Source: a virus
Length of the DNA: 64,000 nucleotides
Strand: one strand, 5' to 3'
Virus record (IMG/VR): IMGVR_UViG_3300042514_001858
Location: 90,168-154,167 of that record
Made by a program: the position numbers and the translations under genes
The notes under the pieces: generated by a model
Database searches by the model: none
What the model was told of the DNA's origin: nothing
What the model saw: the letters and a program-made list of their open reading frames with translations, nothing else
In this document: one piece after another, positions 1-64,000 of the stretch
Numbering within the stretch: position 1 is the stretch's first letter
Layout: the number at the start of each line of letters is the position of its first letter

Positions 1-904
1 CAATATATTTGATATCTGACTTTGATTTATTGAAATTATTATCCATCAAAGGTGCGAGAGTTAATTGCACATTTAGTTCGGAAATAAATTTCGGATAATT
101 TGTCAATGTCTGCCAATGATGAAATTCAATTTCTCCATTTTGAATGTATGGATGCAATTGTGGAGGAAATGCACCAATGAAAATGAATTGATATTTATAC
201 CTATTATCGATAATAAATTTCAAAACATGGGAAAAATCGTCTTGCCCTCCTTTTTTCACATCAAAGTGCGCTCCTGAGCCAGAATATAAAATTCTTGGTT
301 TTTTACGATTTTTATCGTAATTTTTAGCAATTTTATAAGAATCATAATAATGTCCAATCCACCATTCAGGTGGGAAATTTGGAATCACAGAGATTTTATC
401 TTGACCTGTTTTTTCAATAAACAAATCACGCATGAACTTACACGTGACTGTGACTTCATCTGCCATTCGCATCATGTCAACGCAATTTTGACGGATTTCG
501 TCATTATCGAACGATGGTTTTCCTGAATTATAATCAGGAATTTCTTCGCGAAATACAACATCATCTACTTCATAGATAATCTTGAATCCCATTTCTGCTT
601 GAATGCTCTTGAGAAATTCAAAATATTGTTTTTGAGGGGTAGATGCTTGTCTTTGTAATTTGACGGTTTTAATATCTCTAAACCAATTTTTATCTAAAAT
701 CATCTTAGTAAGTGATGTGGACTCACCAAGATTATTCATATTGATATGATGTTCATGCCAACCTATTCGCCATTGACCACATCCCTGACGATCTGCTACA
801 AAATTTAAATAGACATTACCTTTTTTGGGTTCTTCTTTATTTTTATTTTGGACTTGAAAGGGGTTTGTTGGAAAAGGAGATGCAAACGGTTGACTATTAA
901 ACAT
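1..904 (-). CDS. Glycosyltransferase-like protein, truncated by the window edge (not in the ORF track)
   Basis: Hand translation from ATG 904: MFNSQPF...NFVADRQGCGQWRIGW...KIIYEVDDVVFREEIPDYN. The GCGxWR and YEVDD motifs are typical of phage glycosyltransferases. Confidence 0.65.
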   Translation of the reverse strand, partial: MFNSQPFASPFPTNPFQVQNKNKEEPKKGNVYLNFVADRQGCGQWRIGWHEHHINMNNLGESTSLTKMILDKNWFRDIKTVKLQRQASTPQKQYFEFLKSIQAEMGFKIIYEVDDVVFREEIPDYNSGKPSFDNDEIRQNCVDMMRMADEVTVTCKFMRDLFIEKTGQDKISVIPNFPPEWWIGHYYDSYKIAKNYDKNRKKPRILYSGSGAHFDVKKGGQDDFSHVLKFIIDNRYKYQFIFIGAFPPQLHPYIQNGEIEFHHWQTLTNYPKFISELNVQLTLAPLMDNNFNKSKSDIKYI

Positions 905-933
905 GTCAATAATTAACCATTTGCTATTATTTG

Positions 934-2724
934 TCAATTAGTTATTCTTCTAGTCATTCCCATTTCTTTTTCAAGGAAGACTATTTCACCAGTAACATGT
1001 TTGGATGTTTCTGTTCTATGGGAAATCACATAAACAGAAAGATCATATTTGTCAGTTCTATGCTTGATCTGTTCGATCAGCTTATCAATTCCCATGGAAT
1101 CTAGGGTGGAATCAAGGTATTCATCAAAAAATTCCACATTAGATGACACGCCTGAAATCTTTCTCTTCAAATCCTTGAATGCCCACGCACACGCGAGGTC
1201 AACCGTTCTACGTTCGCCACCACTCAAGTTCCAGTAAGAAATCTCCTTGCCTTTATCATTGGAAAGCTGCTCATCAAAGTATTCATCGAATTTGCAACGA
1301 ATGGACATACCAAGATCGTTGATATATTGCTGAATGCTTGCGTTCATCATGGAAAGAAGTCTCTTCACCACAAAGCTACGAACACCTTCTTCTCCTAGCA
1401 CGAATTTACAGATTTCATAATCATCTGATTTCTGTTTGAACATTCGGGAATTGTCGTTTTCAGCGTTTTGTCTCACCAAAGTATTTTGAATACTTTCTTC
1501 GAAATTTGGTTTAGGTAATTCTTCCAGCTTCAAATTGTCCAGAGACTCTTTGTATTGCTTGAGACTGTTTTCCAGACCTTCTAATTTTTGTTTGGTGACT
1601 TTCGCTTCGTTGATCTGATCTTGGAATTCCGCTACCTTTTGTTGAACCTTTTCCTTTTTGGAATGAAATTGGGATTTCTCTTCCTTCAATTTGTCAATCT
1701 CCTCAACAATACCATCCAATTCGGATTGATATTGTTCCTTCATCTTCTCCAGATGCTCCACATGGGTATGGGGAATATCTTGGAGGCATTTATCACACTG
1801 AATACCATCTTCAACAGAGGAAAATTTATCAATTTCTTTCACCTTCAGCTTTCTCAAAGTCTCCTTGGATGAAATCGCATCATTCACATGACCGATCTTT
1901 CCATCCAGCTTTCTCCATGCTTCATGATACTTTTCTTGCTCTTGTTGTATCGTAGAAACATCCATAACGGATGTTTTATCAATCTCTTTTTCAATATCAA
2001 AGATTTTCCCTTGAATTTCAATACGTCTCGCCTCAAGACGACCCTCCATTTCTTCGACTTTCTTTTGGTAATCTTCTTGTTGTCTATTCAGAGTTTCCAA
2101 AGTGTTGTCAATTTCTTCCAATTTAGCAGAGGAAATATTCATATCTGATTTGTTCTCACGAATCAGATTCTTCAATTCGTTGCTCATTTTACCAAAGACT
2201 TCCAGAGAGAAAATATCATTGATGAATTTGCGCTTCTCTTCAGGCTTCTTTGCCATGAATGGGATGTTATCCGAAAGAGATAGAATATCACAACTACGAC
2301 AAATCACAGGATTGGAACCGATCAAATCACAGATGAATTTATCTGTATTGGCAATGGAGTCCTTGGTGATGTCTTCTTCGCCTCTCAGGAGCGTCACAGA
2401 GCTTGGTTTGAGTTGTCGCTTGATTGTGTATGTCTGCGTGTCATTGTCAGTCTCTACGTCGAACGTAAGCTCAATAGCACCCTTTCCTTTGGTGATATTG
2501 TTGATGATGAATTCTTTCTTGATGTCACGGATGGTTTTACCAAACAATGCATAATAGAAAAGTTCTGCAATACAACTTTTCCCGATTCCGTTCACACGAT
2601 CAGGATTATCCAAATTCTTTCCAGTAATCAGGTTAAAACCAGATTGGAAATCAATCACAATCTGGTCATTTCCGATACTAAGGAAGTTCTGCCCCTTTAA
2701 ATTTTTATATAAGATTTTTTTCAT
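934..2724 (-). CDS. gp46: Recombination endonuclease ATPase subunit (SbcC/Rad50-like)
   Basis: Walker A NGIGKS, long coiled coil with CDKC zinc hook, LSGGE signature, FFDE Walker B. Confidence 0.95.
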   Translation of the reverse strand: MKKILYKNLKGQNFLSIGNDQIVIDFQSGFNLITGKNLDNPDRVNGIGKSCIAELFYYALFGKTIRDIKKEFIINNITKGKGAIELTFDVETDNDTQTYTIKRQLKPSSVTLLRGEEDITKDSIANTDKFICDLIGSNPVICRSCDILSLSDNIPFMAKKPEEKRKFINDIFSLEVFGKMSNELKNLIRENKSDMNISSAKLEEIDNTLETLNRQQEDYQKKVEEMEGRLEARRIEIQGKIFDIEKEIDKTSVMDVSTIQQEQEKYHEAWRKLDGKIGHVNDAISSKETLRKLKVKEIDKFSSVEDGIQCDKCLQDIPHTHVEHLEKMKEQYQSELDGIVEEIDKLKEEKSQFHSKKEKVQQKVAEFQDQINEAKVTKQKLEGLENSLKQYKESLDNLKLEELPKPNFEESIQNTLVRQNAENDNSRMFKQKSDDYEICKFVLGEEGVRSFVVKRLLSMMNASIQQYINDLGMSIRCKFDEYFDEQLSNDKGKEISYWNLSGGERRTVDLACAWAFKDLKRKISGVSSNVEFFDEYLDSTLDSMGIDKLIEQIKHRTDKYDLSVYVISHRTETSKHVTGEIVFLEKEMGMTRRITN

Positions 2725-3740
2725 TTACACTTTTCGTATAACTCATCGTTAATTTTCTTCACTCTCATCAATTGCTCATCACCCAGCTTGAGTTGTTCAT
2801 AGAACTCATCAAACATTCCCACAATATCAACAGAATCCACTTGTTCAACATCACCAATTGTCTTGGTTGCCACATTGTATTCCGTGGTGAGACGGAAAGG
2901 AGCGAAGTTAGACAGGTAGACTTTGAACTTCTCAACCTTATCATCTTCAATGTCTTTGTCAACTATGAGCTTGATGATGTTTCCTTCGATATCCTCCGCT
3001 TTGTAATTCTTGATCTTAGTCAGAGGAATTTTAATAAATTCAGGAGATGCCGTGTTCTTTACAAATTCGACAGAATCATCTTCTAGATTCAGAATGTGAT
3101 AACCCTTGTCGTCCCCACAATCGTTAAAATCGTGATGGAAAGTGTTACCAATGTATCGAATCGTTCCTTCGTTGTATTTCTTAATACTCTTGGTATGGAA
3201 GTGACCAGACCAAACATTGGTGGTTCGGGATGCTAAGAAATCCATGACTTGGAATCCGTGATCACAAACCTTATAATTGTTCATTTGAAATGTCTGAATT
3301 TCAAAGTGTCCGAAAATATGGTCAAATTTACCGTCTGGCAATTCGTGATTCCAAGGAACAAATAATATTTTTTTACCAAATGCCTCAAATTCCAAGTTCT
3401 GATCGATAATAGTAATATTGTCATGACCTTTGAGGAAACCCAAGCTATGCACATCACTACGATTTTTATAGAAAGCATCATGATTTCCAATTACCATGAA
3501 CATGTTGAAGCCCTTGAACTTTGCAATCAATTCTGATGCCACATGGATGGTTTGCACAGAGATTTCTGAACGATTATGGAAAAAGTCACCAAGGAAAAAG
3601 ATATCAGTGATCTTCTTTTTCTTTAGATCGGTGACAATCCAATCTGCCCACTTGAGAGCGATTTCATGCCACTCCGTTGAATTTCCATATAGACCCAAAT
3701 GAAGGTCGGAAAAAATAGCTACTGTAGGTTTCTTAATCAT
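2721..3740 (-). CDS. gp47: Recombination endonuclease nuclease subunit (SbcD/Mre11-like)
   Basis: DLHLG, GDFFH, GNHD and SGHFH phosphoesterase motifs; adjacent to gp46; start probably ATG 3740. Confidence 0.95.
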   Translation of the reverse strand: MIKKPTVAIFSDLHLGLYGNSTEWHEIALKWADWIVTDLKKKKITDIFFLGDFFHNRSEISVQTIHVASELIAKFKGFNMFMVIGNHDAFYKNRSDVHSLGFLKGHDNITIIDQNLEFEAFGKKILFVPWNHELPDGKFDHIFGHFEIQTFQMNNYKVCDHGFQVMDFLASRTTNVWSGHFHTKSIKKYNEGTIRYIGNTFHHDFNDCGDDKGYHILNLEDDSVEFVKNTASPEFIKIPLTKIKNYKAEDIEGNIIKLIVDKDIEDDKVEKFKVYLSNFAPFRLTTEYNVATKTIGDVEQVDSVDIVGMFDEFYEQLKLGDEQLMRVKKINDELYEKCK

Positions 3741-4173
3741 TGTCGTCATATTCATCTCCTTCCATAACTGGTTTTACATATACATGTCCCATCGCATCAG
3801 GACCAGACATTGAATCCATATATACCATTTCTTTATATTCATTCAGACCTTCGTGCTGTCCCTTTTCTTTATTAATACGATTGGTAAATGCGTTCCATGC
3901 AATACGATTGAAATAAGAAAATGGGTTAAATTCTGATTCAATGTTATATAATTTTTTCTCCAAAGCATGATACATTTTTACAATTGCATCTCCCACCATT
4001 TCCTCTTTCCAACTTCGAGAATATCGAATAAAGCGGTGATTATATGATAATCCCTCTGCTATTTTAACAATGTTAGATGCCAAATCATTAGTCATATTGT
4101 CAGACTGATAATAATCGGTTAATAGCTGTCGGAACTCTTTGGAGTTCACATAATACTCACTTTTATTACTCAT
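3733..4173 (-). CDS. gp55: Late-transcription sigma factor
   Basis: YYVNSKEF, IAEGLSYNHRF, EMVGDAI and NPFSYFNRIAWNAF are gp55-type motifs; syntenic with gp47. Confidence 0.9.
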   Translation of the reverse strand: MSNKSEYYVNSKEFRQLLTDYYQSDNMTNDLASNIVKIAEGLSYNHRFIRYSRSWKEEMVGDAIVKMYHALEKKLYNIESEFNPFSYFNRIAWNAFTNRINKEKGQHEGLNEYKEMVYMDSMSGPDAMGHVYVKPVMEGDEYDDND

Positions 4174-5584
4174 TTATTTCAATTGTTCTTTCTGTCCATT
4201 GGATATCTTCTTTATCGTAAATTTCTTGTCTGTATTCAGCATGAGAAGATGAATATTTGGTATTATCCACGATGTCAAATATTCTCAATTTATCTTTACT
4301 ATCATGCAAACGGAGTCCTCTACCAATTGATTGGACAACACGGATAAAGCTCTTACCCAATCCAACAAACATAATATTTGGAAGATTTTTAATGTTGATA
4401 CCAGTGGAAAAGATAGATGACATTGCAATACATATGATATTATCATTCTTTTCCATCATGTCAATTATTTTTTGTCTTTCTTGAACATCAACTTCACCTT
4501 TGACAAAATATATATGTCTATCCAATCTATTAGACAACACAGATAATAAAGAATCGCCATGTTCCAAATGATTGACCATGATAAGAACGTTGCCATTAAG
4601 TTTACTAGCCAATTTACAAATAAAATCATTCCGTTTTTCATTTTTATATAAGTATTCTAATTCTTGTTTATAATTTAATTTATGTGTTTTTGGATGCTTT
4701 AATTTTAAAATATTTATATTAACATTTGATAAATATTTCTCATCTCTCAATTCTTTGGATTTCTTCTCATAAATCACTGGTCCAAAGACACCAAGCGTTT
4801 TCCATTGATTCAATGGCTTATCAGATAATGTCCCTGTAAAACCAAACTTGTTTGGTGTTTTAATTTTATTAATAATTTTCGACAAATTGGCATCACTATT
4901 GACACCGTGACACTCATCGACTATCAATAAATTCACATCAAGTATCCAAGGATTATCAGTAAATTTGGAACCTAAATTCTGAGTATTACATATGACAACT
5001 TGAGTATCTTGCAAAGGATTTTCACCAGTCCAACCTGAATATGAAAATGTAACTTGGTAGTCCTCAAAATCTTTTTGTAACTGATTTACAAGAGAAAGAC
5101 CTGGAACTACGATAAGACATTTGAATGTATCATTTGATACGTTTTCCATATAATTTTCTATCAGTAATGCTTGAGCTAAAGATTTACCTGCTCCTGTTGC
5201 TAATAGAAAAACACCATAACCTTTCTCTAGTCCAGCTATGATAGAATCTTTTTGATAATAACGAGCATCATATTTAAGTTCATCTTTGAACTCGAATTTC
5301 CCAATGCCACATTTCAATCTATTACGAAATTCATCGGTGAATGTGATATCGGTAATTTGGTTATCTCTTAGATGTTTCAGAATCTCCCCATAAAATCCAA
5401 AGTCAAACAAACCAGTGGGTGTGATTGCATACTTACGATCTTTTACAAAACGATGACCTTTCCTCTTAGCAAAAGAAGCACCATCATTCTTAACAGAAAA
5501 ATGATTACGGATCATACTGAGTGTTTCGGAATCCGTAATCAATTGCGCCTGTCGCTTAGTTGGTTTATAATCAAATGTTATCAT
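4166..5584 (-). CDS. uvsW: SF2 DNA helicase UvsW
   Basis: ATGAGKS, DECH, TGT and QSIGRGLR motifs. Confidence 0.93.
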   Translation of the reverse strand: MITFDYKPTKRQAQLITDSETLSMIRNHFSVKNDGASFAKRKGHRFVKDRKYAITPTGLFDFGFYGEILKHLRDNQITDITFTDEFRNRLKCGIGKFEFKDELKYDARYYQKDSIIAGLEKGYGVFLLATGAGKSLAQALLIENYMENVSNDTFKCLIVVPGLSLVNQLQKDFEDYQVTFSYSGWTGENPLQDTQVVICNTQNLGSKFTDNPWILDVNLLIVDECHGVNSDANLSKIINKIKTPNKFGFTGTLSDKPLNQWKTLGVFGPVIYEKKSKELRDEKYLSNVNINILKLKHPKTHKLNYKQELEYLYKNEKRNDFICKLASKLNGNVLIMVNHLEHGDSLLSVLSNRLDRHIYFVKGEVDVQERQKIIDMMEKNDNIICIAMSSIFSTGINIKNLPNIMFVGLGKSFIRVVQSIGRGLRLHDSKDKLRIFDIVDNTKYSSSHAEYRQEIYDKEDIQWTERTIEINE

Positions 5585-5983
5585 TTACATTTCCTGTAGC
5601 TTCCGCAGTTCCAAAATGTTTTTAATGTCGTTACCAATGAATGTAATCTGACTTACCAATTTTTCCAAATATTCAATCAAATATTCCTGTTCTTTAATTT
5701 TTTGATTGATTGCTTCCAATGATGGAGTCTTATCCAAATCATCCAATACCTGCTTATTAAGAGCCACAGGAGACTCTTCCATAATTCTTTTCTGGAGAAT
5801 GTGTTTGGTAGATGCTTTTAATTTGTAGAGCTTATCTTTCTCGATCTTCGCATCAATGAGCCGACATACCCAAAAGTGCTTTTCAGAAGGAACTCTGCGT
5901 GTGACATCTTCGAGATTGAAGTCTGTGATCTTAGCAAATTCTTCATATTGTGTTTGATATTTTTTAATCAGTTCGTAACTCAT
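5585..5983 (-). CDS. uvsY: Recombination mediator UvsY-like
   Basis: 132-aa helical protein ending IGNDIKNILELRK; directly upstream of uvsW. Confidence 0.7.
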   Translation of the reverse strand: MSYELIKKYQTQYEEFAKITDFNLEDVTRRVPSEKHFWVCRLIDAKIEKDKLYKLKASTKHILQKRIMEESPVALNKQVLDDLDKTPSLEAINQKIKEQEYLIEYLEKLVSQITFIGNDIKNILELRKLQEM

Positions 5984-6068
5984 AATTTTTCAATGATATT
6001 TCCATAGTGTTTATCAGGAGCATGAAAGCTATTTATTCACTACTCTCATCATTTAGTTAAATAATAAC

Positions 6069-6305
6069 ATGAACCAACCTTTTGTCAACGATAAAAATGA
6101 AATCGCCAACATTTATCAACAAATGTTGAATGAGGACATGACTGCTGGGGGCGTGTATGGGGGGGATGTTGCTGGTCATGCTGGTATTGAAAACACCGAT
6201 TGGTTTGCTCCAGGAGATGCTAGGAATCCTTATGGGATGGGTGTCACCACCAGAAGAGGTAAATTGAAAAATAAAAAACGCAGGAAGAAAATTAAAAAGA
6301 ATTAA
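6069..6305 (+). CDS. Small late hypothetical protein with a basic C-terminus
   Basis: TAAATA at 6058-6063, 5 nt before ATG; leader EIANIYQQMLNE. Confidence 0.7.
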   Translation: MNQPFVNDKNEIANIYQQMLNEDMTAGGVYGGDVAGHAGIENTDWFAPGDARNPYGMGVTTRRGKLKNKKRRKKIKKN

Positions 6306-7218
6306 TTCTCTTTCTCGCTACTTCACAATATTCGGAATTTAAATCAAATCCAATATAATTCATACCTAATTGTTTGGCAACTGCTCCTGTTGTTCCTGAA
6401 CCCATGAAGAAGTCCAATACGATACCATTTTCAGGGCATCCACTCTTTAACATACGTTCTACCAATTCTTCAGGAAATGTGGCTGTGTGAACGGACTTGT
6501 TGGATTTGGTATTAATCTTCCACACTGCTCTCATGGAACGTCCTCCTCGCTTACGCATTGCGTCCAGAATCCTTCTCTTCGTATCACTTGGGTTCTGTGC
6601 CTTCTGAGACTCATAATCCTTTGTAGCCTCTCCTGTATACACTTCATCAGGATTGGAAGAATTGGCAAATGGTTCAATTTGTTGTTTGAAATAATACGAT
6701 TTGCTTTTCACGAACATGAATACTGATTCAAAATCAACCACAAAACGATCTGTGACGCTCTGGGGGAGGGCATTTCCTTTATGCCATACGATATTATTTC
6801 TCAAAATCCATCCTCTATTCTGCATCTCGATGGCAAAACGGAAAGGAATTAATGCCAATTGTTTTGGTTTTCTCCATCCTCCCAATTTCTCTTTGGGTTT
6901 TTCATTAAATTTGAATGATTCTTTTTGAAGCTCATCCTTATTTTTCCAAACACCTTTACCACTTCCAAGATAGGTATCCCCTAAGTTCACAAAAACAACA
7001 CCATCATCTCGTAGAACACGATAAACTTCATCGTAGTAATCACACAATCCATTGACAAACTCTTCAGGTGTCTCAGCCAATCCAAATTCATTTTCATCAT
7101 CTGTGTATTGACGAAGGTTGTAATAGGGAGGTGATGTCAGGCTGCAATGGATCGATTTGTCAGGCAATTCCTTCAATCCAGCCATTGCGTCAATGTTTTT
7201 GATGTAATTCACGTTCAT
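6292..7218 (-). CDS. DNA N4-C/N6-A methyltransferase (beta class)
   Basis: TSPPY catalytic motif N-terminal; HTATFP and DFFMGSGTT SAM-binding motif C-terminal. Confidence 0.92.
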   Translation of the reverse strand: MNVNYIKNIDAMAGLKELPDKSIHCSLTSPPYYNLRQYTDDENEFGLAETPEEFVNGLCDYYDEVYRVLRDDGVVFVNLGDTYLGSGKGVWKNKDELQKESFKFNEKPKEKLGGWRKPKQLALIPFRFAIEMQNRGWILRNNIVWHKGNALPQSVTDRFVVDFESVFMFVKSKSYYFKQQIEPFANSSNPDEVYTGEATKDYESQKAQNPSDTKRRILDAMRKRGGRSMRAVWKINTKSNKSVHTATFPEELVERMLKSGCPENGIVLDFFMGSGTTGAVAKQLGMNYIGFDLNSEYCEVARKRINSF

Positions 7219-7224
7219 GTTTGG

Positions 7225-7252
7225 ACAGTAGCACAGATTTTTGGGATGTCAA
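7225..7252 (-). promoter_or_regulatory. Sigma70-type early promoter of the methyltransferase gene
   Basis: TTGACA-N13-TGC-TACTGT, ending 6 nt before ATG 7218. Confidence 0.7.
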
Positions 7253-7319
7253 ACGGATGTTTTTTAATTTTCTGGCGATTAAATTTAACTAAATTTCTTT
7301 ATTATATTGTACATCTATT

Positions 7320-7556
7320 CCCACCCCCCTCCCATTAATTATACTCGCTATATTCATTTGTCAATAGTCAATTTATTATTATAATTAATTATCTTATTAT
7401 TAGATATAGATTAGATATTAACTATGATTAAAGATAACTAAAGAAAGAAACAAAAGAAAAAAAATTAATTAAAATCAATCTTCTTATCATTATCTATTGA
7501 TTAAGATTAATGTACAATAAATATAATAAATCAGAATCAATTATAATTAAATATAA
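7320..7556. other. C-tract followed by an extremely AT-rich non-coding region
   Basis: CCCACCCCCTCCC at 7320-7333, TTGACA-N15-TATAAT on the minus strand, then ~190 bp of mostly A/T. Confidence 0.5.
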
Positions 7557-8033
7557 ATGCAAAAATCAGAAAGTCAACCCCAAAGCACATGGAAAAATTT
7601 CCCAACCGATACGGAAGGTGTCGTAGGATTTGTTTATCTCATTCGCAATGATCATCCAGAAGTCGTCAATACCGACAAACCTCAATATTACATTGGGCAG
7701 AAGAAGCTACTCAAGAAAGTAAAGCGCAAACCATTGAAAGGTAAGACGCGCAATAGAATTTCTTATGTGGACAACGATGTTGAAAAGTATTGGGGATCGT
7801 CCAAAGAATTGCTTGCTGACATTGAGAAATACGGTATTGAGCATTTTTCCAGAGAAGTGATAGAAGTCTGTCAATCAAAATTCCATATGTCATTCGCGGA
7901 AATGGATTGGCAGGTTAAATGTAAAGTATTATTTGATAAGAGATTCATGAACGGCATTATCAATGTCCGCTTAGGAGTCGTTCCCAAAAATTATGTTGAC
8001 ATCGAACGTGATCCTGTTACTCTCGAATTGTGA
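7557..8033 (+). CDS. GIY-YIG-superfamily protein conserved in T4-like phages
   Basis: GFVYLIRN...YYIGQKK...YWGSS...FSREVIE. Confidence 0.65.
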   Translation: MQKSESQPQSTWKNFPTDTEGVVGFVYLIRNDHPEVVNTDKPQYYIGQKKLLKKVKRKPLKGKTRNRISYVDNDVEKYWGSSKELLADIEKYGIEHFSREVIEVCQSKFHMSFAEMDWQVKCKVLFDKRFMNGIINVRLGVVPKNYVDIERDPVTLEL

Positions 8034-8527
8034 GTAGGATTTCATTTCAAAACAAACAGATCATCGATATTGATGAAGTGTTTAAGGAAACCAATGAACA
8101 TTTCTATTATTTGTTGGAAAATCTTGGATTGACAGCAACTTTCGATTTCTCTAAAAGAAATAACAAAAAGCTATACACCCATCAATTTATCAAGACATTC
8201 ACAGAATTTCTAAAATATCTCAACGGTGATTTTGTATTTTTCTCCAACACATTAACAAAGGATAAGTTCCGTAATCAGCTTTTGGCTAAAATCCACCGAA
8301 TTTTCAAAATTAATATCGTGGGAAAAAATTACACATTTGAGCAATTGGAAAGCTATCTTGAATGTAGACACGCTGAAGTAATTTCCGAATTTGAATCGGT
8401 TTTTCAAAATAGAAAAACACCTTCATTTCGAAAAATTTCTAAATATCTGGAAAAAGAAGGTCTGACTTTTCTCAATGAGCAATATTTTCAAGAAGTTCTT
8501 AATAAGATGACTATTTTGATTAAATAA
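8030..8527 (+). CDS. Hypothetical protein
   Basis: 165-aa ORF whose GTG start overlaps the upstream stop (GTGA). Confidence 0.7.
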   Translation: MSRISFQNKQIIDIDEVFKETNEHFYYLLENLGLTATFDFSKRNNKKLYTHQFIKTFTEFLKYLNGDFVFFSNTLTKDKFRNQLLAKIHRIFKINIVGKNYTFEQLESYLECRHAEVISEFESVFQNRKTPSFRKISKYLEKEGLTFLNEQYFQEVLNKMTILIK

Positions 8528-8531
8528 TGCT

Positions 8532-8996
8532 ATGAGTAAATTTTTGAAACTTATTGAAGAACATGATCCAGCTACTAAGCGTAGAATGGTTGATTCTTCC
8601 AAAGCTAAAAAAAGCAAATTTTTAGAAATTCTGGAACAATATGATCCAGCTAATGAACAAAAAAGAGAAGATGCTTTCAAAGCTAAAATGCTTTTACATG
8701 AAAAGAAAAGACGATTCAAAAAGAAAAAATACGCTGAAGAGGATGAATCTATCAATGCTACAACAGGTACGTATGAAGTCGATAAAGAAGTCGAAGGATT
8801 GGCAGGTAAAGCTTCTGGTGGTTTGAAAGGTCTTGCAGGTAAATTGTTTGGCACTTCTGCACAAAAAGCAAAATCAGCAGTGAAAGAAAGACAAAATCTT
8901 GCCAATCAAGCAGTTGATGCTTATAGAAAAGGTTCCGTAAGAATTAAAAAAGGATTACAATCAGTAAAACAAACCGCAACTGGAAGAACTTATTAA
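8532..8996 (+). CDS. Late hypothetical protein with a duplicated N-terminal leader
   Basis: TAAATA-N5-ATG; SKFLKLIEEHDPA and SKFLEILEQYDPA. Confidence 0.75.
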   Translation: MSKFLKLIEEHDPATKRRMVDSSKAKKSKFLEILEQYDPANEQKREDAFKAKMLLHEKKRRFKKKKYAEEDESINATTGTYEVDKEVEGLAGKASGGLKGLAGKLFGTSAQKAKSAVKERQNLANQAVDAYRKGSVRIKKGLQSVKQTATGRTY

Positions 8997-8997
8997 T

Positions 8998-9408
8998 ATG
9001 AAATCAAAAACATTACAATTAATTGAAAAATATGTTCGTCTTCTTGAACAAGACGAACAAGATCCCAATGCTGGTATGGAGCAAGCACCTCCTCAAGAAG
9101 GGCAACCAGCACCTGAAGCACCAGCGGAAGAAGCTAATCCTGTTCCTCTCACTTCCATAGCAGAAATTAATTACATTAAACATGTTGTGATGGCATTGCT
9201 ATACGCAACAACAACTAATGTATCGGAAGCAGATAAATCAAATCTGAAGGAACTTGAAGTTGCTTTACAGGATGATGATGAAGCTCAAGAATTGTTACAA
9301 CAGACTGGAAAGACTGGTAAAGAATTTTATGAAGAAGAAATCCTACCAATTATTATGGGAATCCAGAATGAAAAAGAAGAAGCACAGAATTTAAACTCAA
9401 TTAGCTAA
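8998..9408 (+). CDS. Acidic hypothetical protein, candidate internal head protein
   Basis: Leader MKSKTLQLIEKYVRLLEQ; P/E/Q-rich linker. Confidence 0.7.
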   Translation: MKSKTLQLIEKYVRLLEQDEQDPNAGMEQAPPQEGQPAPEAPAEEANPVPLTSIAEINYIKHVVMALLYATTTNVSEADKSNLKELEVALQDDDEAQELLQQTGKTGKEFYEEEILPIIMGIQNEKEEAQNLNSIS

Positions 9409-9416
9409 ATAATATT

Positions 9417-9878
9417 ATGAAATTCAAAGGTGAAGAAAATAAAGTGATTTGGGAATCTTTCCGTGGTAAAGTTATGAACGAAAGATTTGATGACGAGATG
9501 GATGATGACTTCGGTGATGCCATGGAGTATGATGGTTTCGGTGACGACGATGAATTCGGTGGTGATGATGACTTTGGAGATGATGACTTCGGTGACGAAG
9601 GTGATTTTGATCAACCTGAAGCACAAGGAATGGTCATGGAATTTGACCCAATTAGTCCTGTTGAGAAGCACGAAGTTAATGAAGTTCTTCTTTCAGAGTT
9701 GAAAAAACTCGCTGAATATGCTGATCGTTTGTATGAAATGAGAAACGATTGTGAATTTGAAGATTGGATGGTTTCAGCGATTACTATTTCTTCGACTTAT
9801 GTTTCCGATGTTTGGCATCGCCTTGATGCTAAAGCTGATTTTGCAAACACTGGATTTGAACAATCCGATGATTATTAA
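9417..9878 (+). CDS. Acidic (D/G/F-rich) late protein
   Basis: TAAATA-N5-ATG; (D)DDFGD repeats; helical C-terminal domain. Confidence 0.75.
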   Translation: MKFKGEENKVIWESFRGKVMNERFDDEMDDDFGDAMEYDGFGDDDEFGGDDDFGDDDFGDEGDFDQPEAQGMVMEFDPISPVEKHEVNEVLLSELKKLAEYADRLYEMRNDCEFEDWMVSAITISSTYVSDVWHRLDAKADFANTGFEQSDDY

Positions 9879-9894
9879 TAATTTTGATAAATGA

Positions 9895-10353
9895 ATGACA
9901 AATTTCAAACAATTCTTTGTGGAGAAAAATATATTCGGTCTAATCGAAGATATTTTCGTTGATGGTATCGGAACTATTTCCTCTAAATTGGATACTGGTA
10001 ACGGTGCTTACAATGTTTTACATGGAGAAGATATTGAATTTGGAGAGGATAAAAAAACAGGCGAGAAGATAGTAAGATTTACAACCATCAATTCCATGAG
10101 ATTAGAAAAACCTACAGAAGACACAATTATAATTAATATCGGAGAAGGAAATACTATTGAAAGACCTGTGTGTCTTTTTGATTGTGTTATAGGAGGTAAA
10201 AAATTTAAAAGTATCCCCTTTTCTATTAGTAATCGATCTACTAATGACCACAAGGTTTTAATCGGAAAAGATTTTATCAAAAATGAATTGGATGCCCTGA
10301 TCGATGTAGCATTAAACAATGTAGCAGACAAAAAATTATCAGTCGATGTATAA
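9895..10353 (+). CDS. Retropepsin-like aspartic protease (RimK-associated type)
   Basis: KLDTGNG catalytic motif, ERPV, VLIGKDFI. Confidence 0.75.
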   Translation: MTNFKQFFVEKNIFGLIEDIFVDGIGTISSKLDTGNGAYNVLHGEDIEFGEDKKTGEKIVRFTTINSMRLEKPTEDTIIINIGEGNTIERPVCLFDCVIGGKKFKSIPFSISNRSTNDHKVLIGKDFIKNELDALIDVALNNVADKKLSVDV

Positions 10354-10900
10354 GTTATCACAAAGAGAATTATTGGAAGAGGGACTTTGGGACAAGTTTA
10401 AGGATTCCAAAGTTGGTAGAGGGCTTCGAAAAGTTGGTCAATTCGGGGCAGAAATTGCTAAAGTAGTTGCTCCAAATACTAGTTCTCAAGTTGGTTCTAT
10501 TGTTCAAAAATACAGAGACGCAAAACAAAATATTTCACAAGCTGGTAGAAAAATGGAAGATAGGGTTATCGAATTTTTAGATGGTTACAGTCTTATGCCT
10601 GATGATTCAGAAGTTAAAATGCTCAAAAGTTTTCCAAATGGTGATTCGCAGTGGAGAGTCAAAGTTGGAAAAAAAGACGTTGATCCAAATACAGGTGAAA
10701 GTAAAGTTGTTCAAAGATATAATTTTCCTATTGCTATAATCCTCCATGATAAAAAAAGCAATTCGTTTAAATTCCTAACAGAACCAGCACAAAGAAGAAC
10801 GGGTGCTGTTAATAATACTACGCCTCCACCATCTACTACGCCTCCACCATCTACTACGCCTCCACCATCTACTACGCCTCCACCAACTACTCGACCATAA
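10346..10900 (+). CDS. Hypothetical protein with a Thr/Pro-rich tail
   Basis: Leader ELLEEGLWDKF; C-terminal (TTPPPS)n. Confidence 0.75.
   Translation: MYKLSQRELLEEGLWDKFKDSKVGRGLRKVGQFGAEIAKVVAPNTSSQVGSIVQKYRDAKQNISQAGRKMEDRVIEFLDGYSLMPDDSEVKMLKSFPNGDSQWRVKVGKKDVDPNTGESKVVQRYNFPIAIILHDKKSNSFKFLTEPAQRRTGAVNNTTPPPSTTPPPSTTPPPSTTPPPTTRP
10816..10885 (+). repeat. 18-bp tandem repeat, ~3.9 copies
   Basis: TACTACGCCTCCACCATC at 10816, 10834 and 10852, partial at 10870. Confidence 0.95.
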
Positions 10901-10936
10901 GGTATTGACATCCACAAATTATTCATAAATATCACT

Positions 10937-11116
10937 ATGAACGTAGAAATCGTAGTAAAAGAGGATGAGAATTTTAAAATTGTAGACGGTGTAGAAGAAG
11001 CACCGAAAGCTGTTGAGCAACCAATCAAAGTAGAAACACCACAAAAACCACAACCAACCTTGGAAAATCCAAAAGGTCATTCATGGTTTGATGGCACTTC
11101 TTGGGGGACAAAGTGA
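10937..11116 (+). CDS. 59-aa late protein (not in the ORF track)
   Basis: TAAATA 10926-10931, 5 nt before ATG; MNVEIVVKEDENFK...HSWFDGTSWGTK*. Confidence 0.7.
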   Translation: MNVEIVVKEDENFKIVDGVEEAPKAVEQPIKVETPQKPQPTLENPKGHSWFDGTSWGTK

Positions 11117-11145
11117 TTGGTATTTATTGCTAAAATAAATGCGCA

Positions 11146-11886
11146 CTACACCTTGAGTACTTGCGTGATATGCTTCAATATCTGCGATCTCACAATATCA
11201 CTTATGTCAAATTTGACACATTGAATATCGTTTTTTACTGAGAAATCAGTATCAAATGCATCATACACGAAAGTGAACCCCGAATCATTGATATCTGCTT
11301 GAGCAGCATCCCCCAATACAAAGTATCGAGAATGTCTACCAAATCGTGTTAGGATAGTTGTTATCTCTCCCTTCGTCATATTTTGAGCTTCATCGATTAT
11401 CACAGCACAGCGATGGAAGGTAAGACCTCTTACAAAATTTACTGGTATTGCTTTAATATATTCGTTTTCCATCAAGTGAGTAATATCTGTTTTAGATAAA
11501 ATTTCATTTAATTTATCCAACATTGGCATAATATAAGGTAAGAATTTTTCATTCTCATCACCTTTAAGGAATCCAATTGAACGTGAAGAACTTTCCACCA
11601 CAGAACGAATGTAGATGATCTTATCAACATGCCCATTCTTCAAAAGCTCAAGGGCTGAAAATACAGCCAAATGCGTTTTTGCGCTTCCTGCTGGTCCGTT
11701 GACAAATACCATATTATTCTTCGGATGTTGCGACATATAATAAAATTTCTGTTGGTTATCAGTCATTGGATAATTATTTTTCAAATATAAATTTGATAAA
11801 TCAAACCCCTTTTTGATGTGTTCGGTATATTCCTCCGTCACATCCCGCTCTTTCCTCTTACGAGGAGGTGTCTTTTTTACTGACAT
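11146..11886 (-). CDS. phoH: PhoH-like ATPase
   Basis: GPAGSAKT, IGFLKGD, RGLTF, IIDEAQN, GDAAQAD, IVRS. Confidence 0.93.
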   Translation of the reverse strand: MSVKKTPPRKRKERDVTEEYTEHIKKGFDLSNLYLKNNYPMTDNQQKFYYMSQHPKNNMVFVNGPAGSAKTHLAVFSALELLKNGHVDKIIYIRSVVESSSRSIGFLKGDENEKFLPYIMPMLDKLNEILSKTDITHLMENEYIKAIPVNFVRGLTFHRCAVIIDEAQNMTKGEITTILTRFGRHSRYFVLGDAAQADINDSGFTFVYDAFDTDFSVKNDIQCVKFDISDIVRSQILKHITQVLKV

Positions 11887-11913
11887 ATGTATTATTATTT
11901 AACAGAAAATCAC

Positions 11914-11941
11914 TTGATTTTTGAGAATATGGTGGTAAATT
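11914..11941 (+). promoter_or_regulatory. Sigma70-type promoter heading the kinase/glycosyltransferase operon
   Basis: TTGATT-N13-TGG-TAAATT, 7 nt before ATG 11949. Confidence 0.6.
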
Positions 11942-11948
11942 AATTAAT

Positions 11949-12686
11949 ATGAAAATTGCATTCGCAGGGGCGCACAATACTGGAAAATCGACACTTATTA
12001 AGTCATTTTTACAAAAATGGCAAATGTATAAAACACCGTCGAAAACATACAGAGATATTATCAAAGAAAAAGATTTGAAACATTCTTCCAATACCACAGC
12101 CGAAACACAATTGCTTATTTTGGATTGGATGACAGAGACTTTAGAAGTTAATAAGGATGAGAAATATGTCGTCTATGATCGTTGTACTTTGGATAATTTG
12201 GCATATACTCTTCATGCTGCTGAGAAAGATTTGATATCGGAGGATGTTCTCGGAATTACTGTAGATATTGTTCGACGTTCTCTGAAAAATCTAGATATTA
12301 TTTTTTGGATTAAATACGATCCCACTATCAAAGTTGTAGCAGACGGATTACGGGATACTAATTTGAATTATATTCAAGAGATTGATGATATCTTTGCTGG
12401 TCTTTATGAACAATATTCAGATCAGCTTGAGAACACACCATTCTTCATTGCTGATGATATGCCAGCAATTATTCCCATTGAAAATATCCCGAATCTTGAT
12501 GATCGAATTGCTTGGATAGGAGAATTTATTGATCAAAAAGGCGAATTAATTGAAACACAGGACAGTATCCTCGATCCTAAAAATCTGGAGATGATGGAAC
12601 AAATGCTAAAAGATCAGAGTCAATGGACGGAAAAAGATAATGAATTCAAGAATATCACAAATCAAATTAAGAATTTTAAAATATGA
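11949..12686 (+). CDS. P-loop nucleoside/nucleotide kinase (AAA_28/dNMP-kinase-like)
   Basis: GAHNTGKST, YDRCTLDNLAY. Confidence 0.75.
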   Translation: MKIAFAGAHNTGKSTLIKSFLQKWQMYKTPSKTYRDIIKEKDLKHSSNTTAETQLLILDWMTETLEVNKDEKYVVYDRCTLDNLAYTLHAAEKDLISEDVLGITVDIVRRSLKNLDIIFWIKYDPTIKVVADGLRDTNLNYIQEIDDIFAGLYEQYSDQLENTPFFIADDMPAIIPIENIPNLDDRIAWIGEFIDQKGELIETQDSILDPKNLEMMEQMLKDQSQWTEKDNEFKNITNQIKNFKI

Positions 12687-13531
12687 GTGAAAAAATCGGA
12701 GTTGGTATTATCACATGTGGAAGAAAATCCATGTTTGAGAAGCTTTTCAATTCTCTTTTGGATTGTGGTGAACAAATTGATTATTTATATGTGGTTGAGG
12801 ATACTAAAACCAATCGCAGTTATGATGATAATTACGCTGTCGATATTGCAAGATCTTGGAAGGGTGAACACATCACAGTGTTCACCCCAACTGCAAATTT
12901 AGGTGTCGCCAAAGCTAAGAATAGCGCATTGGCGCATCTTCTTGATGCAGGATGTGATCATATCTTTCTGATTGAAGATGATATGTTTATTAAAAATCCA
13001 AACATCTTCCAAGCATATATCGACGCTTCTAAGAAAAGTGGTATTCAACATTTGATGTTTGGTTATCATGGACCAGCTAATAAAAATGGAATCTCTCGTG
13101 GTAAACCATATCCTCGATTGGTTGTTGATTATGGGGATTTCTCTCTCGCATTTAATCAGCATTGCGTTGGGGCATTTTGTTATTATTCCAGTAAGTGTCT
13201 AGAAGATGTCGGTCTAATCGATGAAAAATTTCGTAATGCTTTTGATCATGTTTCCCATAGTTATGAACTCGCTTTAAAGGGTTATTCCACTCCTTATTGG
13301 TGGTGGGCTGATCTGGCAAATTCTTTGGATTATATTGAAGAACAAGCGTGTTCAGAGGAAAATTCGTCCATCAAGACACCTGAATCCATGCAGAAATGGA
13401 GTGATAATATTCGAAGTTCCATGGAGTATTTCAAAGAGAAATTTGGCGTATTCCCGTTTGGGAATGATGGTGTCCTAGATACGAGAGAACAGGAAGTATT
13501 GACATTTTTGAAAAATACTATAAATCATTGA
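12683..13531 (+). CDS. Glycosyltransferase, GT2-like
   Basis: IGVGIITCGR, NLGVAKAKN, FLIEDD, VGLIDEKF. Confidence 0.85.
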   Translation: MSEKIGVGIITCGRKSMFEKLFNSLLDCGEQIDYLYVVEDTKTNRSYDDNYAVDIARSWKGEHITVFTPTANLGVAKAKNSALAHLLDAGCDHIFLIEDDMFIKNPNIFQAYIDASKKSGIQHLMFGYHGPANKNGISRGKPYPRLVVDYGDFSLAFNQHCVGAFCYYSSKCLEDVGLIDEKFRNAFDHVSHSYELALKGYSTPYWWWADLANSLDYIEEQACSEENSSIKTPESMQKWSDNIRSSMEYFKEKFGVFPFGNDGVLDTREQEVLTFLKNTINH

Positions 13532-13532
13532 A

Positions 13533-14342
13533 ATGAAATCCGACTTGAATAATATTGGCTTGATGATTCATTTCCGTAGGGACGTGGATGATCGATTTCG
13601 CAATCTAGAAATGGTTGTAAAATTCTATCGTGAAAATTCTGAAAATCTCCAAATCGCCATTCTGAATGATGATAAGGAATTGGATGGGGACTTCAAAAGA
13701 CTCTGTAAGCAATACGATTGTAAAGGTCTTTTTATGGTAAATCATGATGTTTATTGGAGAACCAAGGCATTCAATGAAATGTCTAAGATTCTGGAAGTTG
13801 ATTATCTGATTGCGGGAGATACTGATGTGATCGTTGATCCAAAATATATTCTGGAAGCGAAGCAATTGTTCGATGATAATGTGGGGATCGTGTATCCTTA
13901 CGATGGAATGTTCATTCATTTGAAGCAACCAATGTTTGAAAAATTCATCGCAGATCAATCCTTAGTTGATCTATTGGATAAATCTAAAGCACTTAAACCA
14001 ATCCCATACGATCAGGATGAGAATTTTCTCGTTGCACATCCCCAAAGCAAGGGAGGAATGGTTATGTTTAGTAAAAAAGCTTTTACCGAATGTAATGGGT
14101 ATAATCCAAATTTTAGAGGATGGGGTTATGAAGATGATGAGATCTTAGCTAGATTTCAAAAAATGGGATGGGGGATTTTGAGAGTTGGTAATAAAGAGGC
14201 AATAGCGTGGCATCTACCTCATGAAAATACAGTGAGAGAAAAACACCAATACTATGATAATAATCGGAAACACTCCGATTTCGTTTGTGGTAATACTAAG
14301 TGGGAAGATTTGGAAAAATATATTTGGAGTTGGACACTGTGA
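13533..14342 (+). CDS. Glycosyltransferase, GT-A fold with a GT7-type C-terminal motif
   Basis: GDTDV (DxD), NGYNPNFRGWGYEDDE. Confidence 0.85.
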   Translation: MKSDLNNIGLMIHFRRDVDDRFRNLEMVVKFYRENSENLQIAILNDDKELDGDFKRLCKQYDCKGLFMVNHDVYWRTKAFNEMSKILEVDYLIAGDTDVIVDPKYILEAKQLFDDNVGIVYPYDGMFIHLKQPMFEKFIADQSLVDLLDKSKALKPIPYDQDENFLVAHPQSKGGMVMFSKKAFTECNGYNPNFRGWGYEDDEILARFQKMGWGILRVGNKEAIAWHLPHENTVREKHQYYDNNRKHSDFVCGNTKWEDLEKYIWSWTL

Positions 14343-15037
14343 AACCTAGATTTTCCATATGTGTTCCCGTTTGGGAGCAGCACGGATTTGGTCTTCAGTA
14401 TTTGAAAGATCTGATCCATTCAATCCAAATCCAAACATTTCAGGATTGGGAGATTGTGATTTCTGATCATAGTAAAAATTTTGATATTTTTGATTTTTGT
14501 TTAGCGGAATCGGAGAAAGATTATATATTACGATATTTCAAATACGAGGAAAATTATGGTAATGGTGTTGCCAATCTCAACAATGCTCTGAAAAGAGCGG
14601 AAGGAGAAATCATCAAGATCATGTTTCAAGATGACTTCATGTTTGATCGTAGATGTTTGGAGAAATTCGATAAAGCATTCCAATGTGAAAATAATAAATG
14701 GGCTGTTTGTGGGTGTAATCATACGAGAGATGGTGTGAATTTTGATAGATTCATGGTTCCGTCTTGGAATGATAGATTGTTGGAAGGTGTGAATACAATT
14801 AGTTCTCCGTCCGTGCTATCTTTTAGAAATGAAAATATTGAATTGTTTGATGAGAACTTGACAATGCTCATGGATGTGGCATACTATTATCGAATGAATA
14901 AGCACCACGGATTACCCACGGTGATTGAAGACTGCTTGGTTACTAATCGGTGTCATGAGAATCAGATCAGTAGCAGGTATTCAGGAAATTTAGAAGACGA
15001 GATAAAATATTGTAAAGAAAAATATGATAGTAACTGA
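14339..15037 (+). CDS. Glycosyltransferase, GT2
   Basis: FSICVPVW, EIVISDHS, NLNNALK, MFQDD; GTG 14339 overlaps the upstream TGA. Confidence 0.85.
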   Translation: MKPRFSICVPVWEQHGFGLQYLKDLIHSIQIQTFQDWEIVISDHSKNFDIFDFCLAESEKDYILRYFKYEENYGNGVANLNNALKRAEGEIIKIMFQDDFMFDRRCLEKFDKAFQCENNKWAVCGCNHTRDGVNFDRFMVPSWNDRLLEGVNTISSPSVLSFRNENIELFDENLTMLMDVAYYYRMNKHHGLPTVIEDCLVTNRCHENQISSRYSGNLEDEIKYCKEKYDSN

Positions 15038-15920
15038 AATATACAATGGACAGGGATTAGGTAATCAACTTGCTTGTTACGTGACAACAAGAGTCGTTGC
15101 CAAAGATAAGGGATTTGATTTTGGGATTATGAATCCCCATAAATTTAAATGTTTGGATTTTATGGATTTAGATTTTGGATTACCCGTGATAGGTGGATAT
15201 TCAGAAAAAGAAGGCGATATACCCATTACTTTACCAGATGGTATTCAACATTCTTTCAAAGAAAGATGGTTGTATCTCTCAAATGGTTCCAATGTAACTA
15301 TCGATGATCCTAATTTAGAATTGATTCAAGATAACACACAAATTATCGGAATTTTTCAATCGGAAGATCGTATCATCCACCGCAAAGATGAAATTAGGCA
15401 GTGGTTGAAAATTAAACCAGAAAAGGATTGTTATGATTATTCTGATCCAAATATCTGCATCATTAATTATCGTGGCGGGGAATATGCAAGTGTTGCCGAT
15501 TTTCATTTGAATGGAAAGTATTGGGATGATGCGATTACCAGAATGAGACAAATTAACCCAAATTTTAGATTCGTTGTTATCACTGATGATGTAGAAAGAG
15601 CAAGCAGACAATTCCCTGATTTTGAAGTGAAACATTATGATATTGGAACAGATTTCACTATTATCAAGAATGCTCATTATTTGATTTTATCAAATTCCAG
15701 CTTCCCGTATTTTGCCACTTTACTAAGTGATACTGTAAAGTATATATTAGCTCCTAAATATTGGGGTCGCTATAATATATCAGATGGTTATTGGGCATGT
15801 GGCTACAACATTTTCAGGGATCATGTCTATATTGATAGGGAAGGAACATTGTTTGGATATGATGAATGTGTGGCAGAATTTGAAGAGTATAAGAAACGCG
15901 ACCCCAATTTTTGGAAATGA
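15024..15920 (+). CDS. GT11-like (alpha-1,2-fucosyltransferase family) glycosyltransferase
   Basis: GQGLGNQL, GIFQSE, NYRGGEY, LSNSSF. Confidence 0.8.
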   Translation: MIVTEIYNGQGLGNQLACYVTTRVVAKDKGFDFGIMNPHKFKCLDFMDLDFGLPVIGGYSEKEGDIPITLPDGIQHSFKERWLYLSNGSNVTIDDPNLELIQDNTQIIGIFQSEDRIIHRKDEIRQWLKIKPEKDCYDYSDPNICIINYRGGEYASVADFHLNGKYWDDAITRMRQINPNFRFVVITDDVERASRQFPDFEVKHYDIGTDFTIIKNAHYLILSNSSFPYFATLLSDTVKYILAPKYWGRYNISDGYWACGYNIFRDHVYIDREGTLFGYDECVAEFEEYKKRDPNFWK

Positions 15921-16708
15921 TCTACGACATTTTTAGCTTTAATAACGAACTTGACATGTTGGAATTGAGATTGAATATTCTCGATCCCTACGTGGATAAA
16001 TTTGTATTGGTAGAAGCGGATAAGACTTTCAGTGGTGTTGATAAGCCTTTGTATTACGAAGAGAATAAGGAACGCTTTGAGAAATTCCATGACAAGATTA
16101 TTCATTACAAGGTTCTAGATTCTCCAACATCGTTTGATGATCCAAATTGCGATCAGGAAATCTTACAGATGGCACTCAACAGTGATATGGTAACACGAGA
16201 ACATATATGCTGGGTCGTTGAATTTTATCAGAAAGAATCTATTAAAAAAGCTTTAATTAATTTGGAAGATGACGATATTTGCATAATTTCTGATGTTGAT
16301 GAAATATGGAATTATGATATATCATTATCTCCAAATGGGGAAGAAATTTTGAAACCATTAATTAATAATTGCTATATAGAATATCTTAACGTTAAAACAA
16401 ATGAAAATTGGACATATTTTACTGGTCCTATAATCACTAGATATGAAAATATTAAAAATATTAATCCAATGTGTCATTTAAGAGTATTGAAAAAATTTCA
16501 ACATCTCTATAAGTTTATAGAGAATGGTGGATGGCATTTTAATGCTTTGGGTGGAATACAGAAAAAGATTGAAGATTTTAAGCATCCAGTATATCATAGT
16601 GGATACATGGAAATGAGAAAAAATGGATATAGAATAGACGAAGTAGGATTGCCTATATTCATTTTAGAAAATATGGATAAATTAAAAAATAAGAAATTAA
16701 TATTATAA
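15917..16708 (+). CDS. GT17-like beta-1,4-N-acetylglucosaminyltransferase
   Basis: YDIFSFNNELDMLELRL, VDKFVLVEA, TFSG..KPLYY, SDVDEI, GGWHF. Confidence 0.85.
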   Translation: MIYDIFSFNNELDMLELRLNILDPYVDKFVLVEADKTFSGVDKPLYYEENKERFEKFHDKIIHYKVLDSPTSFDDPNCDQEILQMALNSDMVTREHICWVVEFYQKESIKKALINLEDDDICIISDVDEIWNYDISLSPNGEEILKPLINNCYIEYLNVKTNENWTYFTGPIITRYENIKNINPMCHLRVLKKFQHLYKFIENGGWHFNALGGIQKKIEDFKHPVYHSGYMEMRKNGYRIDEVGLPIFILENMDKLKNKKLIL

Positions 16709-16709
16709 T

Positions 16710-17336
16710 ATGAATATAGAAAATAATGGAGAAAGAATGGATATTGATTATTTCAATATGGAGTATGAAAATTTTGACATTTATCAGAAAAGTCATTATA
16801 AAAGATATGAATTTGCTAAAACTTTAATGAACGAAGGTGATATTGTCGGAGATATGGCATGTGGTTCTGGGTATGGTAGTATGATGCTTTTAGAAAAAAG
16901 TAAAGAAGTTTATTCTGTCGATATTGATCCAATCACTATCAATGAAGTTGCTAATAGATACGAAAATGAAAATATCCATTTTGTTGTTGGAGATTTAATA
17001 GACCTAAAAGTTGAAAATAAATTTGATAAGATTGTCTCATTTGAAACACTGGAGCATTTTACTCCAGATGATTTGAAAAAAGTCATAACAAATTTTCACA
17101 AAGCCTTGAAAAAAGATGGTAAATTAATTTTTTCCACTCCTTATAATCAAGAACAATCAGAAGCATCGATGAGATTTCATAAGACATTCTACATAACAGA
17201 GAATACCATTAATCAATTTTTCAAAAATTTATTCGAGATTGATATAATCAAATATCAAGATTATCAAACACATACTGTAAAAGACGATGATGGGAATAAG
17301 AATTTTATTATAGGAGTTGTTAAAAAAATAAGTTAA
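16710..17336 (+). CDS. Class I SAM-dependent methyltransferase
   Basis: HYKRYEFA, DMACGSGYG, SFETLEH, LIFSTP. Confidence 0.88.
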   Translation: MNIENNGERMDIDYFNMEYENFDIYQKSHYKRYEFAKTLMNEGDIVGDMACGSGYGSMMLLEKSKEVYSVDIDPITINEVANRYENENIHFVVGDLIDLKVENKFDKIVSFETLEHFTPDDLKKVITNFHKALKKDGKLIFSTPYNQEQSEASMRFHKTFYITENTINQFFKNLFEIDIIKYQDYQTHTVKDDDGNKNFIIGVVKKIS

Positions 17337-17340
17337 AAAT

Positions 17341-18075
17341 ATGAAAAAAATAAATAAAAATTTTGTAGTTGTCAGTGATTACAATTGGCTACCTGAAAAT
17401 CTTGAAGATTCTTGGGTTGATAAATGGTGTGAAAATTATCTAATTTATGATCGTTATCATCGATTTCCCGAATCTGAAAAAGTAAAGCATCAGAAAAATG
17501 TGGGGCAGAATGTTTATGATATATTCCATTTTATTTTAGAAAATTATGACAATCTTCCCGATTCCACATTGTTTTGTCGTGCGTGTCTAATGAATCAAAA
17601 GGATACTGGAACTCCACGATACGATGAAAATGGCAGGATCATCTCTAATGGAAATTGCACGGAAGAATTTTTTCTTGATATTGCTAACAACACTAGATTT
17701 ACAGAGATTCAAGATTTCACCAGTGAGCCTTGGAGGATAAATTATATCGAAAATGCTATTGGACCTGAAAATAGTTATCTTGAGCGCAATACTTCATGGT
17801 ATTTTGGAAAACATCAGGGAAAATATTATTCAAATATTAATGATTTTTTCAATGACATGTATGAAAATCCTGAGATTCCACCTTGGTTTAGATTTGCACC
17901 AGGTGTTAATTACATCATCCCAAAGGAGTATATTTTGAAATATTCGAGAAAATTTTATCAACGAATTCTTGATATTCTCGGATGGGATGTTATTGTTGGA
18001 GAAGCTCATATGATTGAGCGAGCATTGTGGACAATATTCCATAATGATTGGAAAGTTAAAGAAGAATATAGATAA
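17341..18075 (+). CDS. Hypothetical protein, DUF3431-like (glycan-cluster associated)
   Basis: NVGQNVYDIFHFILENYDNLPD, FAPGVNYII, AHMIERALWTIF. Confidence 0.55.
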   Translation: MKKINKNFVVVSDYNWLPENLEDSWVDKWCENYLIYDRYHRFPESEKVKHQKNVGQNVYDIFHFILENYDNLPDSTLFCRACLMNQKDTGTPRYDENGRIISNGNCTEEFFLDIANNTRFTEIQDFTSEPWRINYIENAIGPENSYLERNTSWYFGKHQGKYYSNINDFFNDMYENPEIPPWFRFAPGVNYIIPKEYILKYSRKFYQRILDILGWDVIVGEAHMIERALWTIFHNDWKVKEEYR

Positions 18076-18141
18076 TGCAACCATTTAAGAAACATCCCAC
18101 CCCCCGCCGAAACATTCAACCATACCGAATTTTTTGATCTG

Positions 18142-18624
18142 TTGTTCAAATGGATTCGTCCAGAACACTATCTTGAACTTGGTGTGAGGCATGGAGGCAA
18201 TTTTGTCACGCTTGCCAAACACTGCAAAAAAGCAGTCGGAGTGGATATGATTCCTGCTGAATTTGGTTTGGAGGGTAATATGGAATATCATCAAAAAACA
18301 ACTGATGATTATTTTGAATCATTAACTACTGAACAATTTGATGCCGTGTTTATTGACGCTGATCATTCTCATCAACAATCTTTGAAAGATTTTAACAATG
18401 TAAAAGATAGAGTGATCGAAGATGGATTTATTTTCTTCCATGATACCTATCCTTGGGATTGGTCTATGACTGACAGAGGACAATGCGAGGATGTTTATAA
18501 AACTGCGAAACATATTAAACAAAATTTAATAGATGATTTTGAAATCATAACTTTACCTTTCAATCCTGGAGTAACAATTTGTAAAAAGATTTCCAGAACG
18601 AAACAAATGATCTATGACTGGTGA
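18142..18624 (+). CDS. SAM-dependent methyltransferase (Methyltransf_24-like); 5' end appears frameshifted from ATG 18075
   Basis: YLELGVRHG, FIDADH, GFIFFHDT. Confidence 0.8.
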   Translation: MFKWIRPEHYLELGVRHGGNFVTLAKHCKKAVGVDMIPAEFGLEGNMEYHQKTTDDYFESLTTEQFDAVFIDADHSHQQSLKDFNNVKDRVIEDGFIFFHDTYPWDWSMTDRGQCEDVYKTAKHIKQNLIDDFEIITLPFNPGVTICKKISRTKQMIYDW

Positions 18625-19543
18625 AAAAATTTTCATAACGGGCGGTGCTGGATTTCTTGGTAGAAATCTAATTCGTCGCTTACATCAAGATAATGAAATC
18701 ACCGTGTATTCACGCGATGAGTCCAAACATTATTATCTAAAAAAAGAATACCCAAAAGTAAATTTTGTGGTTGGGGATATTCGCAATCGTGATCTATTGA
18801 TTAGAAAATCAAGGTATCATACGATTGGTATTTTTGCAGCATCTCTGAAACAGATTGAAGCCTGTAATGACAATTATGAAGAAGCTTCAAAAATCATTAT
18901 CGATGGTGCAATCAATTCCAGAATTGCAGCAGAGGAAAATAATTTCAAAGCTGCTTGCTTCATCTCATCTGATAAAAGCAGAGCAGCAACTACAATTTAT
19001 GGTGCAATGAAATATGTAGCTGGTGAGTGTTTCATTGCAGGTAAATCAAATTGTAACCTAACTACTGCCGTATATGGAAACGTAATGAATTCCACAGGAT
19101 CGATTATTCCTTTGATATGGGAATATATCAAAAACGGTAAAACACTTTCTCTCTATGGAGAAGAAATGACAAGATTTTTATTGGATGTTGAAGATGCTGT
19201 AGATTTGATTTTGAAATCTTTAAAGTATAAAGGATGTAATGTTATCCCAGATTTAAAATCGTTTTTTGTAGTCGATCTTTTCAATATTTATAAAGAAAAA
19301 TTTGGATTAAAATATGAAATTTCTGAACCTAGAACTGGTGAAAAAATTCATGAAATCATGGCTTCTTCTGAAGAAATTAGACGAATGAGTTATGAATATG
19401 CTGATGATATTTATTTGATGTATCCACATAAAGATTTAAATATGGTAGAATTTTCAAAAAATGAATATTCTTCGAGAGATAGTTCACTTGAATATATAGA
19501 ACTTGAAAAATATTTAAAATCTAAAAATTATTTTAAACCATGA
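18614..19543 (+). CDS. UDP-GlcNAc 4,6-dehydratase (CapD/PseB/FnlA family)
   Basis: ITGGAGFLG, YSRDESK, GDIRN, SSDK, YGAMK, YGNVMNSTGS, MTRF, GEKIHE. Confidence 0.88.
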   Translation: MTGEKIFITGGAGFLGRNLIRRLHQDNEITVYSRDESKHYYLKKEYPKVNFVVGDIRNRDLLIRKSRYHTIGIFAASLKQIEACNDNYEEASKIIIDGAINSRIAAEENNFKAACFISSDKSRAATTIYGAMKYVAGECFIAGKSNCNLTTAVYGNVMNSTGSIIPLIWEYIKNGKTLSLYGEEMTRFLLDVEDAVDLILKSLKYKGCNVIPDLKSFFVVDLFNIYKEKFGLKYEISEPRTGEKIHEIMASSEEIRRMSYEYADDIYLMYPHKDLNMVEFSKNEYSSRDSSLEYIELEKYLKSKNYFKP

Positions 19544-20337
19544 AAATTATAGTATTTGGAAGCACTGGAATGTTGGGAACTTATTGTGTCAAGTTTTTCA
19601 AACAAAAAGGTTATACGGTATTACCAGTAGATAGAGAAATGTTAGATTTGACATCATCTCATGAAAATATATTAAATTTTTTGATATCGAATGTTTCTAG
19701 TGTGGATGTTATAATTAATGCTGCTGGTGTTATTAAACAACGAAACACTGATATAGGTGATATGTATAAAGTTAATACTATATTTCCTCACATTTTATCT
19801 AAATTTAAAATGGAAAATGGGTGTAATGTTATCCATATAACGACTGATTGCGTGTTTAGTGGTAAAGATGGGTATTATAATGAATCATCTTTACCTGATT
19901 GTGAAGATGATTACGGTAAATCTAAATTATTAGGCGAAGCACCTAATTTATCAATCATTAGGACTTCTATTATTGGTGAAGAAATTAATAATAAATTATC
20001 ATTACTTGAGTGGTGTAAGTCTAAACGCGAACAAACTGTCTATGGATATGTCGATCATTATTGGAACGGTGTAACATGTTTAGAATTGTGTAAAAGAATA
20101 AATCAATTATTGGAATATAAATCGTTTTGGGAGGGTGTTAGTATTTTACATTCACCAGAGATCGTATCGAAGTATAATTTAATCAATATGATTTCCGATG
20201 TATTTGATTTACAAATATCAATAACTCCAAAAATCGGTGGTAAATGTTATAGAAATTTACAAAATGTGCGATGCATACCGACAGCATCATTGAAACAACA
20301 ATTAGAAGAATTGAAAGAATTTAATATATATGAATAG
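19540..20337 (+). CDS. RmlD-like NDP-4-keto-6-deoxysugar reductase
   Basis: GSTGMLG, INAAG, HITTDCVFSG, YGKSKLLGE, RTSIIG. Confidence 0.88.
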   Translation: MKIIVFGSTGMLGTYCVKFFKQKGYTVLPVDREMLDLTSSHENILNFLISNVSSVDVIINAAGVIKQRNTDIGDMYKVNTIFPHILSKFKMENGCNVIHITTDCVFSGKDGYYNESSLPDCEDDYGKSKLLGEAPNLSIIRTSIIGEEINNKLSLLEWCKSKREQTVYGYVDHYWNGVTCLELCKRINQLLEYKSFWEGVSILHSPEIVSKYNLINMISDVFDLQISITPKIGGKCYRNLQNVRCIPTASLKQQLEELKEFNIYE

Positions 20338-21094
20338 TTGCTATGTAAATGTTATTGGTGGCGTGGGCAATCAGTTATTTCAAATAGCTGCTGGTTATGC
20401 TTATGCCAAGAAACATGGTAAGAAATTGATCATCAACCCTTATAATTGGTTTGCTGGTCAGGGGTCTAATCCTCTAGTGTATAAAGATAACATTTTTAAA
20501 AATTTTGAATATGGTAATTATAGTGGAAATGTCGTTCCTATTCAAGAAAAAAGATTTAATTATGATGAATTACCCTTCATAGAAGGCTCTGTATCATTGA
20601 ATGGATATTTCCAATCTTTGAAATACTTCGAAGAATACAAAGATGAATTTATTTCTTTATTGAACTTGCCAGAAGTCGATGTTCTTCCTAAATGGGGAAA
20701 CAATCTGAATATTGCATTTCATATAAGACGAGGTGATTACTTGAACCATGCAACAATACATTATGTGTGTAGAACCGAATACTTTAATAAATTATTTGAT
20801 ATTTTCACACCTGAAATAGTAAAGAATACTAAAATTCTTGTATTTACAGATTCACCCGAAATTGTTTTAGAAGAATTTAAAGGCAAAGAATTTATTATAA
20901 TGAAATCAGATTCTGATATTAAAGAACTTGCATACATGTCAAAGTGTGATATCGTAGTGGGGAGCAACTCTACCTTTTCTTGGTGTGCAGCTTTGATTGG
21001 TGATAAGACATCTTATTTCCCTTCCAAGTGGTTCGCAGATGGTGGAGAAGCGACTGATATTTACTACGATAAAATGATTAAATGTAATGTTTGA
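20330..21094 (+). CDS. GT11-like glycosyltransferase
   Basis: GGVGNQLFQ, GYFQS, HIRRGDY, SNSTFSW. Confidence 0.9.
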   Translation: MNSCYVNVIGGVGNQLFQIAAGYAYAKKHGKKLIINPYNWFAGQGSNPLVYKDNIFKNFEYGNYSGNVVPIQEKRFNYDELPFIEGSVSLNGYFQSLKYFEEYKDEFISLLNLPEVDVLPKWGNNLNIAFHIRRGDYLNHATIHYVCRTEYFNKLFDIFTPEIVKNTKILVFTDSPEIVLEEFKGKEFIIMKSDSDIKELAYMSKCDIVVGSNSTFSWCAALIGDKTSYFPSKWFADGGEATDIYYDKMIKCNV

Positions 21095-21866
21095 AATTAA
21101 TAAAATATATAATGAAAATTGTCTGGATACTATGAATAGTATGCCAGAAGAATCCATTGATTTAACTGTTACCAGCCCTCCATATGATGATTTGCGAACT
21201 TATAATGGTTATTCTTTCGACTTTGAAAATGTAGCCAAGGGGCTTTTCAAAGTCACTAAGAAAGGTGGAGTTGTTGTTTGGGTAGTTGGTGATCAGACAA
21301 AAGATGGTGATAAATCTGGAACGAGTTTCCGACAAGCTCTTTACTTCAAAGAAATTGGCTTCAAATTACATGATGTCATCATTTATGAGAAGAGTGGTGT
21401 CTCACCAGTGAAAAATAGATATTACCCTGCATTTGAATATATGTTTGTTTTATCCAAAGATAAAATCAAAACATTCAATCCTATTTGCGATAGACCAAAT
21501 AAATGGAGAGAGCGTTGGGGTAAGACTCGCCAACGTAGAAAAGCAGATGGAACTATGGGTGAGAAATATGAAAGTAAGATTGCTCCTGAATTTGGTATTC
21601 GACGTAACATTTGGAAGTATACACAAGGAGGTGGTTATGGGTCTGATGATAAAATCGCATATAAACATCCAGCAATCTTTCCCGAAAAATTAGCAGAAGA
21701 TCATATTTTAAGTTGGTCAAATGAAGGCGATTTGGTATACGATCCATTCATGGGAAGTGGGACTACTGCTAAAATGGCAAAGCTAAATAATAGAAATTAC
21801 ATTGGTAGTGAGATCAGTGGGGAATATATAAACATCATCAATAATCGCTTATGTTTAACACAATAA
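21087..21866 (+). CDS. DNA N4-C/N6-A methyltransferase (beta class)
   Basis: VTSPPY, HPAIFP, DPFMGSGTT. Confidence 0.92.
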   Translation: MFEINKIYNENCLDTMNSMPEESIDLTVTSPPYDDLRTYNGYSFDFENVAKGLFKVTKKGGVVVWVVGDQTKDGDKSGTSFRQALYFKEIGFKLHDVIIYEKSGVSPVKNRYYPAFEYMFVLSKDKIKTFNPICDRPNKWRERWGKTRQRRKADGTMGEKYESKIAPEFGIRRNIWKYTQGGGYGSDDKIAYKHPAIFPEKLAEDHILSWSNEGDLVYDPFMGSGTTAKMAKLNNRNYIGSEISGEYINIINNRLCLTQ

Positions 21867-22111
21867 ATCACATTCTTTTTGATAAGAAAGGGGAGATGAC
21901 AAATGAATTGTTGGAAGAGTTCTCTCCTTATATGGTGACTCGTTACTTGAGTTTCTATGATAAAGATCTGTTGAATTATGCTAATGAGACAGTGAACAGA
22001 TACTCACAGATATTCGATACGGATGAAGAAGCATTTCGATTCTTTGAAAATGTGATTCCCAAATTGAAACGAAAAAATATCAAATATATATCCAAAAAAA
22101 GAGAAAAATGA
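21851..22111 (+). CDS. gp62: Clamp-loader small subunit-like
   Basis: FSPYMVTRYLS...YANETVN...FRFFENVIPKLKRK resembles the gp62 core. Confidence 0.55.
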   Translation: MFNTINHILFDKKGEMTNELLEEFSPYMVTRYLSFYDKDLLNYANETVNRYSQIFDTDEEAFRFFENVIPKLKRKNIKYISKKREK

Positions 22112-22722
22112 ATGCTTTAAATAATTTTTTCAAAAAAATCTATTGTATAAATTTGGATAGACGACCTGATCGTTGGGAACATGCTTCCAAACAATTTGAA
22201 AAATTTGGAATAAATGTTGAGAGATTTTCTGCAATAGATCATGAACATTTGGATAACATACCTCCAAATATTAAGCGAGGAGCATACGGATGCACATTAA
22301 GTCATTGTGGAATAATTGAAAAGTGTAAAAACGATAATGTTGAAAATGTTTTGATTTTTGAAGACGATGTTGTATTGGACGATGATATTTTAAACGTTTT
22401 TGAAAATAATATAAATCATATTCCGAGATGGGATATGATTTATTTTGGAGGGTATCACATACATCGCCCAACGCACATAGAAAAAAATATCTACAAATTG
22501 CATTATAGCTATGCGTTGCATAGCTACGCATGTAATCACACCATGTATGATATTTTACTAAAACTCGAAAACCATATTTGTTTTGATGTTAGTGTAGCAG
22601 AAATCCATAATACGCATGATTGTTTTTTACTTACCAAAGATGACGGTTCATCTTTGACAAAACAATATTTAAATTTTAGTGATATTGAAAATGGATATAA
22701 AGATTATACGAATATACTATGA
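22108..22722 (+). CDS. GT25-like glycosyltransferase
   Basis: YCINLDRRPDRW, ERFSAID, GCTLSH, LIFEDD. Confidence 0.88.
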   Translation: MNALNNFFKKIYCINLDRRPDRWEHASKQFEKFGINVERFSAIDHEHLDNIPPNIKRGAYGCTLSHCGIIEKCKNDNVENVLIFEDDVVLDDDILNVFENNINHIPRWDMIYFGGYHIHRPTHIEKNIYKLHYSYALHSYACNHTMYDILLKLENHICFDVSVAEIHNTHDCFLLTKDDGSSLTKQYLNFSDIENGYKDYTNIL

Positions 22723-23486
22723 AAGCACTTGTTGTATGTCCAACTTATGGAAGACTCCCTTATCTGGGGAGATTGTTAGCATCATTTTTACATCAAGACT
22801 ATGATGACAAGCATTTGGTTATCATCAATGATGATAAAAAAATCACATTGGAATGTGATTATGATAATGTCACTGTTATGAATTTGACCAAAAAGATATC
22901 GGTAGGGGAAAAAAGAAACTTGGGGGCAGCATACGGACATTTTGATGTGATACATCCATGGGATGATGATGATATTTTCTTACCCAACCGTTTATCAAAT
23001 CATATGAAACAATACGCCGATCCTTCTGTGGAAGCATACAGAAATTTTCCCTCATATACTATATATGCGGATAAATTTGCTTCGTGTAGTGGGGGGACGA
23101 ACAATAAATCATATCGAAAAAAAATGTTTTTTGATGTTGGAGGATATGGCAGCACTAATAATTTTCAAGAAGATGCGGAATTACATCACAAATTAAGAAA
23201 TTTTAAAAAAGATGAAAATGAAAATGAACGCGATTTTGTTTATGGATTTTCAACATCTAATTTTCATTTATCGTGTCAACCCACGGAATTACAAATACAA
23301 AAAATTTCATATGACCAATTAATAGAATTAAATTTATTAAACAAAAAATTTATCATAACGCCTGACTTCGATGAATATAATAAATATCTACTGTTAGATG
23401 AAATTTTTAAAAAAAAGGGTGAAAGTATTGAGATTGATGTCTTACCAAATGGTAAAATTAAAATACTAAATGTGGACAATGAATGA
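22719..23486 (+). CDS. Glycosyltransferase, GT2
   Basis: VCPTYGR, QDY, LVIIND, GEKRN, WDDDD. Confidence 0.85.
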   Translation: MKALVVCPTYGRLPYLGRLLASFLHQDYDDKHLVIINDDKKITLECDYDNVTVMNLTKKISVGEKRNLGAAYGHFDVIHPWDDDDIFLPNRLSNHMKQYADPSVEAYRNFPSYTIYADKFASCSGGTNNKSYRKKMFFDVGGYGSTNNFQEDAELHHKLRNFKKDENENERDFVYGFSTSNFHLSCQPTELQIQKISYDQLIELNLLNKKFIITPDFDEYNKYLLLDEIFKKKGESIEIDVLPNGKIKILNVDNE

Positions 23487-23523
23487 TTACGTATTCATGC
23501 ATATTCCCAACGCAGGTAGAGGA

Positions 23524-24042
23524 TCAATCCTCCATATAAAAAGATTCCAAAAATTGTGATATTCTTTTATTATATTCAATTGCTAAGTTCTTTCCCTGCT
23601 CTATTGAAATCCCGTTTCTTTTGTGTAGGGACGTGGCAATATCTTTAAGATTTCTATAACATACAACAAATTGAGGATTTGGTAGATGTTTATACCAAGC
23701 ATCTATGGTCAATGATGTTCTAGGATCTTTAAACCCCCAACTTTCCATATTTTTACTCTGTGCTGTTGCAACCTCATCAGCGACGATCCGTTTAATATGA
23801 TCTTCATAATTTTTACCAATTTCAATTATTTTTTCTCTTGGTGGGGGATCAAACCAACTACCACCAGAATTGTGTAATATCTCATCATTTATTTTAATTA
23901 TCTCAATGTTTTCATAATGACCCTTTGGATTGTCTACTAATCCGATCAACAATTTTTTTCCCATATGAACTTCAGAATTTAAAGTTCTGGCAACTAATGA
24001 GGTTGCTGATCTATGCATTCCCAATACGACTATTGTTTTCAT
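23524..24042 (-). CDS. Sulfotransferase-family protein
   Basis: VLGMHRSATS PAPS-binding loop, NPKGHYE, WGFKDPRT. Confidence 0.8.
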   Translation of the reverse strand: MKTIVVLGMHRSATSLVARTLNSEVHMGKKLLIGLVDNPKGHYENIEIIKINDEILHNSGGSWFDPPPREKIIEIGKNYEDHIKRIVADEVATAQSKNMESWGFKDPRTSLTIDAWYKHLPNPQFVVCYRNLKDIATSLHKRNGISIEQGKNLAIEYNKRISQFLESFYMED

Positions 24043-24782
24043 ATTTTCAAATAATTTTCTAAAAGTTGTTTATAGTCGGTGTTCCATTTTGGCTTTAGTT
24101 CAATATCACCAATTGGAATTTTTCCCTCTTTTTTTAAATTATCAATGTGTTTCGAATGTCTAATAATTACATTTTCTCTATCTGGTGTATCCTTACTTTG
24201 ACCCGACATATGATAACTTCTACCGCCCCATAAATACATCCACGAAATTTCTTCATCTGGTGGGGAAGCATTTACCACTCTACAATTATATTCTCCTTTC
24301 AATTTAATAACAAATGACATATCATATCCCGCATTTTCAAGAGGATGTTTACTCGATCTCTCCCATATCTCTTTAGTATAAATGATGCCAGAATTTCCCA
24401 GAGAAGTCAGAGCATGTATTTTATTATGATTAACCAACGCACCTCTATTCCAATGAAGTAAATCGTAACTTGGAAAATATTTGTTTATATTACCTAAGTG
24501 ATTCGATAATGCAATATCATCATCATCCCAAACTGCTATTGTATTGTAGCTACAATTTTCTACCGCAAAATTTTCCTTAGCTCCAATTGTTTCAAATGTT
24601 TTATCGAAATTAATTATTTTAACTTTCGGGTGATCGAAATATAATTTTTGTTCAGGATAGTCATTCACGATAACCATCTCACTATCACCATCATATTCTT
24701 GATTTAAAAAACTGTATAATGATTCTTCTAATAAATCAACTCGTCCGTATGTGATACATTTACATGAAATAGGAATTGCCAT
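24039..24782 (-). CDS. Glycosyltransferase, GT2 (paralogue of 22719)
   Basis: CITYGR, QEY, VIVND, GAKEN, WDDDD; TAAATA 7 nt upstream. Confidence 0.85.
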   Translation of the reverse strand: MAIPISCKCITYGRVDLLEESLYSFLNQEYDGDSEMVIVNDYPEQKLYFDHPKVKIINFDKTFETIGAKENFAVENCSYNTIAVWDDDDIALSNHLGNINKYFPSYDLLHWNRGALVNHNKIHALTSLGNSGIIYTKEIWERSSKHPLENAGYDMSFVIKLKGEYNCRVVNASPPDEEISWMYLWGGRSYHMSGQSKDTPDRENVIIRHSKHIDNLKKEGKIPIGDIELKPKWNTDYKQLLENYLKI

Positions 24783-24845
24783 ATTTGTTTATTTAATAAT
24801 AAAAAAATATTCATTGACAAATAAATAATACCAATAAATATATTT

Positions 24846-25271
24846 ATGTCCGTATCTATTGATGTTTTAGCCCCTCAAAAATCCCACATTGATCTCAGTG
24901 ATAAAGCACTACCAAGTGATTTTGGTTTGGATGATTATAGTCTATCCAAACTTTTTGATGATGTGATGCTTCTTGAATATTGTGATTTGGTCACAGGAGA
25001 AGAATCAGGTGATTATATTTTACGTGGAGGTATTGCGATTCCTGTTGCTCAAGTTCATAATGCTTGGAGAAAAGGTAAAGTCATCCTTAAAGGACCAAAC
25101 GTGCGATACACTGAAGTTGGTGATATCGTAGTGTTCCCCAATAATATGGGTATTCCAATCTCCAACTTGGAAGTAACAGGTCATGGTAAAGTGAAGAACG
25201 CTTTGTTCTTGAACGAGCAGCGCATGTTTGGCGTTTGTGATATAAATGCTAAAAAAATTAAAGAGAAATGA
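24846..25271 (+). CDS. GroES/Cpn10-like co-chaperonin
   Basis: GGIAIP mobile loop, GKVILKGP, VGDIVVF; TAAATA-N5-ATG. Confidence 0.75.
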   Translation: MSVSIDVLAPQKSHIDLSDKALPSDFGLDDYSLSKLFDDVMLLEYCDLVTGEESGDYILRGGIAIPVAQVHNAWRKGKVILKGPNVRYTEVGDIVVFPNNMGIPISNLEVTGHGKVKNALFLNEQRMFGVCDINAKKIKEK

Positions 25272-25659
25272 GTTACAAACGTTATTGAAAAATAACATTT
25301 GTGATTTATTAATTGTTCGTAGACGACCTGAACGCTCACCAGGACGACCTTATATTCGCCAGATGTTGTGTACGAACAGTATGGAGATTCTCAATTCCTA
25401 TAATGGTAAAACAACTTTGAACTTTTCAGGTTCCTTTGAACCTAAAAAAGTCGATGAGCGTAAACATAATTTAGTAGTTACATGGGATATCTTCATGCAG
25501 GACTTTAGAAATGTCTCGATGGATATGTGCTATCTCGTTCAAAAAATCCCAGCAGACGATAACTTTTGGAAGTTTTTCAATGAAAATATATTCCCCATGA
25601 GTCCAAACGAGAAATTGCGATACATGGACAATGAACTTAATCTCGACCCTTACCCATGA
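25246..25659 (+). CDS. Conserved T4-like hypothetical protein (DUF2693-like)
   Basis: RQMLCTN...VVTWDIFMQDFRNV. Confidence 0.55.
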   Translation: MLKKLKRNELQTLLKNNICDLLIVRRRPERSPGRPYIRQMLCTNSMEILNSYNGKTTLNFSGSFEPKKVDERKHNLVVTWDIFMQDFRNVSMDMCYLVQKIPADDNFWKFFNENIFPMSPNEKLRYMDNELNLDPYP

Positions 25660-25985
25660 ATAGAATCGAAGAACATTTAAAAAAATTAATTTTCCGTGAT
25701 GTGAAATTTGTATTGAATTCCCGAACAATCAAAGGGGGTAAAATACAAATGTTTAACACAAAACAAAATTTTGTAAGATTTAAAATTGAAGAAGATGGAG
25801 ACATCAAAGAATGGGAAATCTCTTATCCTTATGATATTAAAAAAATTGAAAATGGATTTATTTTTGATTATTCTCTGAGTGCATTCTGTCCTAGAACTGA
25901 AGAGGTTTATTGGAAGATGAAAGCAATTAACAAAACAGATATTTCTAAATTTTTCGATAATTATCTTTACGTCTTGACATCTTAA
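25656..25985 (+). CDS. Hypothetical protein
   Basis: 109-aa ORF with ATGA coupling to the upstream gene. Confidence 0.7.
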   Translation: MNRIEEHLKKLIFRDVKFVLNSRTIKGGKIQMFNTKQNFVRFKIEEDGDIKEWEISYPYDIKKIENGFIFDYSLSAFCPRTEEVYWKMKAINKTDISKFFDNYLYVLTS

Positions 25986-26001
25986 AATTGCGTGGTAGGA
26001 T
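25974..26001 (+). promoter_or_regulatory. Sigma70-type promoter upstream of the helicase
   Basis: TTGACA-N13-TGG-TAGGAT. Confidence 0.65.
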
Positions 26002-26046
26002 TTCCATAATAAATGTCCTTAGATGTTGAAATTGAAATCTTAAAAA

Positions 26047-27672
26047 ATGCGTAACTTAATATTAAACTTCCCAGAGGGATTCAATCCTCGTGATAAACAA
26101 GCAAAAGCTCTTAATGCCATTGAAAAAGCATTTGAGAATGGTAAAAAATTCGTAATTGTTCATGCAGACACAGGGGTAGGTAAGACACACTTAGCTAAAA
26201 CCCTTGGGAATGTATCTAAAGATGTTCCTGTTGAATTTGAAAGAATAGTAAAGAATTATAGTATTTTTGCTGAAAATGGTGCAGAATTGATGAAAGATAT
26301 TGATCCATTTGGGTGTTATTCTTTGACAATTACTAAATCACTCCAAGATCAATACCAGAATACTTTCGATGATACAGGAGTTTTGAAAGGTAAGAGTAAT
26401 TACCAGTGTGATGTGGATGATACCCTGTCAGTTGATATTGCGCCATGTATTTATGTGGCAAACCAAAAGAATGAGTGTTGGAAAGCTAATCGTTGTCCTT
26501 ATTACAACTCTCGTAATAATATGCTAACGTCAAGGTTTTCCGCTTTGAATTACAGTATGTTTTTCTCTCTTCCCAACCACCTCAAGAAAAGACAGATTAT
26601 TGTATGTGATGAGGGTTCAGAATTAGAAGAGCAGTTAGTTGGTCAATTTACATGTGTAGTGGATATCCCATTTCTTATGAAGACTCAAACACTCGTCACA
26701 CCATTTCCCAATGATGATAACAACAAAACCAAAGTGTTGGCGTGGATTAGTAAGGTTACAGAGAGCGTAACAAATTCCTTAGATGAATACAAAAGTTGGT
26801 TTAGTGAGAATAGTAATAAAAAGGATATTATCACTTTCAATAAAAAGAAACAGGAATATACCAAACTTACCAATCTTCAAAATTCCTTACAATTATTGAT
26901 TGATACTTTCTACGATAGCGATTACATCGTAGAACGATTGGAAAATGCTATCCGATTTATTCCTTTAAAAGTTGATGTTCTTTCAAAATATTTGTTTGAT
27001 TATGCTGAAAAAGTAGTAATTCTTTCTGCGACAATTATTGATCCCGATGCTTATTGCAAATCTCTTGGTATTAAAGATCATGAATATATCCACATTGGAA
27101 CAGACTTTAATCCAGAGAAGTCACCGATTCATATCATGGCAAAACAGAAATTAAATTTTCAAAATTTAAAATCTATGCTTCCAACTTTGATGAAACAGAT
27201 CAAAGGTATCATGGAACATCATAAAGATGAAAAGGGTATCATTCATACTCACACTCAATATTTGGCAGATTATATTCGAGAAAATATAAAATCAGATCGT
27301 TTGCTTTGTAGGGAAGCAGGAGTGAATAATGAACAGCTTTTGGAAACTCATGAATCGTCCAGTGAACCGACCATTTTGGTATCTCCTTCAATGACATATG
27401 GTGTGGACTTAAAAGGTGATTTGTCTCGCTTCCAAATCATTCTCAAAGCACCATGGCTACCGACAAAGGATGTTCGAGTAGAGAAGCTGATGAAAATTGA
27501 TAAGGATTGGTATGGTAATGCTATGCTCAAGACTCTGCTTCAGGCTTGTGGTCGTAGTGTTCGCGCCCATGATGACTGGTGTGAAACATATATACTTGAC
27601 GGAAGCATTTTTGATGCTATTAATAGGAACAAGAAGAAGCTTCCCAAGTTCTTCCTAGACAGATTTAACTGA
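26047..27672 (+). CDS. DinG/Rad3-like SF2 helicase
   Basis: Q motif PRDKQ, ADTGVGKT, GKSNYQC plus Cys cluster (Fe-S), SAT, GVDL, QACGRSVR. Confidence 0.88.
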   Translation: MRNLILNFPEGFNPRDKQAKALNAIEKAFENGKKFVIVHADTGVGKTHLAKTLGNVSKDVPVEFERIVKNYSIFAENGAELMKDIDPFGCYSLTITKSLQDQYQNTFDDTGVLKGKSNYQCDVDDTLSVDIAPCIYVANQKNECWKANRCPYYNSRNNMLTSRFSALNYSMFFSLPNHLKKRQIIVCDEGSELEEQLVGQFTCVVDIPFLMKTQTLVTPFPNDDNNKTKVLAWISKVTESVTNSLDEYKSWFSENSNKKDIITFNKKKQEYTKLTNLQNSLQLLIDTFYDSDYIVERLENAIRFIPLKVDVLSKYLFDYAEKVVILSATIIDPDAYCKSLGIKDHEYIHIGTDFNPEKSPIHIMAKQKLNFQNLKSMLPTLMKQIKGIMEHHKDEKGIIHTHTQYLADYIRENIKSDRLLCREAGVNNEQLLETHESSSEPTILVSPSMTYGVDLKGDLSRFQIILKAPWLPTKDVRVEKLMKIDKDWYGNAMLKTLLQACGRSVRAHDDWCETYILDGSIFDAINRNKKKLPKFFLDRFN

Positions 27673-27673
27673 T

Positions 27674-28819
27674 ATGAGCAAATTAAAAGAAACAATCAAA
27701 AAAGCACTGGAGAAAACCTATTGGGTAAATTCAGTTGGTGAATTTAAGAACCCTTCCGACTACCCTCAAGAATTTGAACAGAAATTTGGTAATATTTCTC
27801 TGAATACGATTGTACTTGATGATTATCTAATAGATGCTCGAAGACTCGATGATATTCATGATCTTTTCAAAAGATGGAAATTTGATGTAACTCATCAATA
27901 TAAAATCAATGATTTCAAATCTGGATATTATTTTAATGAATTTTTATATTTGATGGTTCGTTGTAATTTCGGTTTACCTGAAAACAAAATTAATAAAGAA
28001 GATGATGATGATGATATAGAATTTATTTCTATGGAAAGTGGAGTCGTTTCCATATCGTTTTGCCCTCTTCTTAAAAATAAAAATGCCATTGAAAAATTGC
28101 TAGAGGAGTTAATCGACATGAATGTTCTTTTTATTCCTGATTCGGAGAAGAACTTTTACATGATCGCTCAGAATGCTCAAGGTTTGTATAAACAAAAAAC
28201 CACTTTCAATAATATTGAAATTAAAGACGGGAGGTATGATCTATATTATGGTAAAAAATGTCCTATTGATAAATTTAAACAATTTATGAGAGATGACAAC
28301 ACTGAAAGTCTTTTGCTTTTACATGGCGATCCTGGTGCTGGAAAATCTAATATGTTAAAGAATTTAATTTTAGAGACGGATGAAGATGTTATTTATGTTC
28401 CACCTTCTATGGTATCAGTGATTTCATCTCCTGATTTTATTTCATTCATGATCAAAAACAAAAAAAACTTTTTGATTATCGAAGATGCCGAGGAAATTTT
28501 ATCAGTTGATAGAAATTCTGGAACAAATAACCTACTATCAATATGTGACGGATTTCTTAAAGATGCATTACAGATGAAAATTATATGCACTTTTAACTGC
28601 GATCTAAACAAGATCGATCCAGCTTTGTTGAGAAAAGGTCGATTATTTTTCGAATACAAATTTGGTGCGTTATCAAAAGAAGAGGTTCAAGATTTATCAA
28701 ATTTTTGTAATTTAGGGTTGAAAGTTGATAAAGAAATGACGTTAGCAGAGATTTTCAACAGCGAAAAAGATGTGAGCATTGAAAATTCATTTGAAGAGAG
28801 ACGGATCGGATTCTTTTAA
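27674..28819 (+). CDS. AAA+ ATPase
   Basis: LLHGDPGAGKS, LIIEDAE, IDPALLRKGRL, C-terminal RIGF. Confidence 0.85.
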   Translation: MSKLKETIKKALEKTYWVNSVGEFKNPSDYPQEFEQKFGNISLNTIVLDDYLIDARRLDDIHDLFKRWKFDVTHQYKINDFKSGYYFNEFLYLMVRCNFGLPENKINKEDDDDDIEFISMESGVVSISFCPLLKNKNAIEKLLEELIDMNVLFIPDSEKNFYMIAQNAQGLYKQKTTFNNIEIKDGRYDLYYGKKCPIDKFKQFMRDDNTESLLLLHGDPGAGKSNMLKNLILETDEDVIYVPPSMVSVISSPDFISFMIKNKKNFLIIEDAEEILSVDRNSGTNNLLSICDGFLKDALQMKIICTFNCDLNKIDPALLRKGRLFFEYKFGALSKEEVQDLSNFCNLGLKVDKEMTLAEIFNSEKDVSIENSFEERRIGFF

Positions 28820-29539
28820 TAATTTATTTCTTTTTCGAGATTCCAACATTTTAATTCTTTGTTCCTCTGGCATTTTCTTTCCTTTATTAACATTCGGGAT
28901 TCCTTTCCTCAACCCTGCCAATCTTTGACGTTCTTCTTCAGAAACTTTTTTGCCATAATTATTATGTTTTTCGCCACTTCTAGCTATCGACATATTTATT
29001 CTCGCTTCATCACTCATTTTAGTTCCTTTTTTTAATTCCGACATTCGTTTTTTACATTCTTCAGTATGTTTGAATCCTGTGAAAGATTTCACCCTATTTG
29101 ATATTGCTTCGGGCGACATCTTCTTACCCATTCCACCCAAAGATATTTTTTTACGATGTTCTTCTGATAATTTCTTCCCTGTTCTAACTTTTGATAATTT
29201 TTGTTTGGTTTCATCCGAATGATTAAAACCTATCATGCTCTGTCCTCTTTTTAATACATTATAACCATTTGGTTCCAGTGAATTAAATTTTATAATAAGT
29301 TGTTCTTCTAAATCGTGTAATCCTTTTTTATCAAAATCTGTGAGATAATAAATATCGATATCAAAATTTTCAATACCATATTTGTTTATAGCATTATGAA
29401 TAATTTGTTTTCCTTTACTTCTATAACCACAAACTCTCTGATACATATTAATACTTTCCCCAATATAATACTTCCCATTCACTTCATTGCGAATGATATA
29501 AACACCAGCCTTCTTTTCAAATTTATCAGTTAATTTCAT
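28787..29539 (-). mobile_element. Free-standing GIY-YIG homing endonuclease with NUMOD3 repeats
   Basis: GVYIIRN...YYIGES, NGYN, repeated H/MSxExxxKxS motifs; oriented opposite to its neighbours. Confidence 0.88.
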
Positions 29540-29669
29540 TCAACGTCTCCTCTAGTATTCTTTTGATATATTCGGTCATAGTCAGACCAGATTTCTTTGC
29601 AATCTTACGAATTTGCTCCTTCATTTCCAAAGTCACATAGAGTTCTATTTTTTTCTTTATTGTTTCCAT
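29526..29669 (-). CDS. 47-aa ribbon-helix-helix DNA-binding protein (not in the ORF track)
   Basis: METIKKKIELYVTLEMKEQIRKIAKKSGLTMTEYIKRILEETLNEIN*; overlaps the endonuclease start. Confidence 0.75.
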   Translation of the reverse strand: METIKKKIELYVTLEMKEQIRKIAKKSGLTMTEYIKRILEETLNEIN

Positions 29670-29756
29670 ATATCATTACTTAGTAAATTTTAATGATTTT
29701 TTCATGATTTTTACATAAAAAGTTTAATTAGGAATTTTTAATTAAGTAATACTGTA

Positions 29757-30836
29757 ATGCGTGATTACAGTTATTTTTTTGAAAATTCCAATCTCCTCAA
29801 TATGTTTGTGGCAGCATTTGACGATGCATTTGTGTATCGTTATGATGCAAAAACCAGACAATCGAAGGAGAAAATTGAAGTTCGGTATGTAAACGGACCT
29901 AAACACCGTGTCCTACATGATCTCACTGATCGAGCCAAGACACTGACATTGCCAGTAGTAACGATTGAGCAAACAAGTTTAGCTCGTGATCCTTCCAGAA
30001 TTTCAAATAAAGATCAATTTCTGTATAGAAAACAGTTGGATTCTACCAATAGACTTGCGAAAATTCCAACACCAATTCCAGTAAATCTCACTCTGGATGT
30101 GAATATCATCTGTTATTTCAAAGAAGATTTGGATCAGATCATCCAGAATTTCGTCGTAAATTGTAATCCATATATCATTGTTTCTTGGCAATTTCCTGAA
30201 AAGTTCAACATGCCATTCATTGATGAGATTCGTTCAGAAATTCAATGGTCAGGTGATATTTCCTACGAAAATCCCAAAGATTTGTCACCTGATACAAAAT
30301 GGAGAATTTCTGCATCTACATCATTCACGATCAAAGGTTGGTTGTTCAAAGATTATAACCAAACTCAAGCACCGATCTATGTGGTTAATGCAGATTTCCA
30401 TGCTCTAGCTGTCAGTAATAGATTTTGTGATTACAATCTCTTCGATGCTATCAGTGCAGAAGGTGTTCAAACAGAAAGCGTATCGATTAGTGCGTATCCA
30501 GAATTCACCAATTATTTCATCAATGGTATCCATCAAGGAGATTCTTTGATTGTAACTGAGTTGAATGAAAGAAATTTCCAATTCTATGGGAAGCGATTCG
30601 GTTACAATAACACTTGGTATCTGTCTGGTGCATATAATATTCCTCAATTGGTTTACACTGAGATTGATACTGCCAAGTTCCCCACGATTTCCGCTTATCT
30701 ATTACCAGAGAATGTGATCACAGTAGTGAATGATAATATTGTCACAATATCCCTAAGTTCAAATTATTTTAGTAATTTGTCGGGAAACCATGTTTTTGTG
30801 ACGGCAAATGACGCAGGGTGGGTAGCATCCTATTAA
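29757..30836 (+). CDS. gp15: Tail sheath stabiliser/terminator
   Basis: FVAAFDD, VRYVNGPK, TLPVV, RDPSR, PIPVNL, DLDQIIQNF...NPY. Confidence 0.8.
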   Translation: MRDYSYFFENSNLLNMFVAAFDDAFVYRYDAKTRQSKEKIEVRYVNGPKHRVLHDLTDRAKTLTLPVVTIEQTSLARDPSRISNKDQFLYRKQLDSTNRLAKIPTPIPVNLTLDVNIICYFKEDLDQIIQNFVVNCNPYIIVSWQFPEKFNMPFIDEIRSEIQWSGDISYENPKDLSPDTKWRISASTSFTIKGWLFKDYNQTQAPIYVVNADFHALAVSNRFCDYNLFDAISAEGVQTESVSISAYPEFTNYFINGIHQGDSLIVTELNERNFQFYGKRFGYNNTWYLSGAYNIPQLVYTEIDTAKFPTISAYLLPENVITVVNDNIVTISLSSNYFSNLSGNHVFVTANDAGWVASY

Positions 30837-30862
30837 AAAAAACAATTTGACTAAATAATATC

Positions 30863-31270
30863 ATGACTACGAAAGATCAGATCGCAATTGCTAAATTGTA
30901 TATGGAGGGAAATACTTGGGCTGGGTCTATCGCAGATGCCCATAATAAAAATATAACAAATTGGGGGTCTTTTTCAAGAGCCATACTGAAAAAATTTCCA
31001 GATTTTGAAGAAAAAAATGATAGATTCGGTAACACCGAACGAGAAATATTAGAATATTCAACTGGTAATTTATCATTGGAAATAAAATTTGAGAATGGGA
31101 AAGTAAGCGTTGAATTATATTTTGAGAATGAGCAAATGGCTAATAAATATAATCAATATAAATCATTTGATGATGATTTTGATTCAGCATATGAGTTTGT
31201 TTTACAAATGGCGAAAAAGATAAAAATATCCAGCCATGATTTTGATCAAGATATTTATGGGGACGATTGA
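30863..31270 (+). CDS. Late hypothetical protein, candidate internal head protein
   Basis: TAAATA-N5-ATG; leader KDQIAIAKLYMEG. Confidence 0.7.
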   Translation: MTTKDQIAIAKLYMEGNTWAGSIADAHNKNITNWGSFSRAILKKFPDFEEKNDRFGNTEREILEYSTGNLSLEIKFENGKVSVELYFENEQMANKYNQYKSFDDDFDSAYEFVLQMAKKIKISSHDFDQDIYGDD

Positions 31271-31313
31271 TCTATTTAATTGAATAATTGAAGATTCCCC
31301 CTAAATAATAAGT

Positions 31314-33140
31314 ATGGCGGGTTCCGATAGTTCTTCTACACAATCTTCAAATAAATCCTACGTTAGTAATGACGGTAAGGGTTCCACTTTCGATAGGAAT
31401 ATGCAATCTTATTTGAAGAATCGTGGGAATTTTATTCAGCAAACTCCTGATGAAGCAAAGAATACAAAATATAAATATTTCCAAAAAATCGGGTTACGCA
31501 GACCTGAAGCAATTGCTAAGAACTCTGTAGCTCTTAATAACGACTGGAATAACACAGCGTTTTCCGCTATTTACCAAGACAAATCCTTTACGGATTTGAT
31601 GTATTCCCAAGCATCGGAAGAAAAACCAGGTCGTCTTAGAGACTACCGTATGATGGCTGCTTACTCTGAAGTGGCAGATGCTTTGGATGAAATTTGTGAT
31701 GAAACCATTAACGTTGATGAAGATGGGGAAATCGTAACTCTTGATTTCCGTAACGCTGATTTGGAATCAGAGAAAAAAGAGGAAATACAAAAAGAATTTT
31801 CTAAATTCTGTTCCATGTTGGATTTGGATGATAATGGATGGCATTATTTCCGACAATTTCTTGTTGAAGGTGAACTCTTTTTTGAACTTATTCTGAAAGA
31901 TGATTACATCAAACAAGGTGTTGTTGCCATTAAAAATCTTCCTGCTGATCAATTCGATCCTGTTTATGACAACATCCAGACGATGTTAGTCAAAGCATTT
32001 ATTTATAAGAAGCCTATTTTTTCTAGCATCGATAATAAAAAAGTTGAACGGTATGAATATATTCCATTTGAAAAGAACCAAGTTCTTTATGTAAATAGTG
32101 GACAATATAATGAAACAAAAGATTTTATCATTCCTTTCATTGAGAATTGCCGTAGAGCTTATAGACAGCTTTCGATGATCGAAGATTCTGTGGTTATCCA
32201 TAGAATGGTTCATGCACCTCTCCGTTTCCTTTTCAATGTGGATGTAGGTAGATTACCAGTTCCTCAAGCTGAAGCATATCTGAGAAAATTACAATCTCAA
32301 TATTGGTCTACCAAGACTTTCGATTTGGATCAAAGTGATGTCGTTAAAAAATATGCACCACAGTCTACTTTGGATTCTTTCTGGTTTGCTAAAAGACAAG
32401 GACAAGAAGCAACAACTGTTGAAACATTTGGTGGTCAACAATCAGATGGTAATATGGAGCCTCTAGATTGGTTCATCAAGAAACTTTATCGTTCTCTGAA
32501 GACTCCTACTTCTCGTTTGAATAATGAAACGGGATATAATGATGGGACAGAAATGCTTCGTGAAGAGCTTAAATTTGCGAAGATGATCATTCGTCAACAA
32601 CAAAGATTTGCTCAAGGCATCAAAAGAGCATTTGTCACTCATCTCAAATTCAAAGAAATGTTCGAAGAATATGATCTTTTCGAAGATAATATTCAAGTGG
32701 AATTTAATGTTCCGACGAATTTCTATGACATGAGAGAAAGTCAAAAGCTTGAATTAAAAATTAACACCTTTACCAGTATTACAAACAGTGAATTTGTCTC
32801 CAAAACCTTTGCTATGAAAAAATATTTGGATTGGAAAGATTCAGACATTCTTGCTAATCGTCACTTCCTGAGAAACGAAGCAGAGTTCCTATACGAAATT
32901 GAACAAATTAAAGCCAACGGACCTAACTGGAAAGAACTTGCAGCACAACAAGCTGAAGGTGCTGCGGGAGGAGAAGGTGGTGACATGAGCGACTTGGGTG
33001 GCGGTGGTGGTGGCGGTGGTGGCGTTCCAGACTTTGGAGGAGGAGGAGCCGCTATTAGTGGTGGAGAAGCTGATTTGGGCGGTGGCGAAGCACCTCCAGC
33101 AGAAGAAGCACCTCCAGCAGAAGAAGCACCACCAGTTTAA
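31314..33140 (+). CDS. gp20: Portal vertex protein
   Basis: YRMMAAYSEVADALDEI, IEDSVVIHR..HAPLR, DVGRLP..AEAYL, LYRSLKTPTSRL, REELKFAK. Confidence 0.95.
   Translation: MAGSDSSSTQSSNKSYVSNDGKGSTFDRNMQSYLKNRGNFIQQTPDEAKNTKYKYFQKIGLRRPEAIAKNSVALNNDWNNTAFSAIYQDKSFTDLMYSQASEEKPGRLRDYRMMAAYSEVADALDEICDETINVDEDGEIVTLDFRNADLESEKKEEIQKEFSKFCSMLDLDDNGWHYFRQFLVEGELFFELILKDDYIKQGVVAIKNLPADQFDPVYDNIQTMLVKAFIYKKPIFSSIDNKKVERYEYIPFEKNQVLYVNSGQYNETKDFIIPFIENCRRAYRQLSMIEDSVVIHRMVHAPLRFLFNVDVGRLPVPQAEAYLRKLQSQYWSTKTFDLDQSDVVKKYAPQSTLDSFWFAKRQGQEATTVETFGGQQSDGNMEPLDWFIKKLYRSLKTPTSRLNNETGYNDGTEMLREELKFAKMIIRQQQRFAQGIKRAFVTHLKFKEMFEEYDLFEDNIQVEFNVPTNFYDMRESQKLELKINTFTSITNSEFVSKTFAMKKYLDWKDSDILANRHFLRNEAEFLYEIEQIKANGPNWKELAAQQAEGAAGGEGGDMSDLGGGGGGGGGVPDFGGGGAAISGGEADLGGGEAPPAEEAPPAEEAPPV
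33087..33131 (+). repeat. 18-bp tandem repeat (EAPPAE) in the portal tail
   Basis: GAAGCACCTCCAGCAGAA, ~2.5 copies. Confidence 0.85.
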
Positions 33141-33811
33141 TTCAAAGGTATATTATAATTCCTAGCACATTCTTTCGATTTCTGATCGAACGGATAAATT
33201 GTTCCGTGCCAAAGGTAATCTTTGCCACCTTCAATTGGACCTAAAGGACGAACTTTTATCAACCATTCTCCCATATATTCCCCACGGGAATTTTTAAATT
33301 TTAATTTACCTGAAAATTGGGAAGATGCATCAGTAGATTCTTCCCATCTACGCATGTAATCATCCAACTGGATTTCGTCTTCTATGAAATTTTTCCAATT
33401 CAAACGAAGTAATTCTTCCGATGAAGTCGCGCACAAATGACAATATGTTTCATTAACTTGAATATTTATTGCTTTGGAAGTAGTGCGAAAAGATGGTTTA
33501 GGATTCAACCAAAACATTGCTTCTATTTCTGCTTTGATGATTTTCAGAGAATCCTTCATGGAACCACCACCATTAGGGGAGATTTCATACTCAACATTCT
33601 TTAATCGAGTGTCTAAATTACCAATTCCCGATTTAATTTCTTGTAAAATTTCTGGTATTTCATGTTTAGATTTACTATAAATTTTATGTTGTTCATATTT
33701 TTTAATAATAAATTTTTTAATTTTTTTGAAAAAAACCAAGAAGGTGCTTACCAATCCAATAACAATTGAAATAGTTTGCGCGTTTTGCATTAAGAAAATC
33801 CATAAATCCAT
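33137..33811 (-). CDS. Membrane protein with a PAS-like domain (holin candidate)
   Basis: N-terminal TM helix, EISPNGGGSMKD motif, PAS-like VNETYCHL...ELLRLNWKNFI; TAAATA-N5-ATG. Confidence 0.6.
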   Translation of the reverse strand: MDLWIFLMQNAQTISIVIGLVSTFLVFFKKIKKFIIKKYEQHKIYSKSKHEIPEILQEIKSGIGNLDTRLKNVEYEISPNGGGSMKDSLKIIKAEIEAMFWLNPKPSFRTTSKAINIQVNETYCHLCATSSEELLRLNWKNFIEDEIQLDDYMRRWEESTDASSQFSGKLKFKNSRGEYMGEWLIKVRPLGPIEGGKDYLWHGTIYPFDQKSKECARNYNIPLN

Positions 33812-33819
33812 GATATTAT

Positions 33820-34116
33820 TTATTCACAAAAGCTGACGCAATTAAATGCTGAGTTATAATAAAATTTAGTTCCGTTATTAGATAGTGGAGACCACCCAGT
33901 ATCAGTTGATTTATTACACACGTAAAAATAGTATTGACTACCATTATTAGCTGATGGCTGAACGAAAATAGTGCTTTGACCCCAAAGTATGAAATCGTTG
34001 GAAGATAGGTAATAATATTTGGAACCATTATTGTTATTAGGATTCCAACCTGAAACAGTTGGAACACCACAAGAAAGTTGGTAATAAACAGAACCATTAT
34101 TGGATTCAAATGACAT
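33820..34116 (-). CDS. Small repeat protein (four NNG(S/T)x(Y/F)Y units)
   Basis: Internal repeats, 4 Cys, TAAATA-N5-ATG. Confidence 0.75.
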   Translation of the reverse strand: MSFESNNGSVYYQLSCGVPTVSGWNPNNNNGSKYYYLSSNDFILWGQSTIFVQPSANNGSQYYFYVCNKSTDTGWSPLSNNGTKFYYNSAFNCVSFCE

Positions 34117-34147
34117 ATTATTATTTAGCTTATTAAATAATAATATG
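34114..34147. promoter_or_regulatory. Back-to-back divergent late promoters
   Basis: CATATTATTATTTA-gcttat-TAAATAATAATATG, a perfect 14-bp inverted repeat. Confidence 0.85.
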
Positions 34148-35287
34148 AGTCTCTGTCAATTAGAACCAATTTCAGCTTTCATGTCCACTAATCTTAATTC
34201 AAAGATTGAGTGTTATCAACGTTTGGGAGAAAGAATCTTGAGACTATTGGGACATCCAATGATCAATGTTGAATTGCATTATGACCAACTTTATGAAGCA
34301 ATTTCAATGGCAACGGATTTTTATACAAAATACGCTGGATATTCAAAAGAATATGTAATTTTTGATAGTAACTTATATGAAAGTGGCAAAGGAATCAGAT
34401 TGGATACTCTTTTCACTGTGGCAAATTCTGGATATACACCATCGGAAAAATTAAATGATAAGAAAATCGGACCTAATCCTGATTATGAAGTGAAAATTCC
34501 TGATGTGTTGTATGTTTCCTTATCCACCATACCAAATTCTTATTTTGCTTCTTCTTCCTCTTTGAGTGCTGTAGTTCCATCCGATGGTATTACATCCATG
34601 CAAATTATTGATAAAACCACTTATAATTTATTCACCACGTTCAGACCTTCTTTGAGTTCTTTGTTTCAACAATCTTATCAAAAACCTTTCACTGTTCAAT
34701 GTGAACCACAAGAAGATGTTCGCACATACAACAATATGTTTGATTATGATATCATGGATTATCGAAAAGTTGTTGATGTCGTATCGTTTGAAGAAGGTTC
34801 TACGACTGGTGTGAATACATTGTTCTCCGTGGAACAAACTATGGCACAACAATCATATCACGCATATTCTCTTGGGAATTATGGTTTTGATATTCTTTCT
34901 TGGCATACTGTCAAAGATTGGATTGATACCAGAGAAAAAATGTTTGCCACCAGAAGAGATATTTATTTCGATCCCAGAACACAATATTTACGCTTGATAC
35001 CACAGCCGAAAAACACCACATTCTATGGTTTATTGGAATGTTATGTGGAAAAACCGCTTCGAGATTTGGTAAAAGAAAAATGGGTATTGGAATACTCCAC
35101 TGCTTTGTGTAAAGTCATGTGGGGAAGGATTCTCACTAAAATTAGTGGCGTGGGTTTTCCTGGTGGTGGTTCTATCAATGGTGATTCCATTTTGTCAGAA
35201 GGTGTTGCAGAGAAAAAAGAATTGGAACAATTCTTAATTGAAGGTGGGTACGGAGATTTCGACCCAGTATCTTTCTCTGTTTTTTAA
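34145..35287 (+). CDS. gp13: Neck protein
   Basis: ILRLLGHPMINVELHYDQL, WVLEYSTALCKVMWGRILTKISGV.FPGG..INGD; start moved to ATG 34145. Confidence 0.88.
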   Translation: MSLCQLEPISAFMSTNLNSKIECYQRLGERILRLLGHPMINVELHYDQLYEAISMATDFYTKYAGYSKEYVIFDSNLYESGKGIRLDTLFTVANSGYTPSEKLNDKKIGPNPDYEVKIPDVLYVSLSTIPNSYFASSSSLSAVVPSDGITSMQIIDKTTYNLFTTFRPSLSSLFQQSYQKPFTVQCEPQEDVRTYNNMFDYDIMDYRKVVDVVSFEEGSTTGVNTLFSVEQTMAQQSYHAYSLGNYGFDILSWHTVKDWIDTREKMFATRRDIYFDPRTQYLRLIPQPKNTTFYGLLECYVEKPLRDLVKEKWVLEYSTALCKVMWGRILTKISGVGFPGGGSINGDSILSEGVAEKKELEQFLIEGGYGDFDPVSFSVF

Positions 35288-35329
35288 TAATTATAATTGA
35301 CATAATAACCATTTGACTAAATATAAAAG

Positions 35330-37594
35330 ATGAGATTGTTTAGCGAAGAGGTAAAAGTTACCTCGTCTAACTCTCCTCTGAACATCCTTCAAGTTAAAGA
35401 TTTTCAAGAAGTCTTTTTCGGTGTTTTCGAGGTGCAGATAAACGAAAAAAAATATGTGGCAGAAAAGATTTCCGAAGAAAACGGAAATCCAATCGTATCT
35501 ATTCTTGTGGAGGAAGGAAACGAGAAAGCACAATATCCTTTCTTACTTCTGAAAGGGAAACAAGAAATTTATTTCAATTCGCAAAGCGAACCAGTTGAAA
35601 TCTTTGAATCAAATATTGAGAATGAAGAAGATGAAGATTTAGAAGTTGAAGAGCTTATCAAAGAAACTTTCGATAATTCTGAAATTGTTGAAGATAAAAA
35701 ACAAGAAATTCTTGAAGAAATAAAAAGAGTAAAGAGAAATGCTGTAAAGAAATCTCTTGAAATTTTAGAACATAATAAAGCAAAAAATATTCAAGATATT
35801 AAGAATGAGAGTAGGAAAAAGGAAAAAGCTCTCAAAGGGTATTTGGAATCAGCAAGAGAAAATCTTGTAGATGAATTTACTATCATTTCTGGAAAAATTA
35901 AAAATGAATTAATTTCAGATAATGATTATAAATTTGATGAGATTCGTGAAAGCATTGATCTTAAAATTCAAGATATTGCTGACAATCTAAATGAATCTCT
36001 TGGAAAGAACTTTGAAAATTCTTCTAAGTTGATTGATAAGTCTGTCAAACAATTAGTCAAAGAATTATATGAAAGAAATATCAACCCGAAAGTTGATAAA
36101 GAATTAAAAGATATTGCTGAAGAAATTGTTGAAAAGGTATCAGAAATTGATAAAAATCTCAACGATAAATTGGATGAAAAAGCTGATGTTTCTTTAATTG
36201 AAAGTGTTAATAAGGAATTGGATGCAATTCGTGATGCCAATATTGAACTTAATAATTCCTTGAACAAAGGTGTCCAAAAAGCCCTCTCTCGTGTAGGAAA
36301 TGTCGATAAGAAAATTTTAGAGATTTCTGAGAAATTTGATAATAAAATCTCAGAAACAGAACAAGAAATCACGCAATATTTCGATGAAAAGTTATCCTTA
36401 GTAAAGGAAGAAACATTAGATATTACAGATGAAGCGAGAAAATATTTTCAAAATCTTATTCAAGAAAGTAGAAATGGATTACTTTCTGAGATTCGTAAAA
36501 TCAAAAATGAAAAGCCAATTGAATATATTTTAGAATCTAAAACAGGGAAACCAATTGTTAAAGAATGGGACTCCATTGAAAAGGATTGGAATAAAAAAAT
36601 TCACGATAAATTTGAAAATTATAAAACCGATTTAAGAAAATATGTAGCTGTTTATGCTTCTGGTGGAGGGACGAATGCCACTCAATACCAAGATGGTGGC
36701 ACGATGAATGGTGATTTGACTATTGTCGGAAAGCTTTCTGCTGGTGATATCTATTCAAATGGTAATAGAGTTGCAACAGTTGTCACTCCTACACGCACTA
36801 CACTATCTGGCAACGGTATATTATCATCGTTTGCCATCGATGGAGCAGAAAGTCTCACTAATCCATCTGCGCTCATTGTCGCTATTGATGGTGCGCTACA
36901 AGAACCATCTGTAGATTACTCTGTTGGCAGCGGAAACATTACCTTTACTTCTCCATTAGCAAGTGGAGCAAAAGCAGTTGTGGTATCTCCTACAAATACT
37001 GTCCAAGTGCTTGATATGATTCCTTCAGATGGGAGTGTGACAAGTGCAAAATTAGCAAGTGGGTTGAGCATTTCTGCGCCTACACTGACCAATGCCGTAA
37101 TAAGTGGGTCTACTACTTTTAGTACATCAGGTGCAGCGACAGCACTAAACACCTCTCTTGGAACGCGAAGAGTCAGGAGAACAACTCTTGCAACAAGAAC
37201 AAGCTCATCTATGGTAGCAGATGACACACTAGTTTTGTCAGTCGTCAGCGGCGTGACATATCGCATTAAAGTTCATTCGCTAACCAAAAATTCAACCGCG
37301 ACAGTTGGGATGGTTTTACGCATTGACCACCCTGGTATCACAGCAAGCGGAAGCGATACCGTAGGTCACTTTACAAACGGTGGCGGCAACTCAACGATTA
37401 CGCCATCAACCTCAACATCGCTGACAAACTCGGTCAACCAGAACGGGCAGAATCTAAGCACAATTTCAGAGGTTATTTTAACACCAACAGCGTCAGGTAA
37501 CGTAACTGTAATGTGGGGGGCGCGTGTTCCTGCTGGTGTAGAAACAGCAGGATTGAACGCTAACAGTTATATGGAAATTACAGAACTAAGTTAA
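35330..37594 (+). CDS. Virion protein: acidic coiled coil fused to a fibre-like C-terminus
   Basis: E/K-rich N-terminal half, GGTMNGDLT junction, IDGALQEP..DY and GSVTSAKLA fibre motifs. Confidence 0.65.
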   Translation: MRLFSEEVKVTSSNSPLNILQVKDFQEVFFGVFEVQINEKKYVAEKISEENGNPIVSILVEEGNEKAQYPFLLLKGKQEIYFNSQSEPVEIFESNIENEEDEDLEVEELIKETFDNSEIVEDKKQEILEEIKRVKRNAVKKSLEILEHNKAKNIQDIKNESRKKEKALKGYLESARENLVDEFTIISGKIKNELISDNDYKFDEIRESIDLKIQDIADNLNESLGKNFENSSKLIDKSVKQLVKELYERNINPKVDKELKDIAEEIVEKVSEIDKNLNDKLDEKADVSLIESVNKELDAIRDANIELNNSLNKGVQKALSRVGNVDKKILEISEKFDNKISETEQEITQYFDEKLSLVKEETLDITDEARKYFQNLIQESRNGLLSEIRKIKNEKPIEYILESKTGKPIVKEWDSIEKDWNKKIHDKFENYKTDLRKYVAVYASGGGTNATQYQDGGTMNGDLTIVGKLSAGDIYSNGNRVATVVTPTRTTLSGNGILSSFAIDGAESLTNPSALIVAIDGALQEPSVDYSVGSGNITFTSPLASGAKAVVVSPTNTVQVLDMIPSDGSVTSAKLASGLSISAPTLTNAVISGSTTFSTSGAATALNTSLGTRRVRRTTLATRTSSSMVADDTLVLSVVSGVTYRIKVHSLTKNSTATVGMVLRIDHPGITASGSDTVGHFTNGGGNSTITPSTSTSLTNSVNQNGQNLSTISEVILTPTASGNVTVMWGARVPAGVETAGLNANSYMEITELS

Positions 37595-37610
37595 TTATTA
37601 TAAATAAAAT

Positions 37611-39659
37611 ATGGCAACAACTAAAATCACATCAAGATCCCTAGAAACTGGAGCAGCATTAGCAAATCTTAATGCTGGTGCAAGTGTGGCATTGACTGTT
37701 CCAGTCACAGCAACTAACTATAATCCAGGAACAAATGTAGCGACATTTTTAGCTACTCCCACAAGTGCAAATTTACTAGCGGCGGTGACAGATGAAACAG
37801 GGACGGGTAGCTTGGTTTTTGCGACATCGCCAACTATCACAACTCCAACAATAGCACAAATCAATGGCGGCATTGCAGCTAACGATGACCTGACTTTGCA
37901 AGGCACAACAAATGCCACACGGACAACGAGCTATGTTAATCTACAACCTAGCGGTGGCAATGTAGGGATCGGCACAGCTACTCCATCAGCGACTCTGCAC
38001 ACAATCGCGCTGACAGAACAAATGCGAATCGGCTATGATGCCGCAAACTACACTAGCCTAACCGTATCAAGTGCTGGCAACGTAACTCGTAACAACACTG
38101 GCACTTTTGTTAGTCAAACGCTCAGTGGCAATCAAGCACTCTATCAAGGGTTCTCAAGTTCTGCGGTGTATATGACTATAGGAGGAACTACCCGTGGTGA
38201 TGGTAGCTTAGGTAAGTTTAACGTATTCGGCACAGGCACTACCAGTGACGCACCTATTTATGTTATCTGGCATACCACAGATGACTCAGCAGGTAAGAAC
38301 GCAGGGCTTATAACTAAGACTAGGATGGGTAGTAGGTATCTTAAAACCTACCAAACAATAGGGCAAAACGATAACTCATTCGGCAATGCTGGGCTTGTTC
38401 AGTTTACTGCATTTGAGTACTCTAACAGCACTTATACCACTCTCGCAACACCAACAGAGTTCACTGGTTGGAACTATCAGTATTACAATGGAGCAGCATA
38501 CGAGTCTTTGCTTGCAGTCAGAAAAGCGGGAGTTGGAGTTGGAGTAGTATCTCCAAACGCTAAAGCGAAGCTGCAAGTTGATTCAACAACACAAGGGTTT
38601 CTTCCCCCGCGCATGGATACAACGCAGCGTAACGCTATTGCATCGCCTCCCGCTGGATTGGTCATCTACAATACAACCACAAGCAATCTCAATTCGTATA
38701 GTGGCTCTGCTTGGGTGGAACTAGTCGATAGTGCTGATCTCGGCACAAACGTAGCGACATTTTTAGCTACTCCCACAAGCGCGAATCTAGCATCGGCACT
38801 CACCGACGAGAACGGAACAGGCGGCGGCTTCGTGCGAGCAGAGGGCGCGACTTTGACGAGTCCATCAATCGCAGGAACGGCATCTTTTACGGATACAACT
38901 CGCCCGACATCGGCAGGAACGGGAACGCCAGCGGCTACATCTCTGATGACAAGAGACGATGTTGCACTAGAGCCTTTTTACAGTCTCGGCAGTGTTTTTC
39001 GCGTATCAGCAACGCCAGCTTTTGCAAATAGCGGCACTGGATCGGCGGCATTACAAGGAACGGGTGACCGATGGGTAGCATTAAGCTCAGGAACTTCTAA
39101 TAGTGGCTATGGCAGAGCGCAAATCGGACGGGGAATCACAACAGTTCCGTCTTATTCAGGCGGTGGCATCAACTTTGCTTCAAAGCTGGGCGTTTCTATT
39201 ATTTTATGGATCGCGAATTCCGCTGCGACTGACACCTTGAACATTTTCAGATTGCGATTCGGGTCAGACAATACTCCTGTTGCTGATGGAGTTGACGCTG
39301 TTGCATATCGCGGATTTGGCGTGGAAATTAAAGCGCGTGGAACCTCGCATGATTGGCGAGTGTACGGACATGACGGAACATCAATAACATACAGTGCATG
39401 GTCAAATACAGGATTGAACGCAAACATATTACAAACTCGAATTTCTTTATCCGTGATGAGCAATGGAAGTGGAACTATTACCGCCAGCCTTGGATCAAAT
39501 GGATCAAGAACATTGTCAACTATAACGACAACTGGAGGTCCCACTGCGACAGGAACTTCCGCGCAATCATACGTTGAAGCGCATGTTGCAAATTCCGCTA
39601 GCGGAGTAACGTCTGTATCTGCCGCGCTTTACGACGCACTCTTTTACGCTCAAACTTAA
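37611..39659 (+). CDS. Tail fibre / receptor-binding protein
   Basis: T/S/G/A-rich; GNVGIGTATP and STTQGFLPPRM..TQRNAIASPPAGLVIYNTT; TATAAATA upstream. Confidence 0.8.
   Translation: MATTKITSRSLETGAALANLNAGASVALTVPVTATNYNPGTNVATFLATPTSANLLAAVTDETGTGSLVFATSPTITTPTIAQINGGIAANDDLTLQGTTNATRTTSYVNLQPSGGNVGIGTATPSATLHTIALTEQMRIGYDAANYTSLTVSSAGNVTRNNTGTFVSQTLSGNQALYQGFSSSAVYMTIGGTTRGDGSLGKFNVFGTGTTSDAPIYVIWHTTDDSAGKNAGLITKTRMGSRYLKTYQTIGQNDNSFGNAGLVQFTAFEYSNSTYTTLATPTEFTGWNYQYYNGAAYESLLAVRKAGVGVGVVSPNAKAKLQVDSTTQGFLPPRMDTTQRNAIASPPAGLVIYNTTTSNLNSYSGSAWVELVDSADLGTNVATFLATPTSANLASALTDENGTGGGFVRAEGATLTSPSIAGTASFTDTTRPTSAGTGTPAATSLMTRDDVALEPFYSLGSVFRVSATPAFANSGTGSAALQGTGDRWVALSSGTSNSGYGRAQIGRGITTVPSYSGGGINFASKLGVSIILWIANSAATDTLNIFRLRFGSDNTPVADGVDAVAYRGFGVEIKARGTSHDWRVYGHDGTSITYSAWSNTGLNANILQTRISLSVMSNGSGTITASLGSNGSRTLSTITTTGGPTATGTSAQSYVEAHVANSASGVTSVSAALYDALFYAQT
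37737..38779 (+). repeat. 29-bp perfect direct repeats 1014 bp apart
   Basis: GTAGCGACATTTTTAGCTACTCCCACAAG at 37737-37765 and 38751-38779. Confidence 0.92.
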
Positions 39660-39683
39660 AACATAATCTTTATTAAAAAACAT

Positions 39684-40115
39684 ATGAACGAACAAATAGA
39701 CGAAGAAATGACATCGCAGGAATATGAAAAATTCCTAACACAACGAGCAATCAAAGGTATCTACCATGCTGTAGTAACCTTTGAGGAATGCTATAGATTA
39801 TTTTGGGGCAGACAACCTGAAACGATCATCGCATCTTTAAACGAAAATGTTCCTAAAACATTAGCACGATTCGCTTCTAATACAGAAATTGGAAATGCTC
39901 TTAATTATCAAATGGCAAAAACAAAACACACTGTGCGTGTGCCTGTTACAATGCCAGAAGGATATGGTTTTGATGGAGAATGTTTTACTTATAACATACC
40001 CGTAGTGGCGACACCTGAACCAGAGATTATCATAGATCTAAATCCAGTTCTAGAGCCACCAGTATTAGATGTCATTGAATCAGAAGTTATTGTCGAAGAG
40101 CCAATGATACAGTAA
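39684..40115 (+). CDS. Hypothetical protein (possible fibre chaperone)
   Basis: 143-aa ORF directly after the fibre gene. Confidence 0.6.
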   Translation: MNEQIDEEMTSQEYEKFLTQRAIKGIYHAVVTFEECYRLFWGRQPETIIASLNENVPKTLARFASNTEIGNALNYQMAKTKHTVRVPVTMPEGYGFDGECFTYNIPVVATPEPEIIIDLNPVLEPPVLDVIESEVIVEEPMIQ

Positions 40116-40576
40116 TGGGTAATCTACCTTTAAAAAAAGATTCGAGATTTAAACAAGGATTTTTTGCCCCTAAAAATCCTCAAAAGTATATTGGTAAATT
40201 GGATAATATAATTTTTCGATCTGGTTTAGAATTGAAATTGTTTCGATGGGCAGATAATAATGTAAATGTTTTGGAATGGAATAGCGAAGAATTTACTATT
40301 CCTTATTTTGATAGTCTTCAAAGGAAAAATCGTAAGTATTTTATTGATGCTTACGTAAAAATAAAAGAAGGAGATAAAATTAAAAAATATCTTATAGAAG
40401 TTAAACCTTGGAAACAGACTCAAGAACCAAAAGCTACTAAAAATAAAAAGAAATCCAATCTGCTTTATGAACAAGTAGCATGGAAGAATAATTGTGATAA
40501 ATGGGCATTTGCCAAAGAATTCGCGAAGAAGCATGGCATGGATTTTATTATTATTACAGAAAAAGAATTAAATTAA
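40115..40576 (+). CDS. gp4: Head completion nuclease
   Basis: PKNPQKYIG, FRSGLE, WNSEE..IPY, YFID, LIEVKP, KWAFA, ITEKEL. Confidence 0.92.
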   Translation: MGNLPLKKDSRFKQGFFAPKNPQKYIGKLDNIIFRSGLELKLFRWADNNVNVLEWNSEEFTIPYFDSLQRKNRKYFIDAYVKIKEGDKIKKYLIEVKPWKQTQEPKATKNKKKSNLLYEQVAWKNNCDKWAFAKEFAKKHGMDFIIITEKELN

Positions 40577-40609
40577 TAGAATTTACAATCATTAAACATA
40601 AATAATATT

Positions 40610-41275
40610 ATGGCGTTGAAACTTAAATTAATCGCAGAAAATCCTGATGTGTTTGATAACTTTGAAGTTATCGAAGAACAATCCAATCGAAACAGTACAT
40701 CCAATCTTTATGTTAAAGGACCGTTCATCGGTTGCAATAGCGTGAATAAAAATAAAAGAATGTATAAACTTGATGATACGAGAACTGAAGTTCAAAGATA
40801 TATCAATGAGATGGTTCTTCCAGGTAGAGCGATGGGTGAGTTGAATCACCCTACTAGTGCTGATGTTAATCTGGAGAGAGCTTGCCATTTGGTAACAGAA
40901 TTGACTGAAGTTAATGATTATTTTGTTGGTAAAGCGAAAGTCTTGTCAACACCTACTGGTCAGATCCTCCGTGCGCTTATCAATGATGGTGTTAAAGTCG
41001 GTATGTCCACTCGTGCATTGGGACAATTGATGGAAAATAATGATTACAATCTAGTTCAAAATATGCACTTGGTAGCTATTGATGCTGTTGCAGATCCATC
41101 TTATCCAAAAGCATTCGTTAATGGTATTTTGGAAAGTAAAACATACGTTGTTGAACAAGACGGTTCTTTTGAAGAAGTATATGAAAATTTTGAAAAGTCT
41201 CTCAAAACTATTCCAAAGCATGATATTGAATCTTATCTTCGTAAACAAATCATAAAATTCATTAATTCTATTTGA
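40610..41275 (+). CDS. gp21: Prohead protease
   Basis: NKNKRMY, AMGELNHP, GKAKVLSTPTG, GMSTRALG, DAVADPS. Confidence 0.95.
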   Translation: MALKLKLIAENPDVFDNFEVIEEQSNRNSTSNLYVKGPFIGCNSVNKNKRMYKLDDTRTEVQRYINEMVLPGRAMGELNHPTSADVNLERACHLVTELTEVNDYFVGKAKVLSTPTGQILRALINDGVKVGMSTRALGQLMENNDYNLVQNMHLVAIDAVADPSYPKAFVNGILESKTYVVEQDGSFEEVYENFEKSLKTIPKHDIESYLRKQIIKFINSI

Positions 41276-41277
41276 TA

Positions 41278-41949
41278 ATGAAAAAGCTACCTTTCTGGAA
41301 ATTTAGAAAATGGTTTTCTGATAAAGGGAAAATTGGAGAATTTTTCGCTGATCCTATATCACAACCAGAATTTCTAACTAGGTTAAAATGGTTGTCCGAA
41401 GGTTCTTTGGAATATCATCTATCTAAATTTACATCACCATGGACACATGGTGGAATTCCAGAAGAAAAACAACTTTATAAAGAATTTGAAGAATACGTGA
41501 TAAATAATAATATGGGTAAAACATTCAAAGATATGAAAAAAGACGGTAAAGTTACTTTTGATGGTCCTAAAGTAAAAGACCGCAAACCATTTGCACCTGG
41601 CACTCAGAAACATAAAGCCAAAAAAGGTAAAGGTTCTTATGATCGTAAACCACCTGAAGAAGATGCTGAATTTAAAAAAGGTGAAACGAGCGAAGCGAAA
41701 AAAGATAGTCTGAGGCGTATGCGCGAAGAAAATAAAGGTAAAAAATTACCTCCTCCACAAAAAATGGAAATGAAAGGAGGACTTCAGAAAAAACTTAAAG
41801 AAACACTCGGAGAATCAGCATCTATCATCAAATTTATTGAAGCTATCATGACTGAAGACCATGCAAATGCTCATAAATATCTGAAAGATACCATCAATAA
41901 AAAGATTCAGGAGAAAATTTCTCAAGAAATTGAAAAACCTTTGTTCTAA
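41278..41949 (+). CDS. Prohead core gp67-like protein with an internal late start at 41512 and an ArfA-like motif
   Basis: C-terminal FIEAIMTEDHANAHKYL resembles T4 gp67; KKGKGSYDRK; TAAATA 41501-41506, 5 nt before ATG 41512. Confidence 0.6.
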   Translation: MKKLPFWKFRKWFSDKGKIGEFFADPISQPEFLTRLKWLSEGSLEYHLSKFTSPWTHGGIPEEKQLYKEFEEYVINNNMGKTFKDMKKDGKVTFDGPKVKDRKPFAPGTQKHKAKKGKGSYDRKPPEEDAEFKKGETSEAKKDSLRRMREENKGKKLPPPQKMEMKGGLQKKLKETLGESASIIKFIEAIMTEDHANAHKYLKDTINKKIQEKISQEIEKPLF

Positions 41950-41986
41950 AACATAAAAAAGTTATATCAAATCTCTAAATAATATT

Positions 41987-42871
41987 ATGAAGAAAAACAA
42001 ACAGAATCTTTTCTCTGAAGACGTTCAAAAAAGTCTCGGTCTTTCCGACGAATCCGTTAGTGCTATCCAAAAAGCATTGGAAGCTAAAGTAGATCTTGCA
42101 GTTGAAGCTGCATTGGTTGAACAGGATGAAGTGTATGCTACTAAATTGGGATCGGTCATGGAATCGCTCGATAAAGATCGCACCATCAAAATGAAAAAAT
42201 TGATGGAAGCTTTTGATAAAGATAAGACTACCAAATTAGTTAAAGTTGTTAAGAAATACGAAAGAGAACAGCAAGTTGATCTAATTAGATTTAAAAAACA
42301 ACTCACTGAATCTGTTAGTGCCTATTTGGAAGAATTTTTGAGTGAATCCATTCCTGCTAAAGATATTGAGCAAGCAGTTAAGAATAAAACCGCTATGAAC
42401 GTGTTGGGAAATCTCCGCAAAGTGTTTGCAATTGATTCTGCTATCATGAAAGAATCTGTGTCCGATGCAATTCTACAAGGTAAAAATGAATTGGATAAAC
42501 TTCGTAATGAGAACGCTTCTTTGAAGAGCAATCTCAAAGTTATCACTGAAGAGAAAAATAACACACAAGTTAAACTCTTCCTCGAAGGTAAAACTTCCAA
42601 GTATCCTGAATCTAAAAAGAACTTCATCAAGAAAGCTCTTGGCGATAAATCCCTTACCTTTATCAAAGAAAATTTCGATTACACCGTGCGTCTCTTTGAA
42701 AAACAAGAGAAAAAACAACTTGAAGTAATCAAGGAAGAAGCTCTCCAAAACCGTAAACATAAGCCAGATTTCGTGAAAAATCAAAAAATTATCACGGAAC
42801 AAGTAAGTAATGATGTAGAGGAGAATGATCCTTATCTGAGTGTCCTTCAAACGATGGAATTCAGAAGATAA
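41987..42871 (+). CDS. gp22: Prohead core scaffolding protein
   Basis: Coiled coil with multiple xxES sites; lies between gp21 and gp23. Confidence 0.85.
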   Translation: MKKNKQNLFSEDVQKSLGLSDESVSAIQKALEAKVDLAVEAALVEQDEVYATKLGSVMESLDKDRTIKMKKLMEAFDKDKTTKLVKVVKKYEREQQVDLIRFKKQLTESVSAYLEEFLSESIPAKDIEQAVKNKTAMNVLGNLRKVFAIDSAIMKESVSDAILQGKNELDKLRNENASLKSNLKVITEEKNNTQVKLFLEGKTSKYPESKKNFIKKALGDKSLTFIKENFDYTVRLFEKQEKKQLEVIKEEALQNRKHKPDFVKNQKIITEQVSNDVEENDPYLSVLQTMEFRR

Positions 42872-42933
42872 TTTCCACCCCGCACTATGAGGAATTAATT
42901 CCTGAACAAATGTGAATAGAAAATCAAATATAT

Positions 42934-44385
42934 ATGAATATCCCACAAACTGATTTAAATGGCTCAAAAATGCAACGCGCAGTCGCTAAATGGCGTAAAG
43001 TGCTGGACTATAGCTCGAACTCGATTCCTGCTATCCAGAACGAACACGTCTATAAGACAACCGCTATGCTGCTTGAGAACCAAGAACAGTGGTGCTTTCA
43101 AGAATCAAACAACGCTGGTAGTAACGGCGTTTTTGGCGCAACGTCTTCCATTGGCAATGGTATCGCTAACAGCGACTCCTATGCTGCTGGTGATGCTCGT
43201 TTGCCAAAGATTCTGATTCCTATGATTAGACGTACTTTCCCAGAATTGATTTCTAATGAAATCGTCGGTGTCCAGCCAATGGGCGGTCCTGTCGGACTCG
43301 CCTTCGCTCTCCGTTATGCTTATCAAGGCGAAACCCTTGGTGCAGACGGTGTTGATGGCAAAGCATTCACCTCTACTTCCCGTGGCAACCAGCCTTGGGA
43401 TCAGTATGCAGGTGGTACAGGTCTTCCGAACGACGAAATGGGCTATCAATTACTGGACACACGTTTCACTGGCACATCTGCTGGTTTCCTCTCTGGTCAT
43501 GCTGAGTGGACATTCGCAGATCAAGACCGTGGTATTGCTGAACTATTGAGTAATTACGAATTGACAGGTAAAATCCCTCAAATCGAACTCAAGTTTGACA
43601 AAACTGCTGTTGAAGCTGGGACACGTAGACTTGCAACTCGTTGGAGTGTTGAGTTGGAACAAGACATCAAAAACATGAACGGCATCGATATCGATGGAGA
43701 ACTTACGAATGCTATGTCGTATGAGATCCAAGCTGAAATCGACCGTGAAGTTGTGATGCGTATGATCCAAACAGCCTTTAATGCTGGTGCTGGCGCAGGT
43801 TTCTCCATCTGGAGTCCTGTTAGTGCGGATGGTCGTTGGACTGCTGAAAGAAATATTACCTTCTATCAACGCCTTATTATCGAAAGTGGTCGTATGGCTG
43901 CTCGTAACCGTAGAGGTGCCGCTAACTTTGTTATCGCCACTCCTCGCGTTTGCAGCATCCTCGAAATGCTTCCTGACTTTAAGGTTTACGAAATCAACGG
44001 AACCGTTTCGACGGCTGGTGTTGGTATCGCAAAAGTTGGTACTGTTGGTAGCCGCTGGACGGTTTATCGTGATACTCGGACTGAAGTTCAGAACACTTCA
44101 CTCTATAGCCCTAACTACTACTCTGGTCAAACCAGCGGTGTAGAATATGCGCTATTGGGTTACAAAGGTTCTGAATACTATGACACAGGTATTATTTACT
44201 GCCCATACATCCCGATTATGGTGCAACGCACAATTGGACCGAATGATTTCGCTCCTCGCGTTGGACTCATGACCCGTTATGGTATTGTAAACAATATCTT
44301 CGGTGCTAATCTTTATTATCACCTGATCATTGTCAAAGGTCTTGGTACTGCGTTTACACCTGGTTCTGTTAGCACTTACCTGTAA
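42934..44385 (+). CDS. gp23: Major capsid protein
   Basis: TAMLLENQE, IRRTFP, VGVQPM.GPVGLAFALR, EIQAEIDRE, YCPYIP, GLMTRYG. Confidence 0.97.
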   Translation: MNIPQTDLNGSKMQRAVAKWRKVLDYSSNSIPAIQNEHVYKTTAMLLENQEQWCFQESNNAGSNGVFGATSSIGNGIANSDSYAAGDARLPKILIPMIRRTFPELISNEIVGVQPMGGPVGLAFALRYAYQGETLGADGVDGKAFTSTSRGNQPWDQYAGGTGLPNDEMGYQLLDTRFTGTSAGFLSGHAEWTFADQDRGIAELLSNYELTGKIPQIELKFDKTAVEAGTRRLATRWSVELEQDIKNMNGIDIDGELTNAMSYEIQAEIDREVVMRMIQTAFNAGAGAGFSIWSPVSADGRWTAERNITFYQRLIIESGRMAARNRRGAANFVIATPRVCSILEMLPDFKVYEINGTVSTAGVGIAKVGTVGSRWTVYRDTRTEVQNTSLYSPNYYSGQTSGVEYALLGYKGSEYYDTGIIYCPYIPIMVQRTIGPNDFAPRVGLMTRYGIVNNIFGANLYYHLIIVKGLGTAFTPGSVSTYL

Positions 44386-44416
44386 GTCTAATTTAGCAGA
44401 CACGCTGAACAAATTT

Positions 44417-44448
44417 GAAACCCGATGCACCGAAGAGCATCGGGTTTC
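44417..44448 (+). terminator. Stem-loop after gp23
   Basis: GAAACCCGATGC-N8-GCATCGGGTTTC, 12-bp stem. Confidence 0.75.
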
Positions 44449-44473
44449 CTCGTTTATACGTTAAATAATATCA

Positions 44474-44998
44474 ATGCAATTATTCAATCAATTTTTCCAA
44501 ATCCACGAAAGTCTTGATAATCCATACCCTTGGAAGAATACGTTCAAAACCGAAGAAGTCGTAGATGATTGGGATGATAGTGGAGATGAATATCCCAAAG
44601 ATGTTCTTACACCAACTCAAATAATACATTTCAAAACAGATGAAGGTGTTCCATACATTTGGTATGCAAAGCAAAATAGATACAACGATAAATATTGGGA
44701 AATTGCATTCGGGATTGTTGAAAAAGATAAAGGAGATGGTGGCTATGAAACAAATATTGAAAAAACGGGAACAGGCAATGCATTTCGTGTATTCGCTACA
44801 GTAATTGAAATTACAAATTATTTCGTGGAATGGGATGGAGATAATTATGAAGTTCAAAATTTAACCTTTTCATCTAAAGGTAATAACCGAACATCTCTTT
44901 ATAAAAAATATCTAGTTCCCCGAATTGAAAATTTTGAAATATCTGATGAACAGAAAAATGGTGATGAAACAGAAATCCATCTTCAACGTAATTTCTAA
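44474..44998 (+). CDS. Late hypothetical protein, candidate internal head protein
   Basis: TAAATA-N6-ATG; leader MQLFNQFFQIHES; TGTGNAFRVFATV. Confidence 0.75.
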   Translation: MQLFNQFFQIHESLDNPYPWKNTFKTEEVVDDWDDSGDEYPKDVLTPTQIIHFKTDEGVPYIWYAKQNRYNDKYWEIAFGIVEKDKGDGGYETNIEKTGTGNAFRVFATVIEITNYFVEWDGDNYEVQNLTFSSKGNNRTSLYKKYLVPRIENFEISDEQKNGDETEIHLQRNF

Positions 44999-45026
44999 AA
45001 TTTGATCAATTTTGCTAAATAATAAT

Positions 45027-45479
45027 ATGAGCATTTTTACGTTCCAACAAAACCTTCTTTCCGCTGAAAAAACTGGTAATCCTAATCTTACCAATACTAC
45101 ACTCTCCGCAACAGGTGTCACATTCCTATCTGGTGCTAACGTAGTTGTTGCAACTAGACAATTAGGTGTGGTATCTCTGTCCACTACTGATGTGGGTATT
45201 GCATTCGATCCTGTTGAATTTTCAGTAGGCTCTACAGTTAATACCGCATCTGCATTCTCCCTTGCTGCTTATCCAAGTGTCACGGTAAATGTTCTTGGTT
45301 CAAGATTTAATATTCCAGCATCGCTTCACAATACTCAAATGGCTATCGTGAATACTGATAATTCATATTCTGTGTTCCCATTCCTGAGTTCTGTCACGAC
45401 TGTTCCAACATCAGCATTCTCAGAAACCTTCTCTGTATCTACCCCTGATGCTCGTAGAAAGAGATTGCTAGGATATTAA
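45027..45479 (+). CDS. Ser/Thr-rich late virion protein (decoration candidate)
   Basis: TAAATA 45016-45021, 5 nt before ATG 45027; beta-rich composition. Confidence 0.65.
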   Translation: MSIFTFQQNLLSAEKTGNPNLTNTTLSATGVTFLSGANVVVATRQLGVVSLSTTDVGIAFDPVEFSVGSTVNTASAFSLAAYPSVTVNVLGSRFNIPASLHNTQMAIVNTDNSYSVFPFLSSVTTVPTSAFSETFSVSTPDARRKRLLGY

Positions 45480-45512
45480 TAATAAGATACTTTTAATCTT
45501 TATTGGTATATG

Positions 45513-45540
45513 AAAGCACACGGTTGATTCGTGTGCTTTT
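45513..45540 (+). terminator. Rho-independent terminator
   Basis: AAAGCACACG-N7-CGTGTGCTTTT. Confidence 0.7.
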
Positions 45541-45555
45541 CTCTTAAATAGTAAT

Positions 45556-46281
45556 ATGTATAATAGGGGAAGTGGTTCAGGCGCAGAATCCAAAAGAACT
45601 GACGAATCATTTTATAGTGGTATTGTCGTGAAGAACGATGATCCTTTGAAATTGAATAGAGTAAAAATTTATATTCCCGAATTATCTAACCAACCTTTTG
45701 ACAATTGGTTGGAAGAATACGATGAAATCAATGTTAAAATGGCAGGTGTCAATAATCCAACTGATAATTGGAACGACATTGCAATATTTAAAGAAATAGC
45801 CAATAACCTCCCATGGGCAGACCCATGCTACCCAATAATCGGTGAATCGGGAAATGCTCGATATTACCAAAACGATGAAGATAGTATTTCAACTATTTCT
45901 GATTGTAATTATGAAGAAGGGTTTCAAGTGAATGATGAAGAACCCCCAACATTACAAACGGGATCATTCTCACCAGCATTTATCTATGAAAACAAAGATA
46001 CCATTATGGGAGACGCTTTCAATAAACCAATTGATGTATTCTCTGTGAAGTGTAATACATATTCATTTGGTTACAAATCACAAAAATTTAGTAATAAAAC
46101 AAAGGGTATAATCGGTGTTCCTGAAGTTGGTTCTAAAGTATGGGTATTCCATTACATGGGAGATTTAAATTTCCCTGTTTATTTTGGTGTTATACAAGAT
46201 TACAGAAGCCTTACACTTATCAATAGAACTGATAATGAATCCAACATTTCTCCTTATTACCCATCTGACTTCGAAAATTAA
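45556..46281 (+). CDS. Baseplate hub gp5/VgrG N-terminal OB-fold protein
   Basis: GIVVKNDDP..LNRVKIYIP, WADPC, VPEVGSKVWVF..GDLNFPVYFG. Confidence 0.8.
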   Translation: MYNRGSGSGAESKRTDESFYSGIVVKNDDPLKLNRVKIYIPELSNQPFDNWLEEYDEINVKMAGVNNPTDNWNDIAIFKEIANNLPWADPCYPIIGESGNARYYQNDEDSISTISDCNYEEGFQVNDEEPPTLQTGSFSPAFIYENKDTIMGDAFNKPIDVFSVKCNTYSFGYKSQKFSNKTKGIIGVPEVGSKVWVFHYMGDLNFPVYFGVIQDYRSLTLINRTDNESNISPYYPSDFEN

Positions 46282-46283
46282 TT

Positions 46284-47876
46284 ATGTCTAAAAAGAAATA
46301 TAGAAACCGCACAGTATTAAACCAAAGAGGGGGAGCAATTGTTATCAATAATACAACTGATAATGAATCTCTACATATTTCTCAAAGATCGGGTAGTAAT
46401 ATTCTATTGAATAATACTGTCAATTCTGAATTAGCGACAAATAATAAACAAACTCTAGTATTGAATGATAAATTTGATACCATAAAAGGAGATTCTAGTG
46501 AATTTGTAGTAGGTGGGAAAAACGAAAGAGTTGGTGGCACGGTTTACAATTATAAAGGATTTATAGATGAATCAGAAATTCAAGCATTCCAAGAGTGGAA
46601 AGATTTAGTAAAACCAATTGCTGATAATAATTCAAAATTTAAAATAAAAAGAGGTGGATTATCATTACCTAATGGTGTATCCAGTTCTCCATCGGGAACT
46701 CGCGATGACAATCCCGTGATAGGTTCTAAAGTATTCGTAGTTGAAAATAAATTTGGAGGTTACACCAAATTACCATATAGAACATCTAAGAGTGATGAAG
46801 TCACTGCTTATACACCAGTTCCAGAGAGGACGGGAAATCCAGCAAAAGAAGATTCTATCACATTACAAAATATCGAAAAGAGTGCTGGTGGTGCTGGATC
46901 TCAAGCTCCAGGTGTTTTAGAATTTGGTGCTTCCAAATCTGCTGCAACCGAAAATGGTGAATGGGAGAAAGATCAAGATGCATTGGACATCGACAAACAA
47001 TTTTTAGATGCTCAGGAACAATTAACCAAGATTGAAGAAAAAATGGGTGATGGTGGGGATGAACATCTTATCACTAAAAGAAATAAATTTGAAACAATTG
47101 GAGCAGTATTCAACGATTTACCATCAGTTCGCATTGATGAAAAAGGTAGAAGTCAACCATTTGAAATGTTAGTATCCGATAAAGGAATTTATAAAAATCA
47201 TGATTATGTTCCTTTAGTCGAAGAAGTTGATAACTCTTCCAATTTTCCTTGTGGGAAGGATCACGTAATTGTTGGAAATTCTTTCAGTAGAATTGTGGGA
47301 TCAGGGGGTATATCTCTGAAAACCACTGGTTCTTTTGAAATGGGAGGAACTGTTTTACGAGGTGGTTTCAAACAAATTAATTTAAATGCTTCCCATGGTG
47401 TTCACATTGCTTCAGAGAGTAATCTAGAATTACAATCTTTAAAGACAATCGTTCTTCGGACAAATAGACAAGTGTATGTCGAATCTTCCATGGGAATTAA
47501 AAATAATTTAATTGTAGGGGGTGGATTGGCAGTAGAGGGGGAAACATACCTCCAACATGTTACCGCCCCCTTGGAGGTGCAGCAAACAGAGAATACGGTA
47601 GTGCTTGGTAAATTTGCTATCGATCAAGATCGTAGATTGATTATTGGTGAATGTAATATTGCAGGGGAATTTTACCCAGTCTATGCTAAAGCAACTGATG
47701 ATTTAATTGTGACTTATCCACATAGTCACCATTTCAATAATATTCCTCTCAAACTTATGGAATCTAATGAGGATGTTCGTAAAGATGCTCACAATAATAA
47801 AATAAATGCGCATAACACTGTTGCTCAGTCCTATGCGCAATTACACGAGAAGAAAATACCTGTTAAAATTAATTAA
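46284..47876 (+). CDS. Baseplate central spike (gp5 C-terminal-like beta-helix)
   Basis: Beta-repeat composition, C-terminal PHSHHF; follows the OB-fold gene. Confidence 0.65.
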   Translation: MSKKKYRNRTVLNQRGGAIVINNTTDNESLHISQRSGSNILLNNTVNSELATNNKQTLVLNDKFDTIKGDSSEFVVGGKNERVGGTVYNYKGFIDESEIQAFQEWKDLVKPIADNNSKFKIKRGGLSLPNGVSSSPSGTRDDNPVIGSKVFVVENKFGGYTKLPYRTSKSDEVTAYTPVPERTGNPAKEDSITLQNIEKSAGGAGSQAPGVLEFGASKSAATENGEWEKDQDALDIDKQFLDAQEQLTKIEEKMGDGGDEHLITKRNKFETIGAVFNDLPSVRIDEKGRSQPFEMLVSDKGIYKNHDYVPLVEEVDNSSNFPCGKDHVIVGNSFSRIVGSGGISLKTTGSFEMGGTVLRGGFKQINLNASHGVHIASESNLELQSLKTIVLRTNRQVYVESSMGIKNNLIVGGGLAVEGETYLQHVTAPLEVQQTENTVVLGKFAIDQDRRLIIGECNIAGEFYPVYAKATDDLIVTYPHSHHFNNIPLKLMESNEDVRKDAHNNKINAHNTVAQSYAQLHEKKIPVKIN

Positions 47877-49582
47877 CCCTCGCAGGATTTACAGTTCATA
47901 ATCGATCTAGCCAGATTTTGTGCTGGATTAGAGCTTCTTTGATAATACAACCCTTTAATACCCTGCTCCCAAGCAAAAATCATCAGTTCATTGACTTCTT
48001 TTAATTTGGTGTTTGGGGGAATTGTGATGTTTAGAGACTGACCCTGATCGATATATTTTTGTCTTTGTGCTGCCTGAATAATGATTTCCTTTTGGGAGAT
48101 TTCACCAAACGTCTTGAACACATCTTTTTCATCTTGTGAGAGAAAATCTAAATGCTGAACACTGCCACCGTGAGTAAGAATTGATTTCCATGTGACGGAA
48201 TCATTCTTACCTTTACATTGAAGCAAATTCATAAGGTATGGATTCTTATATGTGAAGTTTCCTTTGGCAAGAGCTTTTACAAAATAACAACTGTTCAAAG
48301 GTTCAATCGATGGTGATGTTTGACCAAGGATAAAGCTACTAGATGTTGTTGGTGCTACTGCGAGAGTGGTAACATTTCTGCGACCATATCCTTCGAGAAG
48401 TGGTGCTTCCCCAAAAATCTTCGCCAATTCTTCTGTTGCATGATCTGCCTTTGTTCTGATGTGACTCCAGATATCAATATTCAAAAACTTAGCGTCCATA
48501 GACTCCCATGGAATCATCTTCGACTGAAGAAGAGAGTGCCACCCAAGAACCCCAACACCAAGAGCGCGTTGGTTGATTGCAAACTTACGAGGTGCTTCCA
48601 TAAACTCTAACCCCTTTGTTTTATTGATGAATTCTGTCATCACAGCATCCAAGAAATATACCAACGTTTCAACAGCATCTGTATCTTTCCAATTTTCCCA
48701 CTCTTCAAGATTTAGAGATGACAAATCACATACGAACGATTCGTCTTCAGAATTACTCAGAGCGATTTCGTTACAAAGATTTTGGTGATGGATTTTTAAT
48801 CCTTTATCTTTATAAACTTGGGGTGCATTGTTGTTGAGCGTATCTGTGAATGAAATGTATGGGTATCCACTCTCTGCTCTCTTCTTGATTACCAGTGACC
48901 AGATTTTTCTAGCTTGTTTATCGCCATCGATCATCTTTTGCATCCATTCATCAGAAACACATACGCCGATAGACATATCCTGAATAGCGTTACCCTCAGA
49001 TTTAATTTTTAAGAATTCCTCGATATCTGGGTGATCGATTGGAAGATAAGCTGCCATACTACCACGACGAACGTTTCCTTGAGAAACTACTCCCATAAGC
49101 TTATCAAATAATTCAAGACTATAATCCAATTTATGAATTGGTGTTCCTGCGAGATAATTGAGTCTTTCCGATATTTCCATGAAATGAACTGCTCCAGTAG
49201 ATGATCCACCAGAAGAAATTGGTTCTCCTCTTCCTCTCAATTCTCCAAAATATGCAGATGTTCCACCTCCCATTTTTGTCATGATTGCAATCTCTGAAGA
49301 CTTTCTAGCGATTCCCGCCATCGTATCGGGAATATAGCTCCCAAAGCATGAAATTGGCAATCCTCTTTCACGACCAAAGTTGCTCCAGATCGGTGATGCT
49401 AGAGAATATGCTCCCATATGTAAGTAAGCCTCGAATTTGTCAGCAAACCCATCAAGCCCTAAAAGTTTTTCTGCTGCTTCTGCAATGTCTCTCATCCGTT
49501 GTTCTGGAGTTTCCCCTTCCAACAGATATCCTCTTTCTAGAAATTTTCTAGAGTCTTCGTTTAACCATTTTATATTACTCAT
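47873..49582 (-). CDS. nrdA: Class Ia ribonucleotide reductase alpha subunit
   Basis: PISCF, GGGTS, SQGNVRRG, NLCNEI, APTTSSS, DQGQS, LYY, C-terminal CKSC. Confidence 0.95.
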   Translation of the reverse strand: MSNIKWLNEDSRKFLERGYLLEGETPEQRMRDIAEAAEKLLGLDGFADKFEAYLHMGAYSLASPIWSNFGRERGLPISCFGSYIPDTMAGIARKSSEIAIMTKMGGGTSAYFGELRGRGEPISSGGSSTGAVHFMEISERLNYLAGTPIHKLDYSLELFDKLMGVVSQGNVRRGSMAAYLPIDHPDIEEFLKIKSEGNAIQDMSIGVCVSDEWMQKMIDGDKQARKIWSLVIKKRAESGYPYISFTDTLNNNAPQVYKDKGLKIHHQNLCNEIALSNSEDESFVCDLSSLNLEEWENWKDTDAVETLVYFLDAVMTEFINKTKGLEFMEAPRKFAINQRALGVGVLGWHSLLQSKMIPWESMDAKFLNIDIWSHIRTKADHATEELAKIFGEAPLLEGYGRRNVTTLAVAPTTSSSFILGQTSPSIEPLNSCYFVKALAKGNFTYKNPYLMNLLQCKGKNDSVTWKSILTHGGSVQHLDFLSQDEKDVFKTFGEISQKEIIIQAAQRQKYIDQGQSLNITIPPNTKLKEVNELMIFAWEQGIKGLYYQRSSNPAQNLARSIMNCKSCEG

Positions 49583-49593
49583 GTTTATATATT

Positions 49594-50568
49594 TTAAAAT
49601 AACTCGTCTTCGTCAAATGCTTGATTTTTCTTGGAATATTCTGTGGGCTTACCGTGGAAAAAATCAACCATACTGTTACCAAGCAATTGCTCATCAAACC
49701 ACATTGTATCACCAATTAGCGTTTCGTCAATATCAAAAGCTTTGGAAAATCCAATCTGGATCAACGACTCGTTGATTCGACTCTTGATCAACTCTTTTAG
49801 TAATGGTGCTGATAATCCTTCTTCATCGATACCATTAACCATCCAGTCAATAATTTTGGACTCTGCGTTGAAAGCTTCTTGTGATTCTTGGATGATTTTC
49901 TCTTCGAATTCTTCGTCAAAAAGTTCTGGACATTCTTCTCTGATCGTATTGATGATCTTGATACCTACTAAGGCATGTATAAGTTCTTCGTTTCGTGTGT
50001 AGCAAACTTGTTGATTGGTATCTTTCAGAACATTTTTCTTGGTGTTGAACCAATTGATAACGTAAAATTGTGAGAACAGAGAAACGTTTTCAACAAACAA
50101 AGTGAACAACACCAAGGCATATAGATATTGTTTTTTTGAATCTTTGTAGAATCGGTGTGTATATTTTTTCAAATACTTGACCCTACCTTGAATCCAATCC
50201 AACTTTAGATTTTCCTCAAACACATCATTCAGTTCCAATACATCCAATAGACGTTCATATGCATTGTTATGGATCACCTCAACATTTGCCATAACGAACC
50301 CCAAATCCTGTAAAGATGGATGTGGTAAATTGTCTCCAAGCTTGCTCCAGAAAGTTTTTACAGCTACTTCTATCTGTCCAATAGCTGATAGTGTTCGGAT
50401 GATGATCTCTCGCTCTTGGTCGTTTAAAACAGTTTTAAATTGATGTAGATCGCTCTTAAATGAAAACTCTTTGTCTGTCCAGAAACCATTATGCATAGCT
50501 TCAATAAACTGTTCTGTCCATGGGTATTTGTTTGGTTTTCTACTAATTTGTTCGTCAAAAATGCTCAT
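49594..50568 (-). CDS. nrdB: Ribonucleotide reductase beta subunit
   Basis: FWTDKE, EVIHNNAY, VENVSLFSQF, EELIH, DFF. Confidence 0.95.
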   Translation of the reverse strand: MSIFDEQISRKPNKYPWTEQFIEAMHNGFWTDKEFSFKSDLHQFKTVLNDQEREIIIRTLSAIGQIEVAVKTFWSKLGDNLPHPSLQDLGFVMANVEVIHNNAYERLLDVLELNDVFEENLKLDWIQGRVKYLKKYTHRFYKDSKKQYLYALVLFTLFVENVSLFSQFYVINWFNTKKNVLKDTNQQVCYTRNEELIHALVGIKIINTIREECPELFDEEFEEKIIQESQEAFNAESKIIDWMVNGIDEEGLSAPLLKELIKSRINESLIQIGFSKAFDIDETLIGDTMWFDEQLLGNSMVDFFHGKPTEYSKKNQAFDEDELF

Positions 50569-50671
50569 AATTGTCTATTACTTATCCTCTGCTTTCTCTC
50601 GTTTTTCTTTTAATTTTTTTTGGTTCGTTTTGCTAAATATACCACGAACTAAAAAAAATCAACCCCCTTTT

Positions 50672-51310
50672 TTAGAGAATTTCATCGATGATCCCATAAT
50701 CAAGACATTCTTGAGCATCCAACCAAATATCTCTCTTCATAAGATCATCCAATTTTTTCATTGGAACTTTGGTGTGTTTTTTATAAAAATCTTTGAGAAC
50801 TTTCATCAATTTAGTGCATGTGGCGATTTCATCCTCCATTTCTGAGAACTTACCATAGACACCAGAACTTAATTGGTGAATGAGGAAATGAGCATGTTGT
50901 CCCATATATCTTTTATGACCACTTAAACTAATCAGAGTTCCAGCGGATGCGGTATTACCATCGACATATGTGTAGACTTTAGATTTTAATCTACGGATTG
51001 TATCGACAGTAGAAAATGCTGCAAAAATAACACCTCCAAAGGTATTAAGATGGAGATGGATGATAGGTTCATAATTATCATCAAAGATTTTAATACTTTG
51101 TAATTTACAATCCAATTCGAGTAAAACACGGTTTAATTCCAAAACAGATCCTTCATCAATATCAGCATAGAATAAAATTTTATTATTAATAACTCGAATA
51201 CCACTATTAACGGTTGCTTGTTCTTCATTTGCAGATGTTATGATGATATTTGGTATATTTGAGTTATTTTCCTCTTTTTCCTCCTCGTTTCGATATCCCC
51301 ACCTTTTCAT
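50672..51310 (-). CDS. ClpP-like serine protease
   Basis: LNTFGG, GNTASAGT, FLIHQ, RDIWLDAQECLDYGIIDEI. Confidence 0.85.
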   Translation of the reverse strand: MKRWGYRNEEEKEENNSNIPNIIITSANEEQATVNSGIRVINNKILFYADIDEGSVLELNRVLLELDCKLQSIKIFDDNYEPIIHLHLNTFGGVIFAAFSTVDTIRRLKSKVYTYVDGNTASAGTLISLSGHKRYMGQHAHFLIHQLSSGVYGKFSEMEDEIATCTKLMKVLKDFYKKHTKVPMKKLDDLMKRDIWLDAQECLDYGIIDEIL

Positions 51311-51358
51311 ATAACATTATTTAACATTGAAATCTATGTTATCAAATTAAATAATATT

Positions 51359-51676
51359 ATGGATAAATTTTTACAACAAATCTATACTGATTTGATTTTG
51401 GAATATCAAAGTGGTTTCAACCCACCCCAAAGAGTGCCAAAGCAAGAAGTTCCTCAAGAAGCGGGAACTAAATTGTCTTACAATAAACAAATAATTGGAA
51501 TAGCACCACCGATGGTGACTTCCCACGTTTATGGTGAGCAAGAAGAAGAATTGGGAGGAATTTTAAAAATTATCCAAGATGTTGAAGATGAATATATCGG
51601 AGATTCCCCAATTAATAATGCTGTCAGATTAGCACTTGGAACATTGAGAGAAAAATTGGATAAATCGAATAAGTAA
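51359..51676 (+). CDS. Late hypothetical protein
   Basis: TAAATA-N5-ATG; leader FLQQIYTDLILE. Confidence 0.7.
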   Translation: MDKFLQQIYTDLILEYQSGFNPPQRVPKQEVPQEAGTKLSYNKQIIGIAPPMVTSHVYGEQEEELGGILKIIQDVEDEYIGDSPINNAVRLALGTLREKLDKSNK

Positions 51677-51683
51677 TATTGTC

Positions 51684-51845
51684 ATGAAAAAATTAATTTT
51701 AGCATTTGTAAGTGTATTCTTGTTTAATTCTTGTGGAGTTCCTTTTAAATTGGAATCCCCCAATGGCATATTCCGTAAAAGTGAAGACGGTTCCGTATTT
51801 TTCGGGTATAAGTTTGAAAAACCAACGGTTTCTGATGGAAAATAA
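51684..51845 (+). CDS. 53-aa lipoprotein (not in the ORF track)
   Basis: MKKLILAFVSVFLFNS-CGVPFKLESPNGIFRKSEDGSVFFGYKFEKPTVSDGK*; signal peptide plus lipobox Cys. Confidence 0.7.
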   Translation: MKKLILAFVSVFLFNSCGVPFKLESPNGIFRKSEDGSVFFGYKFEKPTVSDGK

Positions 51846-51860
51846 CCATCACAAACATAT

Positions 51861-52436
51861 TTAAAATCCGCAATATTTACGAAATTCCTCCATGGGGAAT
51901 GCTGGTCCTGGATCAACTTTGCGATCAGGTGCAATGTCCTCGTGTCCTAAAATAGCATCTAGAGTATAACGTTTGGTTAGAACATTGCTCAATTCTTTAC
52001 CAGTTGCAATTTGTTCTGAAGTATATTGTTCCCATTCACAAATTGGACCACCATTCTTATGTTTGGCTCTAAGAGGTGGTAATTTAGAATAGCGTCGAAT
52101 TAAATTCGTAGAATCCCCGGCATTAGCATATTCTATACCAATCGAACAGGAATTTAAGTTTTCATAGGTTTTTCCAGCATGAGTCCATTTTGATTTACCA
52201 GCATGTCCACATGTAAGATTGCAAGGACGACATTGATATAATGTGCCGTCTCTATCAATTACGAAATGTGCTGATGCCCCTTTAGCATCTGGTGTTTTCC
52301 AAAAATTAATTGAGGACATTCCAGTTGCACCACTTGTAAAATGTTGGATAAGAAATCTACGAACGCTCATTTTACTCCCACCTTCCAATGGAACTCTTTT
52401 TGCAGTGTCTACCCAATGATCTTCCAAAACTTTCAT
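51861..52436 (-). CDS. N-acetylmuramoyl-L-alanine amidase (endolysin)
   Basis: IQHFT, SAHFVIDRDG, HAG, NSCSIGIE, GHEDIAPDRKVDPG; late promoter. Confidence 0.92.
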   Translation of the reverse strand: MKVLEDHWVDTAKRVPLEGGSKMSVRRFLIQHFTSGATGMSSINFWKTPDAKGASAHFVIDRDGTLYQCRPCNLTCGHAGKSKWTHAGKTYENLNSCSIGIEYANAGDSTNLIRRYSKLPPLRAKHKNGGPICEWEQYTSEQIATGKELSNVLTKRYTLDAILGHEDIAPDRKVDPGPAFPMEEFRKYCGF

Positions 52437-52444
52437 ATTATTAT

Positions 52445-52849
52445 TTAGTGTCCGTAATTTTTAATTCTTTTTTTCCATATAGGATAAGAACCAGCAACCA
52501 CAGCAGAATAGATAGTCCATCTCATGGTGAATCCAACTCCAGCTTCTTTCATCAATTCGAGAAACATCCAATTTGACGTTTTCCAATCATATTCAGTATT
52601 AAATGGTGAAAATAACCAATCATGGACTAGAGCGGCAGGGAAAGCAGGTCCATAAGGTCCGATAATAGCCCATGAAAATTTGGGTGCTGATATACCATCA
52701 GTAATAAATCCTTTGGGAACGGTAATTAATTTACCTTTGTAATAACAACGAAAATCTGCCAAAAGACGAAATTTTCTCGTTCCTTTGACAATACCCAAAT
52801 CTTCCAATTTAATGGTATCGGGAAAAACATTTTTATTTAATTCACTCAT
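52445..52849 (-). CDS. DUF1353-like protein
   Basis: VPKGFITDGISAP, AALVHDWLF. Confidence 0.8.
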   Translation of the reverse strand: MSELNKNVFPDTIKLEDLGIVKGTRKFRLLADFRCYYKGKLITVPKGFITDGISAPKFSWAIIGPYGPAFPAALVHDWLFSPFNTEYDWKTSNWMFLELMKEAGVGFTMRWTIYSAVVAGSYPIWKKRIKNYGH

Positions 52850-52864
52850 ATTATTATTTAGTAC

Positions 52865-52892
52865 TTGACAAATGAAAAAAATATGCTAAATT
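52865..52892 (+). promoter_or_regulatory. Sigma70-type promoter
   Basis: TTGACA-N13-TGC-TAAATT, 6 nt before ATG 52899. Confidence 0.7.
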
Positions 52893-52898
52893 GGAAAC

Positions 52899-53279
52899 AT
52901 GTTGAAAATATCTTGTATATTATTGTTTATGATGTTATGTGGTAATTCTGAAGAATACACTGCTAGAGTCACTTATTATTGGTCAGGAAATGGTGGTCAA
53001 GTTGGATCACAAACTTCTACTGGTAAAAAAGCGATCTGTGGAAAAACCGTAGCAGTTGATCCAAAAATTATTCCTTATGGTAGTAAAGTAATTATTCCTC
53101 AAATGGGTATAACTGCTACAGCAATTGATACTGGTAGTGCAGTGAAAGCTAGAACTGCTTCTAAAAAAATTGGTAAAAATAATATTGTGATCGATGTTTT
53201 TTGTGCTTCTAAAAAAATCGCGCAACAACGAATCAAGAATTTTCCAATGTTTATGAAAATTATTGTGGAGAAAAAATAA
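52899..53279 (+). CDS. Secreted 3D-domain (MltA-like) cell-wall protein
   Basis: Hydrophobic N-terminus; VAVDPKIIPYGS, AIDTG, IDVF. Confidence 0.85.
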   Translation: MLKISCILLFMMLCGNSEEYTARVTYYWSGNGGQVGSQTSTGKKAICGKTVAVDPKIIPYGSKVIIPQMGITATAIDTGSAVKARTASKKIGKNNIVIDVFCASKKIAQQRIKNFPMFMKIIVEKK

Positions 53280-53296
53280 AATAGATACAATCTAAT

Positions 53297-53965
53297 ATGT
53301 CATACCTAGTCGCGAATATACCACCCGTTGAAGTTTTTGTACGCAAAGAATTCCTTTATGACTTTCTACCCGATGAAGATGGAAGACCTCTTGGGTTTGG
53401 TGAATATGAAGCTGCACATTGGATAACCACAAAGAGTATCCAAAATCAGGCACTATATTTTGAATCTTTCCTACATGATTATGGTGCGCTTTATGATAAG
53501 CTGCCATTACACGCATTCCTATGGCGTACTGATGTTGACACCTCAAATCTATACCCATTGGATTGGTTGCAACTATGGGATTGCTTTTCATATAATATCA
53601 CTGTAATAAAAAAGCAAAGGTTACGCAATGCTAGATGTGAAGTCTTAATGAAAGATCGTTCATGTGCTAATGGGACTTATCTATTTACAATTGACTCATG
53701 TGCCTCAGAGCCAAATGAAATTGATGTATCATGGTCTGAGACACCCAATGAACACAAGTCATTTAATATTATCAAATTGGATAATGGACAATTTGCAGCA
53801 CAGCCTAATAATCGTATCATTTGGAAACACCAATCACAAACACCATCGGAGCTTTTAAAAGTTCCTTACTTTAAATTTTCAACACGGACATGGGTATGTG
53901 AAAATAGCGATAGATGGAGTGCATCGGCTGCAACCACGTTTACATATGAAAATGAAAACCTATAA
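53297..53965 (+). CDS. Conserved phage hypothetical protein
   Basis: GALYDKLPLHAF, LQLWDCFSY, EHKSFN, NGQFAAQPNNR. Confidence 0.75.
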   Translation: MSYLVANIPPVEVFVRKEFLYDFLPDEDGRPLGFGEYEAAHWITTKSIQNQALYFESFLHDYGALYDKLPLHAFLWRTDVDTSNLYPLDWLQLWDCFSYNITVIKKQRLRNARCEVLMKDRSCANGTYLFTIDSCASEPNEIDVSWSETPNEHKSFNIIKLDNGQFAAQPNNRIIWKHQSQTPSELLKVPYFKFSTRTWVCENSDRWSASAATTFTYENENL

Positions 53966-53995
53966 ATTATTTTTATCAGCAAATACTATTAAATT

Positions 53996-54661
53996 ATGAA
54001 AAACACAGTAGAACTACTTGGATATTATGGTAGCGATGAAATTATCGCTTGCAGTGCATGGACTTCTACTTCACGGGAACTCTCGGATGAAAAACGAAAA
54101 CGTATCCCTAAGCTTATCAACATGCTATGGAATGATGGACACGAAAGTCCATTTGAAAAAGGAACTGTCCACTTCCTTGTCGATACTGACATTGCAACTC
54201 ACATCCATTTACTCAAGCATCGTATCAGCAGCATGAACGCTGAGAGCGCACGTTATAAGGAACTGAAGGAAGACAAGTATTACCTACCTGAAGACTGGGC
54301 AGGCATCAAAGGAACTGTGGTCGATCCTTTCACATTTGCACCAAAACAGTTTGAATGGTTGGATCAGCTTGAAGCATATACTAAGCAAGGGAACCTATTA
54401 TATCATGCATGTCTCGCCGATCTTACGCCAGTTCTTGGTCGTAAACGTGCCAAAGAAAGCGCACGTTTCTTCAAGACTTACAACAGTCAAATCCAGGGAG
54501 ATGTTAGTTTCAATATGCGCAGCTTTGCTAACTTCATTAAGCTGCGAAACAGTGAACATGCACAAGTTGAGGTTCGTGAACTTGCGCAAGAAATGCTACA
54601 GCTTGTGAAAAACATCGATGGTAATCCGTTTGAACACACGCTAAAAGCATGGGGCTATTAA
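53996..54661 (+). CDS. thyX: Flavin-dependent thymidylate synthase
   Basis: GHESPFE, KHRISSMNAESARY, KESARF, NMRSFANFIKLR...AQVEVRELA. Confidence 0.93.
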   Translation: MKNTVELLGYYGSDEIIACSAWTSTSRELSDEKRKRIPKLINMLWNDGHESPFEKGTVHFLVDTDIATHIHLLKHRISSMNAESARYKELKEDKYYLPEDWAGIKGTVVDPFTFAPKQFEWLDQLEAYTKQGNLLYHACLADLTPVLGRKRAKESARFFKTYNSQIQGDVSFNMRSFANFIKLRNSEHAQVEVRELAQEMLQLVKNIDGNPFEHTLKAWGY

Positions 54662-54727
54662 TATGCGTTGTATGTTTTAAAGATAAAAAATCATTGATTT
54701 CTCGAATATTCGGATAAATAATTTAGT

Positions 54728-54925
54728 ATGATCAAAGTATTGACAAATAATAGTGTTAAATTGTGCTGCAAAGGAAAAAGTTGCCCAGTAGTTACAGAAC
54801 TCACAGACGGCATGGTAGAAATTACTGATGATTTTGGTAACAAAATTATTGTGAGAAAAGAAGAAGCACTCCTGATTTCCGATGGTGTAAAAACGATTGA
54901 TAATCAAAAACTTATTCTAGGATGA
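54728..54925 (+). CDS. Small Cys-containing hypothetical protein
   Basis: LCCKGKSCP; TAAATA 7 nt upstream. Confidence 0.65.
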   Translation: MIKVLTNNSVKLCCKGKSCPVVTELTDGMVEITDDFGNKIIVRKEEALLISDGVKTIDNQKLILG

Positions 54926-55203
54926 GTCTTTGGTTTCAATCTTTTGTATTGATTGGTGCTTGTCTGATCCTGAAATACGGATCAATTCTAAATCCTATTC
55001 GAGATCGTTTGATTAAAATGAAATTCTTTGAGAAATTGTTTAAGTGTTGCATGTGTCTTGGATTTTGGGTGGGATGTTTCTTTGGAATGTTTTGGACAGG
55101 CACACCATTCTTGATTCCCCTATGGGGATTCTACGCATCTTCCATTTGTTGGTTTGCTGATTATTTCACCATGGTGATTGACAAATATTTGGGGAATGAT
55201 TAA
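54922..55203 (+). CDS. Small membrane protein (DUF1360-like)
   Basis: LFKCCMCLGFWVG, hydrophobic segments. Confidence 0.6.
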   Translation: MSLWFQSFVLIGACLILKYGSILNPIRDRLIKMKFFEKLFKCCMCLGFWVGCFFGMFWTGTPFLIPLWGFYASSICWFADYFTMVIDKYLGND

Positions 55204-55211
55204 ATAATAGA

Positions 55212-55826
55212 ATGCAGTCATTCTATAAATTTTTTTGGGAAGCATTCTCAGACATTGGTAAATTATCACCTGAACAATTAAAAATCAGTAGAAAACTAAC
55301 ACCTGAAGATTCTGGAAAATTTAAAAAAGTTGATTGGCGATCATTTTATAAAATCATCAATGCTTACATGGAATCAGATACTAAACGTGCTGACCCTGAA
55401 CACAAAGAACATGAATGGTTTAAAGATATTAAAAATAACATCACCATTTACAAACCAGAAGAATACGCAGAGATGGAATGTTTTATCGGACCAAACAATA
55501 CCAGCGGATATTGCATCAAAAAGGGTGATGAATTGGTTTCGGTTTTTTCTGGCATACAATCTTCGGGGGATGCGGCAGTAAAAAGTGCTATTAAAAATGG
55601 TGTTAGACGTTTAGATTGTTTTGCGGAACAAGATGGTGATGGTAATATCATACCAAAAAAATTATTCAAACTCTACAGTCGAAATGGTTTTGTTATTGAC
55701 AAAGATAAAAACGATGATACAATGCCTTATCCAGTGTTCAATGGTATTTCCTATGGTGTTGACGACGATGGCAACATCGACAGAAATTCCAAAACAGTGG
55801 TTGTTTACATGAAATTAGCACGATGA
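55212..55826 (+). CDS. Late protein with a possible GNAT-like domain
   Basis: TAAATA-N5-ATG; leader MQSFYKFFWEA; ELVSVF..., RLDCF, LFKLYSRNGF. Confidence 0.6.
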   Translation: MQSFYKFFWEAFSDIGKLSPEQLKISRKLTPEDSGKFKKVDWRSFYKIINAYMESDTKRADPEHKEHEWFKDIKNNITIYKPEEYAEMECFIGPNNTSGYCIKKGDELVSVFSGIQSSGDAAVKSAIKNGVRRLDCFAEQDGDGNIIPKKLFKLYSRNGFVIDKDKNDDTMPYPVFNGISYGVDDDGNIDRNSKTVVVYMKLAR

Positions 55827-56107
55827 CAGTAATTTATCCAAGAGAACATATGATTAACGCTCCGAATAGTGATGGAGTAGAAGTTATTTTTACAGGCGAT
55901 CCAATTCCCCTTCCATCAGGAATGTATGATACAGTATTGATGATTGTTGAACATGAGCCTAAAATGGTTGATTTGAATTACGAATCGTCATATAAGTCCT
56001 GTATGCATACTGTAAAGACTATGATTGATTGTAATTTTCAATCTAGAAATTTGGAATTATTAATAAAAAAATTTAAAACAATAGAAGATATTTGGAATTA
56101 TGAGTGA
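55823..56107 (+). CDS. Hypothetical protein
   Basis: 94-aa ORF overlapping both neighbours. Confidence 0.55.
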   Translation: MTVIYPREHMINAPNSDGVEVIFTGDPIPLPSGMYDTVLMIVEHEPKMVDLNYESSYKSCMHTVKTMIDCNFQSRNLELLIKKFKTIEDIWNYE

Positions 56108-57031
56108 TGAATTAAACATAAGAGAATTATATAATAAAATTCTGGAAAAACGTGCAGCAGCAAGAGGAATTGTTTTATCGGAAAACGTAAAAATACCAGT
56201 CACTAGAAGTAGTCCTGATAAACTCGAATTTGATGGTATTGTTAAAAATTTTGACGACAACACCAGACCATTTTGTTTTATTGGGGAAAATTCAGAATTG
56301 ATTGGAACAATAAACCACAATGAAGGTACACATCCGTATATATTTTCTGCTTTTACTAAGTTAGCAGCAGCTTTAAAAATTATACCTTTTCCAGCAATGA
56401 TGAGTTATCTGCAATCAATGTATTCAGATACTACAATTAAAGATGTTAAAAAGATTCTTAAAGACGATGATGTGTCTTTCTTGGGTAAATTTGACATGTC
56501 AAACTTGGAATTTTTTGCAAAGAAACAGAAATCAGGAATGACAACAGACACTAGACGGAATACCAGAGCGGGTAGAATATGGTTTTCGGTCGCATCTAAA
56601 ACATTGAAAAAAAATGTCAATGTAATTGTTTTTTGGTGTAGAGAACGTCAATTGAAACCAGATGATTTAAAAAGTTTGAATAAATATTTTAAATTGGGTG
56701 ATTTTTTCTGGTCTGCAACTGATTCAAGTCAGTTCAATTATTTTGGTGACAATTATAGAGAGAGCGAATCTGGTGAGACTAAAGAACTCAAAAGTAAAAT
56801 CTATCCCGAATTGTCACACGATGAGATTGTTGATATTCTAATGAGAGCGCATACTGGATTTAATATGACACCATATGAAAAGAAAATTGTATGGGAATTT
56901 AGAGGATTTGATCCATCGGACTTGAAACAGGTTACGGGAGGGTATCCTTCTGCTGCTGAATATGGATATCGTAAAAAATTAAGTGAGAGTGTCGATGATT
57001 AGTTAAATTGTAATTTTCAATCTAGAAATTT
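56028..57031 (+). repeat. 25-bp direct repeats flanking the 56100 gene
   Basis: ATTGTAATTTTCAATCTAGAAATTT at 56028-56052 and 57007-57031. Confidence 0.9.
56100..57002 (+). CDS. Hypothetical protein
   Basis: 300 aa; leader ELNIRELYNKILE. Confidence 0.75.
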   Translation: MSDELNIRELYNKILEKRAAARGIVLSENVKIPVTRSSPDKLEFDGIVKNFDDNTRPFCFIGENSELIGTINHNEGTHPYIFSAFTKLAAALKIIPFPAMMSYLQSMYSDTTIKDVKKILKDDDVSFLGKFDMSNLEFFAKKQKSGMTTDTRRNTRAGRIWFSVASKTLKKNVNVIVFWCRERQLKPDDLKSLNKYFKLGDFFWSATDSSQFNYFGDNYRESESGETKELKSKIYPELSHDEIVDILMRAHTGFNMTPYEKKIVWEFRGFDPSDLKQVTGGYPSAAEYGYRKKLSESVDD

Positions 57032-57057
57032 AAAGCAATAGAAGAAATTTGAATAAT

Positions 57058-57756
57058 ATGAAAAATAAAGACAATAATGAAATTGGAGATATTTACACTG
57101 ACTTACTACAAGAAAGTGGATTAAATAGAGTTCGTAATAAAATTCAGAAACATGCTGCTGGAATTGTTACAGCATTTAGGAATGATAAATCATACAAAGA
57201 AAATATGCTCAACAATAAAAAAATATTAGCATATCTCCAATCGAAAAGATATTCCATTACCACAGTATTGGGAACATTTATCGAAGATTTTATCGATGAT
57301 GATAAGCGTGAGGAAATTCTAGCTAGAAAAGGTGGTGGTGATGCTTATAATCCAGTTGAAAAACATGTTAATGAGCGTTCGTTTTTCGTAGTCAATGACA
57401 AAGTAGAAGGCGATGATGATGGGGAACTGGCGAAAGATTTATATAAAATGGGTAAAGCTTTTAATCAAGATTCAGTCTTAATCATTCCAGCGGGTGGAAT
57501 AGGTGTTTATTTATGGGGAACTTCCGATGGAGAAGACGCATATCCTGGTTTAGATGTTAAACAAACCGTTGGTGAAGGAAAATTCGGTAAACATTCAGGT
57601 CCGTTCCTATCCAAAGTTAAAGGACGTGATTTTGCATTTGAAAAAGAACGTGATTTTGTATTTGAAGAAGTTGGACAACCTAAAACCATTAATGGCAAAA
57701 GAAGTCGATATCTATTACTGAAAGAGATTCAAAAAATTGTAGATAACTTAAAATGA
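57058..57756 (+). CDS. Conserved phage hypothetical protein (DUF3293-like)
   Basis: Leader EIGDIYTDLLQES; GIVTAFR, ERSFFV, FNQDSVL. Confidence 0.7.
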   Translation: MKNKDNNEIGDIYTDLLQESGLNRVRNKIQKHAAGIVTAFRNDKSYKENMLNNKKILAYLQSKRYSITTVLGTFIEDFIDDDKREEILARKGGGDAYNPVEKHVNERSFFVVNDKVEGDDDGELAKDLYKMGKAFNQDSVLIIPAGGIGVYLWGTSDGEDAYPGLDVKQTVGEGKFGKHSGPFLSKVKGRDFAFEKERDFVFEEVGQPKTINGKRSRYLLLKEIQKIVDNLK

Positions 57757-58517
57757 ATAACTTTAAAACTTTTTTTGAAAGATTCGCAAATGGGGAATTA
57801 CCTCCTGTAAATAAAAGAAGAAAAATTCTTTTAGAAGCTCAATATGTTTACCCATCCTCTGGTGATAAAGCTATCATGGATTTGTATGCGCTATATGCTC
57901 TATGGTGGGAATTGGGGGGTGGCAAATCAGCATACAATTACGAAGATACCAATGTTCGTAATTATAAAGTAAGAGAAAAAGTTGATCGATATTTTGAAGA
58001 AGCATTGGTAGTTATAGCAAATACTCTTCTACAGGAATCTAAAGAAGCGATTGCTGATGAAGCAGAAAATATTTTCGATGAATATTTAATACCTTCAAAA
58101 GAAGTAGTTACATGGTTTAAAGAGAATAACCTCCTCCCAAAATTAGCAAAAGCACACAACGAAGGAAAAGGTGGTATATGGTTTGATGTTTTTGATTATA
58201 ACGATACTACTAGTATTATGTCTGCTCCTTTTTGGGAAAAAAATGCTAATTTATATGGTGGTAAAAAATGGGCTGAAATCACTCAAGCAGTGAAAGAATT
58301 AGACAATGCCATCCGCAGAGAAAAAGTATCCGCTCTAATGGGTTCATTTGACAAGTTGATGGACTTGGAACACAACACGGGAAATCTTTATTCTAAACTT
58401 AATAAAATGAAAGTGTCAAAAGATACTTTAGATTTGAGAGCAGGATTTGGATCACCAAAAGATTTCCAACCATATGTCAGTGATCAAGTTGCAAAATTGA
58501 TTAATTTAATTAGATAA
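57753..58517 (+). CDS. Hypothetical protein, candidate internal head protein
   Basis: Leader MNNFKTFFE; YGGKKWAEI...DLEHNTG. Confidence 0.75.
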   Translation: MNNFKTFFERFANGELPPVNKRRKILLEAQYVYPSSGDKAIMDLYALYALWWELGGGKSAYNYEDTNVRNYKVREKVDRYFEEALVVIANTLLQESKEAIADEAENIFDEYLIPSKEVVTWFKENNLLPKLAKAHNEGKGGIWFDVFDYNDTTSIMSAPFWEKNANLYGGKKWAEITQAVKELDNAIRREKVSALMGSFDKLMDLEHNTGNLYSKLNKMKVSKDTLDLRAGFGSPKDFQPYVSDQVAKLINLIR

Positions 58518-58528
58518 TAAATAATACT

Positions 58529-58753
58529 ATGAAAAAATTCCAAGATTTCTTTAATGACTACTTCAAGAAAGTTGAAAAAAAAGATCTTCCTAAACCAGAG
58601 GTTTCCAAAGGAGAAGAAGTAGAACAAGAACATATTGCTCCTTCCAAGAGAAAAACAAAGTTAGGAAAGAAGTTGGCGAAAACGATTGCTAAACAGCATG
58701 TGGAAGAAGATCCAAAATATTACTCCAAGATGGAGAAACAGCACAAAGATTAA
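58529..58753 (+). CDS. DUF5661-like small protein
   Basis: KGEEVEQEH...IAKQHVEEDPKYYSKM; TAAATA-N5-ATG. Confidence 0.7.
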   Translation: MKKFQDFFNDYFKKVEKKDLPKPEVSKGEEVEQEHIAPSKRKTKLGKKLAKTIAKQHVEEDPKYYSKMEKQHKD

Positions 58754-58762
58754 ATTATTATT

Positions 58763-60181
58763 TTAATGATTAAATGATTCGGTGTAAGGATCTACCACAA
58801 CTTTTCTTGCGGTTATATCTACTGGTTTTCTGATCATGACATCATCAGTCATAGGTGATTTATTTGTAGATGAATGCATATTGTCTTTTATTTTATTAAT
58901 ACCTCTTCTGAGAAAAGAAAGAGTTTCTGTTCTACTTTTATCAGTCATCCCCGCCAAATATTTCAAAGTGTTGGTATCTAATTTTTCCGTGATCGCCATC
59001 ATATCAGATGGATTGATCTTTGTCAATGCTTGAATTGTATCTTTTCTGGATAATGTTTTATTTTTGATTGAATCTACAATCACTTGTCGTTGTTGTTTGG
59101 TCATCATACTTGGTATGTATCCTCCAACGCTTTCGATGATCTGCTCAACAGCTTTATCCCATTTCTGATCAAAGTCTTCTACGTATTCCTTCATTAACAT
59201 TTCATATTGTTGATCGAATGATTCTTTTTTGATGAAGGGTTCTATATCTTTAAAAATGGTGTAGTGATCTTTACTAACATTTCTTCCATCCATTTTAGAA
59301 CCTTTCAATCTCTTATTGGTATAATCTTCCAATCTATCTTTGGTTCTTTTATTTGGTGCGTATGCTGTTTGATATTTGATATTATCTCCTTTTTTAGTTG
59401 CTATTACTTTATGCTCGTCTCTCGCTTTTTCTTCTTTAGAAAACTTGCCAGCATATAAAAATTTATGCTCAACAATTTTACACCAATCGTCCCACAAAAT
59501 TTGTGACATTGGACTACTATATTCAATATATGATTCTAAATTTTTCCTACCACCTTTGGTCAATTTACCATGCTTATCTCTGGCGGGACTAGCCATATTT
59601 AATCCAGTGACATCATATGATTTGACATTAATACTATCGAAACATCCTAAATCACCACTTATCAGTTGCACTACAAAAGCAGCTTTAGCTTTTGCTAAAC
59701 CTTTTATGGTTGTAACGTAGTCGAAAAGTTCAAAAACATCGTCTATTCTTTTGACAACATTTTCATAAATGGTTTGTCTGTTATCATAAACATCATAAAA
59801 TTGTGATAATCTTTGAGTCGATAATCCAGTTTCTTTATGCTTACCAGTCATTTGATGACCCAGAAACGATGGTGGTTCCACATTTCTATTAACCACTAAT
59901 CGATTCCCCTTTCTCACAACTGCTTTCGTATAAAACCACTCAATAAATTTTGGGAAACCATGTAACACTTCTGCCCAAGGTGTTTGCATAGTATAAAATA
60001 CAAAGGCGAATACCATCGCTAAATTATCTGGATTTGATAATGCGAATGCTTTTATAAGAGGATTGTCATCTTTGAAACCACTGTCTTTGTCATCTCTCTT
60101 TATACCTAAAGGAATAGTGACTTTTGGTTGCCAAATGACACTCTCCATCAATTCCTTATACAATTTATTAAAGCTACGCAT
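58763..60181 (-). CDS. Protein with an HhH DNA-glycosylase-like domain
   Basis: IKGLAKAKAAFVVQL...LGCFDSIN; TAAGTA-N5-ATG; leader MRSFNKLYKELMES. Confidence 0.55.
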   Translation of the reverse strand: MRSFNKLYKELMESVIWQPKVTIPLGIKRDDKDSGFKDDNPLIKAFALSNPDNLAMVFAFVFYTMQTPWAEVLHGFPKFIEWFYTKAVVRKGNRLVVNRNVEPPSFLGHQMTGKHKETGLSTQRLSQFYDVYDNRQTIYENVVKRIDDVFELFDYVTTIKGLAKAKAAFVVQLISGDLGCFDSINVKSYDVTGLNMASPARDKHGKLTKGGRKNLESYIEYSSPMSQILWDDWCKIVEHKFLYAGKFSKEEKARDEHKVIATKKGDNIKYQTAYAPNKRTKDRLEDYTNKRLKGSKMDGRNVSKDHYTIFKDIEPFIKKESFDQQYEMLMKEYVEDFDQKWDKAVEQIIESVGGYIPSMMTKQQRQVIVDSIKNKTLSRKDTIQALTKINPSDMMAITEKLDTNTLKYLAGMTDKSRTETLSFLRRGINKIKDNMHSSTNKSPMTDDVMIRKPVDITARKVVVDPYTESFNH

Positions 60182-60189
60182 TATAATAC

Positions 60190-60663
60190 TTAATATAATT
60201 CGTCCTGAATAGTAGTTAAATACTCCCCATCGATCTCTTCAACCATCTTAGATTCAACCACACTGTCAGGATTGATGATGATAATGGAAAGATTCTCATT
60301 TCTGATATCACCTTCTCCTGTATTTTTGTAGAAAGCAATATCATAATCACCCAAATCTTTTACATAATCATATCCATGATCTGTTCCATCATCAGGTAGT
60401 AACTTGGGATACACTTTATCAATTCTAATAGTTAATTCATAAAGATAATACTTGTCGAATCTCCCTTCGTCATTGATCATATAATCAGCACGAATCAGAG
60501 CTTGTTGCTTAGTTCCCGCATGAGAACCTGAAGTATAGTCGTTCTTATTGGGACGAGCCGAAGAACGATACACTTTAAGATAGTGAGTATTCGAGATATC
60601 TCGTAGCTTACTATTCGGAGATAGCTCTTGGATATCATAGAAAGATTCTAGAAAAGTTCTCAT
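60190..60663 (-). CDS. ADP-ribosyltransferase-like protein
   Basis: VYRSS, HAGTKQQA, YLYELTI, YDIAFYKNTGE, SIIIINP; start moved to ATG 60663 (TAAATA-N5). Confidence 0.45.
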   Translation of the reverse strand: MRTFLESFYDIQELSPNSKLRDISNTHYLKVYRSSARPNKNDYTSGSHAGTKQQALIRADYMINDEGRFDKYYLYELTIRIDKVYPKLLPDDGTDHGYDYVKDLGDYDIAFYKNTGEGDIRNENLSIIIINPDSVVESKMVEEIDGEYLTTIQDELY

Positions 60664-60750
60664 AAAAATATTTAATCTATTGACAGGGGAAGGAAATATT
60701 TCATACCATGGTGGAACATATGGAGAAATATCCATAATGTGATTAATATT

Positions 60751-61395
60751 TTAAGCTCTTAGCTTGTGACCAATGAAATCGAACACTTCCATTTTATCAT
60801 CGTCTATTTCAGTATTAATCATTTCCTGTTTATTAACTCTTAAACCAACCATCTTATCAAATCCATAAGTTCTCCATTTCACATCAGTTTCAAATTTACC
60901 ACCTGAAGATGGATACATATATTGTTTGGCTTCTTCCTTATCAATTTCTTTTAAGTTTCCCTGATTATCTCGAATGACATAAAACGTTACGTTATTCTTA
61001 ATTAGATTAGAATTAAACATGATTAAAGATAATCCTCTCTTAGAAATCCCCACACTACGGGAGAGTCTTTCTCCTACAGTATTACTTGACTGTGCTTCAA
61101 AATCCCCTTCATCACCCCTTTTAGTTAATTGTCTATTAACTTCTTTTTGGTATTCCCCCAATTCTCCAATCGTTTGAGTGATTTTATATAATTGTTGGTG
61201 AGGGAATTGTTTTTCATATTTTCTTGGTGTGGTAACTGCGGTAAAGCTAAAAGGGATTGTGGTGTTTGGTTTCTCTTTATCTGCCTTAATTACAAAGTCC
61301 ATCATACCTTTAATATCCATAGGTATTGATCCTTCTGCAAAACCATATGCCATTTCCATGTAAATATTCTCCAATATGATACGATCTTTGTTCAT
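60751..61395 (-). CDS. Late hypothetical protein
   Basis: Start moved to ATG 61395 (TAAATA-N5); leader KDRIILENIYMEMA. Confidence 0.75.
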   Translation of the reverse strand: MNKDRIILENIYMEMAYGFAEGSIPMDIKGMMDFVIKADKEKPNTTIPFSFTAVTTPRKYEKQFPHQQLYKITQTIGELGEYQKEVNRQLTKRGDEGDFEAQSSNTVGERLSRSVGISKRGLSLIMFNSNLIKNNVTFYVIRDNQGNLKEIDKEEAKQYMYPSSGGKFETDVKWRTYGFDKMVGLRVNKQEMINTEIDDDKMEVFDFIGHKLRA

Positions 61396-61494
61396 GATAA
61401 TATTTAATATAATAAAGTTAAATATTTCTTTTGAAAAAAATTTTTGAGGGGCAACCACCGAAACGATATATTCCAATTATGATTAAATAATAGA

Positions 61495-62349
61495 ATGAAC
61501 CAAGACGAACTTTCCCTACAACAAATCTACCAAGAAATGGCTTTGACCAATCTACAAAAGATTGGAAAGTGGGAAGACAAAAAGAATCGTCATGGTTATG
61601 ATAAAGCATCAATTGGTATCCTATCTTCTCCCGCAGGACTGAAGAAATTGGAAAATACTTTCAATCGCATTGGTAATTGGGATTTTAATTTATATTTCGT
61701 AAAAAAAGCGGGAGCATGGAAAGAAGCAGAAAAAGGTCTAGTGACTCCCGAATTTGTAAAAGAACATCTGGGTCTGGAAGTAGGTAAAGATTTCCCCCAA
61801 CCAGAGAACGACCAAATCACAGTATTCTTCACCAATAATGCAGCAGCAGAAAAAGTCCCTCTGACTCCATGGACAATTGCCCATAGAATTGGACATAGCT
61901 TCGCAGCAACATTTAGGAGAAATAATGATTTAAATTATATTAATAGAAACATATCAAACATCCTAAAAAATCTTTTTGAACAAGCTTACAATATAAACAC
62001 AAGTAATTCCAGAGACTTACGCTATTCATCTGATTATTATGTAAGAGACTTCTTCCAAAAGATCGGTAAGTTCCGTAGCGCAAGAATGGGTAAGCTCGTA
62101 AGACCCGCAGAATTCTATCACGAAGCATTTGCCTATTGGTTACTACATGATGGAGAATTGACTTTCAATGACCCGCCAAAAATTCTACAAGACAGTAACA
62201 AACAAGCATGGGGTAAATCAACAGCACGTAATTACAGATTACAAGATGAAGATGAAGCTTGGGAATATATTAATCAATTCAAATGGGCTTTAGATGAAAT
62301 GTTCAATGTCATGATCGGTAAGCACATGGGAACAATGTCCATTATGTGA
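61495..62349 (+). CDS. Late protein with a variant zincin-like motif
   Basis: TPWTIAHRIGH...EFYHEAFA; leader DELSLQQIYQEMA. Confidence 0.55.
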   Translation: MNQDELSLQQIYQEMALTNLQKIGKWEDKKNRHGYDKASIGILSSPAGLKKLENTFNRIGNWDFNLYFVKKAGAWKEAEKGLVTPEFVKEHLGLEVGKDFPQPENDQITVFFTNNAAAEKVPLTPWTIAHRIGHSFAATFRRNNDLNYINRNISNILKNLFEQAYNINTSNSRDLRYSSDYYVRDFFQKIGKFRSARMGKLVRPAEFYHEAFAYWLLHDGELTFNDPPKILQDSNKQAWGKSTARNYRLQDEDEAWEYINQFKWALDEMFNVMIGKHMGTMSIM

Positions 62350-62361
62350 TTAAATAATAGG

Positions 62362-63756
62362 ATGATATCTTTCCACGAATACTTTTTAATAAGAGAAGCA
62401 AAATTCTCCCAATCAAAAAAGGTAATCCCCATAACAAAATTACCTATGTTCTCTGTTTATCTTTTCAAAGATGATGTAGATAAAGTAGAGAGCATAAATG
62501 AATTGAAAGAAAAAATAACGAACGCTTGCACGGAAGCAAGAAAGATAATCACCAAGATGGGTTTCCCTTCCATGCATTCCAACATATTGATCAAGGATTT
62601 GTCAGAGGAAGTGAATTGGGTATCGGGGGGAGGAGTTGGGGGTTATGCTCATCGCAAAGGAAAATACATGACAGTATCCTTAAATCAAATCAATGATCCA
62701 AATTATCTAATCAAAGTGATAGTCCATGAATGGGCGCACCTATGGATGTTCAACAATTCCGAAGGATTTAAAAGAGCTGTCAGCGAATACTACAATACTC
62801 TATTAAACCAATACAAAACAAATTTCTCCACCGCTCAAAAACAGAAGGAAAAGGAACCATTCAAAAATATTTATAAGTATACTAATTTTGAAAAAACAGA
62901 AGAATTATTGGGCAGTGGTTATAACAGTTTAATTTGGAACGAAGTTGTTAAAGATATGATGTATACAGTCAGAAATATCTATCAAAGTTATGTTTCCAAC
63001 AAGTATGATGAAGACGGTTCCCCATGGAAAATAAATGACCAAGAATTTTTTAAAGTCTGGAGAGACAACTTCAAAAGTAAAACCAGAAAATTAATATTAA
63101 AAATAATTAATGACATGCAAAACAAATCACAATTTTGGCATGTTGATATGGGAATTTATAATAAACAACTTAATTATCTAAGCAATGCCCTGACAAAGTT
63201 ATTTTATGACAATCTAATAAAGAATATAAAACGTTCAGTGGAAGCGGATGAGAGTGATTGGAATTGGGCGAAGGAAGATGGAGAAGATTGGGTATCAGAA
63301 TTTGAATCCATTTCTGATTATCTATTAAGTGAAACAAAACATAACGAGAATTTTATATTCGCTAATGATGATTCTTATACGGAAGTTAGTAATAAATTTG
63401 ATGAATTAGATACTCATAGATTGGGTATTGTTGTCCTTATAATCAATTTCGTATTCAATATCTTTGAAATTACTATAAATCAAAAAAACTTCCCCCAATC
63501 AGGAGATAACCTTGCAGGAAAGGAACAATCTCCATTTAGGGAACAGATGAAAGATCTGGTAAAGTGGGTAGATTCTTATGGAATGTCAAATAATGATGAG
63601 TTATGGGCAACGGGAGTGGAGGAATTTCTCAAGCTCCCTTCAAACCATAAAAAAGCTATATTAAAATTAATGGGAACCCAAGGAGAACGACCTCTACCCA
63701 ATCGGAGATATAAAAAATATATCAAAACGATTGATACCGATGGTCTTACACTTTAA
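62362..63756 (+). CDS. Zincin metallopeptidase-domain protein
   Basis: VGGYA, IVHEWAH, YGMSNNDELWA; leader MISFHEYFLIREA. Confidence 0.7.
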   Translation: MISFHEYFLIREAKFSQSKKVIPITKLPMFSVYLFKDDVDKVESINELKEKITNACTEARKIITKMGFPSMHSNILIKDLSEEVNWVSGGGVGGYAHRKGKYMTVSLNQINDPNYLIKVIVHEWAHLWMFNNSEGFKRAVSEYYNTLLNQYKTNFSTAQKQKEKEPFKNIYKYTNFEKTEELLGSGYNSLIWNEVVKDMMYTVRNIYQSYVSNKYDEDGSPWKINDQEFFKVWRDNFKSKTRKLILKIINDMQNKSQFWHVDMGIYNKQLNYLSNALTKLFYDNLIKNIKRSVEADESDWNWAKEDGEDWVSEFESISDYLLSETKHNENFIFANDDSYTEVSNKFDELDTHRLGIVVLIINFVFNIFEITINQKNFPQSGDNLAGKEQSPFREQMKDLVKWVDSYGMSNNDELWATGVEEFLKLPSNHKKAILKLMGTQGERPLPNRRYKKYIKTIDTDGLTL

Positions 63757-63948
63757 ATCATTGTTCTCCTTACAAAAAAAATATTTTTTGAAAGAGACGC
63801 GAATATAGGAAAATTCCAATTTTTCCATAAAAAAAATTTTTTTTCAATAGGTGGATTTCCAAGAATTTTATATAAAATAATTTAGCCATGGCATCCTACC
63901 CCCCTCCCCCCCTCCACTTAAAAACTAAGCAAATCCAAACAGACCCCC

Positions 63949-63980
63949 CTAGTTTTTAAACACACCCTCTTAAAAACTAG
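63949..63980. repeat. 11-bp inverted repeat in a C-tract region
   Basis: CTAGTTTTTAA-N10-TTAAAAACTAG. Confidence 0.8.
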
Positions 63981-64000
63981 ACTACAGGTAAATAAAAAAA

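Follow-up and report, generated by a model that had tools for sequence, protein, structure and literature searches.

Late transcription in phage T4 proceeds from a compact box, TATAAATA, at positions -13 to -6 (PMC2988020 and passages of PMC1524935), with an AT-rich segment between the box and the start (PMC2988020). In the P23 oligonucleotide the late box is followed by CTCCT and then by the start, and T4 gp55 receives A(-12), which is inserted into a pocket (PMC7892883). A late variant, CTAAATA, is read by a diverged gp55 in the Aeromonas phage Aeh1, according to passages of Nolan et al. 2006 (PMC1524935). In Deinococcus-Thermus, the promoter of leaderless mRNAs without Shine-Dalgarno sites is a -10-type element located some 6-7 bp upstream of the start codon (PMC12340547; PMC4007540). 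As late-promoter prediction was unsuccessful in a survey of pelagimyophages (PMC7029224), the TAAATA-N5-ATG layout reported here is not described there, and our literature search found no published description of it.

The window (that is, the whole 64,000-nt stretch analysed here) originates from a divergent, uncultured T4-like phage, represented by a 154-kb IMG/VR contig that is 75% complete (CheckV) and whose capsid protein finds its best cultured matches among cyanophages, at about 33% identity. It encodes a gp55 homologue (Table 1) that is 34% identical to P-HM2 gp55 (tblastn), can be aligned with T4 gp55 and retains the equivalent of Y97; several T4 gp55 pocket residues are replaced in this alignment. 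Given these replacements and the presence of T or C rather than A at -12, we infer, rather than take as given, that this gp55 recognizes the box.

A TAAATA box at a fixed distance from start codons

An earlier note on this DNA listed 23 sites at which TAAATA lies 5 nt before an ATG. All 23 are present (Table 1), and their ATGs open reading frames of 59-464 codons; one additional site, at 45779(-), opens a frame of merely 36 codons within the gene at 45556-46281 and is taken as chance. A histogram of spacings across the window, which the note had proposed, counts 24 sites at spacing 5, where neighbouring spacings have 1-4 each; 100 order-2 Markov simulations averaged 2.1 sites per spacing and never exceeded 6. 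Since TAAATA occurs 94 times in the window and 94 occurrences are expected, the excess sits in the coupling to ATG and not in the hexamer. The whole 154-kb contig contains 48 such sites. The variants were likewise recovered, with N4 at 37611, N6 at 31314, 35330 and 44474, N7 at 54728, 24782(-) and 51310(-), and TAAGTA-N5 at 60181(-); TAATTA-N5 at 904(-), formerly grouped with them, is real but belongs to a TTGACA-N16 sigma70-type promoter and not to the late class.

Among the analysed boxes, in which TAAATA is invariant by selection, A occupies -13 in 60% and position -12 is T (44%) or C (33%), and the hexamer is followed by an AT-rich ATAwT (A at -5 in 71%, T at -4 in 90%, A at -3 in 75%, A or T at -2 in 79% and T at -1 in 67%). 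Upstream of the box nothing is conserved in most copies, there is no conserved -35 element, and no other over-represented late-promoter candidate was found upstream of box genes; structure in the first 30 nt of these genes is no lower than in other genes. The box precedes the genes for the portal, gp13, protease, sheath, tube, gp3, endolysin and tail chaperone, as well as the gene in the scaffold position, and is absent before gp46, gp47, gp55, UvsW, UvsY, helicase, RNR and gp44; only late (virion and lysis) genes thus carry it, and replication genes do not. The major capsid gene, whose product is the most abundant late protein, has a leader and is expressed without the box-ATG layout.

Conservation extends to relatives, as 80 related contigs (1.04 Mb) contain 401 TAAATA-N5-ATG sites against a background of about 25, and orthologous starts keep both box and spacing where protein identity falls to 30-50% and the flanking sequence has changed. 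In these contigs the spacings N6 (75 sites) and N7 (54) are over-represented, whereas N4 (10) is under-represented, as expected if the AUG must lie inside the transcript; start codons at N5 are purine-initial (ATG 381, GTG 12, TTG 3, CTG 2).

Table 1 Putative late boxes, sigma70-type promoters and associated features (positions in the window)
Position	Strand	Feature	Match
904-937	-	Sigma70-type TTGACA-N16-TAATTA-N5-ATG, glycosyltransferase-like gene	
3733-4173	-	gp55 homologue (late sigma factor), 146 aa	phrog_234 'late sigma transcription factor', E=7e-25
6058-6071	+	Late box N5-ATG, 78-aa gene, first of strand block	
7218-7252	-	Sigma70-type TTGACA-N16-TACTGT-N6-ATG, DNA methyltransferase; early-type leaderless geometry	
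8521-8534	+	Late box N5-ATG, 154-aa gene	
9406-9419	+	Late box N5-ATG, 153-aa gene	
10905-10939	+	Composite TTGACA-N15-TAAATA-N5-ATG, 59-aa gene	
24782-24795	-	Late box N7-ATG, family-2 glycosyltransferase, divergent from 24846	
24814-24848	+	Composite TTGACA-N15-TAAATA-N5-ATG, 141-aa gene	
30852-30865	+	Late box N5-ATG, 135-aa gene	
31302-31316	+	Late box N6-ATG, portal protein gp20	Pfam Portal_T4 7e-92
33811-33822	-	Late box N5-ATG, 224-aa gene	
34116-34147	both	Divergent back-to-back late boxes; ATGs 34116(-) and 34145(+, gp13-like adaptor) 28 nt apart	
35297-35332	+	Composite TTGACA-N15-TAAATA-N6-ATG, 754-aa tail-fibre-like gene	
37601-37613	+	Late box (TATAAATA) N4-ATG, 682-aa gene	
40599-40612	+	Late box N5-ATG, prohead protease gp21; conserved in relatives	phrog_207 5e-53
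41501-41514	+	Late box N5-ATG, 145 aa; proteins of relatives begin here too	
41976-41989	+	Late box N5-ATG, 294-aa gene, scaffold (gp22) position, 5' of capsid gene	
42872-42936	+	Major capsid gene: 62-nt leader without box, conserved hairpin at about 42888-42905	
44417-44476	+	12-bp terminator-like hairpin 3' of capsid gene; 13 nt on, late box N6-ATG (44474)	
45016-45029	+	Late box N5-ATG, 150-aa gene; box retained in relatives to about 30% protein identity	
45516-45558	+	Intrinsic terminator (hairpin and T-run), then directly late box N5-ATG (45556)	
51310-51361	both	Divergent pair, 48 nt apart: N7 box 51310(-), N5 box 51359(+)	
52436-52447	-	Late box N5-ATG, endolysin/amidase	
52849-52860	-	Late box N5-ATG, tail assembly chaperone-like	
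52865-52901	+	Sigma70-type TTGACA-N16-TAAATT-N6-ATG, 126-aa gene	
54715-54730	+	Late box N7-ATG, 65-aa ORF	
55178-55214	+	Composite TTGACA-N17-TAAATA-N5-ATG, 204-aa gene	
58518-58531	+	Late box N5-ATG, 74-aa gene	
60181-60192	-	Variant box TAAGTA-N5-ATG, 472-aa gene	
60663-60674	-	Late box N5-ATG, 157-aa gene	
61395-61406	-	Late box N5-ATG, 214-aa gene	
61484-61497	+	Late box N5-ATG, 284-aa gene	
62351-62364	+	Late box N5-ATG, 464-aa gene	

Promoter classes and transcript architecture

Two further promoter classes, both with sigma70-type -10 hexamers, abut the ATG: TTGACA-N16-TAnnnT-N6-ATG and TTAAAAACTAG-NN-TAnAnT-N6-ATG. Sites of the form TTGACA-N16-18-TAnnnT show a spacing peak at N6 (6 sites), and N6 is found at 10 of the 10 TTAAAAACTAG-NN-TAnAnT sites that have a following ORF. 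The one-base shift from N5 is expected because the sigma70 hexamer lies at -12 to -7 and the late box ends at -6; the N6 stretch of the TTAAAAACTAG class, being rich in GC, does not qualify as an AU-rich translation signal. Genes of more than one temporal class therefore have this layout, leaderlessness is not specific to late genes, and setting promoters against ATGs seems to be a general way of expressing genes that suits the host. A late translational takeover, in which leaderlessness would serve as a device against leadered host mRNA, is consequently not indicated.

Convincing intrinsic terminators are few (about 4 in 154 kb), so transcripts are probably nested and polycistronic, with only the first cistron leaderless. 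Terminators or terminator-like hairpins stand immediately 5' of three boxes (45556, 44474 and contig position 46252(-)), which leaves no space for another promoter or a leader, and divergent gene pairs, with 28-63 nt between their ATGs, have one box per gene. Of 59 promoter-abutted genes, 2 overlap their upstream neighbour, whereas among 101 genes lacking a promoter 55 do so; that unpromoted downstream genes mostly overlap the preceding gene suggests translational coupling. With terminators rare, and given this overlap and the structured capsid leader, the proposal that the mRNAs are often single-gene is not supported.

The observation that the boxes leave no room for a Shine-Dalgarno site was correct, and G enrichment at -5 to -15 is absent from every gene class in the genome. 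The promoter-abutted genes show two sequence traits of leaderless expression: a -10-type element lies 5-7 nt ahead of the start codon (N5 in the late class, N6 in the sigma70-type classes), and there is no Shine-Dalgarno site. Given that no Shine-Dalgarno sites are used anywhere in the phage and that A/U-rich upstream regions are also found at genes without a box, the AU-rich box could additionally aid translation on read-through RNA.

Probable leaderless late mRNAs and competing readings

As TAAATA corresponds to positions -11 to -6 of the T4 late box, a spacing of N5 would place +1 on the A of the ATG. We suggest that TAAATA is probably the core of a gp55-type late promoter and that late mRNAs begin on the start codon (that is, are leaderless). 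Host RNA polymerase carrying phage gp55 would open the five AT-rich bases after the box and initiate at the A of the ATG, so that the first cistron of the late mRNA would lack a 5' leader (or have one of 0-2 nt in the N6 and N7 variants). Translation would then proceed without a Shine-Dalgarno interaction, presumably through 70S or initiator-tRNA-dependent binding to the 5'-terminal AUG, and unpromoted downstream genes, mostly overlapping, would be translated by coupling; the late box and the genome's two other promoter classes all abut start codons. The earlier interpretation is supported as regards a gp55-type late promoter with +1 at or beside the A of the ATG, and unsupported as regards single-gene mRNAs and a late takeover.

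The box might also serve twice, as a late promoter in DNA and as an unstructured internal ribosome entry region in read-through RNA, with leaderless and internal forms both translated. Boxed genes follow one another with terminators seldom intervening, 11 boxes supply with their TAA the stop codon of the gene before them (8-nt gap), and the capsid gene is one example of internal initiation that succeeds in this system without a Shine-Dalgarno site. However, this scheme postulates a second, not directly supported function, and the exact hexamer is conserved more strongly than an unstructured AU-rich region requires; we regard it as unlikely.

Less probable again is that TAAATAATAwTATG acts only in RNA, as a translation-initiation region (AU-rich, unstructured, and S1-type or Kozak-like) on leadered polycistronic late mRNAs whose true promoters lie elsewhere. 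The lack of Shine-Dalgarno enrichment fits such a signal, as do the enrichment of AAAA, TAAA, AATA and ATAA upstream of unboxed genes too and the paucity of terminators, by which many boxes are transcribed within read-through RNA. A Kozak-like pattern with A at -3 and -6 has been reported for bacteria poor in Shine-Dalgarno sites, and the A at these positions here resembles it. A general signal of this kind would, however, be expected at all starts, and the box is absent from replication and recombination genes and from overlapping, coupled genes. Its confinement to late-function genes, its exact match to the gp55 box core in the register of T4, the terminators directly 5' of three boxes and the failure to find an alternative over-represented late promoter upstream of box genes all favour a promoter, as do the coupling of sigma70-type promoters with GC-rich spacers to ATG at a shift of exactly one base, the avoidance of TTG starts, the depletion of N4 and the enrichment of N6 and N7.

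It is highly improbable that the box is a promoter with an untranslated ATG beside it, translation starting further 3' and the initial codons making up a short leader: start codons were assigned from ORFs only and the box, having no in-frame stop, leaves frames open around it, but the ATG is conserved at orthologous positions, alignments with relatives' proteins begin at residues 1-6, no Shine-Dalgarno or other signal lies 3' of the ATG, and ORFs of at least 60 codons follow at 46 of the 48 contig sites.

Extending the preferred reading of leaderless late mRNAs, we tentatively propose that the whole of gene expression in this clade may be free of Shine-Dalgarno sites and based on 5'-terminal AUGs, with three promoter classes (host-type TTGACA/TAnnnT, TTAAAAACTAG-TAnAnT and the gp55 late box) each fused to ATGs in the register that would set +1 on the A, and the remainder served by overlap-coupled reinitiation. 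If this is true, T4-like phages that infect streamlined aquatic bacteria, SAR11 myophages among them, would constitute a large natural leaderless-translation system, and the failure of earlier late-promoter prediction in such phages would be accounted for.

Comparison with known systems

The boxes share with T4 late promoters the core hexamer, its register, the tolerance of A at -13, the AT-rich segment between box and start, the absence of a -35 element, the restriction to late genes and an encoded gp55. Position -12 is A in T4 and T or C here, and T4 uses the gp33 co-activator and the gp45 clamp; gp45 had no match in this 75%-complete contig (searched with Pfam PF09116 and PF02916 and with P-HM2 gp45, the PF02916 control matching nothing anywhere). 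In agreement with the statement that T4 late mRNAs have leaders, the TAAATA-to-ATG spacing in T4 peaks at 27-28 nt, providing a leader with a ribosome-binding site, in contrast to the 5 nt of this phage; the TAAATA-N5-ATG layout is absent from T4 and from the cyanophage P-HM2. The Aeh1 variant, with C before TAAATA, resembles the 33% of boxes here that have C at -12, and the passages of PMC1524935 differ in that they do not mention coupling to start codons.

The same layout is found in a cultured phage that is only distantly related, the Pelagibacter (SAR11) myophage HTVC008M, in which the first 50 kb contain 9 TAAATA-N5-ATG sites over a background of about 1, each coinciding with the start of an annotated CDS. 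Leaderless genes of Deinococcus-Thermus have the same geometry as the N6 classes of this phage, but these are cellular genes with host sigma-A promoters, whereas in this T4-like virus the main class is a gp55-type box at N5. Among viruses, the Thermus phage phiYS40 produces leaderless middle and late transcripts from host sigma-A-type promoters, and poxvirus late promoters contain TAAATG, are used by the virus's own polymerase and give a poly(A) leader by slippage; in both, transcription starts at or within the start-codon region, and neither is T4-like. The layout described here differs from that of T4 in that, in a T4-like phage, the late box is fused to start codons, most likely without a leader.

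Coupling of TAAATA to start codons

About two dozen start codons in the window are preceded, at a fixed distance of five bases (N5), by the hexamer TAAATA (hereafter the box). All 23 TAAATA-N5-ATG sites reported in an earlier note are present, each boxed ATG opening a frame of 59–464 codons, as are the N4, N6 and N7 variants and TAAGTA-N5 that it named, and the histogram of box-to-ATG spacing agrees with it, with 24 sites at 5 nt, where order-2 Markov simulations of the window averaged 2.1 per spacing and never exceeded 6. One further match, at 45779(-), lies inside a gene and was counted as due to chance. Given that the window total of 94 TAAATA equals expectation, the excess lies wholly in the coupling to ATG. 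Over the whole contig there are 48 N5 sites, with the extended consensus A(-13), T/C(-12), TAAATA, A T A w T, ATG.

The same arrangement is found in 80 related uncultured contigs (1.04 Mb), which hold 401 sites at spacing 5 against a background of ~25, and both hexamer and spacing are kept ahead of orthologous genes down to 30–50% protein identity while the flanks diverge. In these relatives, N6 (75) and N7 (54) are above background and N4 (10) is below, which fits an AUG that has to lie within the transcript, and the start codons coupled to the box (ATG 381, GTG 12, TTG 3 and CTG 2) fit a purine at +1. Orphan TAAATA are somewhat depleted (184 versus ~275 under a simulation model that the motif itself inflates), and the number of orphan TAAATAAT matches expectation (35 versus 35); for both reasons we treat avoidance of orphan boxes as weak. 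The box at 41501 sits within an open frame (41272–41949) for which 41272 and 41278 are both possible starts; the homologue of the 41512 protein in relatives begins at the position equivalent to 41512, right behind the protease gene, so that the present phage has ~237 extra bases there. Transcript ends were also sought in contig ends (42 complete short related contigs and three 2.3-kb contigs with the capsid gene); these do not pile up on boxed ATGs but are random and intragenic, indicating that the contigs are DNA assemblies and uninformative on transcripts.

The contig, an IMG/VR virus record, is a single linear sequence of 154,167 bp (34.5% G+C; completeness of 75% according to CheckV), of which the window takes up positions 90168–154167, and is a divergent T4-like phage (see table), with sheath, tube, gp3, terminase and gp44 encoded in the upstream part outside the window. 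Megablast matched no close cultured phage, the capsid protein shares ~33% identity with cyanophage proteins, and the surrounding uncultured clade is very large, with contigs up to ~200 kb. As clues to the host, no tRNA genes were found in the phage, and its RmlA has only 44–47% identity to GTDB proteins, which come from unrelated phyla. Two genes of the upstream part are of unusual form: a 681-aa dTDP-glucose/GDP-mannose dehydratase-like gene (contig 20580–22625(-)) is interrupted by an intein-like segment (a weak match to Pfam Intein_splicing, under the curated cut-off), and the 946-aa terminase large subunit (contig 42252–45092) is matched by P-HM2 gp17 in two separated pieces.

Identified genes of the T4-like phage (window coordinates)
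Gene	Position	Strand	Support
gp46	934–2724	(-)	
gp47	2721–3755	(-)	
gp55 homologue	3733–4173	(-)	phrog_234, E=7e-25; also aligned to P-HM2 and T4 gp55
UvsW	4166–5584	(-)	
UvsY	5585–5983	(-)	
Portal gp20	31314–33140		Pfam, 7e-92
gp13-like adaptor	34145–35287		
Prohead protease	40610–41275		
Major capsid gp23	42934–44385		Pfam, 2e-84
Ribonucleotide reductase	47873–50568	(-)	

Register of the box, a probable late promoter, and of two promoter classes

The T4 late box TATAAATA spans -13 to -6 (PMC2988020; PMC1524935), and the P23 promoter oligonucleotide of a cryo-EM study has five bases between box and start (PMC7892883); in this register, TAAATA-N5-ATG sets the A of ATG at +1. T4 likewise tolerates A at -13 and has an AT-rich stretch between box and start, as the present phage does, and the C at -12 in part of the present boxes recurs in an Aeh1 variant (PMC1524935). 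The box precedes the genes for portal, adaptor, protease, sheath, tube, gp3, endolysin and tail chaperone and the gene in the scaffold position, and is absent before every recognisable replication or recombination gene. Space around it is tight: the divergent ATGs at 34116(-) and 34145(+) have 28 nt between them and one box each (24782/24846 and 51310/51359 are similar pairs), a hairpin and T-run lead straight into the box of 45556, a strong hairpin behind the capsid gene stops 13 nt ahead of that of 44474, and at contig position 46252(-) only CT separates a 14-bp terminator from the box. Such abutting terminators leave the promoter only the box, and a leader only five bases. A late promoter yielding leaderless mRNAs is the best explanation for TAAATA-N5-ATG, and a fairly probable one.

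From sequence, we infer that the box would be recognised by the phage's own gp55. This homologue of the T4 late sigma factor is short (146 aa) and largely lacks the C-terminal tail which in T4 bears the clamp-binding motif; the sliding clamp gp45 could not be located in the contig, which is 75% complete. Among the residues of the T4 DNA pocket, the Y97 equivalent is kept, and T99 is changed to N, H95 to F and R57 to N. T4 gp55 flips A(-12) into this pocket (PMC7892883), whereas the present boxes have no A at -12.

Two further promoter classes abut ATG. The second consists of TTAAAAACTAG-NN-TAnAnT followed by exactly 6 bases, mostly GC-rich, and ATG (10 cases); to our knowledge, the conserved AAAAACTAG immediately 5' of its -10 hexamer has no known counterpart. 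Cases of the form TTAAAAACTAG-NN-TA(C/T)A(A/C)T occupy the minus strand of an accessory/early block outside the window (contig 142–77052). In the third, ordinary class (TTGACA-N16-18-TAnnnT), the distance to ATG peaks at six. The sigma70 -10 hexamer occupies -12 to -7 and the gp55 box ends at -6, so that N6 and N5, respectively, are expected if each of the three classes has its +1 on the A of ATG. A translation signal, weighed as an alternative to a promoter, offers no reason for this one-base shift (the AU-rich box may additionally act at the RNA level in read-through transcripts), and the GC-rich spacer of the second class is no AU-rich enhancer. A Bacteroidota-type promoter (TAnnTTTG), suggested by the frequent TTTG ahead of the box, was rejected, since the TA of that motif is lacking and the -35 elements in use are of the TTGACA type. 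In leaderless genes of Deinococcus, the -10 motif lies ~6–7 bp before the ORF (PMC12340547). Composite promoters, with TTGACA 15–17 nt 5' of a late TAAATA that is itself 5–6 nt from ATG, occur at 10905–10939, 24814–24848, 35297–35332 and 55178–55214, and their genes may be readable by both host sigma70 and gp55.

Translation mode and gene packing

Leaderlessness does not look like a switch of translation away from host mRNAs in the late phase, as host-type promoters are fused to ATG likewise; promoter–ATG fusion looks like a general expression mode of the phage, presumably one that suits the host, and not a late-only device. Shine-Dalgarno sites are used by no gene class (G is depleted at -5 to -15), and upstream regions of genes without a box are A-rich. 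AGAAAG, as found at the capsid gene, was rejected as a general non-core Shine-Dalgarno site, since of 122 boxless genes only 1 has it. A GIY-YIG/NUMOD3 homing endonuclease gene (28787–29539(-)) is among the very few with a canonical site (GAGGAG, 7 nt ahead of ATG), which hints at an origin in a Shine-Dalgarno-using background.

Only 2 of the 59 same-strand genes with an abutting promoter overlap the upstream gene, versus 55 of the 101 without one (through ATGA and similar overlaps), which suggests translational coupling of the latter; at 11 promoter-abutted genes, the TAA of the box serves as stop codon for the preceding gene. The mRNAs were also thought often to carry single genes, but convincing terminators are few, making nested read-through transcripts more likely. 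Promoter-abutted starts are not significantly enriched at strand switches (23/46 versus 59/160, p = 0.13). Less folded 5' ends can be dismissed: the first 30 nt fold at ~-1 kcal/mol on average in promoter-abutted and other genes alike, and the ranks differ slightly (Mann-Whitney p = 0.013) in the opposite direction, promoter-abutted genes being more structured.

No box precedes the major capsid gene, which instead has a 62-nt leader (42872–42933), in which a hairpin (~42888–42905; AUG-AGGnn-loop-nnCCU-GAA) is followed by AUAGAAAG and ATG. This hairpin is conserved clade-wide with AUG and GAA on its flanks, shows compensatory changes at three of its six pairs (16 sequences), and is a candidate stabiliser, processing site or regulator-binding element.

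Comparison with known phages

In the textbook case of late transcription, that of T4, the late mRNAs have leaders with ribosome-binding sites. In the T4 structural region there is no N5 peak, the TAAATA-to-ATG spacing peaking at 27–28 nt, and cyanophage P-HM2 has a broad distribution of 20–28 nt, whereas in HTVC008M, a cultured SAR11 myophage, the first 50 kb contain nine N5 sites, all at annotated CDS starts. As the layout is shared by this cultured pair (HTVC008M and Pelagibacter HTCC1062), the idea is directly testable. If a large, environmentally abundant T4-like clade fuses the gp55 box to ATG, its virion gene expression would rely on leaderless initiation, the ribosomes of its hosts must be efficient at such initiation, and software for gene calling and promoter prediction that presumes leaders would mis-annotate starts and miss late promoters; a pelagimyophage survey in which late-promoter prediction failed (PMC7029224) would be one example. 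Our search found no literature in which TATAAATA or gp55-type promoters of T4-like phages are connected with leaderless mRNAs, and the present layout combines two known kinds, T4 late promoters and leaderless mRNAs, in a new form.

Follow-up and report, generated by a model that had tools for sequence, protein, structure and literature searches.

An uncultured lake phage, a distant relative of T4 represented by a 154-kb contig, carries a block of about 12 kb devoted largely to glycan assembly, and the question it raises is which molecule the glycan decorates. The block (12683-24782) lies in the window, the 64,000-nucleotide stretch of DNA analysed here. A sequence-only reading had taken it for a candidate virion glycosylation system, an interpretation that our analysis partly supports.

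Gene content of the island

Pfam searches recovered every gene that had been named in the block: nine glycosyltransferases (GTs; four GT2, a GT7-type, two GT11, a GT17 and a GT25), a dehydratase and reductase pair, two SAM methyltransferases not directed at DNA, a sulfotransferase and a DUF3431 protein. The description of the whole block as a glycan cluster has to be narrowed, since two of its genes, one for a DNA methyltransferase and one for a gp62-like clamp-loader subunit, are not glycan genes. The 'further GT' proposed at 1-904 covers only the 3' part of a gene whose 395-aa product is matched as a whole by phrog_7162 (E 2e-19), its sole support, and by nothing in Pfam or among PDB sequences.

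2-937 (-): 395-aa putative GT, 3' part, behind the gp47/gp46 genes
11949-12686 (+): P-loop nucleoside/nucleotide-kinase-like gene (AAA_28), first gene of the operon and conserved left border of the island
12683-13531 (+): GT2a, GT-A fold, EDD motif at residues 98-100; the only GT in 10/10 islands compared
13533-14342 (+): GT7C-type GT, Glyco_transf_7C (54.5 bits, Pfam E 9.2e-15); core, 9/10 islands
14300-15037 (+): GT2b, Pfam GT2 E 6.6e-10; core, 8/10 islands; start uncertain (GTG)
15024-15920 (+): GT11a, GT11-like (fucosyltransferase family), exact HxRRGDY motif missing
15911-16708 (+): GT17, Pfam 82.4 bits, E 4.3e-23; core, 9/10 islands
16710-17336 (+): class I SAM methyltransferase, Pfam Methyltransf_25 E 2.8e-17; unique to this island among ten
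17341-18075 (+): DUF3431 protein, Pfam E 2.1e-7; divergent GT-A-like (nucleotide-sugar transferase) fold
18142-18624 (+): Methyltransf_24 enzyme (TylF/O-methyltransferase-like), Pfam E 3.1e-14; 6/10 islands
18614-19543 (+): UDP-HexNAc 4,6-dehydratase of PseB/FnlA/Mg534 type, GGAGFLG and Y129xxxK; Pfam Polysacc_synt_2 E 5.7e-41
19540-20337 (+): RmlD-like 4-reductase, partner of the dehydratase, 265 aa, GSTGMLG and Y125xxxK; Pfam RmlD_sub_bind E 2.6e-18
20330-21094 (+): GT11b, GT11 fucosyltransferase family, HIRRGDY motif; Pfam E 1.7e-13; core
21087-21866 (+): N6/N4 DNA methyltransferase, Pfam N6_N4_Mtase 151 bits, E 6.3e-44; non-glycan; 3/10 islands
21851-22111 (+): gp62-like clamp-loader small subunit, resembling T4 gp62, phrog_225 E 3.3e-6; non-glycan; 9/10 islands
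22108-22722 (+): GT25, Pfam E 5.2e-20; second variable slot; 2/10 islands
22719-23486 (+): GT2c, Pfam E 7.3e-11; second variable slot
23524-24042 (-): short sulfotransferase, Pfam Sulfotransfer_3 E 6.7e-7 (30.2 bits, cut-off 27); unique to this island among ten
24039-24782 (-): GT2d, Pfam E 1.3e-6; heads the minus-strand pair

The genes are mostly coupled, as had been proposed, with overlaps of 4-16 nt or gaps of 1-4 nt; two junctions depart from this: at GT2b, whose GTG start is doubtful, the overlap is 43 nt, and the second methyltransferase (18142-18624) is preceded by a gap of 66 nt. The kinase-like gene, found in 42/42 related loci, is probably not a glycan enzyme; its product matches Pfam AAA_28 (E 6.7e-14) and PHROG thymidylate kinase (E 6.5e-19), with hints of dNK or cytidylate-kinase from viral Atlas clusters. 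The product of 21087-21866 also matches NCBIfam adenine-specific MTases.

Two of the nine GTs score under Pfam cut-offs but are otherwise supported: GT2a (17.9 bits against Pfam GT2) by a PHROG glycosyltransferase match (E 2e-23) and an AlphaFold model with a GT-A fold (pLDDT 93), and GT11a (21.4 bits) by BLASTP, which clusters it with the relatives' GT11 family. The GT7C-type product is a GT-A enzyme with a C-terminal motif of the beta-1,4-galactosyltransferase type and PDB matches to beta4GalT1/7 (E 1e-5). GT17, whose true start is likely the ATG at 15917, is 31% identical to Synechococcus phage GT17 genes, and GT11b is 30-32% identical to GT11 genes of Synechococcus phage ACG-2014f. From its AlphaFold model (pLDDT 92), the DUF3431 protein is probably a tenth GT-A-like transferase; Foldseek returned weak GT-A matches only, and VIA-align gave Z up to 7.4 (WbbM), followed by MGS and TarP/S, all matches being GT-A or nucleotidyltransferase folds. 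Its family is mostly viral (Atlas clusters 73-89% viral). GT2a has at least 843 homologues in metagenomes, and among cultured phages Mycobacterium phages account for 214 of the 233 matched records, their related GTs lying within 3-GT operons.

The dehydratase matches PseB (E 2.5e-48) and FnlA (E 1.3e-34) in NCBIfam, both far under the equivalog cut-offs, and its best PDB match, over the full length, is 4TQG (E 4.1e-34), which is Mg534 of Megavirus chilensis (PMC9614988). Its best solved relative is thus a maker of fibril sugar, and the reductase, which matches PDB RmlD-type reductases at up to E 1e-13, falls in the size class of Mg535 (270 aa). A rhamnose-type pathway (RmlA, an intein-bearing dehydratase and RmlD) is encoded elsewhere in the genome. 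The N-terminal GMHRSATS of the sulfotransferase resembles a PAPS-binding loop, and no APS kinase was found in the contig.

The island proteins lack membrane segments: the Kyte-Doolittle mean over 19 residues stays below 1.6 throughout, a single Rossmann strand excepted. Across ten islands none of the 159 ORFs encodes a real membrane protein, and a multi-pass protein of Wzx/Wzy/WecA size is absent from the contig and from the complete relative G003. The reported lack of a flippase, polymerase, priming transferase or base hydroxymethylase holds for the window, the whole contig and the relatives alike. Solubility argues less strongly for a cytoplasmic phage substrate than had been supposed, because bacterial LOS and O-unit glycosyltransferases are likewise soluble or peripheral and rely on host carriers and host exporters.

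A fixed slot with mosaic content

Freshwater T4-like phages of one clade carry the island in a fixed slot, which is a recombination hot spot. Identity to one relative is 99.6% as far as base 12714, where it drops to 79-92% and indels appear. The ten islands have a core of six GTs (GT2a, GT7C, GT2b, the two GT11 and GT17), vary in their accessory genes and comprise 44 gene families overall. Together, the identity break and this variety of families indicate diversifying selection, which on these sequence comparisons would act on an exposed structure. The gp62-like gene, a conserved core gene always 5' of a GroES-like gene, parts the island into two variable slots. In two relatives (G003, G004) the island abuts a fibre gene, a homologue of the gene at 35330 lying directly 3' of the reductase gene, and flanks the head-gene block.

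Promoters and timing

11914-11941 (+): sigma70-type promoter of the island operon, -35 TTGATT (11914-11919), 16-nt spacer, extended -10 TGGTAAATT (11933-11941)
24788-24795 (-): late-like promoter variant TAAATAAA, 13 nt 5' of the GT2d start

The late motif of this phage, TAAATAAT, abuts the ATG and drives all recognisable virion genes. It is missing from the main island operon, which has a sigma70-type promoter ending 7 nt 5' of the ATG at 11949, as read from the sequence, and is therefore not co-regulated with the virion genes. The -35 and TGnTAAnTT elements recur at unchanged spacing in relatives whose proteins are 42-99% identical, and a sigma70-type promoter also stands 5' of GT11b in G003 and G004. 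Within the island, a late-like motif occurs only at the GT2d-sulfotransferase pair. The same variant, TAAATAAA, precedes the fibre gene 37611 (at -10), a 466-aa Ser/Thr-rich gene (at -11) and the GT2d homologue of locus L039, which is 85% identical; one-mismatch late sites at this position precede 26 genes against about 3 expected.

Candidate acceptors

10346-10900 (+): late gene, candidate O-glycan acceptor, product ending in NNTTPPPSTTPPPSTTPPPSTTPPPTTRP, (TTPPPS)4 (codons ~10817-10897)
35330-37594 (+): fibre protein, coiled-coil, C-terminal part variable and rich in Ser/Thr/Gly; matches phrog_18673 (tail fibre) at E 1.3e-5
37611-39659 (+): fibre-like protein, candidate acceptor, 26% Ser/Thr

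These proteins and the product of 45027 had been put forward as acceptors. The products of 37611 and 45027 are indeed Ser/Thr-rich (26-27%), and the C-terminus of the 35330 product has the expected composition in a part that varies. The 10346 product, which has no family match and whose gene belongs to a run with late motifs at its head (8532 and 9417), does end in the repeat, but the repeat number varies and several relatives lack the tail. A much better candidate lies outside the window (genome 64540-65187; L061:5541-6188): a mucin-like protein of 215 aa, 60% Ser/Thr, encoded in the late baseplate operon alongside fibre genes (Gp10_C, Mtd_N). A conserved GT2 gene starts 11 nt 3' of it; G001, G003 and G004 have kept the pair, as have about 26 of about 30 loci with a GT2 at least 58% identical. 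The mucin-like protein shares a T-T-P-P-P motif with the end of the 10346 product.

What the glycan decorates

The best reading, to which we give an even chance, is that the island glycans decorate Thr/Pro-rich proteins of the phage's own particle. GTs, donor synthesis and tailoring enzymes stand together with no membrane protein among them, and the mucin-like protein/GT2 pair, the T-T-P-P-P motif of 10346, the position of the relatives' islands beside fibre and head genes and the signs of diversifying selection at the island all argue for it. So, by analogy, may the kinship with Mg534, the mycobacteriophage homologues of GT2a and the early expression, in chloroviruses, of GT genes presumed to act on the capsid protein (PMC9614988). 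Against it, the main operon has no late promoter, the island shows no physical or phylogenetic link to the mucin-like protein, and the divergent relative G005 has the island while both the mucin-like protein and the GT2 following it are missing. GT2a is not similar to Che8 gp108, and none of the island GTs matches the Che8 locus; Ser and Thr are not enriched in the major capsid protein; fold searches do not discriminate the acceptor type of the island enzymes; and no RNA run searched contains the island sequence.

Remodelling of the host envelope is a real rival, because LOS enzymes likewise lack membrane segments, though on balance we think it unlikely. Early soluble GTs would extend host lipid A-core or an undecaprenyl-linked unit on the inner membrane face, with export by host MsbA/Lpt or Wzx/ligase, and would thereby block superinfection or keep progeny from adhering to debris. 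GT25, GT11 and GT2 are families typical of LOS/LPS outer cores, which also counts against a virion target, and LOS-type synthesis makes a phage-encoded flippase or polymerase unnecessary. The sigma70-type, early promoters at the operon and at GT11b in G003 and G004 fit, mosaic variation is compatible with an arms race among competing phages, and the GT clusters of T4-like pelagimyophages and cyanophages are conventionally interpreted as serving to remodel the host surface (PMC7029224, PMC12801897). However, the ten islands hold no Kdo/heptose- or lipid-directed enzyme, priming transferase or membrane protein, a ten-step rebuilding of the surface leaves a lytic phage little time, and the baseplate operon of this genome encodes a mucin-like protein, a candidate dedicated acceptor, together with a GT2 of its own, while the relatives' islands adjoin fibre and head genes. 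A mixed or other target (virion proteins together with the host surface, phage or host proteins outside the virion, or some soluble product) seems improbable; the two promoter classes, sigma70-type at the main operon and late-like at GT2d and the sulfotransferase, and the two independent variable slots would suit it, but it is a residual category without positive evidence for a further target.

Glycosylation of a modified base in phage DNA, as in T4, RB69 and TET-associated systems, is very improbable. The phage is T4-like, GT2a has a marginal TAGT match (E 0.006), a DNA methyltransferase lies within the island, and the 395-aa putative GT sits behind gp47/gp46, which we take to be roughly the position of a-gt in T4. 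However, that methyltransferase is of the N6/N4 type and not C5, the island proteins match neither the alpha- nor the beta-GT family of T4 in Pfam, and Tet_JBP gave no match in a search run without a positive control. We know of no DNA glycan that nears ten GTs with methylation and sulfation. Glycosylation of hmC, hmU and 5hoC starts from a thymidylate-synthase homologue (PMC13326640), and this route is weakened since none was found, with a working control, in the contig, G001, G003 (complete, with terminal repeats), G004 or G005. Of the alternatives named originally, host lipid is thus the one that retains weight.

A model for virion glycosylation

If the virion proteins are the target, host RNA polymerase would transcribe the main operon from its sigma70-type promoter, so that enzymes and sugar donors would accumulate ahead of the structural proteins. 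The dehydratase and reductase are predicted to convert UDP-GlcNAc to a UDP-6-deoxy-HexNAc of L-RhaNAc type, and other donors would come from the rhamnose-type pathway and host pools. The six soluble core GTs would then make an oligosaccharide, every linkage of which is putative, and GT25, GT2c, GT2d, the DUF3431 protein, the two methyltransferases and the sulfotransferase would provide strain-specific variation and capping. The glycan would be attached where late proteins are rich in Thr, Ser and Pro, chiefly on the mucin-like protein, which has a GT2 of its own, and perhaps on the 10346 tail and the fibres. Recombination at the fixed slot would in this way place different glycans on near-identical phages.

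The phage and its genome

The window is the terminal 64 kb (90168-154167) of a 154-kb IMG/VR contig (G000) with an estimated completeness of 75%. PHROG and Pfam searches, together with tblastn of the capsid protein, identify it as a distant T4-like myovirus with a T4-type core genome (gp23, gp20, gp3, gp21, gp46/47, RNR); the genes recognised encode the portal, sheath stabiliser, prohead protease, major capsid protein, SbcCD-type gp46/47, helicases and ribonucleotide reductase. By tblastn its major capsid protein is only 33% identical to cyanomyophage gp23, and a megablast search of the island against cultured phages returned no match. The sequence occurs in 24 sequencing runs, all recorded as DNA and drawn from lake-water or other metagenomes; the island-containing runs are lake-water metagenomes from 23 studies, and more than half of the sampled words were present in 16 lake-water runs. 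The G+C content of the island (29-37%) is similar to that of the remaining window. The 3' part of the fibre-like gene at 37611 (window 38001-40000) reaches 0.457, against about 0.33 elsewhere, and this accompanies a composition rich in Thr, Ser, Gly and Ala.

An island of soluble glycan enzymes

The inventory proposed in the sequence-only reading for positions 12683-24782 is borne out by Pfam, NCBIfam and PHROG profiles. There are nine glycosyltransferases (GTs), comprising four GT2, one beta4GalT-type 7C, two GT11, one GT17 and one GT25, and these are accompanied by a PseB/FnlA-type 4,6-dehydratase, an RmlD-like reductase, two SAM methyltransferases, a Sulfotransfer_3 protein and a DUF3431 protein. 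The genes are tightly packed, with overlaps of 4-16 nt or gaps of 1-4 nt, in line with the largely coupled translation read from the sequence at first, and the products do lack transmembrane segments, none having a membrane-helix-like hydrophobic 19-mer. Two further genes inside the island range are not glycan genes:

21087-21866, N6/N4 DNA methyltransferase
21851-22111, gp62-like clamp-loader gene

GT2a and GT11a score under the Pfam gathering threshold, and their assignments are backed by other evidence: GT2a matches the PHROG glycosyltransferases (E 2e-23) and has a predicted GT-A domain (pLDDT 93), while GT11a groups with the GT11 genes of relatives when ten islands are clustered. GT11b carries HIRRGDY, the motif of alpha-1,2-fucosyltransferases, and the dehydratase and reductase, both SDR enzymes, each retain GxxGxxG and YxxxK. 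Fold searches with GT2a recovered generic GT-A relatives only (WrtF, GnT-I, TarS/P and AvpGT, with TM of about 0.5), which do not indicate the type of acceptor; against a viral structure library the matches were phage and megavirus GTs, including the GT domain of a Bandra megavirus protein (TM 0.68). The DUF3431 protein gave a confident model (pLDDT 92) whose structural neighbours all have GT-A or nucleotidyltransferase folds, and on this model it is probably a tenth transferase; because Z is at most 7.4 and no fold match fell below E 0.001, we propose only a shared fold class. PDB sequence searches with GT2a, the DUF3431 protein, the fibre-adjacent GT2 described below and a 395-aa putative GT, the 3' part of whose gene lies at window 2..937, returned nothing useful.

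The kinase-like gene that precedes GT2a (AAA_28, 11949..12686) was considered as a sugar or APS kinase and rejected, being nucleotide-kinase-like and a core gene in all relatives whatever the content of their islands. No APS kinase was found in the 154-kb contig, so PAPS, the sulfate donor, has to be supplied by the host or by genes in the quarter of the genome that is not sequenced. Other sugar-nucleotide genes lie outside the window. Genes for an RmlA-like nucleotidyltransferase and an RmlD-like reductase adjoin the gp44 clamp-loader gene (L158:4532-6233, genome 34531-36232); the gp62-like gene, in the window, lies inside the glycan island. A 681-aa NDP-sugar 4,6-dehydratase with an intein-like insert is encoded at L157:4581-6626 (genome 20580-22625); its Epimerase/GDP_Man_Dehyd match falls in two pieces, and Intein_splicing scores E 9.5e-7, which is under the cut-off.

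A fixed slot with a mosaic interior

With the kinase-like gene as query we recovered 42 related loci, and glycan genes lie downstream of it in all 42. Ten complete islands could be compared, namely that of G000, five on long contigs and four inside loci. The left border is invariably the kinase-like gene, and the right border is equally constant, consisting of the gp62-like gene followed by a GroES-like gene, two small genes and a helicase. Between these borders the 136 island ORFs fall into 44 families, 24 of them singletons. GT2a is present in every island, GT7C, GT11 (two copies each) and GT17 in nine, and GT2b in eight. The pooled repertoire is glycan chemistry throughout: GT2, GT11, GT17, GT7C and GT25 enzymes, epimerases/dehydratases, RmlD-like reductases, UDP-galactopyranose mutase, C- and O-methyltransferases, DUF3431 and DUF5672. 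None of 159 island ORFs in the ten encodes a credible membrane protein. The absence of a flippase, polymerase and priming transferase, noted at the outset for the window, extends to the 25 commonest of the 57 Pfam families in the ten islands, and neither G000 nor the complete genome of its relative G003 encodes a multi-pass protein of Wzx/Wzy/WecA size.

The related locus L002 is 99.6% identical to G000 over 4.1 kb until base 12714, slightly inside GT2a; beyond this point identity drops to 79-92%, with insertions and deletions. This break indicates that the slot is a recombination hot spot, like an O-antigen locus between conserved flanks. In two relatives, G003 and G004, a block of genes with late motifs (fibre, protease, gp67-like, scaffold and capsid genes) is inserted between the reductase and GT11b, and the island runs directly into a homologue of the fibre gene 35330 and flanks the head genes. 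This head and fibre block, which includes the prohead protease and major capsid genes, occupies L046:5258-14484 in G003 and the matching part of L048 in G004, and is accompanied by a TnsA-like endonuclease gene (L046:11088-11552, E 2.3e-18) and a DUF723/Mom-like gene. Relative to G000 the arrangement looks like module transposition. In another, divergent relative, G005, genes just upstream of the island (genome 72141-74436, L068) have N-termini that by eye resemble QueE and QueD of the 7-deazaguanine pathway; a 59-aa ORF in the window (10937-11116) ends HSWFDGTSWG, like the C-terminus of the QueD-like protein of G005.

Promoter classes and timing

Enrichment of 8-mers across all upstream regions yields one dominant motif, TAAATAAT, with 40 exact sites ending about 3 nt before the ATG. 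It stands upstream of portal, protease, scaffold-region, neck and fibre genes (for example at window 31300-31313, 41973-41986 and 45013-45026), and one-mismatch variants (TAAATAAA, TAAGTAAT, TAAATACT and TAAATATT) occupy the same position at 26 more genes, against about 3 expected. We take TAAATAAT to be the late promoter of the phage, related to TATAAATA of T4; its spacing from the ATG implies leaders that would be very short or absent.

The exact motif precedes none of the GT genes of the main operon. GT7C has a one-mismatch variant, TAAATCAT, at -12, where relatives conserve a TTGAC -35 element instead. Upstream of the kinase-like gene, with which the operon starts, there is TTGATT, a 16-nt spacer and TGGTAAATT 7 nt from the ATG, and this combination of -35 and extended -10 elements is kept with its spacing in relatives down to about 50% identity, being absent in two relatives at 42% (L040 and L041). 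In G003 and G004, GT11b has its own promoter, TTGACA-N17-TGTTAAGAT, and the inserted structural genes retain the late motif; with a sigma70-type promoter on one side and the late motif on the other, promoter class changes exactly at the boundaries between glycan and structural genes. From these elements we infer that the main operon would be transcribed early by the host sigma70 polymerase. A generic sigma70 scan found 89 sites against 86 in shuffles, which is no excess, and it is therefore conservation in relatives that carries the early-promoter call. For GT2d and the sulfotransferase, paired on the minus strand, the pattern is different, with TAAATAAA 13 nt ahead of the ATG; this variant is also found at the fibre gene 37611 and is kept in a homologue at locus L039. 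At phoH there is a strong late-type motif (window 11894-11901, minus strand; PWM score 18.1), which diverges from the island operon's sigma70-type promoter and lies 13 nt from it.

A mucin-like protein and its neighbouring GT2

A genome-wide scan of composition produced a single extreme outlier, a protein of 215 aa of which 60% is Ser or Thr (genome 64540-65187; L061:5541-6188). It consists of (TS)n and TSAPPPTSPP repeats, a conserved Cys-Pro-rich part containing a CC-PPP segment, a run of about 15 Thr, and a C-terminal C..CNKLGF. The gene is the last of a late operon that includes a Gp10_C baseplate gene and two Mtd_N fibre genes, and in G000 a further GT2 gene (L061:6200-7039) begins 11 nt after it. 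A 252-aa gene neighbouring this GT2 is RlaP-like, and no sulfotransferase gene was found beside it. The pair is conserved in the relatives G001, G003 and G004, where the repeat region is hypervariable; G005 has the island and lacks the pair. We examined the ORF preceding the GT2 in 74 related loci with enough upstream DNA (the paired loci lying among L075-L106). Where the GT2 is at least 58% identical, the mucin-like protein is found 13-16 nt upstream in about 26 of some 30 loci, and several more distant GT2 loci have other Thr-rich ORFs in that place. This tight linkage points to enzyme and substrate. A distant GT2 subfamily (44-54% identity; several of L118-L154) is preceded by a conserved Cys-rich protein that ends ...WKCTKLCHFCKNNWP...GFDIGFYEAPG and is not Thr-rich; it may be another partner or substrate.

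Other late products are also plausible acceptors. The Ser/Thr-rich tail originally attributed to the product of 10346 is real, the protein ending in (TTPPPS)4, a motif as in the mucin-like protein, and it is a candidate acceptor; its repeat number varies, and the tail is missing in several relatives. The products of 37611 (fibre-like) and 45027, likewise singled out from the sequence as Ser/Thr-rich, have 26-27% Ser/Thr. The major capsid protein is not Ser/Thr-rich.

Comparison with known glycan systems

LPS-like GT clusters have been described in T4-like cyanomyophages and pelagimyophages, including P-SSM2, S-SCSM1, S-SCSM2R (13 GTs) and the pelagimyophage host recognition cluster (PMC12801897, PMC7029224). 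The island is like these in belonging to a T4-like aquatic myovirus and in having many small GT2, GT11 and GT25 genes with NDP-sugar enzymes in a hyperplastic region; as in their islands, these genes are clustered in a variable region between core modules. GT11b (30-32% identity) and GT17 (31% identity) are homologous to cyanophage genes over at least 96% of their length. Function is unproven for all of these clusters, this one included. The phage differs from the cyanophages in its capsid protein, only 33% identical to their gp23, and it keeps its island in a fixed slot, from the kinase-like gene to the gp62 and GroES-like genes, and strain-level cassette swapping, promoter class and a paired mucin-like candidate acceptor are documented here.

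For mycobacteriophages (Che8 and further members of cluster F1), capsid and tail-tube subunits are reported to carry glycans at their C-termini (Freeman et al. 2023, as relayed in PMC11256854 and PMC12619734). Phage-encoded soluble GT genes recall this type; candidates for a Ser/Thr-rich acceptor segment are the Thr/Pro-rich C-terminal tail of the 10346 product and the mucin-like protein, both putative virion proteins. Of 233 records of GT2a homologues among cultured phages, 214 are mycobacteriophage GTs, which lie in terminal operons of three GTs, and weak homologues of GT2a and GT7C (24% identity) occur in the three-GT operon of M. abscessus phage phiGD20-1. With Che8 itself (GTs gp108-110) the comparison was negative: GT2a showed no detectable similarity to gp108 (BLASTP E 0.09), and tblastn of the island GTs on the Che8 locus gave no hit, weak homologues being confined to phages of the phiGD20-1 type. 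Mycobacteriophages have two or three GTs whereas about ten are found here, the presumed hosts here are Gram-negative-type aquatic bacteria, and the mycobacteriophage system has no known donor pathway, methylation or sulfation, unlike the gene content of the island.

Giant viruses provide a third analogue, their autonomous glycosylation being represented by mg534-mg539 of Megavirus chilensis, clade-specific clusters in Megavirinae and the GTs of chlorovirus PBCV-1 (PMC9614988, PMC10117803). Mg534 and the RmlD-like Mg535 make UDP-L-RhaNAc for fibril glycans (PMC9614988), and the closest solved relative of the island dehydratase is Mg534 (4TQG; E 4.1e-34 over the full length), a statement of homology only. 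Further likenesses are a virus-encoded donor pathway, an RmlD-like reductase that matches Mg535 in size, soluble GTs, rare sugars with O-methylation (predicted here), clade-dependent cluster content (here the 44 families in ten islands, with 24 singletons) and GT genes that are early, probably so in the phage too. The resemblance is functional and not one of membership, since this is a T4-like tailed bacteriophage in a prokaryotic cytoplasm with a T4-type regulatory scheme; acceptors in giant viruses are fibril proteins or chlorovirus sites independent of N-sequons, whereas here they would be mucin-like O-sites, and variation here is at strain level, by recombination at one slot.

The island shares several features with bacterial loci for O-antigens and LOS outer cores: conserved flanks and a mosaic interior, GT families, donors of the 6-deoxy-HexNAc and rhamnose types, and O-methyl capping; sulfation, too, occurs in some rhizobial LPS. 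Unlike O-antigen or capsule loci, the ten islands (judged by the 25 commonest of their 57 Pfam families and by the lack of membrane proteins among 159 ORFs) and one complete genome (judged by its lack of multi-pass proteins) have no initiating phosphoglycosyltransferase, flippase, polymerase, ABC transporter or ligase.

What the island may glycosylate

In proposing a role for the island we need to identify the acceptor of its glycan. Our tentative proposal is a serotype system of lake phages, in which a conserved mucin-like acceptor and priming GT2 combine with an early, recombining island so that near-identical phages would bear different glycan coats; we consider this possible, short of probable. 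Glycosylation of phage proteins in itself is the leading reading, about as likely as not. In its likely course, early transcription would provide the enzymes and donors, the latter being UDP-6-deoxy-HexNAc from the island pair, rhamnose-type sugars from the RmlA, intein-bearing dehydratase and RmlD encoded elsewhere in the genome, and host pools. A priming GT, with the fibre-adjacent GT2 as leading candidate and GT2a as the alternative, would add the first sugar to Thr or Ser of the P/T/S repeats. The chain would then be extended by the six core GTs and finished by strain-specific GTs, O-methyltransferases and, in the G000 strain, the late-promoted sulfotransferase. Several observations favour phage proteins as acceptors: the mucin-like protein and its linked GT2, the (TTPPPS)4 tail of the 10346 product, the Ser/Thr content of the 37611 and 45027 products, the adjacency of the island to fibre and head genes in G003 and G004, the kinship of the dehydratase with Mg534, and the mycobacteriophage homologues of GT2a. 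In chloroviruses, the GT genes to which glycosylation of the capsid protein has been ascribed as a proposal are expressed early (PMC9614988), and early expression of the island is therefore no bar to glycosylation of virion proteins.

One argument offered for a cytoplasmic phage substrate, that the enzymes are soluble, is not valid, since LOS and O-unit transferases are likewise soluble and depend on host carriers and exporters. A glycan of the host envelope, such as LOS, is indeed a serious rival, although we think it rather unlikely to be the target. GT25, GT11 and GT2 are typical LOS outer-core families, an early promoter would suit rapid change of the surface, and a peripheral set of this kind, all soluble, would suffice without dedicated export genes, which amounts to compatibility only. 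DNA is a much more improbable acceptor. It can be glycosylated by way of a C5-methyltransferase and a TET enzyme; both DNA methyltransferases found are of the N6/N4 type, and Tet_JBP (PF12851) gave no match in G000 and none in any control genome either. The literature on cyanophage and pelagimyophage clusters favours the host O-chain, and so the envelope reading, or DNA as the target (PMC12801897, PMC7029224). Known phage DNA glycosylation otherwise proceeds through a thymidylate-synthase homologue, giving hmC, hmU or 5hoC (PMC13326640), yet this homologue (PF00303) is absent from G000, G001, G003 (complete at 207 kb), G004 and G005, while the control matched 10 of 14 genomes.

GT-rich islands in T4-like aquatic phages and virion glycosylation in mycobacteriophages and giant viruses are already known. 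What is new is the fixed slot in which strains exchange cassettes, the core of six GTs, the contrast between sigma70-type control and a late motif that is sharply defined, a complete relative in which the thymidylate-synthase route is excluded, and the module of mucin-like protein and GT2 as a concrete acceptor candidate. The proposed serotype system would be the phage equivalent of O-antigen diversity in bacteria, and we found no description of one in any T4-like phage.

Significance

Since P-SSM2, large GT clusters have been familiar in aquatic T4-like phages, but what they modify is still unsettled. In this clade there is now a concrete and testable pairing of a hypervariable glycan island with a mucin-like protein and adjacent GT2 in a baseplate operon, in a phage abundant enough in lakes (16 lake-water runs) for environmental testing. 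If the host surface is the target, the island would give a clear example of a lytic phage that changes the serotype of its host. If the glycan is on the virion, lake phage particles would wear strain-specific sugar coats, which would matter for host recognition, for adhesion to surfaces other than the host, for the grazing and decay of particles, and for how a phage 'strain' is defined.

Follow-up and report, generated by a model that had tools for sequence, protein, structure and literature searches.

In a far-T4-like myovirus, an uncultured freshwater phage, an open frame coding for 223 residues (41278-41949, plus strand) separates the prohead maturation protease gene from the scaffold gene. 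The DNA analysed, here called the window, is a stretch of 64,000 nucleotides and part of a 154-kb IMG/VR contig; near-identical DNA is present in many lake-water metagenomes. The nearest cultured phages are cyanomyophages, with whose gp23 the major capsid protein of the window shares 33% identity. No tRNA gene was found in the window.

The head module and two starts in one frame

A gp4-like head-completion protein is encoded at 40115-40576. It is followed, all on the plus strand, by the prohead maturation protease of the T4 gp21 type (S77; 40610..41275; Pfam Peptidase_S77, 1.4e-28; phrog_207, 4.6e-53), the frame under study, a gene in the position of the gp22 scaffold (41987..42871) and the gp23-type major capsid protein, MCP (42934..44385; Pfam Gp23, 1.7e-83). 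The gene in scaffold position has no match in Pfam; its place before the MCP gene is conserved in relatives. The order protease, X, scaffold, MCP is found in the window and at five relative loci, and X stays between protease and scaffold across relatives of 45-98% identity.

Sequence searches with X itself yield little. No match among 50,697 phage records was obtained by megablast with 40600-44400 or by tblastn with the 223-residue protein; PHROGs and NCBIfam yielded nothing for the same protein, nor did phmmer against the PDB for its shorter product of 145 residues. A protein atlas offered no usable feature match, and structural matches to the conserved part all had a TM below 0.3. In the literature, no paper was found on the family or on its architecture of gp67-like part plus ArfA tail.

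Within the frame lies a late-promoter-like start motif, TAAATA-N5-ATG (TAAATAATAATATG; 41501..41514, plus strand), with an in-frame ATG at 41512. The first-pass annotation had noted it and had taken it for an internal start. The motif is certainly there and is in good company: the window contains 24 copies of TAAATA-N5-ATG, while 2.3 are expected, and this tenfold enrichment was reached by no shuffle. The sites are spread over positions 6058-62364 (examples are 40599-40612, 41976-41989 and 45016-45029), and 23 of the 24 start an open reading frame of at least 59 residues. The one at 41512 is the only one with a long in-frame frame upstream. In the form TAAATAATATTATG the motif precedes the protease gene (40599-40612) and also the scaffold gene (41976-41989). 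Variants are seen as well: the MCP gene starts with CAAATA-N5-ATG, and at 44474 and 37611 TAAATA stands at N6 and N4, respectively.

It is the secondary status of the start that did not survive. At three relative loci (L004, L005, L009) the gene directly follows the protease gene, the orthologous start is preceded by the same TAAATA-N5 motif, and the stop codon of the protease serves as the first three nucleotides of that motif. Because the gene starts there, behind protease and motif, 41512 is by all appearances the canonical start of a conserved gene of 145 residues. Its relatives mostly comprise 123-180 residues and begin with Met-Gly at the equivalent of Met79. Of the fused relatives, two had their DNA read (L006 and L008), and both retain the internal TAAATA box, with an N8 spacer.

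The 78 codons upstream (41278..41511, plus strand) have a history of their own, as far as the sequences tell. Their ATG lies 2 nt past the protease stop (TGAtaATG), they lack a stop codon, and the frame simply continues into the 145-residue gene. Stand-alone homologues of residues 1-78 have 68-92 residues and end exactly at the junction point; some of these have other genes as neighbours (L007). At the three loci just mentioned, no such domain separates the protease from the 145-residue gene; in P0008, P0010, P0015, P0020 and P0057 it is fused to that gene. We consider it a small-gene family in its own right that one sublineage has joined in frame to the 145-residue gene. AF2 models it as a helical bundle (pLDDT 85, pTM 0.75), for which Foldseek (E > 6) and VIA-align (best Z 4.7) revealed no assignable fold.

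Members of this add-on family are about 70 residues long and share a conserved core, Trp-Leu-Ser-Glu-Gly-Ser-Leu-x-Tyr-His (41278-41511; P0067, P0076, P0083, P0089 and others). Some stand alone, others have additional C-terminal domains, and still others are joined to the 145-residue gene. In P0067, one of those that stand alone, the protein opens with a Phe-rich leader resembling the capsid targeting sequence of T4 and ending in Glu.

That two isoforms are possible had been suggested before, and indeed both are to be expected from the sequence. The add-on would be translated by coupling to the protease gene; being so coupled and lacking its own stop, it would yield the 223-residue isoform by read-through translation on transcripts from the protease promoter. 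The 145-residue isoform would result from the gene's own TAAATA-N5-ATG start. Late promoters of T4 carry TATAAATA at -13 to -6 (PMC1524935). Applied to TAAATA-N5-ATG, this geometry makes the A of the ATG position +1, and the late mRNAs of the phage appear to be leaderless, if the geometry holds. A Shine-Dalgarno sequence is not recognisable in the 40 nt upstream of 11 gene starts of the head module (window 37571-45556); probably, the host does not rely on Shine-Dalgarno pairing.

Anatomy of the 145-residue protein

The short isoform (41512..41949, plus strand; 145 residues, 16.6 kDa, pI 9.8) has more than 100 homologues, which were gathered by two large protein searches. It is composed of three parts, all encoded on the plus strand. 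The first is a basic N-module of 48 residues (residues 79-126; 41512..41655; pI 10.3), for which AF2 predicts coil. Several of its positions are nearly invariant, and the first 29 residues are conserved, too. The second is a variable linker (residues 127-179; 41656..41814) made of an acidic patch and a charged helix and ending at L-G-E|S; its length and content differ widely among relatives, from a few residues up to whole extra modules. The third, and best conserved, part is a C-terminal helical hairpin of 44 residues (180-223; 41815..41946), which resembles gp67 and ends with Pro-Leu-Phe. In the AF2 model its helices comprise residues 181-191 and 195-219 (pLDDT 81-91).

The hairpin was found in 101 family members. 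What stands in front of it is basic, predicted to be disordered, and modular: different modules are swapped before the same hairpin. Among P0014-P0116 one finds a DUF3008-like head, a basic module with a conserved His-Pro-Lys start, a Cys-Trp-x-Gly-Tyr ... Asn-Cys-Val motif and repeated Gly-x-Val-Pro-Leu-Lys/Arg units, often with acidic Glu-Asp-Glu-Gln-Ser linkers between the modules.

The tetrapeptide L-G-E-S (residues 177-180; 41806-41817), which had already been pointed out downstream of the basic motif, is located precisely at the border between linker and hairpin. Glu179 is invariant and Ser180 nearly so (at least 90%) in 36 aligned relatives; among 94 distinct sequences, hardly any lacks a hydrophobic residue at P3. 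The protease gp21 of T4 cuts core and internal proteins after L/I-x-E (PMC9026906). L-G-E|S fits this hydrophobic-x-Glu rule and is a candidate protease site.

The ArfA-like tract

The last 17 residues of the N-module (41605-41655, plus strand) form a tract that is reminiscent of the bacterial ribosome-rescue factor ArfA. Its centre is KKGKGSYDRK (residues 115-124; 41620-41649), which, as the first-pass annotation had stated, is embedded in a basic segment. Structural work has placed the ArfA segment with the KGKGS motif in the empty mRNA channel (PMC6299226; PMC8012679).

How far does the likeness go? The Pfam model of ArfA (PF03889), the use of which had been proposed as a check, gave a divided answer: it matches residues 111-124 with an E of 0.0011, and its 18.8 bits stay below the cut-off of 25.5 bits. 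The match covers profile positions 27-40 of 44, whereas E. coli ArfA reaches 89.5 bits over positions 2-43. The same model recognises 29 of 36 relatives (E < 0.01), in every case on profile positions 25-42 alone; some of them score 26-29.5 bits on these positions, the latter value being the best, and so exceed the cut-off. When a profile of 74 N-modules was compared with an ArfA alignment by hhalign, a probability of 94.5% (E 7.6e-8) was obtained over 17 columns, which correspond to ArfA 28-44; the search seeded with E. coli ArfA had 120 matches listed, of 80-100% identity, which makes for a shallow profile. The best 15-mer shares 10 of 15 residues with E. coli ArfA in the protein of the window and 12 of 15 in the relative P0029. 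Out of 3000 composition-preserving shuffles none reached the observed identity, the maximum being 8-9 of 15. The shuffle test and the family-wide conservation led us to reject a chance origin of the motif. The likeness to ArfA, then, is real at the level of sequence and goes beyond composition, and it is local.

Nothing in the protein aligns with residues 1-27 of ArfA, or positions 1-24 of the profile. This front half is known as the part of ArfA that recruits RF2. Because it is absent, the protein does not belong to the ArfA family; what it carries is the ArfA channel tail of 17 residues. Automatic annotations label single family members "ArfA" or "ribosomal protein S21"; neither label is right.

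Of the 101 hairpin-bearing relatives, 72 have retained a strict loop, G-[KR]-G-[SA]-aromatic. Within these 72, a set picked for carrying the loop, there is no variation in the loop Lys, the Ser or the Arg that stands two residues further downstream. The remaining 29 (about 28%) have a residue altered, three to four residues deleted or the module missing altogether, so the fusion of tract and hairpin is common in relatives and yet not universal. With the hairpin in all 101 and the loop in 72, the hairpin presents itself as the constant of the family and the ArfA-like tract as a common but dispensable cargo element. Where the loop is present, the positional rigidity of G-K-G-S-aromatic-x-R points to one defined partner rather than to bulk charge.

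The comparison with the known rescue factors reveals both similarities and differences. With E. coli ArfA (YhdL; PF03889; PDB 5MDV, 5U4I, 5H5U, 5MGP) the phage protein has the tail 28-44 in common. The phage tract, however, is embedded in a head-module protein of 145 or 223 residues and is followed by an acidic run, where ArfA stays basic. Stand-alone ArfA-like peptides of phages, such as gp30 of the Pelagibacter phage HTVC027P (PMC12753301), and ArfT of Francisella are likewise short and basic with a Lys/Gly tail; unlike the tract discussed here, they are free proteins of 40-60 residues encoded outside the head module. The gp30 of HTVC027P, named ArfA in a 2025 paper (PMC12753301), has 58 residues (L010 15768-15944), is encoded upstream of the small terminase gene, has a Lys-Lys-Gly-Arg-Gly-Ser-Phe tail and scores 20.2 bits on the Pfam ArfA model, i.e., below the cut-off.

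Could the protein, then, act on ribosomes? One might think of a cytoplasmic, ArfA-like rescue factor that works uncleaved late in infection, its place in the head module being incidental. Other phages do express stand-alone ArfA-like genes, and the promoter-like start of the gene would suggest high late expression. The tract, however, is almost always tied to the hairpin (the only stand-alone forms found are two short ones that look truncated), the hairpin and not the tract is invariant in the family, and the RF-recruiting half of ArfA is missing. We hold this possibility to be very improbable.

The alternative is a ribosome binder that travels in the virion. It would be loaded into the head via its gp67-like helix, freed by the protease and ejected with the DNA; its tail would dock in the mRNA entry channel and rescue or block ribosomes at the onset of infection. 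The tract matches just the segment of ArfA that occupies the mRNA channel, in the best case with the 12 identities mentioned and at the same conserved positions; in length the N-module is similar to the known Arf factors, and the 29 conserved residues at its beginning could be a partner-recruiting half. Phages are known to carry stand-alone ArfA-like genes, as HTVC027P does (PMC12753301), and in T4, proteins ejected from the head act on the host (PMC9026906). There are objections, too. The RF2-recruiting positions of the ArfA profile are unmatched, more than a quarter of the relatives do without an intact loop, and the acidic run behind the tract is foreign to ArfA. A plug in the channel would block the phage's own mRNAs, too, and in T4 the fragments of core proteins mostly leave the head (PMC9026906). 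Taking both sides together, we rate ribosome binding by the tract as possible but rather doubtful, and the entire chain from loading to a rescued or blocked ribosome as unlikely. The same must be said, with some more emphasis, of its most specific version, in which the ArfA-tail peptide of about 48 residues would enter the capsid via the hairpin, be set free by the protease, leave together with the DNA and dock in the mRNA channel of host ribosomes within the first seconds of infection.

The hairpin and a proposed role in the prohead core

The second likeness claimed by the first-pass annotation was that of the C-terminal domain to gp67 of T4. It can be recovered with profiles and is lost with simpler means. 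By hhalign, the hairpin matches a gp67 profile with 68% probability (E 4.7e-5) over 32 columns; family columns 13-44 are aligned with gp67 residues 2-33, including a shared I-E-A-I core. The profile consisted of 10 sequences from diverse Straboviridae (9 diverse phage records were used) and replaced one derived from a search seeded with T4 gp67, the 120 listed matches of which were 80-100% identical and made the profile shallow. Against T4 gp67 alone, the probability falls to 13.7%. BLASTP of the C-terminus produced no alignment with T4 gp67, Pfam and PHROG searches of the protein no match to gp67, and hhalign against T4 gp68 found nothing. The resemblance to gp67 is weak, exists at the profile level only, and we do not claim membership. 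The model of canonical gp67 (PF17634) has no match at E ≤ 10 anywhere in the 154-kb contig.

In view of so weak a link one may suspect a small basic regulator that binds DNA or RNA and merely happens to reside in a late operon, the likenesses to gp67 and ArfA being functionally meaningless. Basic tracts rich in Lys and Gly are, after all, common. Yet the place between protease and scaffold is fixed over the whole range of relatives, the conserved Glu-Ser site fits the rule of the protease, and no shuffle attained the match to ArfA. Such a regulator is hardly probable.

T4 gp67 (PIP; PF17634; phrog_1064) is, like the protein discussed here, small and encoded beside the prohead protease. It has an amphipathic helix with an I-E-A-I core directly behind a hydrophobic-x-Glu site, to which the phage protein may have a counterpart; the core follows L-I-E in gp67 and F-I-E in the phage protein, where it lies ten residues behind the Glu-Ser site. 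The arrangement is turned around, however: the core-type helix is N-terminal in gp67 and C-terminal here. Also, the acidic C-terminal tail of gp67 is absent; the protein ends with Pro-Leu-Phe right after the hairpin and has a basic N-terminal arm instead. The gene order differs as well, 21-X-22-23 versus 20-67-68-21-22-23 in T4, which means that the gene follows the protease here, while the gene of gp67 follows the portal.

The internal proteins IPI-III and Alt of T4, which have a capsid targeting sequence, offer a second comparison. They combine basic cargo with a short core-binding element and a protease site between the two, as the phage protein would. Their targeting element is an N-terminal leader of 10 residues; in the phage protein a C-terminal gp67-like hairpin would take its place. 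In T4 such cargo is ejected into the host (PMC9026906). The fate of such cleavage products differs in T4: the small fragments of core proteins, including those of gp67, mostly leave the head, but internal proteins stay in it until they are ejected, and head proteins act on the host (PMC9026906).

From all this we infer that the gene 41512-41949 encodes a prohead-core, or scaffold-accessory, protein of the T4 gp67/PIP kind with a basic cargo that is released by the protease, a reading that we consider probable, though with considerable reserve. A core-binding role of the gp67 type is the best reading because of the hhalign match and the position next to the protease. It is consistent with the synteny of the head module in the window and the five relative loci, with a conserved helical hairpin behind an invariant Glu with hydrophobic P3, with a contig that is devoid of canonical gp67, and with the T4 precedent of core and internal proteins cut after L/I-x-E. 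The modular basic cargo, the ArfA tract and the start motif also find a place in it. Several points speak against it: neither HMMs nor BLAST connect the protein with gp67 or gp68, and the 68% refer to a single helix; the gene order departs from that of T4, and the acidic tail of gp67 is lacking. Further, a candidate site in the MCP of the window, F-Q-E|S, fails to align with the L-T-E|A site of T4, an alignment that had been expected beforehand. Finally, the strict loop positions argue for a specific partner rather than generic charge, and this partner might be the ribosome. A complex prediction of scaffold and C-terminal hairpin scored 0.01, which is no answer in either direction.

As a prohead-core protein, the gene product would be taken into the scaffolding core and anchored there by its hairpin. 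The neighbouring S77 protease would cut after Glu179, at hydrophobic-x-Glu|Ser, and probably a second time at F-I-E|A. Cleavage would free an N-terminal cargo of 11.5 kDa with a pI of 10, which is predicted to be largely disordered. In size and charge it is comparable to the internal proteins of T4, and like them this basic polypeptide may stay with the nucleic acid. The cargo would consist of modules swapped between relatives, and the 48-residue module would end in a 17-residue copy of the mRNA-channel tail of ArfA, presumably a loop that is sequence-specific and binds to the backbone of a nucleic acid. Most likely, this tail was borrowed from stand-alone ArfA-like genes of phages. As to the target of the tract, DNA or the core would account for about half of our expectation, the ribosome for a smaller share and anything else for the smallest. 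The original interpretation of the locus is partly supported, namely in the ArfA-type tract, its fusion to a gp67-like helix behind a conserved site and next to the protease, and the two expected isoforms; a ribosome-binding peptide that is carried into the prohead, released by gp21 and injected would go beyond this.

Phages are known to package proteins that act on the host upon injection: Alt of T4 affects transcription and IPI* restriction. We know of no packaged phage protein that acts on the ribosome at injection. If the ArfA-type tail binds ribosomes, the protein would be the first translation factor delivered by a virion, and a ribosome-docking module of just 17 residues would move between free rescue factors and structural proteins. 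Such an effector would carry the greatest weight where a phage with apparently leaderless late mRNAs infects tiny freshwater cells that contain few ribosomes. Regardless of the ribosome, the family would define a gp67-like targeting hairpin at the C-terminus, in front of which N-terminal cargo modules are freely exchanged. It helps to read the "cargo" genes in the heads of many uncultured T4-like phages and corrects the two automatic labels mentioned above.

Some observations on the surroundings may be added. The frame behind the MCP gene (window 44474-44998) has a Phe-rich leader ending in Ile-His-Glu|Ser, which resembles the capsid-targeting sequence of T4; its Glu|Ser site is the same as in the 145-residue gene. 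Contigs from four riverine metatranscriptome runs resemble the scaffold gene and the MCP gene to 90-99% (window 41961-44406); they span MCP and scaffold of relatives, not 41057-41960. Given this degree of likeness, relatives of the phage occur in rivers, the libraries containing their RNA or DNA. A DUF723 gene (PF05265) of about 490 codons is present in the head modules of L004 (3820-5280) and L006 (4418-5911). Its insertion point differs between the two loci, the window has no insert at either place, and the gene looks like a mobile one.
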